Shown piece after piece: positions 1-64,000 of a stretch of DNA of 64,000 nt. The notes under the pieces are model-generated. The model was not told the origin of the DNA. It did not search any database and saw nothing but the letters and a program-made list of their open reading frames with translations. Numbering within the stretch: the first letter of the stretch is position 1; each line of letters opens with the position of its first letter. Made by a program: the position numbers and the translations under genes. Source of the DNA: Stegostoma tigrinum (taxonomy: Eukaryota); NCBI RefSeq assembly GCF_030684315.1, contig NC_081363.1, positions 56,610,312 through 56,674,311 on the forward strand. The letters are read 5' to 3'.

Positions 1-812
1 ACAGGAGGCCCAGTGTTTTTTGTGTCCAACTCCATTTTCTGGGGATGCACATGGCACAGAGTCAACACAGGTTTTGTCATGTCCCAGAACACTGATAGAA
101 CACTGGTGTTGAATGCTGGAACAGGTCCAGAGGGCTGCTGGAGAGGGAGGCCACGCTCTCCCTGTGGCTGTGAACATGACTGCTGCTCTGAACTTCAATG
201 TGACTGGATTCTTTCATGGAGAGATGGGTGACCTGCATGGTATCTCTCCCACAAATGAATCAAGGCAGTGACTGATGTCATCTGGACAAGACTGCAGCAG
301 TTCATTTTAGTCCCCTGCTCTGAGGTCAGTGCAGCAGCCTGGGCAGTTGACTCGGGAACATAGCTGGTTTCCCACAGATGCAGAGTGCATTGACAGCATT
401 CAACAAGGGCCATGATGGAGCAGATGATGGGGATGTTGAAGATGCAGTCCCGAGCTTGGACTGGCCCAGCTGTAAATATGAGAGAGTATCAGCAGTGTTG
501 GCTATGATCTGTGAGCAGTGTGGCTTTGTGCCTGTTGTGCCATGAAGTGAGGGATGTCAGATTGCAAATGCTTCCTGTGCAAAGTGGCCTTTTAAAGATG
601 GTATAGATACAAGGGATTTCTATCTTCTAGTGGATGTTATTTTTCAGGAACACTGTTTCGTAGGGTTGGACCAGAATTGGTCAGGATAGATGCCACGGGA
701 CAGGGGTAGCTGGTTTTTGAGGCGAATTGGTAAGAATCAACAACGAATCTCATTGGGGCTGGCATTGAGAACACGCCACAAATTAGCACAAATAACATAA
801 GATTTGGCCAAT
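1..812 (-). mobile_element. Degenerate interspersed repeat, possibly the end of a PIF/Harbinger-type DNA transposon
   Basis: GC-richer decayed block ending in TAAGATTTGGCC (~799-810), similar to TAAGATTCTGCC at ~6715-6726; no clean ORF. Family assignment is inference only. Confidence 0.25.
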
Positions 813-821
813 GGTATTGAA

Positions 822-1198
822 TATCTTCCATCCACTGACTCCATCTATACTTCCTGCTGCCCTGGGAAAACTACCAACGTAATTAAAGATCCCAAGCACC
901 ATGTTAAACTCTCCGCCACGCTCTTCAATCATGAGGAAGTTATAAGAATTTGAATACCCATATAAATAGATTAAGAATTGCTTCTTCCCTGCTGTTATGA
1001 GACACTTGAATGTAACTCAAATGTTAATTCGGATCTCCCTCTCTCCGCACCTTCTCTGTGGCAGTAACACTGTATTCAGTATTCAGTTCTACTATCCTGA
1101 TGCACTTTGTGAGGTATGATCTGCCTGTATAGCATGCAAAACAACTTTTTGCCATATCTCTGTACATGTGATAACAATAAATCTTTCAATCAATCAAA
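822..1198 (+). mobile_element. Rex1/Babar LINE 3' fragment
   Basis: Translates LPSTDSIYTSCCPGKTTNVIKDPKH...CFFPAVMRHLN, matching the Rex1 ORF2 C-terminus (IIKDPxHP...SFFPxxIRLLN); followed by AATAAA and an (AATC)n tail. Confidence 0.75.
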
Positions 1199-2139
1199 AA
1201 ACTTTGTTTGATACCAGTAATACCAGTCGTATTGCCTAACCGTTGACACCTATCCAATTCTAGAATTTTTTTGCTTCAGGCCTGAAATGAACTTACTATA
1301 CTAAATTTCATTTCACCCAGTCTCTAATAGCTCTCACATTCCCTGATCTTTATTTAAGCTGTTGATGATAATGTAAAACCCCTGGGTTGCTGGAAGAACA
1401 TTGAATGAATGAAATATGAAATGAAATTCAGCCATATACAGTACGTAATTATAAGTTGCAAAGACATTCTAATTAGTGTCTATGTGTTGGCTAGTCTATA
1501 AACTGAGGAAAAGAGCAGTATTACAATGAGAGTTGAAGATTCTGAAGACAAAATCAGAAGTACAAATTTCTAATCAAATACTTCAATCAAAAAAAGAGAT
1601 ATGGGAGGTTATTAAATTTATCTTAATCCACTGATGAATTTAATAAAGAAGTAATCAAAGATCATTTGAAGACTTTTGTGCCTGGATGTAGGGATGACAA
1701 GCTTGAATAAAAGGCAAGTCTTTGAGGCTTCTGTATCATTTTATTACATGATACATTCAGATTCAGATTTAAAAAGGAATGCAAATGAGAGAAAAATGCT
1801 TCACAGAAAATAATCATTTGCCTCCTTTGTAAGTATTCATAAATAAAATCACGCTAACAATAGGTTTTTTTACTGTCACATAATTTCTGCTGTAGAGACT
1901 GTATCTCATTACTGCTGCCAAAGTTACATGGGACTTATTCATATTTTAGAATCTAATATTTACAAGCTCTGTCACAAATGGTAGATTCATTTGAGCCTAC
2001 TCTCTTTAAAAAGATCAATACCTATCATCTACCCATCTTCCATCTTCTTGAAAGATCCACGTATTTATTGATTCCTTCAGTATAAAGAAAGATATCAATC
2101 TTAATGGAATCCACTGAAGCAGTCATTTGCTGCCCTTCC

Positions 2140-2730
2140 TTCAAGAGCTAGGATAGTGGTCCCCTTGTTCCCATTTTCCAACCCACCATATTCAATGAAT
2201 TGCCCTTTGCCCTTTCAGCTACCACCTGCATGAAGCCACTTCCAAGAACCTTTCTATAATCCTGAAAGGAGTGTTCCTCCTGCCATTCTTTAACCTATTC
2301 CTGAGGAACCTCCAGTACCGTGTCCTATTCCCATAGTGCCTTTCTATGCCCATATGATATAGAGATGCAAAAGGTGCCGTTCTAGGTTCCCCCATCCCAG
2401 CATTCAAGGTCCCAACCTCATTTTCCAAGTGGAATAATGATCTAATTGTACTTCTTTAAATTAATATTTACTCTTCATGATGTGGCACAATGGAGAACAA
2501 AAACAGACTGATTGACAGCTTTGTAGAAAAACTCATTGAGGCCTGAGCTTGTCCTTCTCGCTCCCTGTCACTTTAATTCTCTACCTTGCTCCTACTCTGA
2601 TCTTTTAATTCTTTGCTTCCTGCAATGCTGCAATGTTGTTTAAGAGGAGCTCAAGGTGTAGACCCTCATCTTTCGACTGGACGCTTTAAATCTTCCAGAC
2701 TCAGTATCGGCTTTCACAATTTTAGACAAT
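2140..2730 (+). mobile_element. Old degenerate Penelope-like element (GIY-YIG region)
   Basis: Colinear decayed similarity to the young PLE at 11178 (cactttaattct, ctcatctttcgactgg, ttcacaattttaga). Confidence 0.6.
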
Positions 2731-2886
2731 TTCTGCCCCATTCTATGTCTTTTCTTGTTGTTGGTTTTATTTCCCTCCTGTTACCCTTTTTCAATTTGGT
2801 TTTAGTTTAAAGGCTGGGAAGTTGTTTAGAACTTTTATAAAACGTTGATTTATCTGTAACTAGTGGGGAAACTGTGATGCTCTTTA

Positions 2887-3239
2887 TCATAGAATCCCTA
2901 CAGTATGTGAGCAGGTCATTCAGCCCATTGAGTTCACACTGATCCTCCAAAGAGCATCACAGTTAGACCCACCCCCCACACTATCCTTGTAATCCTGCAT
3001 TTCCCATGCCAAATTCATCTAGCCAGCACATCCCTGGACACTCTGGGCAATTTAGCATTGTCAATTCACCTAACCCCCACATCTTTGGACTATGGGAGGA
3101 AACCAGATCATCGGGAGAAAACCCATGCAGATACAGAGAGAATATGCAAACTCCACTCAGAGAGCCTGAGTGTCGAATCGAGCCTGAGTCCCTGGTGCTC
3201 TAAGACAACAGTACTAGCCACTGAGCCGCCATGCTGCCC
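2887..3239 (-). mobile_element. HE1-type V-SINE (tRNA-derived head, CR1/HER1-derived tail)
   Basis: Minus strand begins GGGCAGCATGGCGGCTCAGTGG (A box) with TTCGATTC-like B box, V-domain GTTTGCATATTCTC...TCCTCCCA, tail ending GGATTCTATG. Confidence 0.88.
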
Positions 3240-3269
3240 TATGTAATATCATATAATATGTAATAACAG

Positions 3270-4717
3270 AACATTTGGAAAACATTAATGAAATTAGACC
3301 AAGCCAACATATGTTTATGAAAGGCATAGCATGCTTAATAAAACCATTGCAGTTTTTTGATGAGTTAGCTAGTAGTGTAGATAAGGGAAAACCTGCAGAT
3401 GTTGTGTATTTGGATTCTCAAAAGGCTTTTAGTAGGGTCCCTCATAAGTAATTAGTGGACAAAGTTAAAGAAAATGGGATGGGGGTAATATATTAGTGTG
3501 GATGGACAACTGGTTGACACACTCCAAACAGAATGGGAATAAATGGATCTTTTTCCAAGTGGCTGGAAGTGGGTAGTGGGGTACCTCAAGGATCATTGCT
3601 TGGGTCCCAGCTATTCCCAATTTATGTAAGTTACCTGGATGAGGGAACCAAATGCAACATTTCCAAGTTTGCTCATAAGACAAAGCTGGGTGGGATTGTG
3701 AGTTGTCAAGTGGTTGTGTGGAAGCTTCAAGGTGATTTAGACAAGTTAAATGCGTGAGCAAACATGGCAGATGTGATTCAATGTGCCTAAATATGAGGTT
3801 ATACAATTCAGTGTGAAAATCAGAAAGGCAGAATATTATTTAGATGGTGATATATTGGGAAAAGCGGACGTACAAAGGGATTTTGGTGTCCTTGAATATA
3901 AATCAATGAAAGTAGACAGGCAAGTACAGCAAACAATAAAGGAGGTAAATGGTTTATTGTCCTTCATTGCAAGAGGATTTGAATTTAGGAGTAGTGGTGA
4001 CTCACTACAGCTATGAAGGATCTTGGTGTGACCACACTTAGAATATAGCACGTAGTTTTGGTCTTCCTGCCTAAGAAAGGATTGAGTGCAGCAGAGTTTC
4101 ATTAGACTGATACCAGGATGGCAATACTGTCCTATTGGTTCAATTGGACTCTTATTCATGAGAGTGTAGATGGATGAGCTGAGACTTGATGGAAATATAT
4201 AAAATTCTAACGGGGCAGAACAGGTTACATGCAGGGTGGATGTCTTCCCTAGTTGTAACCAGTGGTCACAGCCAGAGTTCCCTTCAATTTTCTTTCTGGT
4301 AGTGTTGGTCTCCAAATGCGAGCACATCTATAACTAACGGAATTGGAACTGAATGCCACAATCATAGTGTTGAGGTCGACCTTTGTGTGCAAAACTCTGG
4401 AGAGTGCAGCCACGCGGCTTAGAGGCAAATTTTTCAGTCTTAGGATATGTGGTAGCCCATTTAAGATTGAGATAAGGAAAGACTTCATCACTAAAAGGAG
4501 TGGACCTCATAGAAATCTGTACCACAGAAGGGTGTGGAGGCCAAGTCACTGAATATACTCAAGAAAGTGATCTATTATTTTTTACGTTTTAAGGGCATCT
4601 AAGAATAAGGGGAGAAAGCAAGAATATGGCACTGAGGTAGATCATCCATGATCATATTGAATGGTAGAGAAGGCTTGAGGGCTGAATGGCCTACTCCTGC
4701 TCGTAGTTTCTATATTT
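3270..4717 (+). mobile_element. CR1 LINE, 5'-truncated, degenerate ORF2 RT plus 3' UTR
   Basis: ORFs 3533-3757 (SGVPQGSLLG, ISKFAHKTKLGG) and 3783-4016; 3' UTR gaatggcctactcctgctc and ttctat tail. Confidence 0.9.
4273..4431. mobile_element. hAT-type MITE inserted in CR1
   Basis: Starts CAGAGTTCCCTTCAATTTTCT and ends GCTTAGAGGCAAAT; interrupts CR1 between ggtcacag and cagtcttagg; ends match the reverse complement of 42104-42277. Confidence 0.6.
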
Positions 4718-5567
4718 CTATGTAACTAGAGCATCGCATCCAGTTCTGGTCACCAGGATTTAACAAGGATATTGTGAAGAACCCTGATGGTTTAATCTTA
4801 ATAGCTCCAGAAATAAGGGACTTTGGCTCCAGGGTTAGGTTGGAGAACCTAGGAGATTGGTAGACGGATGATGCAAGGCAATGCAGGTCATACCAGGCAC
4901 CATGAGTACCAGGTTTGGTGTGACCATGAGGTGACACCCACCAAGTCTCTAATTCTTTTTTTACCTACGCTTCAAGGGCAGCCTAGTCTAATTAAACTCC
5001 TATATATGTCAACCCACCATATCAACCTGAGATTCTAACTGTCCTCCTTACCAATTAAGCCCTGTCACTACACCTTGGTGATGCTGACCATCGTATTTAT
5101 TGAAATAATGGTGGTGGTCTTGACTACCTATTAAACCCCCTCACAGTATCTCATTTACTGTCATTCACTACCAGCTCCCATCCTCTCATTTACTGTGATT
5201 TTCCCTCTACCCATCACCATCCATATTTCCTCAACATCCCAGGCTGCTGCCTACAATCCCCAGTAATTATTATCTCAACCTCCATTTCCCTATAGTATCC
5301 AAAACGCATCCCATCCCCAAACACTTCCAACTGATGTGCAAGACTGACTTGTGGCCCCTATCCTGGAATGTACCAAGACAGCCCTCCTGCCTGTGGCCTG
5401 CCCAGTGGTCACTTGACTGTGTCCAAGCCCCTGAACTGAGAGCAGAGGCTGGCCTTGGCTTACAGCACTGGGGTACCCTGACTGGCATTTTGACTTTAGT
5501 GAGGAATATTCCACTTAGATTTTGAGACATCATCATTTTGTTGAGGCACAAACAATATTTTTGTTGT

Positions 5568-5903
5568 AATAACACAGTGTGGAGCTGAAGGAACACAGCA
5601 GGCCAGGCAGGATCAGAGGAGCGGGAAAGCTGATGTTTCAGGTTGGGATGCTTCTTCATAGAACATAACATAGAACATTACAGCACAGTGCAGGCCCTTC
5701 GGCCTTCGATGTTATGCTGACCTGTCATACCAATCTGAAGCCATTTTACATATACTATTCATGTACATCCATTCAGAAAAGGTTCATGATCTGAAATGTC
5801 AACTTTCCTGTTCCTCTGATGCTGCCTGGCCTGCTGTGTTTCTCCAGCTCCACACTGTGTGGTCTCAGACTCCAGCATCGGCAGTTTTTACTATCCCTGG
5901 TTG
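5568..5903. mobile_element. Fold-back PLE-terminus element with 14 bp TSD
   Basis: Inverted arms (acacagtgtggagctg...cagctccacactgtgt); TSD aatatttttg[t/c]tgt at 5554-5567 and 5904-5917. Confidence 0.8.
5658..5772 (-). mobile_element. CR1 3' end nested at the centre of the fold-back element
   Basis: Near-identical to the 3' end of the CR1 at 19591 (atagaacat...acagcacagt.caggcccttcggcc). Confidence 0.85.
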
Positions 5904-6422
5904 AATATTTTTGCTGTGCAGCCTACTGTAGGTGCAAGTTTGACATTGCATTGGATCATTGAACAACATGCCCACCTCCTTGACTAATGACTGTTGACAA
6001 GTATGACAAGGTTTCTGGCTTTCTTTCTGCACTACGCTGTAAGATATAACAGAAGTAATGTGTGCATTTACAGGGGTCACTGACAGGGAAGCACTGAAAG
6101 ACAAAGCAAGCAAGCAGCCCTCAGATGCAGCTTAAACCAATCCTTGAGCTGGGTGCCTGAGCTTGTATGTAAAGTGTCCTTGCAGTAGTATTTCAATTCA
6201 AGGGTCCGGTCCCTCCAAAGTTCAATTGGTTTGGGAATGTGACATGATGGTGTGGAGAGGTTGGCAATGAGTCGGATGCCAACATCTGTGGATATGGGAT
6301 GAATGTAGCCACTGCCCAAGAGTGCATCCTGGGATGTTGGTGCCAGTGTCCAAGATAGCTGTCTAGAGGAACAAGAAGTGAGCTGGAGTTGACAGATACC
6401 TGCTCTGACTTCCTAATTGGAA

Positions 6423-6498
6423 ATTCTTGATGTCGAATTTCTTATAGCAGGTGGCAGAATAGGAAGCCACCTGCTATAAGAAATTCGACATCAAGAAT
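6423..6498. repeat. Perfect 33 bp inverted repeat with 10 nt loop
   Basis: attcttgatgtcgaatttcttatagcaggtggc (6423-6455) and its exact reverse complement (6466-6498). Confidence 0.97.
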
Positions 6499-6819
6499 AC
6501 TAGCAAGATGAGATTTGATGCTTGTGAGGGTAATATGGTCAATAACCCTCTTTAAGATGTAGCATCTTGCCACTCTCCAGTGAGAATCTCATATCAACAT
6601 CCAGAACCTTTTTGGCAAAATGAACCTGTTGTTCCTAACATCAAGAAAGGCCTCGCTAGACTTGTCATGTGAATCTCCCAGGTTTCTCGCCATACCAGAA
6701 CGGTCAAAGCCTTATAAGATTCTGCCTGAAATGTTTAGGTGCCTGAAATTTTGCACATCTCACTTCCAAGTCCAATAACTTTTATTTATTGTTATAAGGC
6801 AAATTAGAAACAGCTAGGG

Positions 6820-6925
6820 CTCTGAAGAAGTATCATATTGGATTTGAAATATTAACTTTGTTTCCCAATCCACAGCTGCTGCCAAACCCACTGAATTTCT
6901 CCAGTACTTTATGTTTTTATTGCAA
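6820..6925 (+). mobile_element. Solo PLE terminus (family 2) with decayed hammerhead motif
   Basis: ctgaagaag...gaaatatt followed by ccacagctgctgcc...ctgaatttctccag; homologous to 62950-63135. Confidence 0.65.
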
Positions 6926-7919
6926 ATGAATGCTGTTTTCAAAACATATTTTAAAAAGAACAAATTATTCCTAGTAACATGCTTAAACAAGTGCAGCATT
7001 GAAGAGCATGGATTGGATGGTAATAGATGGGTAACCTTGCCCGTATCTTATTTCTAAAATATATGTACAGAAATATTTCACCCTACTTTGCATATATTTT
7101 GAATCAATATTGAATAAGGAGAATTAATGACTACTTTCCTGTTGAGAAAAGCTACCGTTGCAGGTGAGGGCTGCTAACTGTGTGGGTAGCCAACTTCTAG
7201 TATATTCTCAGCTGTGACTTCAATTGAGTTTGAAAAGCTGGTTGTCAGCCAACATATTGGATGCAAATCTGTATGAACTAGATACCATTCGGATCTGAGT
7301 GAATAAGTAATCACAATGAAAAAGAATCTCAGAAATTCTCTACCTTGTGAAATTTCAAACTTCTGTTCTGCACTACTTTAACTCAATCAGAACACTTAAA
7401 AATGGTCACTTATGGGATTACTACTCGATAAGGTAGAGATTTACAAGTATGTACTTTCAGCATCAAATTGACTGCACACCAGGAATTTGGGCAGATAGGT
7501 CAACAGCCCTGCAGGATCTTTCATCCTATTGTCTGAAAAATTCTTCCTGATCACTGCCTGCACTCCTCATGCACCCTCTTGAATTTGCTCTGGATGCTCC
7601 CAGCAGGCATAGCTCGACTTTGAAAATACAACCTCACAATGGTTTACTTTGATAGCTTGTGCTTTAGTTACAGCTATTTAGAGCAATGGGAAGGAGGTAT
7701 CAGTGTCTGATTGGGCATTAGAGATTTATGAACAAGTTATCTTGAGCACATGTTTTCATACATGACTCAGAAGCCAATGAATAAATAATAATTATACTTT
7801 ATTATTATCGAAGAATTACATGACAAATAAATCTTTGCAACATTTAGTAGTTAGATATGTTGAGTTTCCGAGTGATCCAACAAATGTTTTAAAGTTTCCT
7901 TCACATCCTTTCTGGTTAT

Positions 7920-8010
7920 ACTAAAGTGTCTCGACCTGAAATATCAACTTTCCTGCTCCTCTGATGCTGCCTGGCCTGCTGTATTCTTCGAGCTCCATAC
8001 TGTACTATAC
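7920..8010 (+). mobile_element. Solo PLE terminus (family 1 variant)
   Basis: gtgtctcgacctgaaatatcaactttcctgctcctctgatgctgcctggcctgctg matches the arms at 5568-5903. Confidence 0.75.
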
Positions 8011-8109
8011 TAAAGTGAATGCTTTGATTGGTTATGTAATTAATTGATGTTGAATTCTGAGGAAATTTGAGAGATTGGTTTCCAAAAGGCACTTGAGAAG
8101 GTACCATAA

Positions 8110-8480
8110 TAACACCTTACTGCGCAGGGTGAGAGCTCTTGCACTGGAGTTGATTGACTAATGTAGATATGGAATTGCCTGACAAACAGGAAATACAGAG
8201 TTGGGAAAAATGGGCCATTTTCAGTTTACAAACTGTAGTCAGTGGTGTCCACAGGGGTCAGTGTTGGGTCTTCAATTAGTTATCATACATATTACTGACT
8301 TAGATGAAGGGACTGACAGTATGGTAGCCACCTTTGTTGATGAAACAAAGATAGGCAGTATAACAAGGAGTCTGCAAAGTGATGAGGGTTGTTTCAGTGA
8401 ATGGGCAAAAAAAAACTTGTCATATGAAGTACAATGGGGAATATATAATATTGTTCATTTTAGCATGAAGAATAAAAAGG
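8110..8480 (+). mobile_element. CR1 RT fragment
   Basis: ORF 8201-8590 contains PQGSVLG and FVDETKIG. Confidence 0.8.
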
Positions 8481-10534
8481 AATTCTTTTGTTTCCCTAAT
8501 TTCTCCATTTGTTTTCTATATTCTGATTGCTTCAGTTCATGCACCATTTTTGTTGAATTCTCCAAATCATCTCTGAAGAGGTCATTGTGAAATTTGGGAC
8601 CAGGATCCAAAGATGATTCTTTCTCCAATTTTCTCTTCCAGTATTCATAGTAACATTGGAAATTGTACCGATTAAAATAACCATACTTGAATGCTATGTT
8701 CCCAAACTTTCCTTCATTATTCTGCCTTTGTCAGTCATTCTTAGTGCAGAAAAGCAAAGAATCTATTATTAAGTCCGCCTGTTCTTCAAAATGACCTGCA
8801 TACTATGGAAAATAACTGATTGAAATGTAATTCTCTGTTTTGAATGCAATTCAGTTCCAAAATACGTTCAACTACTCCACAGTCAATTCATAGCAGCAAT
8901 TTGCAATAAAGAAATAAGACAGCCAAATTTATAACAAAATTGCAAAAAAAAAACTTTGTAACTGAGAATTGGTATCCCCACTAATACATCAAAATGTGAC
9001 TGCATAAACGCAGTAGACCTATTTAAAAGAACTGGCTTCTGCTGAAAGCACTACGTTATGTTCCTTACTTTCACTGTTATCACGTAGTAATTTCAAACTG
9101 CAAAAGATGAAAAGGTTACAAGTGTAAATGAGACAACTGCAAAATGTCTCACAATAACTTTGCAAGTTGCCTGTTTTCAGCTTCTATTGGTCTTCATCTG
9201 ACTGCTATTTATGTACAGTTATAAAAAATTACTTTTCATTACATTCTTGCTTTTAAACTAACTATGCCCTTATAAAAGTATCTTCTTTCATTGGTTTATT
9301 TTTAAGTTAAAAAGTGGACAATTAATGCTAATCGCCTTTCAGAAGAAATGAGAGCAATTTTACAAATAAAGTTAGCTATGATGCCTCAATGGTGATAATT
9401 TCTACTACACCCCAAGAAATGCACAAGTGTACTGTTTGGGACCAGTGCTCGATGAGATCAAATTATGATCTAAAATATTATGTGACCTGATTAACATATT
9501 GCACAAAGTGTGATGTTGATGATTTAACTATTGATAATTAGTGATAGAATCTGATCTGGATCAAAAGAATGCAAATGATTTACTAATTACACTTCTGTAA
9601 CAAAGTTAAGAAGCGTTTTTATTGTTGCTAATAATGGTAGGAAAATTCTTGGTGGCCAGTTTCCTGTAAATTGGTTTTTGAAGGGTCAATCCATTTTTCA
9701 GGAGCAAAACGAAGAATAAAGGGGCTGAACTCTGTTATACCACATGAGTGTGATGGGCTTGTGAGGCCTAAGGTTGTTTTCTTTTCTTGGAAGCAGGTTT
9801 TCTAATAGCAAGCTTTCTTTTGCAATGGCAGAGCCTACTGAATCTCTGTTGTGTACGTTCTTGGACGGACCCCTCAAATATCTGAAGGCTGAAGTATCTG
9901 TTCCATTTCTTGCAACCTACTGGCTGACCAGTGAATGTCCCATCTGGGTTTTCAAACTAGTGTGAAAATATAATTTGTGATATTAGGGCTGGCTGTCATT
10001 CTTGAAGCTAGTAGCATGCTTACACTTTGACATCAGAGAACTCTCCTGGGATATGGCTGGTCTCTCAACAGTGTCCTACAAATACAGCTAGTGCTCCCGC
10101 AGTTGTGTAATGACTACTTCAGGACTATACTTTCATCTCTCCCAGCAAATGAATGACTAACATGATTGGCATTAGCATGGCACATCATTCCCTATAGCAA
10201 ATGAGTAGCCCAGGAGGCAACATTAGAAGCTGTTTTACATTATCTGGTGTTTGTCCCAATCCTGTTAATCTAAAATCAAAAGGCAAAACCAGTCTAACAG
10301 GCTAAGTGGCTGGGACATTTATCGACGATACTAAATACATCTGAGTATAACATACCATAAATGAGACTGAAGAATTAACTCCAGGAAATTATTATGATCA
10401 AACTGAAAAAGATCTGGGAGTCATTTCAGACTTATTACTCAATATGTCCAATTCGTACAGAGCGTTGAGCAACATTACCGATAAAACATAGACTATTGCA
10501 GAACCAAAGCAGGAGGATTCTTGTTGAATTAAAC

Positions 10535-10630
10535 AGTTTTGTGATGCAGTGATAGTGACACTGTCTCCAGACCTGAAATACTAGGTTCTGCCCAGAGGTG
10601 TGACTTAGCATGTCTCAGCATGTTATTTCA
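10535..10630 (+). mobile_element. Short tRNA-derived SINE, decayed
   Basis: gtgatgcagtgatagtg...ccagaggtgtg; similar to 36788-36903. Confidence 0.45.
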
Positions 10631-11177
10631 AATAACTACAAGCTAAATAAAGTTATGATTAGCCTGTTCAGAACTCTGGTCTGACTGAGGAAACATAAAG
10701 CACTGAAGGCAGCAGAGAAATGAGGCAGAAGACTGATTTCCATTGAAAGAGGTGTCAATAATGAGGAAAAATTGGAGTAATTTGAGTTGTCAGCCTTAAA
10801 CAAATATGTCATGGGGTGAATGTTGTGCAAACTTCATAAAAAATGTTATATCGAATTGTGACAATAGAGTAAAAGGTTAAAAGAAAACAGACATCTGTCA
10901 AAAGTGAACTAGCATCCCAACAGAGGAGCATCATTGTTGTTTTGTATGGATGAACTAAGGCAGGGCAAACAGGAGGGAAAAGTGAAAGTATGGTGTGGCA
11001 GAGTTGAAGAAGTGACTTGTTGCTTCCAATGACATTTGTCATTCCGTGGCTTCAGCTTGGCTCAGTACATAAGACTTGTACCCCGAGTTAGAAGTTTATG
11101 GCTTCAAGTTCCACTGCAGGATTGAGTACCTATCTCAGCTGGCACGTCAGCACAATAATGCCAAGCTGTTTATTAAT

Positions 11178-12444
11178 TCCATCCCCTATTCCCAATTCCT
11201 CCGCCTCCACTGCATCTGCTCCCAGGATGAGGCATTCCACTCCCGCACATCCCAGATGGCCGCGTTCTTCAAGGACCGCAACTTTCCCCCGCAGTGGTCG
11301 AAAACGCCCTTGACCGTGTCTCCCGCATTTCCCACAACACATCCCTCACACCCTGCCCCCGCAACAAACGCCCCAAGAGAATCCCCCTGGTCCTCACATA
11401 TCACCCCACCAACCTCCGGATACAACACATCATCCTCTGACACTTCCGTCATCTACAACCCAACCCCACCACCAAAGATATTTTTCATTCCCCTCCCTTG
11501 TCTGCCTTCCGGAGAGACCACTCTCTCCGTGACTCCCTTGTCCGCTCCACACTCCCCTCCAGCCCCACCACACACGGCACCTTCCCCTGCAACCGCAGGA
11601 AATGCTCCACCTGCCCCCACGCCTCCTCCCTCACCCCATCCCAGGCCCCAAGATGACTTTCCATATTAAGCAGATGCTCACCTGCACATCTGCTGATGTA
11701 GTATACTGTATCCACTGTACCTGGTGTGGCTTCCTCCACATTGGGGAAACCAAGCGGAGGCTTGGGGACCGCTTTGCAGAACACCTCCCCTCGGTTCGCA
11801 ATAAACAATTGCACCTCCCAGTCGCGAACCATTTTAACTCCCCCTCTCATTCCTTAGATGACATGTCCATCATGGGCCTCCTGTAGTGCCACAATGATGC
11901 CTCCCGAAGGTTGCAGGAACAGCAACTCATATTCCACTTGGGAACCCTGCAGCCCAATGGTATCAATGTGGATTTCACAAACTTCAAAATCTCCCCTTCC
12001 CCCACTGCATCCCAAAACCAGTCCAGCTTGTCCCCTCCTCCCACTGCATCCCAAAACCAGCCCAGCTCCTCCTCTCCCCCCACTGCATCCCAAAACTAGC
12101 CCAGCTCATCCCCGCCTCCCTAACCTGTTTTTCCTCTCACCTATCCCCTCCTCCCACCTCAAGCCGCACCTCCATTTCCCACCTACTAACCGCATCCCAC
12201 CTTGACCTGTCCGTCCTCCTCGGACTGACCTATCCCCTCCCCACCTCCCACCTATACTCTCCTCTCCACCTATCTTCTCCTCTATCCATCTTCGGTCCGC
12301 CTCCCCCTCTCTCCCTATTTATTCCGGAACCCTCTCCCCATCCCCCTCTCTGATGAAGGGCCTAGGCCCGAAACGTCAGCTTTTGTGCTGCTGAGATGCT
12401 GCTTGGCCAGCTGTGTTCATCCAGCTTCACATTTTGTTATCTTT
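11178..12444 (+). mobile_element. Young 5'-truncated Penelope-like element (RT thumb, GIY-YIG endonuclease, 3' pLTR)
   Basis: SIPYSQFLRL; VVYCIHCTWCGFLHIGETKRRLGDRFAEH; 9 bp TSD tttattaat at 11169-11177 and 12445-12453; frameshifts and a stop present. Confidence 0.93.
12350..12377 (+). ncRNA. Minimal (short stem III) hammerhead ribozyme motif in PLE terminus
   Basis: CTGATGA-A-GGGC(CTAG)GCCC-GAAACGTC: conserved core, 4 bp stem II, palindromic ACGT replacing stem III; stem I is weak. Confidence 0.7.
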
Positions 12445-12899
12445 TTTATTAATAGTGGTGCCCTTGTTTTGGATGATGTGTAATAGCGTCATATCTTCCT
12501 GGTCAGGTAAAGAATTCTATGATTGTATTTAAAGAGAAATGGGACACTATCCAGATGTACTTCTCAGCATCCATCCAACAACTAAGACCATCAAAAAGAA
12601 CTTGGCCAAATTTTGAATACTTTTTTTGTCAATAAGCCCTTGCTTTGTGAAAACTGGGTGTAGTATGTACCTATATACTAGCAGTTAATTTCAGAAGTAT
12701 TTTATTGATGTTGGAGAAGAGTGGTGTGGTTGTAAGTATCTGAAGCTGCAAAATCTTTGGAGAATGAGCACACATGATACAACATTGTCAAAGTCACAGA
12801 AAATATCATCTTGCAGCATAAGTTATTAGAACATATGGTAGCTTTGGGATGTTCTACAACATTATAGAAACAATAATATGAGAAATCTAAATCTTCATT

Positions 12900-13460
12900 C
12901 AGATTTGATGAATCTAATTGGCAAAGGTAGCCTTGGGAACAAGATCCCATATTGTATTTGGGACAATCTCTTAGAAGCATACATTGTGAATTAACCGGGG
13001 AACAGGACATTTTAGACATGGGACTGTTTCATGAGTGAGGATTAATTAATGATCACAGATTCAGTTTAAGGATGTGAAATTTGAGTGCAAAACTATTGTG
13101 TGAAATAAATAAAGGCAATTATAAAGGTACAAAGAAAGAGTTAGCTGAAGTAGACGTGGAGTATTGGTAAAAAGCTGATAATCAGTGGGAGGCATATAAA
13201 TGATCTTTCATACATCTTTCAACCAGTATATATTCTATTGAGAAAGGAAGATTCAATGAGGATGATAAACAATCCATGGCTAAAAGCATCCTAAGAGTAG
13301 TAGAAAATCAAAGCAAAAAGGGGAGAAGAAGTTAAAACAGTTACTATCATGAGAGAGAAATTATGAGGAAAACTCATGGGACTAAAGGTCGATAAGTCCT
13401 TGGAGCTGTTGGCCTGTATCCAAATGTCATAAAAAAAGAGCTAATAGAGATTCAAAAAAC
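12900..13460 (+). mobile_element. Old CR1 ORF2 fragment (endonuclease-linker)
   Basis: Decayed motifs gatcac..., aataaaggcaattataaagg, ccatggctaa, gataagtcct. Confidence 0.6.
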
Positions 13461-15129
13461 ATGCTCCCGATCCCACTGCATGCCTTTGGAACACACTCCC
13501 ATAGATGTGTAAGTCTGAGTGTAGCCTTGTGACTTATAAGCAGAGAGTGCTCCTTTAAATGATGAGCTGGCTATTCTCCTACAGTAATCAAAAGGTTAAA
13601 AAAAAATCGCGTCCCAAACATTATTGATCTACTCAACAACACCCTTTTGCTGGAGATTTTCTGAAATAATGACAATTAAAATAGTAAGTTTAGTGGAGGA
13701 ATTACAGAAAGCAATGTCACATTATGGTTATAAATTATGCAGCCATCGTTTTGGCGCAAAGTAATTTTATTTGATTAGTGATAAAACTGAAGTTTATATA
13801 AAACTGCTCAAAAACTAGAAAAACAGCAGAGTACTTCGATAAATGGAAGCCAATCTCTACAGCAATACTTTTTTGTTGTTTCTGCAAATTCAAACGCTGC
13901 TTAAGAGGTCCAATACTGCAGTAAGAGTTTGTTTTGTTCCTGCAGTTGCAAACTTATACAATGTAAATGATATTTGAAAAAGTCCTCAACCTGTCTTTGG
14001 CAAAGTTTACATCAGTCCAGAGTTCAGAAAAATGCAACCCAGTAAGTGCTCAGTGTTTGCTTTGTTCAGATTTTCAGAGGAAATAGGAGCACTGACCTGT
14101 TCAGGGCTGCCTGAAGCGTGGACAGCTAAGGGTTTGAAATGCAAACTGAATGCACTAGTTGTTAGTGCGTTTGACTGTTTCAAAGCAAACAGCTTTTTTT
14201 CGATCAATGCATATGTAGTGATTTACTTTGCTGGCTGTTTTCTTTGTTACATAATAGAGTTACGTTTCAGTTATTCTTCAGCTAAACTGATGCCAAAGCT
14301 CTCATAATAGCACATTGAACATTTCCCTGTGATTATCAGAGAAAAGCAGACTCACATAAAGGTTCACTGTTTGTGTCAGATGAATCAGAACAGTTTCAGA
14401 AACTCCACATCTTACTAACATTCACCAAAAATCTTTTTGTCATTTAAACAGTGGTGAAAGTATCTACAAACTTCTTTTTATGCTGCTATCAGTCGTTCAA
14501 GGGGCATTTCTATGCAGAAGTTACTTGGGCTCTCTCACTTAAGGCTTTGATCTGCTTTACTATCATGTTGGCTGAGATTACATGAGACTGCAGAGTACAC
14601 AAGGCTGTCTGCTCTTGACTCAAATATAAAAGAGTGCTGTTTATATTCAGCAACTGATTAGCCAACTCAGTTAATATTTGCATGATGGGAAGATATTTAG
14701 TTTTTTATGTGACACTGGTTTTAATTTAGACAGGAAGAAAGTTGCTGGTGTGTTAACCTGTCTTGTCACAAAGAGCCAATCTGAAATGAGTAAGGAGGAG
14801 AAATCTCTCATGGTCTGTTTCAGGCCTAAGTTGAGCAATTTACGTGAGAGAACATTGGAATTTGAGGACAGCGTTGTATTCAGCCTGAAGTTAACTAATA
14901 TTATCTAAACATTTGCTTCACTGGTAGAAAGGATGGAGAAACAACAGGAGGGTGAGGGCTTTGCCTGCTCTTACAGGATTGACAGGAATGACAATTGAAT
15001 TTTAATAAAATAACTTGTTGATTGCTGCATAAGCCGCAATAGTTAGTGTGGAATCTGAGCTGGATCCAATATTATGTTCCACTTTTAGTTCAGGGGGTAA
15101 ATCATGTTTTGGTCTCTTTTTATTCATTC

Positions 15130-17520
15130 ATTGGATATATCCATCTGTCAGTTCTTCTATTTTCTTCACAGCCTACTTTCCTACCTATTTTTATATCATC
15201 TGCAAACTCAGTCACCTTGCCTTCAACCTCTGAGTTAAGTCATTTTTCAAATGGATAAAGATTGAAGGCCCAGCAGAAACCCCACTCATCACATTCTGCC
15301 AATCTGTAAAAGACACATTTATGCAGATCCTCTATTTTCTGGCAGCTAGCCCATCTTCTTTTCATGTAAGCATATTACTTCCCACACCATGAGCTTTAAC
15401 TTGCACAATAACCTTGTGAAATACCTTCGGGAAATCCTGTACAGTTGATCGATGGGCTCTCTATATTCATAGCATATTACAACTTCAAAAAAATTCTCAT
15501 TGGTTGGCTAAACATGCTTTGCCTTTCATAAAACCATGCTGACTGTTCCCAAAGTTTGAAGTATCCAGTTATAACCTCCTTATTAATTGATTCTAAAAGC
15601 TTCTCAATAACATAGGTCAACTTAGCTGGTTGACAGTTTTCTGCTTCCATCTCTTCCTGAACAGAATGTTATATTTGCTGTCTTCCAGACTAATGGAACA
15701 TTCCCAGAGTATACTGAAGTTTGGACTATCTCATTAGTTCCCTCTTATAAGGACACCTAAGATTAAGCCCATCAGGACCCAGAGACTCATCAACTGGGCA
15801 AGGGAACCTCCTGCTGATTATCACATACTGTCCTCCCTCAGTTGATGAATCAGTGCTATGCCATGTTACACAACACTTAGAGGAAGCTCTCAGAGTGGCA
15901 AGGGTGCAAAATTTACTCAGGATTGGGATTTCACGCCCACCATGAAGAATGGCCTGGCAGCAGAACTACGGATCGAGCTGGTCGGGCCCTAAAGTTCATA
16001 GCTGCTAAATTGGGTCTGAGGTAGCTAGTGAGGGAAGTAACAAGAGGGTAAAACATACTTGATCTCATCCTTACCAAATCTGCTGGCTGCAGACACATCT
16101 GCCCATGATAATGTCGGTAACAGTGGCCATGGCACAGTCCGTGAAGAGATGAAATCCTGCCTTACTTTGTGAATACTCCATTATGTTGTGTAGCACTATC
16201 ACTGTACTAAATCGGACAGACTTTGAACAAATCTAGCAAAACACGATTGGGCCTCCATGAGGTGCCGTGGGCCATCAACAGCAGCAGAATTGTACTCCAG
16301 GACAGTCTGCAACCTCATGGCCCGGCATATTCCTGGCTCAACCATTACCGTCAAGCCAGGGGATCAACCCTCGTTAATGAAGAGTGATGCTAGGAGGAGC
16401 GCCAGGCATACCTGAAAATGAGGTGTCAACCTGGTGAAGTTACTCGAGTGGACTACTTGCACGCTAAACAGCATAAGCAGCAAGTTATAAACAGACATAG
16501 GCAACCCTACAACCAACGGATCAGATCTAAGATCTGCAGTCCTGCCACATCCAGTCCTAAATTCAATGGAGGAGGAGACTCCACAAATATCCCTATCCTC
16601 AATGTTGGAAGAGTCCATCAGTGCAAAAAATAAGGCTGAAGCAGTCACAGCAATCAGCCAAATTCTCCCCAGCATCACAGTTATCAATCTTCAGCCAATT
16701 TGATTTACTCCATGTGATACCAAGAAACTTTCCCTAACTTCTTAAGTTACTCATAAATAATGGATCCTCCCTTTAGCATTCTTCTTTATAGTAGTAATAT
16801 GCTTTTTCAGAGTGTTCTGAAGTATTCCCTTAAGTATCTGTCACTGAGTCATTATTGATCTATCCCTTAGCCTTTAGCTACATCCCCTTTCATGCTTAGT
16901 TTTAAAATACAAGTTGTAGTCTCAATCTTCTCCCTTCCAAACTTGATGTAAAGTTTAATCATATTGTGGTTGCTGCTACCTAAGAGTGCTTAACTCTGAA
17001 GCCATTAATTAATCCTACCACATGACATAATCTTGCCGAACATGCTGATCTGATAAACTGTCTCAAAAAGTACTCTAAGAACTCCTAATCTTGGCTATTA
17101 TTGCCAATCTGAAATTATAAGCAAACTGCCAAACTTTTATCACAATCACCCAATGTTTATTCTTAAATTCTTTGTCCCACAGTGCAGTTGTTGTTAGCTG
17201 TACCATTAAGCCACTTCCATTAATGACAGCTTTCCCCATGCTCTTCAACTCCACCCAAACTGATTCTACATCCTAATCTTCTGAGTGATCTCTAATGATT
17301 GCACAATTGCCATTATGATTAACAGTGTTACTGTTACCTCAGTGTCTAGTTTCCTACATGAATGTCATATACTCTTGATATTCAAGATCAGTCCTTGTCA
17401 TCTTTCAGCCAGGTCTTTGTAATGTAATCCGATCAGATCACATGCATTTACTTCAAAGTTCTCTATCAAGTCATTTATTTTGATCTGAATGCTACGCATA
17501 TTCATATACACAATCTGTCC
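15130..17520 (-). mobile_element. Old CR1 ORF2 on minus strand, interrupted at 15795-16725
   Basis: tcatctgcaaac (antisense FADD), aaaccatgctgact (antisense SQHGF), cccatcaggacc (antisense GPDG). Confidence 0.65.
15795..16725 (+). mobile_element. Second LINE family (CR1/L2 group, clade undetermined), endonuclease region
   Basis: GDF-like and LDLILT motifs; shares ggatcagatctaag.tctgcagtcctg with 59573 and, antisense, 37810-37850. Confidence 0.7.
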
Positions 17521-17624
17521 TGATTATTCATGTAGTCCTGGGTTTCTTTTTTCTTTCCACTCCTTCCTGTAAGTCTCTGATTCTCATTTCCCACATTTCT
17601 ATTTTCCTCCCTTCCTCATCTCTA

Positions 17625-17833
17625 CAGGCAGTTCCTAGGTTATGAACAGATTCTGTTCTGAAGTCTGTTCACAAGTTGATTTATACAAAAGTTAGAACAA
17701 AGTGCAGGGCAATATCGAGGAATGTTTGTTAGTACAGGAAATGTCTGTAATACTGGTTCTTTAAAATTACATCTCTGTATGCTCGTAAGTCCGAGTGTAC
17801 GTGAGTCAGATGTTTGAAAATTGGGGATCCCAC
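17625..17833. mobile_element. Tigger/pogo-like (Tc1-mariner) MITE
   Basis: TA-CAGGCAGTTCCTAGGTTATGAAC...GTTTGAAAATTGGGGATCCCAC-TA: degenerate Tigger-type TIRs with TA flanks. Confidence 0.55.
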
Positions 17834-18544
17834 TACTTTTAACATGCCACATCTTTCTCCATTTGATCCCCTGCCTCCATTATTTGTTTTAAAACCTCTA
17901 CATCCCTAGTTGTGGCCCAGTCGAAATGTCGGCCAGCTGAATGCTACAATTCCCACTAGTAGTGGTGTCAATAGACCACAAACTGGAACCCATTTCTCTC
18001 ACACCAATCTTTGAGCCATGTATTCATCTCTCTAGTTTTATGTATCCCAAATAAATCTGCATGTGAATCAAGTAATAATCTGGAGATTATAAGGGTTATG
18101 GTTCAGTATTTTTAACTTAGTGTCTAATTCCTCACACGGCCTATGCAAACTCTGTCTCTTGGTTCTACCTAAGTTGTTGATACCTAAATGCACCACAACC
18201 ACTCAACTTTTCCATCCCCTCCCATTCCTTTCCATCCCTGATCAGATGTCCCAACTCTAACAGCAGGGAGACCGTACAGCCATTTGGATTCTTGGCCTTT
18301 GCTGCAGGGAGCCCTATCAATCCACCTCAATATACTATCATTTACTACTGCTACATTCTTTGTTCATCGCCCTCTTGAATAGTTTCCTATACAATTGTCA
18401 GTTTGCATATCTTCTCTGCAGTCCTGACTCTCATCCAATCAGGTTGAGAGAACCTGAACACTAATGGACATTTCAAGAAACTAACAGTCCTGGACTCTTG
18501 GGTCCCTTTATTTTGTCACACTCACAGACACAATGAAAATACAG

Positions 18545-18785
18545 TGATATCAGAAAAAAAACTGTTTTTACATAGCCACTTGTTAGGGTATAGAATACAC
18601 TGCCTGGAAACATGGTCGAGGTAGGTTCAATTGAGGCATTCAGAGGCATTGGATGTATTTTAAACAGTAAGTCTTCAGGAATAAGAGGAAGAAGCAGGAT
18701 AGTGGCACTGGATAGCCGACCCAGACTAGATAGTACAACCTATATGGCATGCTGAGCTCAATGACCTCATTCTGCCATGTAATAA
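18545..18785 (+). mobile_element. CR1 3' end, degenerate
   Basis: tagaatacactgcctgg...gaggcattcagaggcattggatg resembles the WNxLP region and 3' UTR. Confidence 0.6.
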
Positions 18786-18843
18786 GTCTTTGTTTCAATG
18801 ATAGTTGCAAGTACATAGAGTAATCAATATATAAGCCACACTT

Positions 18844-19590
18844 ATGCATGTTAAAAAAATTACTGAAGTGTTTTTGAAGCCACCTAAAGAAGTGAATCAT
18901 GTAGGAGAGAAGCTGTGGAAATTAAACAGATGCATTTCTGGATTGATGGTTGCGTCACAGGTGTGGTATTTCTTGGCTAAGTCTGTGTTCTCAAAAATAG
19001 GCTATACTCAACTGAAACCAGATCCTGCAATATCCTGGAAGAAAAACTGTGTTACATCTTTAGAGATAACAAAGTGTGGAGCTGGATGAACACAGCAGCC
19101 AAGCAGTATCACCACCCACGCCCTCCACCCCCTCCGGAACTTCCAATTCCCCGGTCCCCAATACCAAAAGAAACTAAGATGCTGTTAGCCTGCTGTGTTC
19201 ATCCAGCTCCACACTTTGTTATCTTGGATTCTCTAGCATCGGTAGTTCCCATTATCTCTGAATACATCTTTACGATTCATATTGATGATTTTGTATGGGG
19301 AGGTTCTGTGACTTTGAACAATTTGTTACATAAAAGATCAGGGGTGTATTTAAGATTAGCAGACAAGTTTTAGGAGCCTTTCAATATATAAATTTGGGCA
19401 TGAAATAGAATAGAGCAGAAATAATCTTACATTAACAATCATACCTAAAGATGCTACTCATATTCCAGGTTAGGTCATCAAAGGAAAATGATCTTACAAA
19501 AGAAACCGAGCAGTTCAGATGTTTAATTAGACAGTTAAATTGACTGTGTAAATCAGACCAGACCCAACACTAGTTGACATATTGGAAATA
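18844..19590 (+). mobile_element. Ty1/copia LTR retrotransposon RT fragment (GalEa-like by inference)
   Basis: VFLKPPKE...LWKLNRCISGL..ASQVWY...LKPDPA, then IHIDDFVWGG after removing the 19063-19262 insert, then decayed LIRQLN*/QTRP. Confidence 0.8.
19063..19262. mobile_element. Fold-back PLE-terminus element with 10 bp TSD
   Basis: Arms agataacaaagtgtggagctggatgaacacagca / reverse complement; TSD tacatcttta at 19053-19062 and 19263-19272. Confidence 0.88.
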
Positions 19591-20780
19591 ATAGAACATA
19601 GAACACAGAACATTACAGCACAGTACAGGCCCTTCGGCCCTCGATGTTGTGCTGACCTGTCATACCAATTTGAAGCCCATCTAACCTACACTATTCCATG
19701 TACGTCCATATGCTTGTCCAATGATGACTTAAATGTACTTAAAGTTGGTGAATCTACTACCATTGCAGGCAAAGCGTTCCATATCCTTACTACCCTCTGA
19801 GTAAAGAAACTACTTCTGACATCTGTCCTATATCTTTCACCCCTCAATTTAAAGCTATGCCCCCTCGTGCTCGCCGTCACCATCCTAGGAAAAAGGCTCT
19901 CACTATCCACCCTATCTAACCGTCTGATTATCTTACATGTCTCAATTAAGTCACCTCTCAACCTTCTTCTCTCCAACGAAAACAGCCTCAAGTCCCTCAG
20001 CCTTTCCACGTAAGACCTTCCCTCCATACCAGGCAACATCCTAGTAAATCTCCTCTGCATCCTTTCCAAAGCTTCCACATCCTTCTTATAATGCGGTGAC
20101 CAGAACTGTATGCAATACTCCAAGTGCAGCCGCACCAGAGTTTTGTACAGCTGCAACATAACCTCTTGGTGCTGGAAATCGATCCCTCTATCAATAAAAG
20201 CTAAAACACTGTATGCCTTCTTAACAGCCCTGTCAACCTGGGTGGCAACTTTCAAGGATCTGTGTACATGGACACCGAGATCTCTCTGCTCATCTACACT
20301 ACTAAGAATCTTACCATTAGCCCTGTACTTTGCATTCCGGTTACTCCTACCAAAGTGCATCACCTCACACTTGTCCGCATTAAACTCCATTTGCCACCTC
20401 TCAGCCTAGCTCTGCAGCTTATCTATGTCTCTCTGCAGCCTACAACATCCTTTGTCACTATCCACAACTCCACCGACCTTAGTGTCATCTGCAAATTTAC
20501 TAACCCATCCTTCTACGCCCTCATCCAGGTCATTTATAAAAATGACAAACAGCAGTGGACCCAACACCGACCCTTGCGGTACACCACTAGTAACTGGACT
20601 CCAGGATGAACATTTCCCATCAACCACTATCCTCTGTCTTCTTTCAGCAAGCCAATTTCTAATCCAAACTGCTATATCTCTCACAATCCCATTCCTCCGC
20701 ATTTTGTACAATAGCCTACTGTGGGGAACCTTATTGAAAGCCTTGCTGAAATCCATATACTCCACATCAACCGGTTTACT

Positions 20781-20808
20781 CTGATGAAGGGTCTAGGCCC
20801 GAAACGTC
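20781..20808 (+). ncRNA. Minimal hammerhead ribozyme motif
   Basis: CTGATGA-A-GGGT(CTAG)GCCC-GAAACGTC; predicted cleavage after 20808 if active. Confidence 0.7.
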
Positions 20809-20910
20809 AGCTTTTGTGCTCCTGAGATGCTGCTTGGCCTGCTGTGTTCATCCAGCCTCACATTTTATTATCTTGGAATCTCCAGCATCTGCAGTTCCCA
20901 TTATCTCTGA
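20783..20910 (+). mobile_element. Solo ~130 bp PLE terminus inserted into CR1 RT
   Basis: TSD/microhomology tactct at 20777-20782 and 20911-20916; removing it restores the CR1 text ggtttactctcatctacc. Confidence 0.92.
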
Positions 20911-22410
20911 TACTCTCATCTACCTGTTTGGTCACCTTCTCAAAGAACTCAATAAGGTTTGTGAGGCACGACCTACTCTTCACAAAACTGTGCTGACTAT
21001 CCCTAATCAATTTATTCTTTTCTAGATGATTATAAATCCTATCTCTTACAACCTTTTCCAACACTTTACCAACAACTGAGGTAAGGTTCACTGGTCTACA
21101 ATTACCAGGGTTGTTTCTACTCCCCTTGTTGAACAGGGGAACCACATTTGCTATCCTCCAGTCTTCTGGCACTATTCCTGTAGACAATGACGAGTTAAAG
21201 AACAATACCTCCCTGGCAATCTCCTCCCTGGCTTCCCAGAGGATCAGAGGATAAATCCCATCCGGCCCAGGGGACTTATCTATTTTCACACTCTGTAGGA
21301 TTTCTAATACCTCTTCCTTGTGAACCTCAATCTCACCTAGTCCAGTAGCCTGTATCTCAGTATTCTCCTCGACAAATCGTCATTTTCTAGATTGAATACT
21401 GTCGAAAAATATTCATTTAGTGCTTCCCCTATCTCATCTGATTCCACACACAACTTCCCACTACTATCATTGATTAGCCCTAATCTTACTCTCGTCATTC
21501 TTTTATTCCTTAAATACCTATAGAAAGCCTTAGGGTTTACCCTGATCCTATCCACCAACAACTTCTCATGTCTCCTCCTGACTCTTCTGAGCTCTCTCTT
21601 TAGGTCTTTCCTGGCTACCTTGTAGCCCTCAAGTGCCCTTACTGAGCCTTCACCTCTCATCCTAACATAAGCCGCCTTCTCCCTCTTGACCAGAGATTCC
21701 ACTTCCTTCGTAAACCACGGCTCCTGCGCTCTACAGCTTCCTCACTGCCTGACAGGTGCAAACTTATCTAGGACACACAGGAGCTTTTCCTTGAATAAGC
21801 TCCACATTTCTAATGTGCCCATCCCCTGCAGTTTCCTTCCCCATCCTATATTTCCTAAATCTTGCCTAATCTCATCGTAATTGCCTTTCCCCCAGCTATA
21901 ACTCTTGCCCAGTGGTATACACCTATCCCTTTCCATCACCAGAGTACACATAACAGAATTGTGATCGCTATCACTAAAGTGCTCACCTACGTCCAAATCT
22001 AACACCTGGCCGGGCTCATTACCAAGTACCAAATCTAATGTGGCTTCGCCCCTGTTGGCCTGTCTACATACTGTGTCAGGAAGCCCTCCTACACACACTG
22101 GACAAAAACTTACCCATCTATAGTACTCGAACTATAGTGCTCCCAGTCAATATTTGGAAAGTTAAGTCCCCCATGACAACTACCCTGTCTCTCTCACTCC
22201 TATCGAGAATCATCTTTGCTATCCTTTCTTCTCCGTATCTGGAACTATTCGGAGGCCTATAGAAAACTCCCAACAGGGTGACCTTTCCTTTCCTGTTTCT
22301 AACCTCGGCCCATACTACCTCAGTTGACGAGTCCCCAAACATCCTTTCTGCAACTGTGATACTGTCCTGATCAACAATGTCACATTTTATATGGAAATAT
22401 TTTACAATTG

Positions 22411-22628
22411 GAGTCACAGTCATAGAGTTGTAACAGCATGGACACAGACCCCTTGGTCCAATTCATCCACATCAACCTGATATCCTAAATTAATCTAATC
22501 CCATTTGCCAGAATTTAGCCCAGTAGCCCTCTAAGCTTTTCCTATTCATGTACCCATCCAATGCCTTTTCAATGTTTTAATTGTACCAGCCCTCCACCAC
22601 TTCTTTTAGCAGCTCATTCCATACACCA
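22411..22628 (-). mobile_element. CR1 3' end
   Basis: gagtcacagtcatagag tail and UTR homologous to 63352-63560. Confidence 0.8.
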
Positions 22629-22629
22629 A

Positions 22630-22880
22630 ATATTTTACTCAGAATTCTATACCAAGGCACCCTGAATAGAGATGGCTCATTGAATACTATGTAGAAGTCA
22701 TTCACTGAGATAATACACATTTTTCAAAGAGTGCGGCTCAGAGAAAGGTAAGGATTTATCTGCTGATATAAAGGATATGTTAAAGAAAAAGAAATCTCAA
22801 AAATAAAATGGATGATACACGTTACCAATTATCAGAATGCTTTATGAAATGGATTGCTGACTTGAAGAAATTGTTGGTGA
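22630..22880 (+). mobile_element. Ty1/copia RNase H fragment (continuation of 18844 element)
   Basis: Frameshifted KSAA.EK..RI..ADIKDML..KEISKIKW....YQLSECFMK..ADLKKLL, resembling the copia RNase H C-terminus. Confidence 0.65.
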
Positions 22881-22907
22881 GTAGAAAAGTGTTGCTTGGA
22901 TTATGAT

Positions 22908-25250
22908 TGTCATAGAATCTTAGAGTCCCACAGTATGGAGACAGGCCCTTCGGCCCAAATGAGCCCATGCTCACCAAAATGACCTTCCATGCTAACCCTA
23001 TTTCCCTGCTCTTGACCCATATCCTTCTAAACCTTTCCTATCCATGCATACGTCCAAATGCCTTTTAAATCTTGTTAATGTACCGACACCAACCACTTCT
23101 GCCAGCATCTCATTCTATATGAGTATCACCCTCTAAATAATGAGATGCCATAAGATCCCCCCTCAGTTTCCTATGCTGTAATGAAAAACGTCCTAACCTG
23201 TCTATCCTCTCTTTATAACTCAGTCCCTTGAAGCCTGGCAATGTCTTTGTAAATTCCTTCTGCACTCTTTACAGCTTATTAACATCCTTCCTATAGCAAG
23301 GTAACCAAAACTGGACAGAACACTTCAAATGTGGCCTCACCAATGCCTATAAAACTATAACATAACTTCCCAACTTCTGTACTCAATGCCCTGGCTGATG
23401 AAGGTCAGCGTGCCAAAAGCCTTCTTCACTGCCCTGTCTACCTGTGACTCCATTTTCAAAGAACTGTGCACCTGAACTTCAAAGCCATTCTGTTCCTTCA
23501 GAACACTCCTTAAGGCCTTACCATTCACCATGAAACTCCTACCTTGATTTCACTTTCCAAAATGCAACATCTCACACTTCTCTACACAAAACTCCATTTA
23601 CCATTTCTCAGCCCACTTCCCCAGCTGATCAAGATCCTGCTGTAATTTTTGATAACTTTCCTCACTGTCCACAATACTGTCTATTTTAGTGTCATCTGCA
23701 AACTTACTAATCAGGCCTTGTACATTTTCATCCAATTCATTGATATAGGTAACAAACATAAATGGGCCCATCACCGATCCCTGTGGCACACCACAAGTCA
23801 CAGGCCTCCAGTCCAAGAAGCATCCTTCCACTATGTTTCCTCCCATCAAAACAATCGTGTATCCAATTTGCAAGCTCTCCCTCGATTTTGTGCGACCTAA
23901 CCTTCCAGAGCAACCTACCATTTGGAACTTTATCAAAGGCCTTAGTGTAATCCATATAGACCATGTCTACTACCCTGCTGTCATCAGCCTTCCTAGTGAC
24001 TTCAAAGAACTCTAACAAATTTGTGAGCCATGATCTGCCACAAACAAAGCCATGCTGACTACTCCTAATCAAACCCAGGCTTTCTAAGTGCATGTAAGCC
24101 CCCAAATAGTCAATGGGAATTATAGGAACAAATATACAGGGAGACAGCAGAAACTTGCAGGAGAAATAGGGTTGTCAATAGTGGGGGATTTTAACTTTCC
24201 TAACTAGGTCTGCATTAGTGTTAATGGCTTTGATGGGGTGGAATTTCTTAAATGTGTGCAAGAATGTTTGTCAAGCAGTATATAGAGGGTCCTACTCGGG
24301 AAGGGGCAAAACTCGACCTACTCTTGGGAAATAGGGCTGGATAGGTGACTGAGGTGACAGTGGGGGAGCGCATTGGGACCAGTGACCATGGTTCTATCAA
24401 TTTTAAAATAGTTATGGAGAAGGACAAAACTGGTCCACAGGTTCAAGTTCTAAATTGGGGCAAGGCAAATTTTGATGGAGTTAGAAAGGAGCTTGCAGGA
24501 ATTTATTGGAGTAGCTCTTTTGCAGGCAAATGGACCCCTGCAAAATGGGAAGTCTTTAAAAGTGTGATAGCTATAGTTCAAAGTCTACATGTTCCTGTGA
24601 GGGTGAAGGGCAGAAAAAAGGAGGCAAGGCTCAGGAATAAGCAGGTGGGATCAAGGGAATCCCCAGGAGTTTACTGAAGAAAGAAATCAGGAGGGCGAAA
24701 AGGGGGTATGAGATAGCCTAGGCTGAGAAGATTAGAATGAATCCAAAGAGATTTTTTCAGTATATCAAGGAAAAAGAATGACTAGAGAGAGAATTTGACT
24801 CCTCAAGGTTCCAAATGGACATATATGTGTGGAACTGTAGGAGATGGCAAAGTCCTCCTCTGTTTTTGCCGTGGACCTGGCCACTGCTGCTTTCCACTGA
24901 ATGGTCGTTCCTCCCGACAGTATCCAAAACTGTATACTGATTTTCGAGGGGAATGGCCACAGGGGATTCCTGCACTCTCTGCCTACTCCCTTTGCCTTTC
25001 CTGCTGGTCACCTTGCTGATCTCGGCCTGCACCTTAGGTGTTACCACCTCACTAAAATTCTTACCTATGATGCGCTCAGCATCTCGGATGATCCTGAGTG
25101 CACCCAGCTCTAACTCCAGTTCCCTAACACGGTCTCCCAGGAGCTGCAGCTGAATGCACCTCCCACAGGGTGTAGTCATCAGGGACGACGGAAGTCTCCC
25201 TGAGCTCCCACATCCTGCAGGAGGAGCGTGCATCTGCCCTAACTACCATC
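22908..25250 (-). mobile_element. Rearranged CR1: 3' UTR/RT (-, 22908-24098), APE segment inverted (+, ~24098-24870), ORF1 N-terminus (-, ~24870-25250)
   Basis: ORFs 23598-23936 and 23737-24105 (SQHGF, GVPQGSVMGP, FADDTK); plus-strand VGDFN, LDLLLGN, SDH; ORF 24757-25233 CGRCIQLQLLGDRVRELE. Confidence 0.85.
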
Positions 25251-25717
25251 TCACATACTGTAAGTCTAAAGAGGAAAGTTAAAAGGCCTTTACTTCAGTT
25301 ACCTGTACTTTTTGCTGAGCCACTACCCTCCAAGCCTCTCCAGCAAATGTCTTACTTCTTGCTCTGATATCAGCAAATTTTCAACAGCTCATCTCTCTCT
25401 CCCCTTTTTTTTTGTTTAGTGGAGGAGAGACGGAGGGAAACACTACAGTGATCATATAAAGCATGGGAAATCATTGCTTAAATTGTTTTTGTTTTGTTGT
25501 TAAAATTGAAAATAATAGGAATCTGTTAATAGTATGCAATTATACCCTCAAGATGCCTGGGTAAAGTGCATTGTTTAATTCAGTCCCTTCTACTCCAAGG
25601 GTGTGAACTAACATCTCTGAAAAGACCATCCAAAACTAGGATCTCTGGGGGAGCAAAAGGATGTAGTTGTCCATGTACAACAATCACTAAAAGCTAATGG
25701 TCAGTATCTCAAGAGAG

Positions 25718-26021
25718 ATTCATAGAATCCCTACAGTGTGGCATCAGGCCCTTTGGCCCAACAAGTCCACACCAACCCTTGGAGCATCCCACTCAGACCC
25801 ATCCCCCTCTAAGCCAACTAAGCTACACACCCCTGAACACTACAGGCAACTTAGCATGGCTTATCCACCTAGCCTGCACATCTTTGGACACCAGAGCTCC
25901 CAGAGGAAACCCACACATACACAGGGAGAATGTGCCAACTCCGCACAGACAGTCACCTGAGGGTGTATTTGAACCCAGGTCCCTGGTGCTGTGAGGCACC
26001 AGTGCTAACCACTGTGCCACC
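25718..26021 (-). mobile_element. HE1-type V-SINE
   Basis: Minus strand GGTGGCACAGTGGTTAGCAC...GGTTCAAATAC; homologous to the 2887 copy. Confidence 0.88.
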
Positions 26022-27769
26022 CTGAAATACCAGAGAGAAGAAGTAACATTTCAGTGTGCAGGGTCTTCGTCAGGCACAATGTGGAAACCCATGTCCATAT
26101 AAGTCACTGTACTGCAGGTAATTGATACCTTCTAGGGTCTGAGTGATGTGGCTCCAGCGACAGTTATGGCAGAATTCTGTGATAGGTTCCCCGAGGACTA
26201 TCTCCGTTTTGGGAGCATCGCTGATCATGCATTTATCGTGCATTTCACAAGCATTAAGGTGAGTTTCTGTCCAGGCAATAAAAAGTTTCCAAGTAAGAGT
26301 GATCATAATTTGTTGAATGCCTTGTAATGCTATGCTTCAACTCATTAATACGCCAATCTTGCCAAAGATGCTGAGCAAGCTTGAGGTTGAGTAATCTCAA
26401 TGTGAAAGTCAAAGTGGGTAACTGGTGGTCAAAGTGGGTAACTGGTGCCTTCAGCTCATTGCTGGCTGTGTCCATCCTCCAAGCCATTTGATACTGAGCA
26501 ACTTACCAGGGACCAGCTTCACACACACTGCTCAAGCATGGACATTGGCCTCTGACACTTGTCAACCCCTCAAGACCATCGTGGCACCTTTCTACTTCAT
26601 TTACAGGTTGCTTTGGAAGTACAGACATACGTTGTACAATGCACCTACAACTTGCATTGAAAGGCTGCTGAAGGGATGTTTTGCGCACAGGGAGAGGCAC
26701 CCAGACAATGAGTGAAATTCAGGGCTGCTCGCTTGATCTCTTAGCACTAACTCACTCAGTACCTACCTGTATGCTCGCACTATCCAAGCCTTGGCTTGTG
26801 TCGTGTCATTTAGTGCAGTTACATATTTAGGTAGCTTGCGCTGTTGATCAGCATTCCCCAGTCAAGGGGTATACATTTTGCTCTCTGGCAGTATGCTATG
26901 CCAATCCCATGCCTGCATCATAGACCAGCAGCTTACACAGCAAACACATTGCATGTGCATTAGCAGGCAGTCATGTCTCAAAGTTTTAGAGGGGTAGTTC
27001 TCACTGAAGTCCACGGAAGCACCTGTCAGCACAGTAAGTCAAGGGAAGCCTCCCAGACCAGTAGATAGGGCTAGCCATTGTCAGGCGTCTGGTAGGAGTG
27101 ATATCAGTCAGTCAGTCTATGCCTCTGAAGTCCAGGAAATGGGTCACGGTTAGTTCTAGAGCTCTGTAATCTGGTGGAGCGTGGGTGGGTGTGTTGGTGC
27201 AGAGGGCAGTGGGAGTGGGGATGGTGGGACCCTGTAGGAATAAGGAAGGCAACAGTGATGGGGAGCAGAATTGGGAATTTATTTTTTGGCATTGGCAGCT
27301 TTAGGCTGTGGGAGGGAGTAAGGGATGATTATTGTGAGGAGGGCAATGATATTTATAAGGCAGACAATATGGCAAATCGTAGCAAGTAAAGGGATCATGC
27401 AGGAAGGAGGGTGCCTCATTCATGATGGGGAGCACCTTGGTTTCAAGGTAATGTGGGTGGGGGGAAGTGTATGACCACATGTAGCATGCCAGGAGCTGTG
27501 GGGAAAGGTACAGCAGGTTCATGAGATGTGTTGAGTGGGGAGATACAAAGCCTACAGGATTCAAAGGAAGGGCTAGGTGGAAGGGGATCTAGACACCTGT
27601 AGGCTTCATCCTCATGCAGGGCTAGGGCTGGAAGCTACTGGATGAGAATTGTTTACCTCCCATCGTGCTTGGATTTGAAAGTGCATAATAAGAATGAAAA
27701 TAGCATTGACAACACCCAGAATTGCTGGGGTAAGTGTCTGGACCTATGACTGAGGGAACTGTTGAACCC

Positions 27770-28133
27770 ATAAATATGTGACTTTTTACAAAATTATTAG
27801 AGGCATGTGTAGAATTGCTAATTGGAGTCTTTTTCCCAGGATAGAAATGTCAACTACTAGGTGACATAGGTTTAAGGTAAAATGGCTAAATTTAAAGGAA
27901 ATGTGAGAGGTGATCCTTTCACACAGAGGGGAGTAAGTGTCTAGAACGTGCTGCCAGAGGATGTGGTGGAGGTGGACACATTTAAAGGCATCTTGACAAA
28001 TGCATGAATAGGCAGGAATAGAGCGTACAGACAGTATAGAGGCAAATGGTTTTTGTTTAGAAAGTCTTCATATGTTGGGTGCAGTCTTGGTGGGCTGAAT
28101 GACTTGTCGCTGTTCTGCACTGTTCTTTGTTCT
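27770..28133 (+). mobile_element. CR1 3' end
   Basis: ctagaacgtgctgccagagg...gggctgaa...tgttctttgttcttt tail. Confidence 0.8.
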
Positions 28134-28479
28134 TTATTTTTAAAATCATTCACACCGAACCAATCCACTATCCAGGCCACAGTCTAATTTCTCACGATCC
28201 TGGTTCACCTCTGTTTGCTGCGTACATCCCTGTCCCAGAGACCACTGATCACCTCATTCACCCAGTGCTATTGGGCGCACAGGCTAGGGATAGAATAGGA
28301 ATTTCATACAGTAAGGGGCAATGGTACCGGCATAACCCACAGTCTTATATATGCCATGTTCCTCTTGCTTCCACTTAATGTACAGCAATTGAATCATGGA
28401 ACATGCAGTGTGAATGTGAGCTTTGTTATCACGCTGCCAGAGTTATGTTTGTGATTACATAGTGACTCAAACAAACAGA

Positions 28480-29990
28480 TGTAATGCCAAAGCAGTGACA
28501 TTTATACAAATGCAAAGATTTATATACAATGCATTGTATCCGTGCCACCAAAGAGCACTCAGTAGGTTTTCCTCCTTTTCTCCCTTCCACTATGTCTCAG
28601 TGTTGTCTCAGGTTCCACATCTGGGGTGGAGGGAGCCTGGTTGGATCAGTTGCCCATTGGTCGTGGAGGTGTGGTCAGGTTACCCTGGGGGCATTTGAAC
28701 CTGAATGGATCACACAGGCTGAGAGACTTCTTGCTAGAGGCCAATGAACCCTCCATGGCTGAATTCCCAAGGGTTGGAGGGGGGCAGTCAGAGTGGAGAT
28801 GGAGGGCCTGGTCACCTCTGGAGTGTTCTGAAAGGGGACTTCTGAGGGGACAGTGAGTGGTTTCTGCTCCAACTGTGTGCCTCCTGGCACCATTCTGCTG
28901 CTCTCTGAGGAAGGGGCACTTTGAAATGCATCCTGCCATTGTCATACCCTTGGTCCTGAGGACAAGTGACTGGGGTAATAGAGTGCTGGTTTGTGTGCGT
29001 CTCCAGCAAGCCCTGACAGTGCTGGGCCTGGCTGTCCATGGCAATTACCAACCTGTCCATTGGGCTGTTTGGGGGTGGGTGATACAGTCAGATGGCGACA
29101 TGATCCACTGCACTGCTGCAGCTTCTGAGCAATGAAACCATTGCCTCCCACATCCCTGACTGCTGCTCCCGCACGTCCTTGTGCATGTGGACAAAGTCAA
29201 TGACTGCTGACACCACAGAGCCCTCTACTGCCTGGGGCTGAGCAGGTACTTCGTCCCTCTGAGTTCCAGCGCCTGGGGTATGTCTTCCTAGGCCAGCAAT
29301 AGAGCTGTTGTGGTGAAATGCTCACCTGATTGTGGCCCCACACTCTCTAATGGTGACATTCCCCTCATGATGCCAGTACTTGGCCTGGTGTGGCGTGCAG
29401 GAGGCAGCCTTGCTGTTGCTTCCTTTGAGGCCTCAGTGCTATCGTCCTCAAAGTTTGAAGAGGTAGCTTTGGTCAGAGCTGCCATTTCTCTACCGAGGCG
29501 GTGAACATCCTGCTGGCACATATAAAACAAAAGGGAGGGAAGGCACGGCGGCCGCTGGGTAGAAGTGATATTCAATTAATGAGAATGCCAGTGGCGCTAC
29601 CGTGAGAGTTGCATTGGAACGAAAAATGGTACTTACTTGGTTGGCAGGGCCTGTATCAGCACCAAGCAAGAGTTGTCTCAGGTTTCTGCTGTGGGGGCAA
29701 TGATTTCCTCCTTTCGTGGGACTAAAAAGTCTCATATCAGGCAGGCTTCCACCCTTTCTGCCCTTGAATGAAAGGAAGAGTGGTAGTAAGTGAGCGATAG
29801 GGTTTTACATGATTATTGTGAGGGAAAAGTAGTGTGAGAGATTGGAGGGCATGACAGTGAGTGAGTTGCAGGTAATAGTGAGTATGGTTTGTTTTCCTAT
29901 GAATGCAGATGGTTGAATGGTTAGTATAAAGAAAGGCTTGATTGAAAAGCCACATAGGAAATAATTTGTCTGGTGGGGAATCCAAAACAA
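28480..29990 (-). mobile_element. Probable PIF/Harbinger Myb/SANT-partner gene remnant with introns
   Basis: Minus-strand exon-like unit 29762-29637 (ctttcattcaag acceptor, gtaagt donor) encodes GRKGGSLPDMRLFSPT, resembling the TGGGxP...LTPxEE motif; a second acceptor near 29510. Confidence 0.45.
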
Positions 29991-30029
29991 AAGGAACACC
30001 CTAAGAAATTGGGGCAAGGCCATTCAGCA

Positions 30030-30260
30030 GTGATATCAGGAATTTTTTTTACATAAAGGGTAATGAAATCTAAATTCTTTGCATTAAAACATGATAAATG
30101 CTTGGTAAAATGAAATTTTCAGGACTGATGTTGACAGGTTTCTGTAAGTATGGTTTTCAGATTGAAAGGCATAATAGTAGATAAATAAAACTGAGGTTCA
30201 GATCAACCATGGTCTAATTGAATTGCAGCACAAACTTGTGGGGTTGAATAATCTACTTCT
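30030..30260 (+). mobile_element. Old CR1 3' end
   Basis: gatcaaccatggtctaattgaattg...gttgaataatctacttct, decayed CR1 3' UTR. Confidence 0.6.
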
Positions 30261-30309
30261 CGAACAACGTTCCAAACAATGAGAACAGAAATTTAGAAAA
30301 ATGGAAATG

Positions 30310-30500
30310 TGATCAATTTTAAGGCTGTTGTTTGAGGGATGAATGTTGACCAGGAAATCTGCCCTGCTTACAATAGTGCAATAGAATCTGTTGAATGCAC
30401 CCAGTCAGTCAAATGAGGCCTCAGTTTAACAAATCATCCAAAAGATAGTCACTATGCTAATTGCATTTCAATTTATACTGGGAAAATCTGCTCGGGTTTT
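30310..30500 (-). mobile_element. Deu-domain SINE fragment
   Basis: ttgagggatgaatgttgaccagga...ggcctcagtttaac...tcatccaaaaga, antisense Deu core. Confidence 0.55.
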
Positions 30501-31962
30501 TCAGGGAACAACAAGATCAGCATGGGACAACAACAGAATTCAAATCCTTTAAAAGAATCATATGAAATGCCACAGCTTGTTAAATTATAGTTATTATAAC
30601 TTCAGGAATGATAGCATTGTTTGTACAAAAAAGTACATCAACACGTTGAAAATAGATTCCTTTAACTGTTTTCTGTTATATAGTTATTTAAATTCACTTT
30701 GTTGCTGGAACCCCAGGACTAATATTTAATCCTGGAAGCCTGATGCAATCTCGTTATCATCGTCTGGTTAATGCACTGCAGAGCACAGTCTCCCTGTGTC
30801 TCATAAATAAAGGAACAATGAGGTTATCTTATCTCAAGCCTTTTGTTAATGTTATTCCCAACAATAATTTAGTTTCTTTCTTCCCTGCTTGTAACTCCAT
30901 GCAGTGGATTTAAAAGGAATGACCTTAAACACAGTTCTGTTTGCACTTTACCTCCTAAGCAGCTGCCATGGAGAACAAGGCAAATAGTGGATTAACAGTG
31001 GTACCTTTTGTAAGTCTGACTAGTCTGTAAAATATGCTCATGGGAGACAAAACAAAGCCTCTAATTAGTGCAGAAATATATGCCTTCAGCATACTGTTTT
31101 GACTAATATATTTTTCCTCAGCAGGCTAAAGATAATGAGACATTATTCCTTTGATTGAAAGTTTTGCAAATACAGTGCTGTGGAATTGATCAGATACCGG
31201 ATATAAATTTCCACAGTCAACAACAGCTCAGTTACAGAAAAAAAGAGCTTAATAATAGGGGGATTTAGGTGGATCTGATGAAAATGAGAAATGGCTTTCT
31301 TTAAAAAAATTTCTGAATACTGATAAAGAACTGTATTTAAAGTGTCATTCAACTTAATTTTAATTCAACGCCAGAACAAATCAATGCCACAACAGAAGTT
31401 AATAAATATCCTTTTGTGGGAACGTTTTATGTAGACTAAATCATTTTTAGAAGATCAGAACGTATTGTGCAGGCAATACCTTTCATTTACCAAATAGTTC
31501 TAAAATCGTAACCTTGTCGTAATATCCAGTGCGATACAGTTCATTTCTACTCCCACTGAGATGTGACCCATGAAGTTTAATTGAGGATTATGTACTGTGC
31601 TTGCTAATTAACATTAGGTAATTGTAAAATAATGTTCCATTGCTATACATGTGCTTTTAAACAACAGAAGATTACTAACACTATCAGATTGCTTTTCTCT
31701 GAAGTATTAAGGCCATTCAAAATTAATCAGGTACTGAATAACAAAGTTTTGTTAGTTTACCAGTAATCCTTTAGCTTCCCCTTGAAAATTATTCTTCAGT
31801 GTAAAATTTTAATAGTTGATGACATTCTGGTAGTTAACGATTGGTAGTATTTTTGAGCAGTTGGGAGTGCAGGGCAGGAAGGAAACTACAGAGAAAAGTT
31901 TGGTGCAAAGCTCAAGATAATCATAACTAATCTTCCAGCCAAAACCCAACAGGAGTGAATTT

Positions 31963-32660
31963 GGGGAAACCAAGCGGAGGCTTGGAGACCGCTTTGCAGA
32001 ACACCTCCGCTCAGTTCGCAACAAACAACTGCACCTCCCAGTCGCAAACCATTTCCACTCCCCCTCCCATTCTTTAGATGACATGTCCATCATGGGCCTC
32101 CTGCAGTGCCACAATGATGCCACCCGAAGGTTGCAGGAACAGCAACTCATATTCCGCTTGGGAACCCTGCAGCCTAATGGTATCAATGTGGACTTCACCA
32201 GTTTCAAAATCTCCCCTTCCCCTACTGCAACCCTAAACCAGCCCAGTTCATCCCCTCCCCCCACTGCACCACACAACCAGCCCAGCTCTTCCCCCCCACC
32301 CACTGCATCCCAAAACCAGTCCAACCTGTCTCTGCCTCCCTAACCTGTTCTTCCTCTCACCCATCCCTTCCTCCCACCCCAAGCCGCACCCACATCCACC
32401 TACTAACTTCATCCCACCTCCTTGACCTGTCCGTCTTCCCTGGACTGACCTATCCCCTCCCTACCTCCCCACCTATACTCTCTCCACCTATCTTCTTTAC
32501 TCTCCATCTTCGGTCCGCCTCCCCCTCTCTCCCTATTTATTCCAGTTCCCTCTCCCCATCCCCCTCTCTGATGAAGGGTCCAGGCCCGAAACGGCAGCTT
32601 TTGTGCTCCTGAGATGCTGCTTGGCCTGCTGTGTTCATCCAGCCTCACATTTTATTATCT
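31963..32660 (+). mobile_element. Young 5'-truncated Penelope-like element
   Basis: GETKRRLGDRFAEH...EQQLIFRLGTLQPNGIN; perfect 12 bp TSD aggagtgaattt at 31951-31962 and 32661-32672; hammerhead motif 32568-32595 with GTC>GGC. Confidence 0.94.
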
Positions 32661-32701
32661 AGGAGTGAATTTATAGCTAGAGAGTAGGAACCAGTGTGTT
32701 T

Positions 32702-32998
32702 TTAGATTAGATTCTCTACAGTGTGGAAACAGGCCCTTTGGCCCAACAAGTCCACACCACCCCTTGATATATCACACCCAGACCAAATTCCCTGTAACCC
32801 ACACACCCCTGAATACTACAGGCAATTTAGCATGGCCAATCCACCTAACCTGCACATCTTTGGATTGTGGGAGGAAACCCATGCAGACACGGGGAGAATG
32901 TGCAAACTCCACACAGGCTGTCGCCCGAGGCGGGAATCCAATCCAGGTCCCTAGCGCTGTGAGGCTGCAGTGCTAACCACTGAGCCACCGTGCCACCC
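32702..32998 (-). mobile_element. HE1-type V-SINE (young)
   Basis: Minus strand GGGTGGCACGGTGGCTCAGTGGTTAGCACTGC...; ttagattagatt tail. Confidence 0.9.
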
Positions 32999-34883
32999 CA
33001 ATACACCTTTCACTGCACCACTCAGTTCAACAAAAATGTGAAGTATGCACGGTACACAAACTGAACAAATGAGTGAAAATTATATTGGGCTTATGCCTAT
33101 ATGATAAAAGTTTGACGTTCAGGCATTAACAATTCAGGAGTTGCTCTGGTGCAACAAATATAAGACTGTATTAAATATGGTGGCAATTCAGTTATGAGGT
33201 CCCGAGTAATCCATGATGATTTGACTCTCCGAAAGTCGTTTTACTAAGGGATGGGCTGAGTTTAATCACCAATTGTGCTCAGAGGGTAAAAACCTAATAT
33301 CATTGTTCCAAAAAGAAAGTTGCAGTGCAATATTTATTTGTTGATGTGACATTAATAAAATAGTTGTTTGTTTTAATGATACCCAAAGCTGTCCCAAAAA
33401 TTGTAGCCTATTTCTGAAATTATTCTTAACTTCTTATCAGAATTTTGTCTTTCAACTACAAAGTTTTACTGAAAACTGATAGATAAGGAAACAAAGTATT
33501 TTGCAAACAAAAGATAGTTGCTGGTTAAACATCTCAGTTAAACATAGGTTAGAGAGAAAAAATGATTCCAGCTTATCTTTATCTACTAGGAGTAGAAAGT
33601 TTTTGTTATGCAGCTTTTATTGTGTGAATATTGATACACCTATAATGACAACAGCCAATAGTTTATTCAAAACAGGTTAATATTTCTGCTAAATTTGCTG
33701 CCAGAGGAATTTTATATCAATGTCCTGAGAATATCACCACTAATAGTTTCTAGGCTTGTAAGTATGTTAGGCTGCAATGTGGAACAGACAATTCATTACT
33801 AGGTGAAAAGTTTACAAATTAGTTCTTAAAATGTAACTCGGTGCATTGGCTAAGGATTTTTATACAGTACTAGATTTGATCTCTGTGCTCTTTGAGGAAT
33901 GCAGGCTTCTACCATGCATTAGTGCTACCATCGAACTGTATGATTTATTTCCATTAACTACTTTACTAATGGATGACTAATGGGCAACAGGGTGCAAAGG
34001 GGAAAGGTCATGTTAGATTTTTAGAGTATATTACAGCTGAAAATATCCTTCTCACTCATGAACCAGTGTGTGAATGAATCAAATTGGGTGCCATAGGTAA
34101 AAAGACAAAACATTCCTGTCGCAAACAAATCCTTCAGCAGAACTTTTATTTTCTTTATGTTTGATAGATTGGTAGATGTGTGGTGTCCATCATTTCATAC
34201 TTTTTAACTAAACTTTAGCTATCATTTCCTGCACAATGTTCACTTGAAAAGTTTGAACATTTATTTCAGCATGAAAAGTTCTGATGATACAATTTATGGG
34301 ATAATTGTGATCATTGAAGCTTTGTTTTTATATGTAATGTACATGGAACAATGGTTAACAAACATTTATTCAGTATTAACAATGTTGAAAATAACATTAG
34401 TGAAAATATCCTTTTAAACGGCTTGTGATTTAATTCAGAAAGCAACTTGCATTATTGCAGCATTGGATTTTCTTTCATTCAATCTGTTGTGGGTGTTGAG
34501 TATTTATTGTTCAACCGTAATTGCCCTGACAAGGTGGTATTAGCTGCTTTCTTGAACAGCATCAGTCGTTGAGCTGTAGGAACAGCCATAGTGCAGTTAG
34601 GAAGAGAGTTCAAAGATTTTGACACAACAACAGTGAAGGAATACTCATATGGTTCCAATTAGGAAAGTGTCTGGCGTGGAGAGTAACTTGCAGCCAATGG
34701 GGGTACCATGCACCGTTGACTTGTCCCTTTGGGGTGGTGGAGATCACAAGTTAGGAAGATGCTGCCAAAGGAACTTTGGTGAGAGACTGCAGTGCATCTT
34801 ATAGATGGTATACACTGTTGTCACTGTGCCAGTGGTGACTAAAGAGAATATTGAAGGTGTGCCAATCAAGCAGATTGTTTTAT

Positions 34884-36255
34884 CAATGATAATGGGAACT
34901 GCAGATGCTGGAGAATCCAAGATAACAAAGTGTGAAGCTGGATGAACACATCAGGCCAAGCAGCATCTGAGGAGCACAAAAGCTGACGTTTCAGGCCTAG
35001 ACCCTTCATCAGAGAAGGGGATGGGGAGAGGGAACTGGAATAAATAGGCAGAGAGGGGGAGGCGGACCAAAGATGGAGAGAAAAGAAGGTAGGTGGAGAG
35101 GAGAGTATAGGTGGGGAGGTAGGGAGGGGATAGGTCAGTCCAGGGAAGCTGCACAGGTCAAGGAGGCGGGATGGGGTGGTAGGTAGGAAATGGAGGTGCG
35201 GCTTGAGGTGGGAGGAAGGGATGGGTAAGAGGAAGAACAGGTTAGGGAGGCGGAGAGAGGCTGGGCTGGTTTTGGGATGCAGTGGGGGGAGGGGACGAGC
35301 TGGGCTGGTTTTGTGATGCAGTGGGAGGAGGGGAAGAACTGGGCTGGTTTTGGGATGCGGTGGGGGAAGGGGAGATTTTGAAGCTTGTGAAGTCCACATT
35401 GATACCATTGGGCTGCAGAGTTCCCAAGCGGAATATGAGTTGCTGTTCCTGCAAACTTCAGGTGGCATCATTATGACACTGCAGGAGGCCCATGATGGAC
35501 ATGTCGTCTGAGGAATGGGAGGGGGAGTTAAAATGGTTTGTGACTAGGAGGTGCAGTTGTTTATCGCGAACCGAGCGGAGTTGTTCTGCAAAGCGGTCCC
35601 CAAGCCTCCGCTTGGGTTCCCCAATGTAGAGGTAGCCACACCGGGTACAATGGATACAGTATACCACATTGGCAGATGTGCAGGTGAACATCTGCTTAAT
35701 ATGGAAAGTTAACTTAGGGCCTGGGATGGGGGTGAGGGAGGAGGTGTGGAGGCAAGTGTTGGGGAAGGTGCCGGGTGTGGTGGAGTTGGAGGGGAGTGTG
35801 GAGCGGATAAGGGAGTCATGGAGAGAGTGGTATCTCCGGAAGGCAGACAAGGGTGGGGATGGAAAAATGGCTTGTGTGGTGGGGTCGGATTGTAGATGGT
35901 GGAAGTGTTGGAGGATGATACGTTGTATCCGGAGGTTGGTGGGGTGGTATGTGAGAACGAGGGGGATCCTCTGGGGGCGGTTGTGGCGGGGGCGGGGTGT
36001 GAGGGATGTGTTGCGGGAAATGCGGGAGATACGGTCAAGGGCGTTCTCGACCACTGCGGGGGGAAAGTTGCGGTCCTTGAAGAACGTGGACATCTGGGAT
36101 GTGTGGGAGTGGAATGCCTCATCCTGCGAGCAGATGCGGCAGAGGCGGAGGAATTGGGAATAGGGGATGGAATTTTTGCAGGAGGGTGGGTGGTGGAGGT
36201 GTATTCTAGGTAGCTGTGGGAGCCAGTGTGCTTGAAATGGACATCAGTTTCTAGC
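34884..36255 (-). mobile_element. Young 5'-truncated Penelope-like element
   Basis: ORF 35458-36093 (IPLVLTYHP, VVYCIHCTRCGYLYIGE); TSD tgttttat at 34876-34883 and 36256-36263. Confidence 0.94.
34985..35012 (-). ncRNA. Minimal hammerhead ribozyme motif
   Basis: Reverse complement CTGATGA-A-GGGT(CTAG)GCCT-GAAACGTC. Confidence 0.65.
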
Positions 36256-36787
36256 TGTTTTATAAAAATTGGATTTGAGCTCTTTGATTGTTGTTGGGGC
36301 TGCAACAATCCAAGCAAGTGGACACTATTCCATTATACTCCTAACTTGTGTCTTGTGGCCAGGTTCTGTAGAGTCAGGAGGTGAGCTGCTCAACGCAAGA
36401 TTCTAGCCTCTAACCTGCTATTTTAGCCACAGGACTTACATGGCTGATTCAATTTGTTTTGGCCAATGTTAACTTCCAGGATATTAATACAGGGGGATTC
36501 AGTGATCATACTGTCATTGAACATCAACAGCCAAAGGTAAAAATCTCTCTTGTTGGAACTGATCACAGCTTGGCATTTGGGCAGCATTATTATGACATGC
36601 CCAAGCCTAGATATCATTCATATTTGCTGCATTTGGATGTGAATTGCTTTAATATCTGTGGAGTTGTGAATGGTGCTGAACATTGTGCAATCATCAAACA
36701 TCCCCACCTCTGACCTTATGATGGAGGGAAGGTCATTGATGAAGCGGCTGAAGATGGTTAGGTCACGAACACTACCATGAGGAACTC

Positions 36788-36903
36788 GGGACTCTTGTGG
36801 TGGAGTGGTAGTGTCCCTATCTCTGGCTTAGAGGACTCATATTCAAGTTCCACCTGCCTCAGAGGTGTATCAGAACACACAACAGGTTGATTAGCGATAT
36901 CTA
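36788..36903 (+). mobile_element. Short tRNA-derived SINE
   Basis: A-box-like gtggtggagtggtag and B-box-like attcaagttcc; interrupts the LINE. Confidence 0.6.
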
Positions 36904-37389
36904 CCTTGAACAACTCCTCTAGTGATGTGCTGAGGCTGAGCTGATTGACCTTCACAGCAATCTTTCTTTATGCTAGGTGCTACTCCAACCAGCAGGGAGC
37001 CTTCCTCCTGATTCCCATGGACTCAGGTTTTGCTGGTGGTCTTTGAAGTCATGCTCATTTGGGAGCTATCTTAATGTACTCTCACCTCACTTTTGCAATT
37101 CAGCTCTTTGGTCTATGTTGAAACATGGTTGTACTGAGTTTAGGAGCCAAGTGGCTAAGTGCAACCCAAAAATGATCAAGTTTTTCTTTTGAAAATATTG
37201 TTTGGTAGCACTGTCAGAGACCTCTTCCGTCACTTTACTAAAGATTATGAGTTGACTGATAGGGTGATAATTGGATAGGTTGAATTTGTCCAGACTTGTG
37301 TATACAGGACATGTCTGGGCAATTTTCAACATATTGAATAACTGTCAGCATTTCAATTGAACTGGAACAGCTTGTTTAGAGATGCAGAA

Positions 37390-37516
37390 GTTAGCAAGAA
37401 CTGCAGATGGGCTGGAGTTAGAGACAATGCAGTGTGGAGCTGGAGGAACACAGCAGGTCAGGCAGCATCAGAGGAGCAGGAAAGTTAATGTTTCAGGTCA
37501 GGATCCTTCTTCAGAA
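37390..37516 (-). mobile_element. Solo PLE terminus ending at hammerhead motif
   Basis: Reverse complement starts ctgaagaaggatcctgacctgaaacatt. Confidence 0.78.
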
Positions 37517-38007
37517 AAAGCTTGTGCTAGAGCACAAGTCTTTAGTATGATTACTGGAGTAGTACCAGTGCCCATAACCTTTGTAGTATCCAGTGTATTC
37601 AGGCATTTCTCAATATTGTATGGAGTGAACTGATTGATGCCAGTGCTCAACCAATGTCAGAATGAGGCCAAAATGGATAACCCACCTGACACGTCTGGCC
37701 AAAGAAGAATGTAAATGGCCCAGCCTTGTCTTTTGCTGGTCTCCCTATTGTTGATGGTGGGGATATTTGTCCTTTCTTCCTGCTGGCTGTTTAATTGTCT
37801 ACCGCAAATCAGGACTGGATGCGACAGAACTGCGAAGGCTAGATCTGATCCATTTATTGAGAAATTACTTAGACCTGTCTATCACTTGCTGCTTCCTCTG
37901 TTTAACATTCAAGAATTCTGTAATGTAGCTTCATCATGTTGCCACCTCCTTTTTTTAGGAGGTGCTACCGCTCCCAGTATAGCTTCCTTCAGTCTTCACT
38001 GATAGGG

Positions 38008-38640
38008 TTGTAAAGAAGGCGTGTAATGTGTTGGCTTTCATTGACAGGGGAACTGAGTTTAAGAGCCGTAAGGTTATGCTGCAGCTCTATAAAACCCTGG
38101 TTAGACCACACTTGGAATATTGTGTTTGGTTACGATCGCCTCATTACAGGAAAGATGTGGAAGCTTTAGAGAGAATGCAGAGGAGATTTACCAGGATGCT
38201 GCCTGGAATGGAGGGCAGGTCTTATGAGGAAACTTTGAGGGAGCTAGGGCTTTTCTCACTGGAGTAAAGAAGGATGAGAGGTCACCTGATAGACATGTAC
38301 AAAGTGATGAACGGCTTTGATAGAGTGTATACCCAGAGGCTTTTTCCAGGGCGGAAATGACTATTACAAGTGGACATAATTTTAAGGTGATTGGAGGAAG
38401 GTATAGGGGAGATGTCAGAGGTAAATTCTTTACACGGAGAGTGGTGAGGGTTTGGAATGCTCTGCCAGCTGTGGTCGTGGAGTCAGATACATTACAGACA
38501 TTTCAGTGATTCATGGATGATAGCAAAATGCAGAGTATGCAGAGTAGTTTGATCCTAGTAGGATAATAGGTTGGCACAACATTGTAGGCTGAAGGCCCTA
38601 TATTGTGTTGTGCTGTACTGTTCTACATTCTATATTCTCC
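38008..38640 (+). mobile_element. CR1 3' fragment
   Basis: ORF 38028-38267 LYKTLVRPHLEYC...QRRFTRMLPG. Confidence 0.9.
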
Positions 38641-38644
38641 TATG

Positions 38645-39265
38645 TCTTTGGTGCAAGTAGCTAGGTACAAATCTTACAGAATTGAGAAAAAACTGTGGCC
38701 TTACACAAAGGGAATTAAAGGAAAGCATAAGCATTACTTCAGAGGTAGTTACAACACAGCGAAAAGTTTTTTAAAAATTACAGTCCGATAACAACAGCTC
38801 AGCATGTAGCGCCAGACCCAAACCCAGCAATTATCTCGCGCTGCTCCAGCCTTCAGCGTGCTCCTCGCCGTGACCAGGTAAATCGCGCTGTACTGGGATT
38901 CTTACCTCGGCTTCTTCATTGCTCTGGGACTCAGTCTCCCCACCCCGTCACTCCGGGGCACAGCCTCTCTGACATTCCAGGGACTCGGCCCCTCCTTCGT
39001 TGCCTTGGGCTTCTGTTCCTGCGCATGCCACGAGCTCATGATTGCTACCTGTGTGATGCTCTGGGCCTGCTTCCGCATGTGCTGCTGTGGTGCCCTTCCC
39101 CATGCTGCTCCTGGGTTGGAGTCGCCACTTGCAGTGTTCTGGGGCATGAGGGCTCGCTGCTTGCTCTGGTGCTGAGGGGATAGAAGAAGAAATAAAAGGG
39201 AAGAATAGGAAAAAGGAGAAAAAAGAACAGGTGAAGCAGTGGAGCTCCAACAGGCGCACACCTAT
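38645..39265. other. Unclassified GC/CpG-richer segment, probably an interspersed repeat
   Basis: Local CpG enrichment ending in a purine tract (39180-39230); ORFs not recognisable. Confidence 0.3.
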
Positions 39266-39579
39266 TATTTTACCCCTATTATCAATGCCTTACTGGATGC
39301 TCTCACTGAGACCCTATCATGGCCATGCCTTCTCTAGCCAAATGTCTATCTGAGAGATACAGGATCAGTTTCCCAGTTTGTGGGATGACCTAATAACCTT
39401 CAATAACAAACTTCTGTCAATACAGTGTCATCCATGACTTAGTTGATTCTCGTTTCTGACTTACAATGTTATTAGAACCAAGGTGCAAGATCCGAGTGAG
39501 GGAGTCTTTACCTGAGTGAGACAAAGTAAGTATCCGGTAATTTTGGTTAAAGTAATCTCAAAATTATTCCCAGTGCCAC

Positions 39580-41590
39580 ATGCTTGTGAGCATAAAATCA
39601 GGAAGATTGATTGAAAATGTAATTGGAGAACTGGAATAGGAAGGAGGCCATCAGATTTCTGTGGCAAGTAGGCCCCGTACCAGTGGGACTGATATCTTTG
39701 CAGGGAGATTTGCTAGTTTTGTTCGGTGGGTTTAACCTAGCTTGTCACAGAGGAGGTTTGGCGGGTGGTGGGGGGCGGCGGTATGGTGGGGAAGGGGTGA
39801 GAACCCAAATGGTAAGCCAAATTAGAAGGATATAAAGTTGGTAAGAGGAATTTGAAAATTTGCTTGGGAGCGAAAACAGGAGAAACAAAGCCAAATATTC
39901 AGAGTGCTTCAAAAGTGGAAAGGTGTCAACATATCCAGTTCTGGTTCTCCTACTTATAGGAAGGATATTATTAAGCTGCAGAAGGTTCAAAAAAGATTTA
40001 CCAGGATGTGGCCAGGAATGGAGCATTAAGTTGTAAGGAGAGGCAGGGTAGGTGGGACTGGAGCATGGGAGGTTGAGGGGTGAACTTACAGAGGCTTATA
40101 AACTCACGAAGGGCATAGATAAGGTGAATTAGATAGGAGCATAGATAAATTGTTTACAATTTACATAGATGATTTGGAGTTGGGGACTGTGTGTGGTGTG
40201 TCAAAATTTGCAGATGACACAAAGGTGAGTGGTAGAGCAAAGTTGCAGAAGACACTGAAAGTCTGCAGAGGGATAAAGATATTCTAAGTGAGTGGGCAAA
40301 GGTCTGGCAGATGGAGGACAATGTTGATAAGTGTGAGGTCATCCATTTTGGTTGGAATAACTGGAAAATGGACTATGTTTTAAGTGGTAAAAAATTGCAG
40401 CACGCTGCTGTGCAGAGAGACTCGGGTGTCTTTGTGCATGAATCGCTAAAAGTAGGATTTCAGGTGCAGCAGGTAATTAAAAAGGCAAATGGAATTTTGT
40501 CTGCCATTGCGAGAGGGATGGAGTTTAAAAACAGGGAGGCTATGCTGCAGCTGTATAGGGTCCTGGTGAGGCCATACCTAGAGTAATGTGTGCAGTTTTT
40601 AGTCTCCTTACGTGAGAAGAGACTTACTAGCATTGGAGCGGGTGCAGAGGAGATTGACTCAGTTGATTCCAGAGTTGAGAGGGTTGGATTATGAGGAGAG
40701 ACTGAGCAGGCTGGGATTATACTCATTGGAATTCAGAAGAATGAGGGGAGATCTTATAGAAACATATAAGATAATGAAGGGAATAGATAAGGTTGAGGCA
40801 GGGAGGTTGTTTCCGCGAGCAGGTGAAACTGGGACTAAGGGCATAGCCTCAAAATAAAGGGAAGCAGATGTAGGACTGAGGTTAGGAGGAACTTCTTCAC
40901 CCAAAGGGTTGTGAATCTGTCGAATTCCCTGCCCAGTGAAGTGGTTGAAGCTTCCTCACTGAATGTTTTTACGGCAAGGCTAGATAAATTTTTGAACAGT
41001 AAAGGAATTAAGGGTTACGGTGAGTGGGCGGGTAAGTGGAGCTGAGTCTCAAAAAGATCAGCCATGATCTTAATAAAGATCGGGGCAGGCTCAAGGGGCC
41101 AGATGGCCTACTCCTGCTCCTAGTTCTTATGTTCTTGTTATGAATAACAGCTGTCTTTTCCCTAGCGTGGGGGATTTCAAGACTAAGGGGCATATCTTGA
41201 AGGTGACAGGAAAAAGATTTGAAAAATACAGCTAATTGACAATCTTATTGACAGAATTTTGTTATTGAAGGATATTAGATCACCCCACAAGCTGGGAAAC
41301 TGATCCTGCAGTTCTCAGATAGACATCTAACTACAGAAAGCATGGCCATGATCGGGTCTCAGTGAGAACACTCTTGTTTTACACAGTGTGGTTTATGTGT
41401 GGAATGAAATTCCAGAGAAAGTGATGGATACAGCTACAGTTACAACATTCAAAAGACTACTTGGATAAGTAGATGAATAAGACATGTTTGGAGTGAAATG
41501 GGCAGGTGGGATGGGATTAGTTTGGGATCATGATTGGCATGGACTAGTTAGACAAAAGGGTCTGTTATCATGCTATATGACTCTATGATT
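39580..41590 (+). mobile_element. CR1 mosaic: older fragments with a younger ~1 kb CR1 nested at ~40150-41140
   Basis: KFADDTK at ~40204, ORFs 40311-40586 and 40612-40857, tail ttcttatgttctt at ~41125; the older copy resumes at ~41150. Confidence 0.85.
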
Positions 41591-41639
41591 GTATCAGAGA
41601 AAGTTAAGGGCACTCTACCTGAAAGCTTTTGAAATTTAC

Positions 41640-42995
41640 CAAAGTTAGATAATTTAGTGGCTAAAATAGACATACATGGTATAATCTAATAGCCATTACA
41701 GAAACAGTGCTGTGTGGTAACCGGGATCCTGAATATTCCTTTAGGAAGGGTAAAGATGAAGGAATAGGAGGTGGAGTTGCACTCATAGTACAGGATGGCG
41801 TCAGCACTCTAGTAAGGAAGGATCTCAGATTGGAACAACTATGTGTGCAATCTGTTTGGGTGAAGCTTAGAAGCAGCAAGGGCAGCAGTAATTCGTTAGA
41901 GTAAATTATAGTCCACTGAATAGTAATAGTGGTGTGGAGCAAGGTATTAATAAGGAGATGAGAGAAGCATGTAGCATGGTCAATACAATTATGAGTAACT
42001 TCAAGCTGCATACAGAGTGGGTAAACTAGTTAAGCACCAAACTGTGGAGGATGAGTTTCTGGAGTATTTTAGAGAGATCTTTCTGGAGCAGTATATTGAG
42101 AAGTGATGTTCCCTCTCAGCTGTGCTCCTGCATTCGTCTGCAGTCGCTCTGATGTTTCATGCACAGCGCTCAGCATCAGTATACTGAACACAGCATTGAC
42201 TTGCACCTCCTGAAATCACTGTCATGCAGAGACCACAGAGGCCTGCGCAGTCATTAAGAAAATTAGAGGGAACACTGTTGAGGAGTGAATTAGAGAACCT
42301 GCTAATTTAAATCTAGTATTATACAGTGAAAACAGCTAATTGACAATCTTATTGTAAAGAACCTTTAGGGATGAGTAACCACAATGTGAAAGAATTACAC
42401 ATTATGTTAAATTACATTAAAGTGATGTAGTTCCACCTGAAGTAAAGGTTTTAAATTAGAATAAAGGAAGTATTGAAGACATGAGGTATAAATTGGCTAA
42501 GGCAAATTGGGAAAATACAATAAAAGACATGACTATATACAGGCAAAGGATAGTCGTTAAAGAATGATTACATGACTCACAGCAAAAGATGCAAAAAACC
42601 CAATAAACATCAGTCAACCGTGGCTAACAAAGGTAGGTTCAAGATTAAAAGAAAGGGTTTATAAAGTTGCCAGAAATATCAGTAAATCTGAGAGCTGTTA
42701 GATTTTTAGAATGCAGTAACAGGGAGGCAAGAAACTGAAAATGGAGAGTATGATATGAATGTATTCTAGCAAAAAAAATACAGTAATGGGCTGTAAGAGC
42801 TTTGATTGGTACATAAAAGAAAGTATATTGATAAAATAATTATGGGTTCATTACAGGAGAGTCAGCAAAATTTATAATTGGAAATAAAGAAATGGCAGTG
42901 ATACTAAATGGTTACTTTGTGTCTGTTTTCACTGAGAAACATGCATGAAGTCTCTCAGAAATAGAGATTGAAGTGACTAGGTAGAATAAGGAGTA
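41640..42995 (+). mobile_element. Old CR1 endonuclease-linker fragment
   Basis: LIAITET, GGGVALIV, SVWVKLR motifs; ccgtggctaac (PWLT). Confidence 0.8.
42104..42277. mobile_element. hAT-type MITE (174 bp) in CR1
   Basis: TIRs TGATGTTCCCTCTCA / TTAGAGGGAACACTG; 8 bp TSD ttgagaag (42096-42103) and ttgaggag (42278-42285). Confidence 0.8.
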
Positions 42996-42999
42996 AGGA

Positions 43000-43770
43000 A
43001 ATTGTTGCAGGAGGGAAGGGAAGGGGTGAGGGCAGAAGTGTGGGAGATGGGTCGGACCAGATTGAGCTCCCTGTTAACAATGGTGTTGGGGTATCCCTGG
43101 TTGAGGCAGAAGATGGATATTTCGGAAGCTCTCTTGTCAAAGAAGACCTCAAGTGAATGTATGTGATGAAGATGGACGAACTGAGATAATGGGATGGAGT
43201 CTTTACAGGAAGCAGGGTGTGAGGATGTGTAGTCGAGGGAGCTGTGGGAGTCATTGGATTTATAATGGATACTTATGGCCAGGCTATTCCCGGAAATGGA
43301 AGTAGATATGTTGAGGAATGGAAGGGAGGAGTCAGAGCTAGACCAGGTGAAAGTGAGGGCAGGGTGGAAATTGAAAGCAAAATTGATGAACTTTCCCAAT
43401 TCTGGAGGAGAGTAGGAAACAGCAACAATGATATCATCAACATATTGTAAAAGGAGTAGTGCGCGAGGGCCGGAATAGGACTGGAACAAGGAATGTTCCA
43501 CGTACCCCACAAAGACACAGGCATAATGGGGGCCCATGCGGGTACTCATGGCAACCCCTCTTACCTGAAGAAAATGGGAGGAGTTAAAAGAGAAGTTATT
43601 GAGGGTGAGGATGAGGTTGGCCAAGGGGTGGAGAATGGTGGTGGGTGGGGGTGGAATTGCATGTCTATAATAAAGAGGAGATGGCTGTAATCTACAAACT
43701 GGAAATTTTCAGACCAGTGTAAAGCATCAGAGGAATCACAAATGTATGTTGGCAAGGACTGGGCCAGGGG
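43000..43770 (-). mobile_element. Penelope-like RT fragment
   Basis: ORF 42977-43624: NNFSFNSSHFLQVRGVAMSTRMGP, YVDDI, LPFLNI, DYTSSHP, SIPLSQF. Confidence 0.9.
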
Positions 43771-45889
43771 AGAAGACTGAAAAGACTGTGGTTTCTAAGC
43801 TGTGATTTAGAAGTGGCAACACTGTATTCCTTTTTAAACAGAATCTCATCCACTTTGTTTTTAAAAACCTGCCATGTGTTTTTGTTCCATCCTTCACTCC
43901 TGCCAATCTGCTTCACAATTCTGCCACCATCTAACTAAATTGTTGTTTGCTGTCTTCTTTTGACATCATCAGTTTGAACCATGGCCTTAAGCCTCAAAGC
44001 TTTGCCTGTTGGGGGAGCTTTCCAGGTTTAAAATGTGTCGCATCTGTAATAATCCTATATAGTACTGTTAATTCTTCCTGCATCCTCTGACAAATAAAAT
44101 AGTGGAAAAATTGATCCAATAAAGAAAAATAGTGGAAACAGCTATTCCAGCTGTAATGACTAATTCATATTAAACATTTATCTCATACTTTCAAAGTCAA
44201 GTCATCAAAATAGTTTGACACAAGCTAAATTATTATCCATTTATATGCTGTTATACTGCACATTTCAAAGAATCATCCATTGTGGGAATGTTATTAATAG
44301 AAATGTCTTTTCACTTAGCTCATTAATTTTTTGATATTGTAAAATTTGTAGTCCATAAAATAAAGGAAATATTATAATGATTTTTAAACCAAAGCCAGTC
44401 CTGGAGATCTAATTTAAAAGTAACACTCTGATATTTTAAATTAATGTTACTTAATTGCAAAATTTTGTTAGGAAAGCATTGCGTTTGATGGATGATGTTT
44501 ACGGCATTCCAAGTAATTCACTAAAAATGTATGCTCCATAAACACAGAAGTTTTTAATAATGGTTGCATTCTACTTCATTAGCAGCATTTTCCACATACA
44601 TAATACTGTCACTTTCTTTTGAGAACATTTTAACCCCAGGGTTACTTCTCTTGCTGCAGCCTATTGATTCCTTTTGTGTTAGATTGTCAATACTGTGAAA
44701 TGATTTTGAGGGGAAAAAGCCCATCCACTTCAGATGTGATGTCTCCTGCATTACCTAAACCACAGCAGAACAATGATAGACAACAGAGCTTTTCTACTCT
44801 CTGCCAATTCATTCCCCATGGCAACACGGATAAGAATGCTTGTCTGGAAGAGCTTCAAGCTGAGGCCTAGGATAATAAAAAATGGAATAACATCACAATA
44901 ATACACTGATGAGTGAGAGAGGCCACAGATGCATTCAGATACCCACAACACTGTAGGCTTGAGGCATTTAGTGTTTTGCTCAATGTCTCTTGTATGTTGA
45001 GAGCAGGTAAATAGAGATTTTCAAGTGAAACATGTAAGAGATACAATGTAAGAGGCAGCATGCAACCTTGGTTGCTTTGGTAAGTACACAAGTAGTTTTC
45101 AAATATATTGTCATCTACTTCTCCTAATTTAAGGCAACCTTTGGTTTTATACTTTATCGACATCTAAATGTCTGATTAGTGGTTTACCAGTGCAGATAAG
45201 AACAGAATGTCCAATATAATTCATCAGTCAAAATGCACTCTGCTCCATAACAGAGAAAAATATTTCCTTCTTAAAGTTTGCCAAAATGTTATCCCGTGGA
45301 ATTTGACATTTGCGAATAAAGACACTATTTGAAATGTACAATAATAAAGTTGTTTACTTAATTTTCATAGCATGAAAAATACATGATTTTACAACATTAG
45401 ACTTCCTAGCAGAAAGAGGTGTAAGATTTTGAAAAGATATTTACTGTCTCAGAACAGTCAGTCCTTGTCGCCTTGACTGTTCCACCATATTGTTATTAAC
45501 CATGAATATTAGTGTTAACTTGATTCGTGATCTGCACGTTCTTTATATTTTCTGTGACAGTCTGACCTATAAACACATTTCATGTCACCTATGCTCAGTG
45601 TGCCCCAGTTCTCCCTTTAAGTAATGTGTATCACATTGCCTCACCTACCTGGTGAGCATACCAAAACTGCTTATGGTAATCCAGATGCAGTCTAACCAAG
45701 GAATTTGCTGAGGTAGAATGTTCTCCAGTACAAGTATTGAATGGTTCTATTAATGGAGTACAACACCCTGTTTCTTTTACTCTATAATGATACATTTCTC
45801 TAGTCTCCACACAAGCAATAGGGACTGAAATATAAAGGCTTTGGGAAAGGTTCAGGAGTAAACTAAGAGAAAAGCTCCTATCTTAAAGT

Positions 45890-46895
45890 AGAGATAATGG
45901 GAACTGCAGATGCTGGAGAATCCAAGAAAACAAAGTTTGAGGCTAGATGAGCACAGCAGGCCAAGCAGCATCTCAGGAGCTCAAAAGCTGCTGTTTTGGG
46001 CCTAGACCCTTCATCAGAAAACGGGGATGGGGAGAGGGTTCTGAAATAAATAGGGGGAGAGGGGGAGGTGGACTGAATATGGATAGAGGAGAAGATAGGT
46101 GGAGAGGAGAGTATGGGTGGGGAGGTAGGGAGGGAATAGGTCAGTCCGGAGAGGATGGACAGGTCAAGGGGGCAGGATGAGGTTAGTAGGTAGGAAATGG
46201 AGGTGCAGCTTGAGGTGGGTGGAGGGGATAGGTGAGAGGAAGACCAGGTTAGGCAGGCGGGGATGAGCTGGGCTGGTTTTCGGATGCAGTGGCGGGAGGG
46301 GAGATTTTGAAGCTGGTGAAATCCACATTAATACCATTGGGCTGCAGGGATCCCAAGTGGAATATGAGTTGCTGTTCCTGCAACCTATGGGAGGCATCAT
46401 TATCGCACTGCAGGAGGCCCAGGATGGACACGTCGTCTAAGGAATGGGAGGGGGAGTTGAAATGGTTCGCGACTGGGAGGTGCAGTTGTTTACTGCGAAC
46501 CAAGTGTAGGTCTTCTGTAAAGCGGTCCCCAAGCCTCCGCTTGGTTTCCCCAATGTAGAGGAAGCCACACCGTGTACAGTGGATGCAGTATACCACATTG
46601 GCAGATGTGCAGGCGAACATCTGCTTGATGTGGAAAGTCATCTTGGGGCCTGCGATAGGGGTGAGGGAGGAGGTGTGGGGGCAAGCGTAGCACTTCCTGC
46701 GGTTGCAGGGGAAGGTGCCGTGTGTGGTGGGGTTGGAGGGGAGTGTGGAGTGGACAAGGGAGTCACAGAGAGAGTGGTCTCTCCGGAAAGCAGACAGGGG
46801 TGGGGATGGAAAAATGTCTTTAGTGGTGGGGTTGGATTGTAGATGGCAGAAATGTTGGAGGATGATACGTTGTATCGGGAGGTTGGTCGGGTGGA
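45890..46895 (-). mobile_element. 5'-truncated Penelope-like element
   Basis: ORF 46249-46641 with GIY-YIG VVYCIHCTRCGFLYIGETKRRL; mutated hammerhead at 45990-46017. Confidence 0.92.
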
Positions 46896-47974
46896 TTTAC
46901 ACAAATTGACCTTGTTTTAGAGCAGTCGAGGCAAAGTGAGTAAGAAATATGTTAAATAATGGATGAGCTGGATTGCATGTCTATGACTAGGCTTTTTCAA
47001 TTTGGCAACTAGTGAAGGATTAAGGAACATGCACTTAAACAACCTAAGAGTTACAGTCAGAACAGTCTAGTGAGCCTCTGGTGATAATCCAGCTTGTCTG
47101 GCATTTGCCAATTCACAACACATTTCAAAGTGTGCAGCTTATTTGGGGCAGCAATCACTGCAGATAGAAGGCTTATGGCAAATTTATACATCGTCTCTGT
47201 TATTGTTTGCTCCAGATTCTAGGAATGAGAGACTGCAGCTATGAGGATAGATTGAATAAACTGAGATTGCTCCCCATGGAAAGAAGAAGGGGATTTGAAA
47301 GCAGCACAGCTTTATGCGTTAAACAGGATGAAAGATTAGTGTATTAAACAACTACTGCTAAAAATTATTTAAGTTTAAAAAAATGTCATTGGGTAAACAA
47401 CAGATAAAAACTTTTAAAGTTAAGATAAAAGTTATGTATGAAGTTGAAAATGAGATCACTCTATATTGTCACACACCAGGCTCACTTGAGGATACTTTAT
47501 CTGAAATGATGAGTTGAAATTTGAGTTAGATTCAGCAGCTGTGATAGCTTCTGTAACTGAATAGCCAGGTCTACCTTTATAGGTACACTCACTCCATAGG
47601 CACAGCAACTGTAGCAGCAAGTAAAGGTCACTCTTCTTTGCTGCTCCTGTTGGCTTGACACTTGAAAACAGCCTGAACTCCTTCTCAGCTTAACAAAGTC
47701 TTTCTGGACACTTTTTCTATGTAACTGCTTGCGTCAGAGAGACAAACCACTCTCACATGCTGTTCACAACTAGCTCAGATGGAGCTTGCGGTGGGAATTA
47801 TCTTCACAAGGTCTCTCTAACACAGATCGAGACTTAAAATGGTTGTCATCCCAAACTGGAAAATTATGGTTCCACATCAGCATTGGGTTGTCTAGGCTTT
47901 GGGCATAGGCCGTATTCATTGCCTTTTAGTTGAGGTTATTCACTTTTAACCATCTTAGCCATTAGCTTTGGTGG

Positions 47975-48054
47975 CTCTGGATGTGAGTTTGCTCGCTGAG
48001 CTGGAAGGTTGGGCAAACTCACATCCAGAACCTCAACCTGAGCTACAAATCTTT
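47975..48054. mobile_element. 80 bp fold-back insertion with 8 bp TSD (probably a third PLE-terminus family)
   Basis: 17 bp perfect arms at 47976-47992 and 48013-48029; TSD tttggtgg at 47967-47974 and 48055-48062. Confidence 0.65.
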
Positions 48055-49857
48055 TTTGGTGGGTCTCATTATCAGGTTTCTTTGGTGATGGGAAGAACTG
48101 TCCGCATCTAAAGGAAATCATATCAAGGAGTTTCTATTTACACTTGTAACTATCCATCAGATTTTAAAAAGTCTGTTGTGAGTTCTCCCTAAGATGTACA
48201 TTCTAGTCCCAATACCAGCTAATATTCACAGGGGTAGTCATATCACTTTGGGAGCCAGTTTGTAAGATCCTGTGCCCATTTTAAAAACTAATCAACATTT
48301 TTAAACATCATATGTAGTATTATAAATATACAGCCAAGGAAAAGTATTCACAATTACAAGCGAACTGTTTAGCTCAACCATAATGTTACAATGGAATCAG
48401 TCCCCTGTTATCAGAATCAGTGTTATCCAGTGCATAATAGTGTTCTGCTGCATTAAATAATGTTGATCGGTACTTTTTGAGGAGCGCAGAAAGGATACCT
48501 CCCTTCAACTGTGATGCTTATTTTACTTTGGTCTGGATAGTTTAATTAAACTCAGATGTTTTGCTGTGTAAAAGGAAATAGGCAAAGTGTATTAAAAAAA
48601 AATCATAATCGTGTAGTCTAATACAGTAAAAACTCATTGCAGATACTGAAAGTCTAAACAAATGCAGAAAATGTTAGAAAAACTCAACAAGTCTAGCTAC
48701 ATTTGTGCTGGTGGAACCATGAATAATGTTAACAATTTGTTTTAAATATTTATTTACTACGTTAATGATAATAGGTCATTGGCAACTTGCAAGACCACAA
48801 ATGAGCTAATTAATATATAATTGTAATAATATGGTTATAGATACTGGTAAAATATATCAAATATAGGGATTTAGATTATTTTGTCTAATGTTCTGAATTT
48901 TAACCCTAAGTAAAACTTTCTTAATTAAATGGCCTATTGAAATATTTGCAAACGAGGATATTTCATGTTTTTTTATTGCCCTTCCAATGTATTAAATTCA
49001 CAGAATTTTACAGAGGTTATCTTGAGTGGAAGATGAATATGATCAATGAACCTGATTTGCAGTTTTTATGGCATAGTAAAATTGAACATTGCAATATGGC
49101 TGCCAAAACAGGAAATCTCATACCGTATATTATAAATACAGTTGACATAGTCAGTCACTATAAACTAATGACTTTAATGTTAAGCGAACAGAAAAACGGG
49201 ATAAGATTTTCAAGCTCATGTCAAAATACTAAATCCCAAACTTAAAATTTGTATTATCCAACAGTTGTGATCCTACAATGTATTTTAACACACTTTCTTT
49301 TCTTTTCAAAGCCAATATGTGGTCTTTCCCATTTTTCCTGTTCCACTCACCAGGCAAAAAGTCTGTCTGGACCTTACTGCAAGGCCCTCCACACTCAGAC
49401 CAGTCCAAGCATCAGGACCTCAACTTCAGGAGGCCTAACATCTGCTCAACAATGGCTGGTTGAAGAACGTAGTGTATTGAGTCTATATTCGTCCTCAGCC
49501 AGGGTTTTGAATCATTGAGTCATTAGCCATGGTTGGAGGGATTAAACCAAATCTCAAAGTAGCCATGCTTGCTTTTCTTTCTTGATGTGGTTATGGGAAG
49601 GCAAGGTATCAGTAACCATACAGAACTTAATAATGTCCTATTTTATTTGTGTGACATGGGTTGTGCTGCATTCATGAGAATAACTCACTGTGTCAGAATT
49701 CCATGTAGGGAGACTCCAAAGTGCTCTTTGTGGGAGTCCTCCATATCCTACTGTGTGGACGACTAGGCTAAACCATCATTTATGAGAAATGCGACCTGTA
49801 TCTTTCACACACAGGTTCATTGGAACCATGACCCATGGATCCAGTTACAACAGTGAT

Positions 49858-50064
49858 GGTAAAATATGAGGCTGGATGAACGCAGCAGGCCCAACAGCAT
49901 CTCAGGAGCACAAAAGCTGATGTTTCGGGCCTAGACCCTCCATCAGAGAGCTCTCTGATTAAGAGTCTAGGCCCGAAACGTCAGCTTTTGTGCTCCTGAG
50001 ATGCTGCTGGGCCTGCTGTGTTCATCCAGCCTCACATTTTATTATCTTGGATTCTCCAACTCAC
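49858..50064. mobile_element. Spacer-less palindromic PLE-terminus element with 11 bp TSD
   Basis: ~96 bp arms centred on 49950/49951 (cagagag|ctctctg); TSD acaacagtgat at 49847-49857 and 50065-50075. Confidence 0.92.
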
Positions 50065-50229
50065 ACAACAGTGATAGTCATTGCTGTCACTGAAGTGCAG
50101 CAAATGCATTGGTAAATTGAAGAGAAAAGAGTGCTTCAGCAAGCCTAAGACAGGTAGCTATCTCCCGTGAAGAGCAAATAGGGATGAAGGGGTCCCAGAT
50201 GGTAACCTCGGGATTTGCAGGAGGTAGAG

Positions 50230-51130
50230 AAGACTCAGAGTCTCTTGTTCTCAATGCTCTTTCCTCCAGAGGTGCATTGCTGCCACATTCTGAGGATATC
50301 CTGGGACACTGTCACTGATTTTGCAACTGCTGGAGTAGAAATTGTGATCTAAAGGCAAGTGGGTGGTCATTCTATCTCAGTAGCTTTCAAGGTCAGAGCT
50401 GTGTTAAATTTTTATGCTACTGTCTGCTTCCATGGATCCACTGGGAACTTGTATGGGATCTCTCAACCCTCAAGCCAGAAATGCATCAAGGCTGTTACTG
50501 ATATAGTTTGTGTTCAATCAATCAGCTTCATCTCATTTGTCCATGAAAAGCTCCGTGTGGCAGCACGGGCAGTAGGCTTTGCCAACATCGCTGGATTCTC
50601 CAGGTGCAGGGCACTATAGAATGTGCACAGATTGCATTGAGAATGCCATATTATAACACAGCTGACTTCAATAATAAAAACAGATTTCACTCCATCAATG
50701 TACAAGCCATTTTGGGATCATCGCTGTCACATCTTAGAAATCTGTACCAGGTACCTTGGTGCATACTTTCATGTTCCTACTGCATTTCAAGGGCTCACTG
50801 AGCATAGATCCAATGCAGCCCATTCACACACTATGGCCATCATGGAGCACATGACAGGCCTTCTGATGATAAGACTGAGATGCATGGCCCTGTGTGGGAG
50901 CCTTGACGTACCCTCCAGGCAAAGACTGCTACCTAATTCTTTTATGCTGTGCTCTGCAAACTGAAGCATGCAAATAGAGGTTGTGATGAACGTTGAAGAT
51001 TTGGGAGAGTGGCAGAAGAGTTCCAAGGAGGAAAATATGGACATTAAATTGGAGAAACAACGCCTTCAGCATGATAGAGCAGTGCAGCATCAGGAGCAAC
51101 AGACCCGACTGGACTTAATTGACACCTAGT
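50230..51130 (+). mobile_element. PIF/Harbinger (HARBI1-like DDE) transposase, degenerate
   Basis: VLNFYAT...GISQPS..KCIKAVT...GFANIAGF / QGTIECAQI...NKNRFHSINVQ / DHRCHILEICTRY; frameshifts and an internal deletion. Confidence 0.85.
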
Positions 51131-51744
51131 TTGGGTGAATGATCATTGACTGTACAATTTTGTTCGAAAGGCAAGCAGCCCCTGTCACTCCCCGAAGAAA
51201 ATGCAACTTTTTATTACGTTTGTTTTCTCTTTATTTTTGTTGTTGTTCACTGAAAGTAAACATTTTAACTGACACAGACAATCGAAGGAAGTTTTAGCTG
51301 ATGTAACATTTCATACAGCTGAACTCATGGCCTTCTCAGCCAGACAACAGAATGCCTCAGCATCTTAATAAGATGAGACTAGAATGCAAACAGTTTATAT
51401 GAAGTAGAAAGGGAAAGTTTGCCCTACCTGAGATGATGCTTTTAAAATAATTTTAATTACACTTTAGAGTAGGTACATAATCATACAAGTAGAGAAGTTT
51501 AAATTTATTAGATATTGGAGAATTAAATTTGTGAAGGCAGTTAACCTTGGATGCAAAGACTAGTTTTGATAAACAGACTTGAAGAAACTGGGTCCCCACA
51601 TGAAAGCCAGACTCAGAGCCACCTCTAGCCTCTCCCACACTTCTGGTGAAGGAGCTTTAAACAAAGATTAATTTGTGCTACTGGATGTAGGACTCAGACT
51701 CCTGTTTAAAATCTGGCCTGGATGGTATGAAGCTTCTATTTATT

Positions 51745-52720
51745 AAGCATTGTGGAGCTTCATTCATCCAGGAAAGTGAGGATAATTCCATCACACTTTG
51801 GATTTGTGCCTTGCAAATGATGGACATGCCTTGTGGAGTCAGCAGGTGAGTTACACACTGCAGCTTTCTTAGCCTCTGACCTCCTTTTGTCGCCATAGTC
51901 CTTACATAGCTAGTCTAGTTCATTTCGTGGTCAACAATACCTCCAGGATGTTGATAACGGGGATTTCAGTGCTGGCGATGTCATTGAATATCAAGGGCCA
52001 TAGTTAGATAATCACTTGTTGGAGATGATCATTACCTGGCATTTGTGTGATGCCACTTACCACTTGTCAGTCAAAACTTGGATATCGTGCAGGCCTTGTT
52101 GCATTTTTATATGGAATCATTTGGTATCTGAGGAGTTGCGATGATGCTGAACATTATGTGAACATATACAGTCAGTGAACCAGTGACTTCTGTCCTTAGG
52201 ATAGAAAAAGTTCATCGATGAAGCAACTGACGATGGTTGGACCAAGGACACTACCCTGAGGAACTCCTGTATGCATAAAAATCTCCTTTTATCTCACTTC
52301 TACGCAGATTTATATTTTTCCATGGACTGGTGAAACAAGACAATGTCAATTCATGACTTGAAATTTAAAGCAATATCCTGGATGATGCAGATTGTCAGTA
52401 TCTTCTTCATGTCTCCACGTTGGCCAGCCTTCCTTAATATCTTAGGGTATGTTCAATAGACAGTGACTATCCATATCTCCCCATTGGCAGAAGCTGGCAT
52501 TGGCAAAGTCTCCACGTATCATCATTGCACATCTCAGACTAACATATATTACAGTTCAGCACTTTTTTACTCACCTGTGGGGCTTGTGTGTTACTGGCTT
52601 GGTCAGCGTTTACTGCCCATTACTCGCTGCCCTTGTGAGGCTGGTGGAGAGCTGCCTTCTTGACTCACTGAAGTCCAAGTGCTGTTGGTTGACCCAAAAT
52701 ACCAAAGGGAGAAAATTCCA
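51745..52720 (-). mobile_element. Second LINE family fragments
   Basis: Homologous to 36330-36790 and 58810-59460; separate 3' UTR piece at ~52570-52720. Confidence 0.65.
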
Positions 52721-52964
52721 GTGACATATTCGTTTGTCAAAAAAACTGCCAACAAATGCCATTAGATGATAATGTAAAGTCTTAATGTGGCATCCAAATC
52801 TGAAACACTTGGAAGCTGATAAGGGGAGTAGAAAAGGGAAGATCATTTTATTGAAAAATACAAACCAACTCAGGAAATGACCAGGAGTTCCTGGACAATG
52901 AACATATTTAGTGAGGAGCTTAAATTGTGGGGTGGGAAGGATGCTTTACAAAAATGGAGCAAAA

Positions 52965-53265
52965 CTCAAAACACAGAAGATTGTGAGCACAGAAAAAAGA
53001 CACTTGTCCTGATAAATCTCTGAGCCAGCTGATAAACAGGCCACTTAGTTTCATTCCACTTTCAAGCATTTGGTTCATGTTCTTCAGGTCATCGTTCGTC
53101 AGGCATCCCGACCACCTTTTAAATGAGCTGAGGGTTTCTGCCTGCACTAGCCTTTCAGACAATGAGTTCCTGAGGCCTATCATACTTTTGGTGTAAAAAA
53201 TATTGTTTCTCATTTTCCATTTACTGTTCCTACCAACCACTTTAAATCCATGTTCCCTAGCCACT
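52965..53265 (-). mobile_element. CR1 3' end, degenerate
   Basis: ORF 52920-53264 REHGFKV...NSLSERLVQAETLSSFK. Confidence 0.7.
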
Positions 53266-53464
53266 ATTGTGTTGTCTCGCAGTCAGAATGAGATATGCAC
53301 ATGAATCATAGCACATGACGTGAGTGTATAAAGACATCACATTCAATCTTACTTTAGATCACACAAGGCATGACACTGTACTGAAAGCAAACTTTTCCAA
53401 TGTATGTAATAGTTTAATATTAGTTTATGCTTTGATCATGTCTCCTACTTTTTGGTCCACATTT

Positions 53465-54065
53465 TAATACATAGCACAAAGACCCCTGCAGACCCAATTG
53501 GAAACAGTCTTCCAGTTGGAAAAATACCTATCAACAACAACCCTTTGTTTCCTACCACTGAGGTAATTTTGTATAAGGCTTAACATATTCTTTTGGATGC
53601 CACAGACTTTTACTTTATTAACCAGTATGGAACCTTGTAGCAAGCTTTGCTAAAATCCACATCGACAACATCAAATGTGCTACCCTCCTCAGTCCTTGTT
53701 ATTACTTCCTCAGAAAAACCAATTAGGCTAGTCAGGCACAACCTATTCTAAACAAATCAATGCTGAGTATCCTTCATTAATACATACCTGCCTAAATGAC
53801 AGTTTTTTCTTTCCCAGAATTGATTCCACTAATTTTCCTATTACTGAGGTTGAACTGACTCACCTGCATTTATTTGATCTTGACTGAGCTTCCTACTTAA
53901 TTGAACGGTCCAACATTAGCAATCCTCTAATCCTCCATCGCCATACTTGCAGCTACAGAGCATTGGAAAATGATGGCCAGATTTGCCACTATTTCTTCTC
54001 TGACTTCTTTTAACAGCCTGGGTACATTTCATCCAGCCCCTTTTTTATTTATCAACTTTCAAGAA
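53465..54065 (-). mobile_element. Old CR1 RT fragment
   Basis: Antisense DVVDVDFSKA (53640-53675) and QH-like motif at ~53760. Confidence 0.65.
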
Positions 54066-54112
54066 TGCTAATCCATTTCAATACCATTACATTTCCCTCT
54101 TTTACAATTCTG

Positions 54113-54423
54113 ATAGAATTAGAAATTCCACAGTGTGAAAACAAGCTCTTCAGCCCAACAAGTCCACACCGACTCTCTGACTATTGCTCTCAGACCCATC
54201 CCCCTGAAAGCTACATATCCCTGACCACTATGGACAGTTTAGTGTGGCCAATCCACCTAGCCTGCACATCTTTGGACTGTGGGAGGAAACTGGAGCACCT
54301 GAAGGAAACACATACATACATGGGGAGAATGTGCCAACACCACACAGACAGTTGCCCGAGGGTGGAATCAAACTTCGGCCCCTGGTGCTGTGAGGTAACA
54401 GTGCTAACCACTGAGTCACCGTG
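54113..54423 (-). mobile_element. HE1-type V-SINE
   Basis: Homologous to the other HE1 copies. Confidence 0.85.
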
Positions 54424-54489
54424 TTCTCTGTCTTACTCTTGTTAGGGATGCTAGTGCATGATCCGTAACATAAGATGAAAGGCAGGTGG

Positions 54490-55175
54490 ACAACTTTTCT
54501 AGGGACAGTAGTTGCCCCTCCTCTGTTATTAAGGATATCCTCAACAGCATCTCCCCTATTTCCCACACGTATGCCCTCAAACCCTTCCCCCAATAACAAT
54601 AAAGATAGAATCTCCTTAGTCCTCACCACCCCACCAACCTCCGACGTGCAACATACTGCAATATTTCTGCAACCTACAATCAGACCCTACTACCAAAAAG
54701 ATATTCCACTATCCACTTTCCGCAGGGACCGTTCACTTCGCCACTGCCTTGTCAGCTTCAAACTCCCTGCCAAACGCTCCACCACACTCAATACCTTTCC
54801 CTGTAACCGCAGGAGATACTACATCTGCCCCAGACAACTTATACTGGAGGAACAGCACCTGATATTTTGCCTTGGAAGTTTACAGCCCAATGACCTGAAT
54901 ATTGACTTCACCAGCTTCAAAATCTCTCCTCCCCCAATCGATCTATCTTCTGACTCTCCTATCCCCTCCACCCTTCCCAATGACCAACCACAAAAACCCC
55001 AACTTGCATCCACCTACCTCCATCCCACCTACCATCCTCCTAGCCCCACCCTTCTCCCTCTTCTTAACTCTGGGCTCCCCTCCCTCTTTCCTGTCCTGAC
55101 GAAGGGTTTCAGCCCAAAACATCAACTTCCCTGCTCCTTGGATGCTGCCTGACCTGTGCTTTTCCAGCTCCACAT
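54490..55175 (+). mobile_element. Internally deleted older Penelope-like element
   Basis: ORF 54475-55152: RISLVLT, FRRDRSLR, TFPCNRRR, LEEQHLIFCLGSLQP; hammerhead-like motif at 55096-55123. Confidence 0.85.
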
Positions 55176-57733
55176 TTATGGATAACTTTTCACACAAACA
55201 TATGGTTTTGTATTGATTTAAGTTGTAATTTAATGTGCAACACATCCTAGATGTTGCGAAGAGGGATACAATGAGGCAAGGAGGTACAACATTGAGAGCA
55301 TATTGCATTCCTAATTACCAGCAGGAAAGATCAGAATGGAAAGAGTCAAAGGCAGCCTTCCTGCTTTAACTGGTGCAGCCAAGCAGGAGCACAACATCTG
55401 AGAAAGCTGCCCACTTGGTGTGGGCCTGCCTGCAGTCTGGCGAGTTTGTGATTGGGCAAGCTATGCTGAAAGACAGGATGCATTGACAAATACAGTTCCC
55501 TGCAGGAAGAATCTTTAACAGAATTCACCCTACTTTGACTCACTTATTCACCGAGGCCTGCCCCAGCCAGCCTGCCCCTTGAGATGTGAGGATCAATGAC
55601 TGTTCTTCATTCTGTGGCCTACGGCAGCATCAACAGTATCAACTATTTGCAGTGATACGGCTGGTACCGAAGAAGAGCTGGCCTCCTACTGAATGGCAGC
55701 ACTGGAAAGTGATACCTTTTCACTACAGAGCCTGGGAAGCCTGTGCTCACCAGGCAAGTTACTGACTGGGTCACGACATCTGGGAATGGCCACAGAGGTA
55801 GTTTCTCGCCAACAAACGGACTCATTGTTGATACAATTAAATATAGTCCTAAATGTGGTATTGAGTTTGTTTATGATGGAATTTGCCACAACAAGTAATG
55901 AAAAGTTTGTAGCATGTGCCCTGAATCAATATTGCTACCAGGATTTAATGGTATGTTGCATTTTAATCAACGTTCTCATCTTGTTCTTTGGACATCATAT
56001 CCTTGTAAATAGATTTTAATGATATTACCTGCTTTATGTATATCAGTTATTTGCTACATGAATATATAATTTGTACAACATTTATAATGCATACATTATA
56101 TTTTGACATCTTTTTGAATAACATGCAAGTATATTCATGTGCTAACTGCTTGAAATTCAAGCAACATTCAATGCAGTGATATCCATTTATATTTGCATTT
56201 ACAATGCAGTATTCCCACAACACTATTGTTATAACCAAGTGAGGAAGGGGAGACTGGTTCTTCTCTGTGCCCATTCCACCCTTGACTGGAATGGGAATTT
56301 GAGTTTTTAAAAAAGTGCTAGATTTCGAATCAATGTATACTCGACTGTGTGTAACAAATGAGCCAGGCTGTTATTCTTCAGTGAAGCATGTAATGAGTTA
56401 GATTTATTGCTAATACCCACTGACGTAAAAGGTTTTTAAAATGTTTTCAAATGCACAGATAGTTAGTAATTCTTACTAATGGGCAGAAACTTACATACAC
56501 TTGCCAAATGTGTAGAAAATACGCAATGTTACAGATTATCAGATGTTTAAACTGGATTAAAAGTACAGTTTGTTGTTCAGATATTTTCAGCCGAAGAAAT
56601 CACTTTTCACAATAATGGTTGGGTGTAATTCTTTTTCTCCTGAAGATAGTAGCCTTACTTCAAAATCCTTTGTTTCCAGTGGTGAGGTTTTTTTAGATGG
56701 CTTGCAAAGCACAGAAGAGTTCAAAGATTTCAGAGAGACAACTGGCCATGGAAGGGTCTGAGGGCAATTGAGCTGTCTGATACTCCCTCACTATTCAGTG
56801 TAGAATGGAAATCAGGTTGGAGGAGATGGCGGTCAGGCCATGCACTGCATCTTTTCTGAATTTCCATTCACAAATTGGAAATTTGTATTAGCATTTACCT
56901 TGAATTTTGTAGCTACATTTTTCCAGTGGACAGCAACTTTTAGTTGCTTGGAAAAAGCAAATGCCTCACAAATATTAAAAAGGGGATTTGAATCTGGTCT
57001 TATGAGATATGTAGTCAGAGAAAATGCAGCACATGCAGTAAACTGAGAAGTGAGATTAGGCCAGAAAAAGAAAACAGAAAGAGCAACATACTTAGACAGG
57101 AGAAGTAGTTCAACTTGTCTTAAGGGCAACAGGTTTAGATGATTGATGCATGAGGGATAACACATTTAAAGGTCTGTTTTGAAAAATGAACCCTTATTTT
57201 TGAAGAGGATAATGGTGATAAACACACAGATGAATCAATTTATGATGACAATTTTCAGACCTTATCATCTTATACCAGCTCCTAACCTCTGCAGAAAGTA
57301 ATAAACAGACTTTTGCCTCAAACAGTTCCATTAACCATCTTTCTTCCAAGAAATCATTTGAAAACTTTGAGTTCTCTCAGCAAAATATTGACAGTGCATC
57401 CCATAAGGAAGACTTGTACATTTAGATTGAAATCCACCTTGTGATAAAGACTCCAAAAGAAACTTACAGCCATTCATTATTATCTGTGAGGGTTCCATTT
57501 CTGAGAACCCCTGTATGATGAAATTTGTAAGTGTGGAACTCATTAAATACAGGTTAAAATGGTTAAAATATTGCAGATATGCGATTTTTGCTCACAGATA
57601 TTGATTTTTCTTGTTACTTATCTTTTGGTGTGGATAAGCGAATTCACAATTTGTGACGTAATAGATACAGAGGGTTTACTGTACAGAAAAATGCTTCAGA
57701 AGAACAAGGCTGCAATACATCTTAAGAAGCTAT

Positions 57734-58626
57734 TGTTAGGACCAGGTTAGGAGAGAAGAAACAGCTACCCTCTTTTCAACCTACTCAGTTGGTCACAAAA
57801 GAGGCTTGAGTTCTTTATGAACAAGACTGTACCCCTCTCCAATGAAAATCTTATTGACTATTGTTATTGTAAGCAGTAAGGAGCCAATCACAAAGGTTTC
57901 CTGAGCTAAAGAAGTAATAAATTTATTTGTAAACCCTAAGAAAAATAATAAAGGCATAATGTCAATTGTGTGGCTATCATGCAGTCATGTGAGCCCTCAT
58001 ACATATACAGACACATACAAAGTTAAATTAAATAGTATCAAATACAAAGGAAGACAAAAGTATAGATTCCTTAGGCTGTCTTTGAGGTGTTAAGTGTTTT
58101 AACCTGAGACCATGGTTATTTAGCTGTTTCCTTTGATGCAATTTGCATTGGTGAATGTTTCAGTAACTTTTAATATTCTCAGTACCCAAGTGTATCATTT
58201 CCAGAGCTGTTTCCACAGGTACTAGATCTGTTTCGAGAGAAAGAAAGAGTTAAGCGGCAATATCAACTTACTTTTTTGATAATTTGTCCAATTGTGACCT
58301 CGGAACTCACGTTAAAATATTAGTTGCAATGTGTTTTCTTCAAGATGTTATTTTTGGGTAGGTCTGCCTATGCTCAATATTTTGCTATTGCTAATGTCTA
58401 CTTGAGAGTGTAATGTGTTTTGATTGATCTGGTCTATAAGGAATATTGATCTTCACCCCAATCCTTTCAGTGAATGATTTTTTGATTCACTCACCTCCAT
58501 CTTGGGAGGATTTGCTTTTTAAACCTTTTTCTTTGTTTCAGTCAAATTTGCAACAGTTCCAACCAATTGAAAGTTTAAAAATTATATCTTCAAAAAAATG
58601 GTGCGTACCTTAGTGACCCTATGAAA
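57734..58626. mobile_element. Possible solo LTR
   Basis: Begins TGTTAGGACC and ends in a decayed CCCTATGAAA; contains AATAAA motifs; no clear TSD. Confidence 0.25.
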
Positions 58627-58809
58627 AGGGCCAATCTACACAAAGTCAGTAGTGGCCAATATCCTAGAAATTATAATTCTTAGAGAATGAATACTCAAGT
58701 AGATAGGCACAGGAATATGAGAAAATTAGTTTATTAATGCCTGAGTAGAAAGGGTTAGGATTAAAAGGGAAAGTGGCTATGCAGATAGCTCCTGTCCGAT
58801 GCCGTGGGA

Positions 58810-59460
58810 TGTACACATGCTGGTTGGCCAACATTTATTGCCCATCCCTGGCTGCCCTTAAAAAGGTGGTGGTGAGCTGCCTTCTTGGTCCACTTCAGTC
58901 CACATGCTATAGGTAGATCCACAATGCCATTATGGTGAGAATTCCAGGATTTTGACTCAGCAACAGTGATAGCATGGCAATATACTTCTAAGTAAGGATA
59001 GTGAGTGGCTTAGAGGGGAACTTGCAGGTGGCGTTTTCATATACGTATTGTACTTGTCCTTTTAGATGGAAGTGGTCATGGGTTTGGAAGGTACTTTTTA
59101 AGGATCTTACATGAATGTCTGCAGTGCATCTTGTAGCCAGCACACAATGAATGTCAATGGTGGATGGAATGGATATTTGTGGATGTGGTACCAGTCAAGT
59201 GGCTGCTTTGTCCTGGACAGTGTCAAGCTTCTTGAGTGCTGCTGGAGCTGCATCCTGGTAAATGGGGAGTATGCCATCACACTCCTGATTGTGCTGTGTA
59301 GATGGTGAACAGGCTTTGAGGAGCCAGGAGGTAAGTTACTCCCCATTGCATTCCTAAACTCTGACCTGCTCTTGTAGCCACTGTATTTATATGGAAAGTC
59401 AAGTTGAGTTTCTGGTCAATTGTAACCCCAGGATGTTGATATTGGGTAATATCATTGATT
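58810..59460 (-). mobile_element. Second LINE family, 3' portion
   Basis: 3' UTR atttattgcccatcc...aaggtggtggtgagctgccttcttg in antisense. Confidence 0.75.
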
Positions 59461-59464
59461 GCCA

Positions 59465-61125
59465 GGAGCAGCACCATGCATACTAAAAAATGAAAGTATC
59501 AAACTGGTGAAGCTACAAAACAGGAATACTAGCCACAAGTGATAGACAGGGCCAAGCTATTTCACAAAATTGGATCAGATCTAAGCTCTGCAGTCCTGTC
59601 ACATCCAGTCATGAACGTCAGTGACAAATTATGGATGGAGGAGCTTGCCACATCAGTGAAAAGCACACCTATCCTCCCCCGCTTAGGAAACCAGAATCCA
59701 TCAACACCTAATCCTAGCCTCTCCCTCCAGGTACCCCTTTTAACACCTGACACCCTTTTACCCTCTCACCTATTTACCAATGTGCTTGGGCTGTGTAATT
59801 TTAATCAAAGTACCCAAAAGGATTGGCGTTGATTGATTGATTGGTTTTATTGACATGAATGGTAGTGGACAGTTAAGCTACAAATGAGAGGAGGACTTCA
59901 TATTTATCCCTATTTGCAATACTGGGGGCTTCTACCAGGGTCACTCCAGATATTATAACTCTGGTCCAAATATAGACAAAAGGGAGGAAGGCAAGAGCTG
60001 TAATGAAGATGTCTGCACTTAACATCAAGGCAGTGTTTGACCATGTGTGTCATCAAAGAGTCCTAGCAATACTGAAATCAATGGGATTAATGGAAAATTC
60101 TCCATTAGTTAGAATCATGCTTAGTACAAAAAGAAGGTGGCTGTGGTCTGTCCAAGGACATCTCTGCAGGAGTTTTTTAGGGTAGTGTTCAAGGCCTAAC
60201 CATATTTAGCTGCTTCATCAATGACAGTCTCTCCATCATAAGATCAGAAGTGGGAGTGATTGCTGACAATTGATCAATATTCAGTAGTTTTTGCAACTTT
60301 CTAGATTCAGAAAGTCTGTGTCCAAATGCAGCAAAGCCTGTATTGGCCACCCATGTAACAAGGAACATGCACATTTCACGTGTCAGGTAATGACAATCTC
60401 CAACAAGAGAGGGCCCAACCAATTCCCCTTGACATTAAGTGTTTATCAACGCTGAATACTCCAACTGTCTGGGTTTACCATTGGCAAGGAAATAAAACGG
60501 GCCATATAAATACTATGCCTGAAAAACAGGTCAGGCTGGGGATTCTATGGTGACTAACACAGCTCCTAAGTCATCAGTGCCTATCCACTATCTTCAGGCA
60601 AAAGTCAGGAGAGTCTGGAATTCTCTCCCCTTTGTCCGAATGACCACAGCTCAAAAAGACAAACACTCAAGAAGCTTGATACTATGCTGGAAAAAAAACA
60701 ATCCACTAGGTCAGATCCCCATCCAGCATGTTTCACATTCACTACCTTCATCAGCAACTTACTGTGCAGCAGTGTGTAATATCTATAAGATGCATTGCAG
60801 CAACTGACCAAGGTTCCTTTCACAAAACCTTCCAAACCCATAACCTCTAACAACCTGAAAGTGTTAAGGCAACAGATGCATGGGGACACGACCACCTGCA
60901 AGATCACCTTCAAGTCACACAGCATCTTGACTTCAAACTACGTCAGCCTTTGTTCGCTGGTGCATGGTAAAAAGCATGTAACTCTTTTCCTAACTGTGAT
61001 TGTATATACAACATATGGACTTCAGCATATCAAATAGACAGTTCATCAACACCTTCTCAAGGACAATTACAGATGGCCAACAAAATCTGGCTTGGCTAGC
61101 AATGTCTATATCCTGTCAAAGAATT
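59465..61125 (+). mobile_element. Second LINE family, RT to 3' end
   Basis: ALNIKAVFDHVCH, FSCFIND motifs; 3' UTR caccttctcaagg.caatta at ~61050. Confidence 0.75.
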
Positions 61126-62410
61126 TTTTAAAAAAGGAAATTTTACAGGATCAATTTGAATGCCAATTTACACTGTCTGATTTTACCTTCCATTGAAGTT
61201 GATGGGATGTACAACAGTGTGGGGTAAAAAGTAAATTGCTAATGCTGTCTGGCAGTTTTCTATCAGATCAACAGGCTTATGCCAACTCCAATAACTTTCA
61301 ATCCTTGATTGTGCATTATTGCGTAAAATGAAAGTCTGGTGCACCTTTATTTCTAACTTAAGGAAGGACACAATTATACATTTGCTAATATAAATCATTG
61401 ATTATTTAAATTCTTCTAGTGACTCCAGTTGAATTGACTGCTAAACTATTCATGAAATAAGAGAGCTATGAGTTAAAAATAAATAAAAAATAAATACCAA
61501 GTATTTGCTTGGTGAATCTACCTGCCTGCATTCTGACAATAACACTGACCAGATGGTGGAGCAGTCAGATATCACAAGGAGAACTGATGGTAATTTATGC
61601 TCAGTAACTTCTCAATTGAATTTGATGGTGCAGATTAGACAGCTGTTTTCATTGAAATAAATATTATTCAAAATTTGAGTGTTAGTAGAAGCCCAGTACT
61701 TAAAGCATGCTGTTCCAAAGGTAGAGATTTTTTGATGGTCCTTTTTGAAATGTGGTTCATGTCCACTGGATAAAGCTCAGGTTTGAAAATATATCAACAT
61801 AACATGATAATCTGCAAGATTGTTTATTTAACCAGTACTAAGTATTGCAGTAATAGAAACTTTGCTCATTTTTTCAAAATTATTTCCTCAGTGCAATTTT
61901 TGCTAAATAACTAAAATACCCGAAAAAATCCCAGACTTAGTGAAATCTAATTATCATTTAATTTTGATTGCAAAGAGCATTTAATTACATATAGGTAAAT
62001 AGATTAAATGAATTAAACAATAGAAAACAGATTGGACTATTGCTATTGCATCATGAGTCTTTTCTCTTCTGGTCTCTTTTGCAGTGGTTCCCTCACTCTT
62101 TGTCTTTAATTCAATACAACTGCAGTCCTCTATTCAAAATTCCTGGCACATTGATTTCAACTGTATCTTTTAATCATTGTCTTGCTATGTACCAAATGAA
62201 AATGCTTCACATTGCAAATAAATCAGATCACCAATATCGACATGTGTGATTTAGCTCAATCACAAGCTTGTATCATCACATTTATAACGTATATGACAAC
62301 AATGAACTAGACAAAATTTCTGTTTACTAAGGCTGTACTCAGTACAGGAGTTAACGTGGCATTAAAAGCTGCATTACCTGGCCTAAACCTATTGTTCTTG
62401 CTGAGAAGGA

Positions 62411-62655
62411 ATCATAGAATCTCTACAGCATGGAAGCAGGTCATTCAGCCCAGCAAATCCACACTGACCCTCTGAACAATGGACAATCCACCAAACCTGC
62501 ACAGCTTTGGACTATGGGGGGAAACTGGCGCACCCAAAGGAAACTCACACAAACACAGGGAGAACATGCAAACTTCACACAGTCACCTGAGGGTGGAATC
62601 AAACTCGGGTCCCCAGTGCTGTGAGGCAGCAGTGAGAACCACTAAGCCACATGCC
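62411..62655 (-). mobile_element. HE1-type V-SINE with internal deletion
   Basis: Homologous head and tail to the other copies. Confidence 0.8.
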
Positions 62656-62699
62656 AGCTCAGCCAGTTAATGTTAAGATAGCTTTTGGTATTTTCGTGA

Positions 62700-62900
62700 T
62701 CCGAGGACTGAAATACCACTGTAGCATTGAGCTATGCTACAAAGCTGTCTTTCAGATAAGACATTAAAACAATGCCCATTGCATAAAGAGGCAAAGATCT
62801 GACAGGATTAATGGTGAGGCATGTCATCCAGGTTTGGCAGAAGAACAGCTTAGAATCTTGAAGAATTAAGATTACCACCCCGGTCCTCCTCATAGTCTCT
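62700..62900 (+). mobile_element. Deu-domain SINE fragment
   Basis: gctgtctttcagataagacattaaaac...aaagatc...agaagaacag. Confidence 0.5.
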
Positions 62901-62949
62901 GTAATAGAGTCTATCATATCAATAATATTTGCACTAAACTCCTAACATG

Positions 62950-63135
62950 CAAAAAAAACAAAAACAGAAATTCCTAGAGAAACTCAGCAGGTCTGGCAGC
63001 ATCTGTGGAGAGAAAGCAGAATTAACATTTCAGATCTAGTGACTGTTCTTCAGAGTTCTACTGACTTGCTGAGTTTCTCTAGGAATTTCTGCTTTAGTTG
63101 TAGATTTCCAGCATCTGCCGTTTTTTGTTTCTTTT
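62950..63135. mobile_element. Fold-back PLE-terminus element (family 2)
   Basis: Arms 62965-62993 and 63063-63091 match at 28/29; minus-strand hammerhead-like motif at 63024-63053. Confidence 0.8.
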
Positions 63136-63351
63136 TCCAGCACAATAAACGTTGTGTTGAAAACAAATGCCTCTTCTCTTTAGAATAGAAAGCGGGTTTC
63201 CTGTACATCCCTACCTGTATATCCCTACCATAAAAGAAGATTGTGACAACAAATGTAATCCATAACAACAAGAGTGTGGAGAGCCTTCAATCTCTTCTCA
63301 CACCTGAGACCATTCTAGAAAATGGCTTCTGGGCATTTTCCAATGCATTAG

Positions 63352-64000
63352 TGTCATAGAGTCGTACAGCATGGAAACAGACCCTTCAGTCCAACTTGTC
63401 CATGCCAACTAAGCTTCCCCAACTAAATTAGCCCCATTTGCTTGCAATGGCACGTATTCTTCTGAAACTTTCACATTTGTGTACCTGTCCAAATGACTCT
63501 TAAATGTTGTAACAGTATCTACATGTATCACTTCCTCTGGCAGTTCATTCCACATATGAACCACCCTCTGTGTGAAGAAGTTACTCCTCAGATCCCTTTT
63601 AAATCCTTTGCTCTCACCTTCAAATTACACCCTCTAATTTTGAACTCCACTGCCCTGGGATATGACCTTTGCTATTCACCTTATCTATACCCCTCATGTT
63701 TATATAAATCTCAATAAGGTCACCCCGTCAACCTTCTGTGCTCAAGCTTATCCAGCCTCTCTTTATAACTCAAGTCGTCTGATCCTGGTAACACTCTTAT
63801 AAATCTTTTCTTCACCCTCTCCAATTTAATAATATCTTTTCTATAGCAGGGTGACCAGAATTGTACACAGCCCTCCAAAAGTGGCCTCAATGTCCTGTAC
63901 AACTCTAACATGACATCCCAACTCCTAAACTCAATGATCTGAGCAATGAAGGCAAGCATTCAAAGCTCTTTCTATACCACTCTCTTTGGCTGGGTGGCAA
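63352..64000 (-). mobile_element. CR1 3' portion (runs off the window)
   Basis: ORF 63720-63959 LYRTLRPLLEGCVQFWSP; gtcatagagtc tail. Confidence 0.9.

Follow-up and report, generated by a model that had tools for sequence, protein, structure and literature searches.

The 5′ ends of short Penelope-like element (PLE) copies in this stretch of Stegostoma tigrinum DNA are very probably not produced by smooth truncation. Throughout this report, the first C of the hammerhead core CTGAnGA is numbered +1, and the window is the whole 64,000-nt stretch of DNA that was analysed. Six of 14 insertions in the window have their 5′ ends in a single 10-nt interval, and none has its 5′ end between −7 and −545. 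A cluster of this kind was reached in 1 to 330 of 100,000 simulations under four smooth models (p ≤ 0.0033). The sequence-only reading of this DNA had proposed non-random 5′ ends, and this proposal is borne out.

A search profile derived from 10 copies within the window gave 18 strong matches (27–114 bits) in the window, compared to four matches, all below 7 bits, in 10 block-shuffled control windows. The 18 matches correspond to five long PLE copies and 13 short arms, the latter distributed over nine insertions. All eight short insertions of the PLE terminus proposed earlier (5568, 6820, 7920, 19063, 20783, 37390, 49858 and 62950) were recovered, and a ninth one (48632–48716) was absent from that list. 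The probable further member at 47975 is indeed a short fold-back with a flanking duplication of 8 bp (47967–48062), or of 8–12 bp depending on the match (p = 0.015–0.001). It has no core, does not match the PLE profile, differs from families A–C and, by sequence comparison, resembles no other locus of the window and no fetched locus; it is a putative PLE only.

Judged from sequence, the parent is probably an EN+ PLE of the Neptune clade, the clade being assigned from the Cys linker and the vertebrate-like host. The ORF at 35458–36243 is 82–83% identical to the carpet-shark proteins P0001 and P0002 and matches RT-bearing proteins of ~900 aa. P0002 contains RVT_1 and GIY-YIG domains; the window ORFs by themselves gave no Pfam match to either. 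The Cys linker CxxxxCxxC is present in the ORF at 46249–46896 and in the alignment consensus, and is also found in Nematis (PMC8557442). Four long, 5′-truncated copies belong to family A. On the forward strand, 11178–12444 (core 12350, 9-bp TSD) comprises the end of the RT, GIY-YIG and a C-rich 3′ UTR, and 31963–32660 (core 32568, 12-bp TSD) comprises GIY-YIG and UTR; both lack the tail. On the reverse strand, 34883–36255 (core 35012) and 45890–46893 (core 46017, with Cys linker and GIY-YIG) carry it. An old long copy with internal deletions (54550–55180, forward strand, core 55096) groups with family B. TSDs of 8–12 bp were found in three of the four long copies tested, and none was found at 45890–46893.

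Five short insertions are solo termini. The best preserved one, a family A unit running from core to tail on the forward strand (20777–20916, insert 20783–20910, core 20781), is identical to the family majority at every compared site. Its 6-bp TSD (20777–20782 and 20911–20916), the last four bases of which also fit −2 to +2 of the element, is not significant alone (p about 0.05); the unit sits within the RT frame of a host LINE and splits it in register. A family B core-to-tail unit is located on the reverse strand at 37387–37516 (core 37514) and has nothing beyond a gapped TSD look-alike of 13–14 bp. The family B terminus at 7917–8017 (forward strand) lacks the core, begins at +11 and is flanked by a 12-bp TSD (7917–7928 and 8006–8017), with 0 of 3,000 random pairs as good. 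Two old termini belong to family C: 6820–6921 (forward strand, core 6822, no tail) and 48628–48716 (reverse strand, with tail, beginning at about +35 without the core). A TSD search at both was negative.

The remaining four insertions are fold-backs. In the family B fold-back at 5554–5917, the inverted arm (5568–5658) has no tail and the direct arm (5776–5903) has one; the axis is core base +2 and the 14-bp TSD (5554–5567 and 5904–5917) has one mismatch (p = 0.0003). This axis is interrupted by a 113-bp LINE 3′ piece on the reverse strand (5659–5771), which we take to be CR1-like, which was missing from the earlier reading and which is 88% identical to 19591–19709. It is flanked by a 4-bp duplication (5655–5658 and 5772–5775). 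The family A fold-back at 49847–50078 shows the layout most clearly: the inverted (49861–49950) and direct (49951–50058) arms both start from −4 and abut with zero gap. A partial tail follows, then six bases without a match, and the 14-bp TSD (49847–49860 and 50065–50078) has one mismatch (p = 0.0003). An allele at +55 is present in both arms and absent from five other copies compared. A pyrimidine-initiator-like heptamer lies near this axis; the initiator-like motif used in that search has four such matches in the 67 nt searched and is hence not evidence. At 19053–19272 the fold-back lacks the core, its inverted arm (19063–19110, from +47) and tailed direct arm (19174–19262, from +43) being separated by a C-rich spacer of 63 nt; the 10-bp TSD is significant (p = 0.002). 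In the family C fold-back at 62955–63135, the inverted arm (62955–63059, core 63053) extends to about −6 and has no tail. The direct arm (63060–63135) begins at about +55 and has one, two changes are common to both arms, and no TSD was found.

Altogether, TSDs of the claimed 6–14 bp are present in five or six of ten short insertions. The claimed common layout of a short left and a longer right arm does not hold, since the left arm at 62950 is the longer one; a tail on a single arm, on the other hand, occurs in all four profile-matched fold-backs of the window. The 3′ ends fall at two sites, about +93 and about +130, which are the same in short and long copies. The distance of ~35 nt matches the known PLE 'tail', and the related elements from 80 metagenome loci likewise end in two groups (+79 to +102 and +133 to +164). 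Since short and long copies agree in both 3′ ends and in TSDs of 8–14 bp, the PLE RT/GIY-YIG protein is retained as the likely mover.

The claim that the 5′ boundaries or fold-back axes lie at the core motif CTGA[T/A]GA stood in part. Eight of 13 arms, in six of nine insertions, begin within −6 to +3 (5568 both arms, 6822, 20781, 37514, 49858 both arms, 62950 left arm), and five arms begin elsewhere: 7929 at +11, 48716 at about +35, 19063 at +43 and +47, and the right arm of 62950 at about +55. In the long copies, this boundary coincides with a jump in pyrimidine content. Over the 60 nt that precede the core, C makes up 48–53% and pyrimidine 82–87% in all five, versus 16–41% C and 55–73% pyrimidine in 22 related metagenome motifs, where the boundary is mostly absent.

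The same boundary was seen outside the window. Contigs of a related public run (X2, 69% of words matching, possibly another species) were aligned to 34870–35240 of the long reverse-strand copy at 34883–36255. Of 166,113 aligned contigs, 14,594 aligned partly; an even spread of these clips over 371 places and two sides would give ~20 per place. Among the six best clip peaks listed, the top one on the 5′ side is 35013, i.e. −1, with 672 contigs (median length 255) whose flanks are AT-rich and unrelated, followed by 35007 with 237 contigs. The 3′-side clips listed are 34888 (1,209 contigs), 34920 (1,127) and 34921 (510). At 34888 the reference deviates, and the clip consensus extends the tail to about +132. 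Sequence depth is ~20 million in the bins of 34922–34999 versus ~5 million in 17 bins of 35013–35233, and upstream of the boundary it is flat without a trend.

Such a peak could be an alignment artefact on top of smooth truncation if related families were alike only from the core onward. Other families do raise the depth of the terminus: runs X8 (525 aligned) and X15 (52 aligned, RNA by guess) cover this part alone, and neither support nor oppose the peak because the UTR of those families does not align. From run X22, no reads aligned. Furthermore, the boundaries of the older families B and C, whose upstream sequence is poorly known, were read by eye. However, the letters clipped at −1 are AT-rich and mutually unlike (agreement 0.36), as at true 3′ junctions (0.38–0.43). 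Diverged UTR would be G/A-rich on the reference strand, and a true variant clip (35179) agrees at 0.8. At 20781, 49858 and 5568 the boundary is marked by a TSD or by the interruption of a host reading frame, and the clustering in the window was seen under none of the smooth models more than rarely. We thus consider the artefact hardly credible.

The terminus contains a minimal type I hammerhead near the 3′ end, with core, helix II and a palindromic helix III region. An Rfam scan of the window gave no hammerhead match; its four microRNA matches were all sub-threshold. Helix I has 2 bp in family A and 3–6 bp in 19 of 22 related motifs. This register, with at least 3 bp in 19 of 22 motifs versus 1 of 110 shifted registers, places the predicted cut after +27 to +30. 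Therefore the 5′ end at −1 does not derive from hammerhead cleavage, and the suggestion that the units are ribozyme-delimited is not supported: the predicted cut after +28 (after 20808 in the 20781 unit) is 28 nt further on, and +28/+29 is not among the six best X2 clips listed. In folding compared to shuffles, none of six termini was better (unit z = 0.3). Three other origins of the boundary were rejected. For cleavage at a CUC triplet to give the end at −1, helix III and helix I would have to pair, which reasoning from the fold excludes. Splicing to an acceptor at −1 would need an AG there; in family A the nearest ones are at about −24 and +9, and there is no spliced joint among 15 joints listed. 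Self-priming of the cDNA on the core hairpin predicts second arms near +30, which none of four fits.

The short copies had been proposed to be a separate SINE-like lineage. In the window, a small sample, they are interleaved with ORF-bearing copies, which the same reading had named as evidence for ordinary truncation products. The 20781 unit and the long copy with core 32568 differ at 2 of 80 non-CpG sites, compared to 6–10 among the long copies themselves. Subfamily alleles are common to short and long copies in families A and B, for example to 31963–32660, 20781 and 49858. In a tree of 18 window rows the short/long label needs three changes, and one change sufficed in 0% of 200 bootstrap trees; this tree is weak (92 columns, one of 15 inner branches starred). 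None of nine short insertions is a tandem of hammerhead units, and TRF found no such array. The best A-box in the unit has three mismatches and the best B-box two, the latter upstream of the A-box match (the box consensus used is identical to that in PMC8969392). The Rfam scan of the window gave no tRNA, 5S or 7SL family. A SINE-like trait is present in the fixed ends (−1; +92/+93 and about +130) together with TSDs. From the sequences of this small sample, a separate SINE or retrozyme lineage appears not to be supported.

A self-propagating family, in which short copies are transcribed, processed by the ribozyme and moved in trans as lineages of their own, would explain the fixed unit length, the TSDs and the several-fold excess of terminus over UTR in X2. 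Head-to-tail joints in X2 (94 nt in 17 contigs, 134 nt in three) would contain a pair of hammerheads. PLE-derived retrozymes and monomers (10.64898/2026.07.22.740005; PMC7229834) as well as non-autonomous PLEs (PMC8557442) are published, and no long copy of family C is present in the window (0 of 4 arms). But the predicted cut cannot yield an end at −1, and +29 is absent among the top clips listed. The lack of tandems and Pol III boxes, the 2-bp helix I of family A, the fold indistinguishable from shuffles and the alleles common to short and long copies of families A and B also speak against it. Moreover, the Anolis PAc protein requires RNA extending past the tail (PMC11167929), which is missing from solo units. 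We regard such a family as quite improbable.

Solos and fold-backs could also arise from full-length copies with an upstream pLTR from −1 that lose their body by recombination between pLTRs. The published arrangement of inverted pLTR, pLTR, ORF, pLTR and tail would collapse to such a fold-back, and for rotifer solo pLTRs that lack TSDs a recombinational origin has been proposed (both PMC3846280). This route is very unlikely here: none of five long copies is full length and the repeats are only ~94 bp. In X2, the consensus of clips at the tail end resembles flanking DNA (agreement 0.43), which means that tails rarely continue into a body, and the agreement of 20781 with the family majority leaves little time.

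Probably, the stubs of 90–130 bases are by-products of the element's normal copying and not a separate mobile family. Specifically, we give about even credence to the short units being run-off cDNAs, for which the RT would begin at internal starts in the leading part of the element RNA and run to its 5′ end. In vitro, both strands of the target are cut and extended by PAc. Synthesis begins at two sites within the RNA that bound the tail and requires RNA beyond the tail, whereas hammerhead cleavage is dispensable (PMC11167929). If this applies to the shark element, which belongs to another clade than PAc, the competent start in the transcript would be the first junction of pLTR and body. A cDNA from there would be short and would end at the RNA 5′ end, which may be where transcription starts or an end at helix I left after trimming up to a bound protein. 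A fold-back would then form when a single template yields a pair of cDNAs, each on its own target strand and from its own start site, that become linked head to head. A cDNA that stops at −1 has the 5-nt near-palindrome TCWGA at its end; annealing of two such ends could set the axis at +2, as at 5568.

In X2, nine joints listed (46 contigs) go back within the element. In 41 of these contigs, versus 672 with solo clips, the joint starts at 35011–35017, and 24 of the 41 lead to the +92/+93 end. This would be expected of an RT that returns to its start site at the end of the template. A bolder version of run-off copying can be formulated, which we consider doubtful: the shark PLE hammerhead would be a template boundary and not a cutter, and the RT, a relative of telomerase, would initiate within the RNA, copy a fixed 94- or 130-nt template reaching to the 5′ edge of the hammerhead fold and could return to its start, yielding strong-stop-like insertions by many thousands, head-to-head fold-backs from cDNA ends annealed at the near-palindrome of the core and 94-nt hammerhead tandems, i.e. 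retrozymes at birth.

Some observations run against run-off. Among second copies at the same locus in relatives, one of 12 begins at the core (L012, +2) and the others at −46 to beyond −600; these metagenome loci were chosen by their ORF, and solos could not appear among them. The only complete element preceded by a pLTR in direct orientation, L004, starts at −118. In D. virilis, Penelope starts some 120 nt before helix I, with a 46-nt exon and a 75-nt intron in between (PMC2377424), and the intron ends at helix I (PMC4209133). Pol II does not usually initiate at a U such as the one at −1. There is no extra G in the X2 clip consensus at −1, and five of the 13 arms in the window begin away from the core.

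Alternatively, the RT may stall at the C-rich tract 5′ of the core, owing to a bound protein or to inefficient synthesis of a run of G, the G-rich cDNA end then being trimmed to the last A that pairs with an AT-rich target end, at −1 or −3. The pyrimidine-rich tract of all five long copies, unlike the metagenome motifs mostly without the boundary, is consistent with such a roadblock, as is the 4-nt microhomology at the 5′ joint of 20781. Splicing factors could sit at helix I, where the D. virilis intron ends (PMC4209133), but family A has no AG at the boundary. All five long copies crossed the entire tract and ended in the ORF, and the AT-rich stretch at −33 to −26 should give a second peak, which is absent among the six clip rows listed. 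We regard stalling as rather unlikely, and run-off at an RNA end remains our preferred reading.

Published descriptions of PLEs already include tails, inverted ends and solo termini. In the accessible text of PMC8557442 and PMC3846280, EN+ PLEs of the Neptune type share with the present element the RT with C-terminal GIY-YIG, the Cys linker and the 3′ minimal hammerhead. They also share strong 5′ truncation, head-to-head inverted truncated copies, solo pLTRs, a tail of 30–40 bp at one end, TSDs of 8–10 bp and palindromes at inverted joints. Truncation is variable there. In the present element, a large class of copies breaks off at the same base on the 5′ edge of the hammerhead, and there are entire insertions with no element sequence besides the terminus. 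Anolis Poseidon PAc (PMC11167929) is alike in its two 3′ ends 30–40 nt apart downstream of the hammerhead and in the use of both target strands, and no RNA reads end at its hammerhead cut. It belongs to another clade; its 3′ ends were mapped, and the main text has no genomic 5′ hotspot or short run-off insertions. In that paper, supplementary figure S2 concerns genomic coverage across the Anolis terminus, and a 5′ boundary may already be visible in it.

Metazoan non-LTR retrozymes (PMC7229834; 10.64898/2026.07.22.740005) are likewise non-coding, pLTR-related and dispersed as monomers with a type I hammerhead; they occur in one cartilaginous fish and are PLE-mobilised by hypothesis. In the parts available, they are defined by tandem hammerhead units and circular RNAs; in the single chondrichthyan tested, the units average 363 bp. 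The units described here are mostly solo or inverted, 94–130 bp long, with a 2-bp helix I and rare tandem joints. Dispersed metazoan hammerheads are mostly single, some forming opposite-strand pairs 100–700 bp apart, and are 'probably' tied to truncated PLEs; the results and discussion accessible in PMC4209133 include neither a boundary analysis nor sharks. A one-base 5′ hotspot was not found in the open-access literature searched, nor in the accessible text of PMC12602865 and PMC12910113. A 31-nt terminus pattern had no match in viral, metagenome or genome contigs, and a protein profile found no relatives in viral contigs.

The formation of PLE pseudo-LTRs and inverted ends and the role of the hammerhead are called open in PMC8557442, PMC11167929 and PMC2377424. 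Annotators could mistake units of this kind for SINEs, MITEs or microRNA hairpins, although they may belong to none of these classes. A 5′ hotspot confined to one base and seen at hundreds of loci would be a natural footprint of an RT stop. It bears on where the template RNA starts, on whether both arms of a fold-back originate from one RNA, and on whether retrozymes may arise from RT jumping.

A terminus profile built from 10 copies in the window yields 18 strong matches, and 10 shuffled windows give none above 7 bits. Five of these are long copies, and the other 13 are short arms distributed over 9 insertions; together they fall into three sequence families (A, B and C) of the Penelope-like element (PLE) terminus. 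All eight short-unit sites cited in the sequence-only reading are confirmed, and one further unit is present (48632–48716). At 47975, a site regarded there as a probable PLE unit, a fold-back (inverted and direct arm head to head) is present, but its sequence is unrelated to the PLE terminus. Three CTGAnGA...GAAA motifs with hammerhead-like spacing are missed by the profile (26073, 14281 and 60754, all minus strand) and possibly represent other decayed families. A near-perfect 80-nt hairpin (6421–6500) with a sub-threshold microRNA-like Rfam match is also unrelated to it.

Counted from the first C of the hammerhead core CTGAnGA (+1), the 5' ends of 8 of the 13 short arms lie at −6 to +3. The suggested proximity to the core does not extend to the remaining five (+11, about +35, +43, +47 and about +55). 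Arm ends were determined by eye and are least certain in families B and C. Target-site duplications (TSDs), noted there for several units, are significant at 5568, 7929, 19063, 49858 and 47975. The TSD at 20781 is supported by a split host frame, that at 37390 is doubtful, and none was found at 6822, 62950 and 48716. TSDs of 8–12 bp also flank three of the four long copies tested. Using the farthest-reaching arm per insertion (n = 14; 47975 excluded as it has no reference), the ends of six insertions share a 10-nt interval, and the stretch from −7 to −545 contains no end at all. Such clustering, instead of the smooth spread associated with ordinary truncation, arises in only 1, 209, 89 and 330 of 100,000 runs under four smooth models.

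Four public sequencing runs were aligned to 34870–35240, where a long copy with its core at 35012 has its 3' end. Nothing from X22 aligned, runs X8 and X15 contain other families, and the boundary comparison rests on X2, which has 67% of the 20781-region words (its sample up to 69%) and may be another species. In X2, 166,113 contigs aligned, 14,594 of them only in part. Among the six loose ends listed, 3' ends occur at 34920 (1127 contigs), 34921 (510 contigs) and 34888 (1209 contigs). At 34888 the reference is deviant, and the tail, the extra ~35 nt between the two 3' ends, runs on in the clip consensus to about +132. Of the other three, 5' ends occur at 35013, i.e. −1 (672 contigs), and at 35007 (237 contigs), and 35179 is an indel variant (agreement 0.8). 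If those listed are the best supported, every other 5' place, the predicted cut at 34984 included, has at most 237 contigs in a count that covers most but not necessarily all ends. The clips at −1 are long, AT-rich and mutually dissimilar (agreement 0.36), resembling true 3' junctions; that the peak is an artefact is very hard to credit. The start of the 35007 clip consensus resembles a family-B fold-back whose axis falls on +2. At the core, depth falls about four-fold, but the terminus alone is inflated by related families and depth does not equal copy number. In the listed joints that lead back into the element, 41 of 46 contigs begin at 35011–35017, and 24 of these 41 join the +92/+93 end; 49 more joints exist besides those listed.

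A recurrent joint from 34965 to 34887/34888 connects +48 to the tail end (depth 485 and 95, versus ~10–15 for single contigs) and agrees with the second 5' boundary, that seen at 19063 (+43/+47). It may reflect a ~79-bp tandem free of the hammerhead. Another joint (34881/34921, 8 contigs) links the long to the short 3' end tail-to-tail on opposite strands.

The longest PLE-like ORF of the window (35458–36243, minus strand) shares 82–83% identity with proteins from two carpet sharks. It matches 23 relatives in a protein search, several of ~900 aa with an RT domain and one with RVT_1 and GIY-YIG domains; a Cys linker precedes the nuclease in PLE ORFs. At the sequence level, these features identify the parent of the short units as an endonuclease-bearing Penelope-like element in an apparent shark genome, and the linker would assign it to the Neptune type. 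A 39-bp tandem of ~3 copies ends the family A nuclease ORF (11992–12120, 32212–32323 and 35245–35373). At 1028–1062 of L004, the locus of a full-length relative, a 900-codon frame passes through the hammerhead; the predicted cut lies at a site overlapped by the first ATG of this frame.

The 5' ends had been proposed to be delimited by the ribozyme. The 80 related loci supplied 22 distinct motifs, and placing the cut after GAAAC-GUH (+27 to +30) gives 19 of them a helix I of at least 3 bp; of 110 shifted registers, one does so. The register holds for family A too, where helix I has 2 bp. Predicted cleavage would leave an RNA 5' end at +29 lacking the core, whereas short copies retain it. Most likely, the hammerhead does not cut at the short-copy boundary.

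Over +1 to +86 with CpG columns removed, 2 sites distinguish the unit at 20781 from long copy 32568 and 4–6 distinguish it from the other long copies; long copies differ among themselves at 6–10. Alleles at +77, +83 and +87 are common to 20781, both 49858 arms and long copy 32568. The 19063 arms lie at the base of family A next to long copy 35012 (an open fork), and long copy 55096 groups within family B. On the terminus tree, which has one starred branch, the short/long label needs 3 changes (shuffled mean 4.6; 31–34 of 500 shuffles equally low). Short copies of families A and B are interleaved with long ones and form no clade of their own; family C has no long member. The short unit contains no Pol III boxes, no tandem arrays of it were found across the window, and none of the six termini folded does better than shuffles. 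The shared alleles and missing Pol III boxes argue against a separate SINE-like lineage in the window sample, and a self-propagating family of short units is improbable.

In an Anolis element (PMC11167929), the protein cuts and extends both target strands, two internal RNA start sites bound the tail, RNA beyond them is required, 5'-shortened RNAs yield shorter products and hammerhead cleavage is dispensable. These start sites agree with the two 3' ends of the window PLE and with those of invertebrate relatives. By analogy, reverse transcription would start at the first pLTR-body junction of the transcript, and the short cDNA would stop at the RNA 5' end; solo units, lacking RNA beyond the start sites, would be poor templates. 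We give an even chance to the −1 peak being the RNA 5' end reached by this cDNA. Against it, second copies in related loci, which were chosen by ORF, begin at the core in only 1 of 12, the L004 upstream repeat starts at −118, and D. virilis Penelope starts ~120 nt upstream of helix I (PMC2377424, PMC4209133). The boundary also coincides with one edge of a C-rich tract absent from relatives, so a roadblock there plus microhomology trimming is the main rival, though an unlikely one.

In family A, the first bases at the core (TCTCTGAT) recur where the tail ends, 134 nt away (20776–20785 and 20903–20911), an arrangement reminiscent of a telomerase template and its two ends. The 134-nt tandem joint (35014 to 34881) occurs in only 3 contigs among the joints listed, and family C lacks the repeat.

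Under the RNA-end reading, fold-backs would be two cDNAs off one template. This origin fits a tail confined to one arm in all four profile-matched fold-backs, alleles common to both arms at 49858 and 62950, the start of both 49858 arms at −4 and the 5568 axis on +2, where cDNA ends at −1 could anneal via a 5-nt near-palindrome. A LINE 3' fragment (5659–5771) with a 4-bp duplication lies exactly at the 5568 axis, perhaps a hairpin-prone site. The 19063 arms are separated by a C-rich 63-nt spacer (19111–19173) that matches nothing else in the window; it may be RNA that was captured, or else belong to a part of the element not otherwise seen. The arm that appears to bear the tail is on the plus strand in all five fold-backs (5568, 19063, 47975, 49858 and 62950), a bias of 1 in 16 by chance (two-sided) in which the 47975 tail is guessed.

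Published work already describes pLTR hammerheads, along with motifs dispersed singly or on opposite strands (PMC4209133). Non-autonomous PLEs are known as well, as are the tails and inverted ends of PLEs (PMC8557442); retrozymes derived from PLEs, monomers among them, have been described too, one cartilaginous fish included (10.64898/2026.07.22.740005; PMC7229834, PMC6765202, PMC8969392). Solo pLTRs and palindromes at junctions appear in PMC3846280; recombination between pLTRs as the source of the short units is highly improbable. No 5' hotspot of a single base at the edge of the hammerhead was found in the literature searched, most subscription papers and Repbase lying outside it, or in the main text and methods of PMC11167929, one of whose supplementary figures may bear on the point. 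The evidence does not establish the short units as a SINE or retrozyme. The 5' boundary is real and sharper than expected, in an element that is itself known, and the short units behave as a minimal product of internal initiation by a PLE would.
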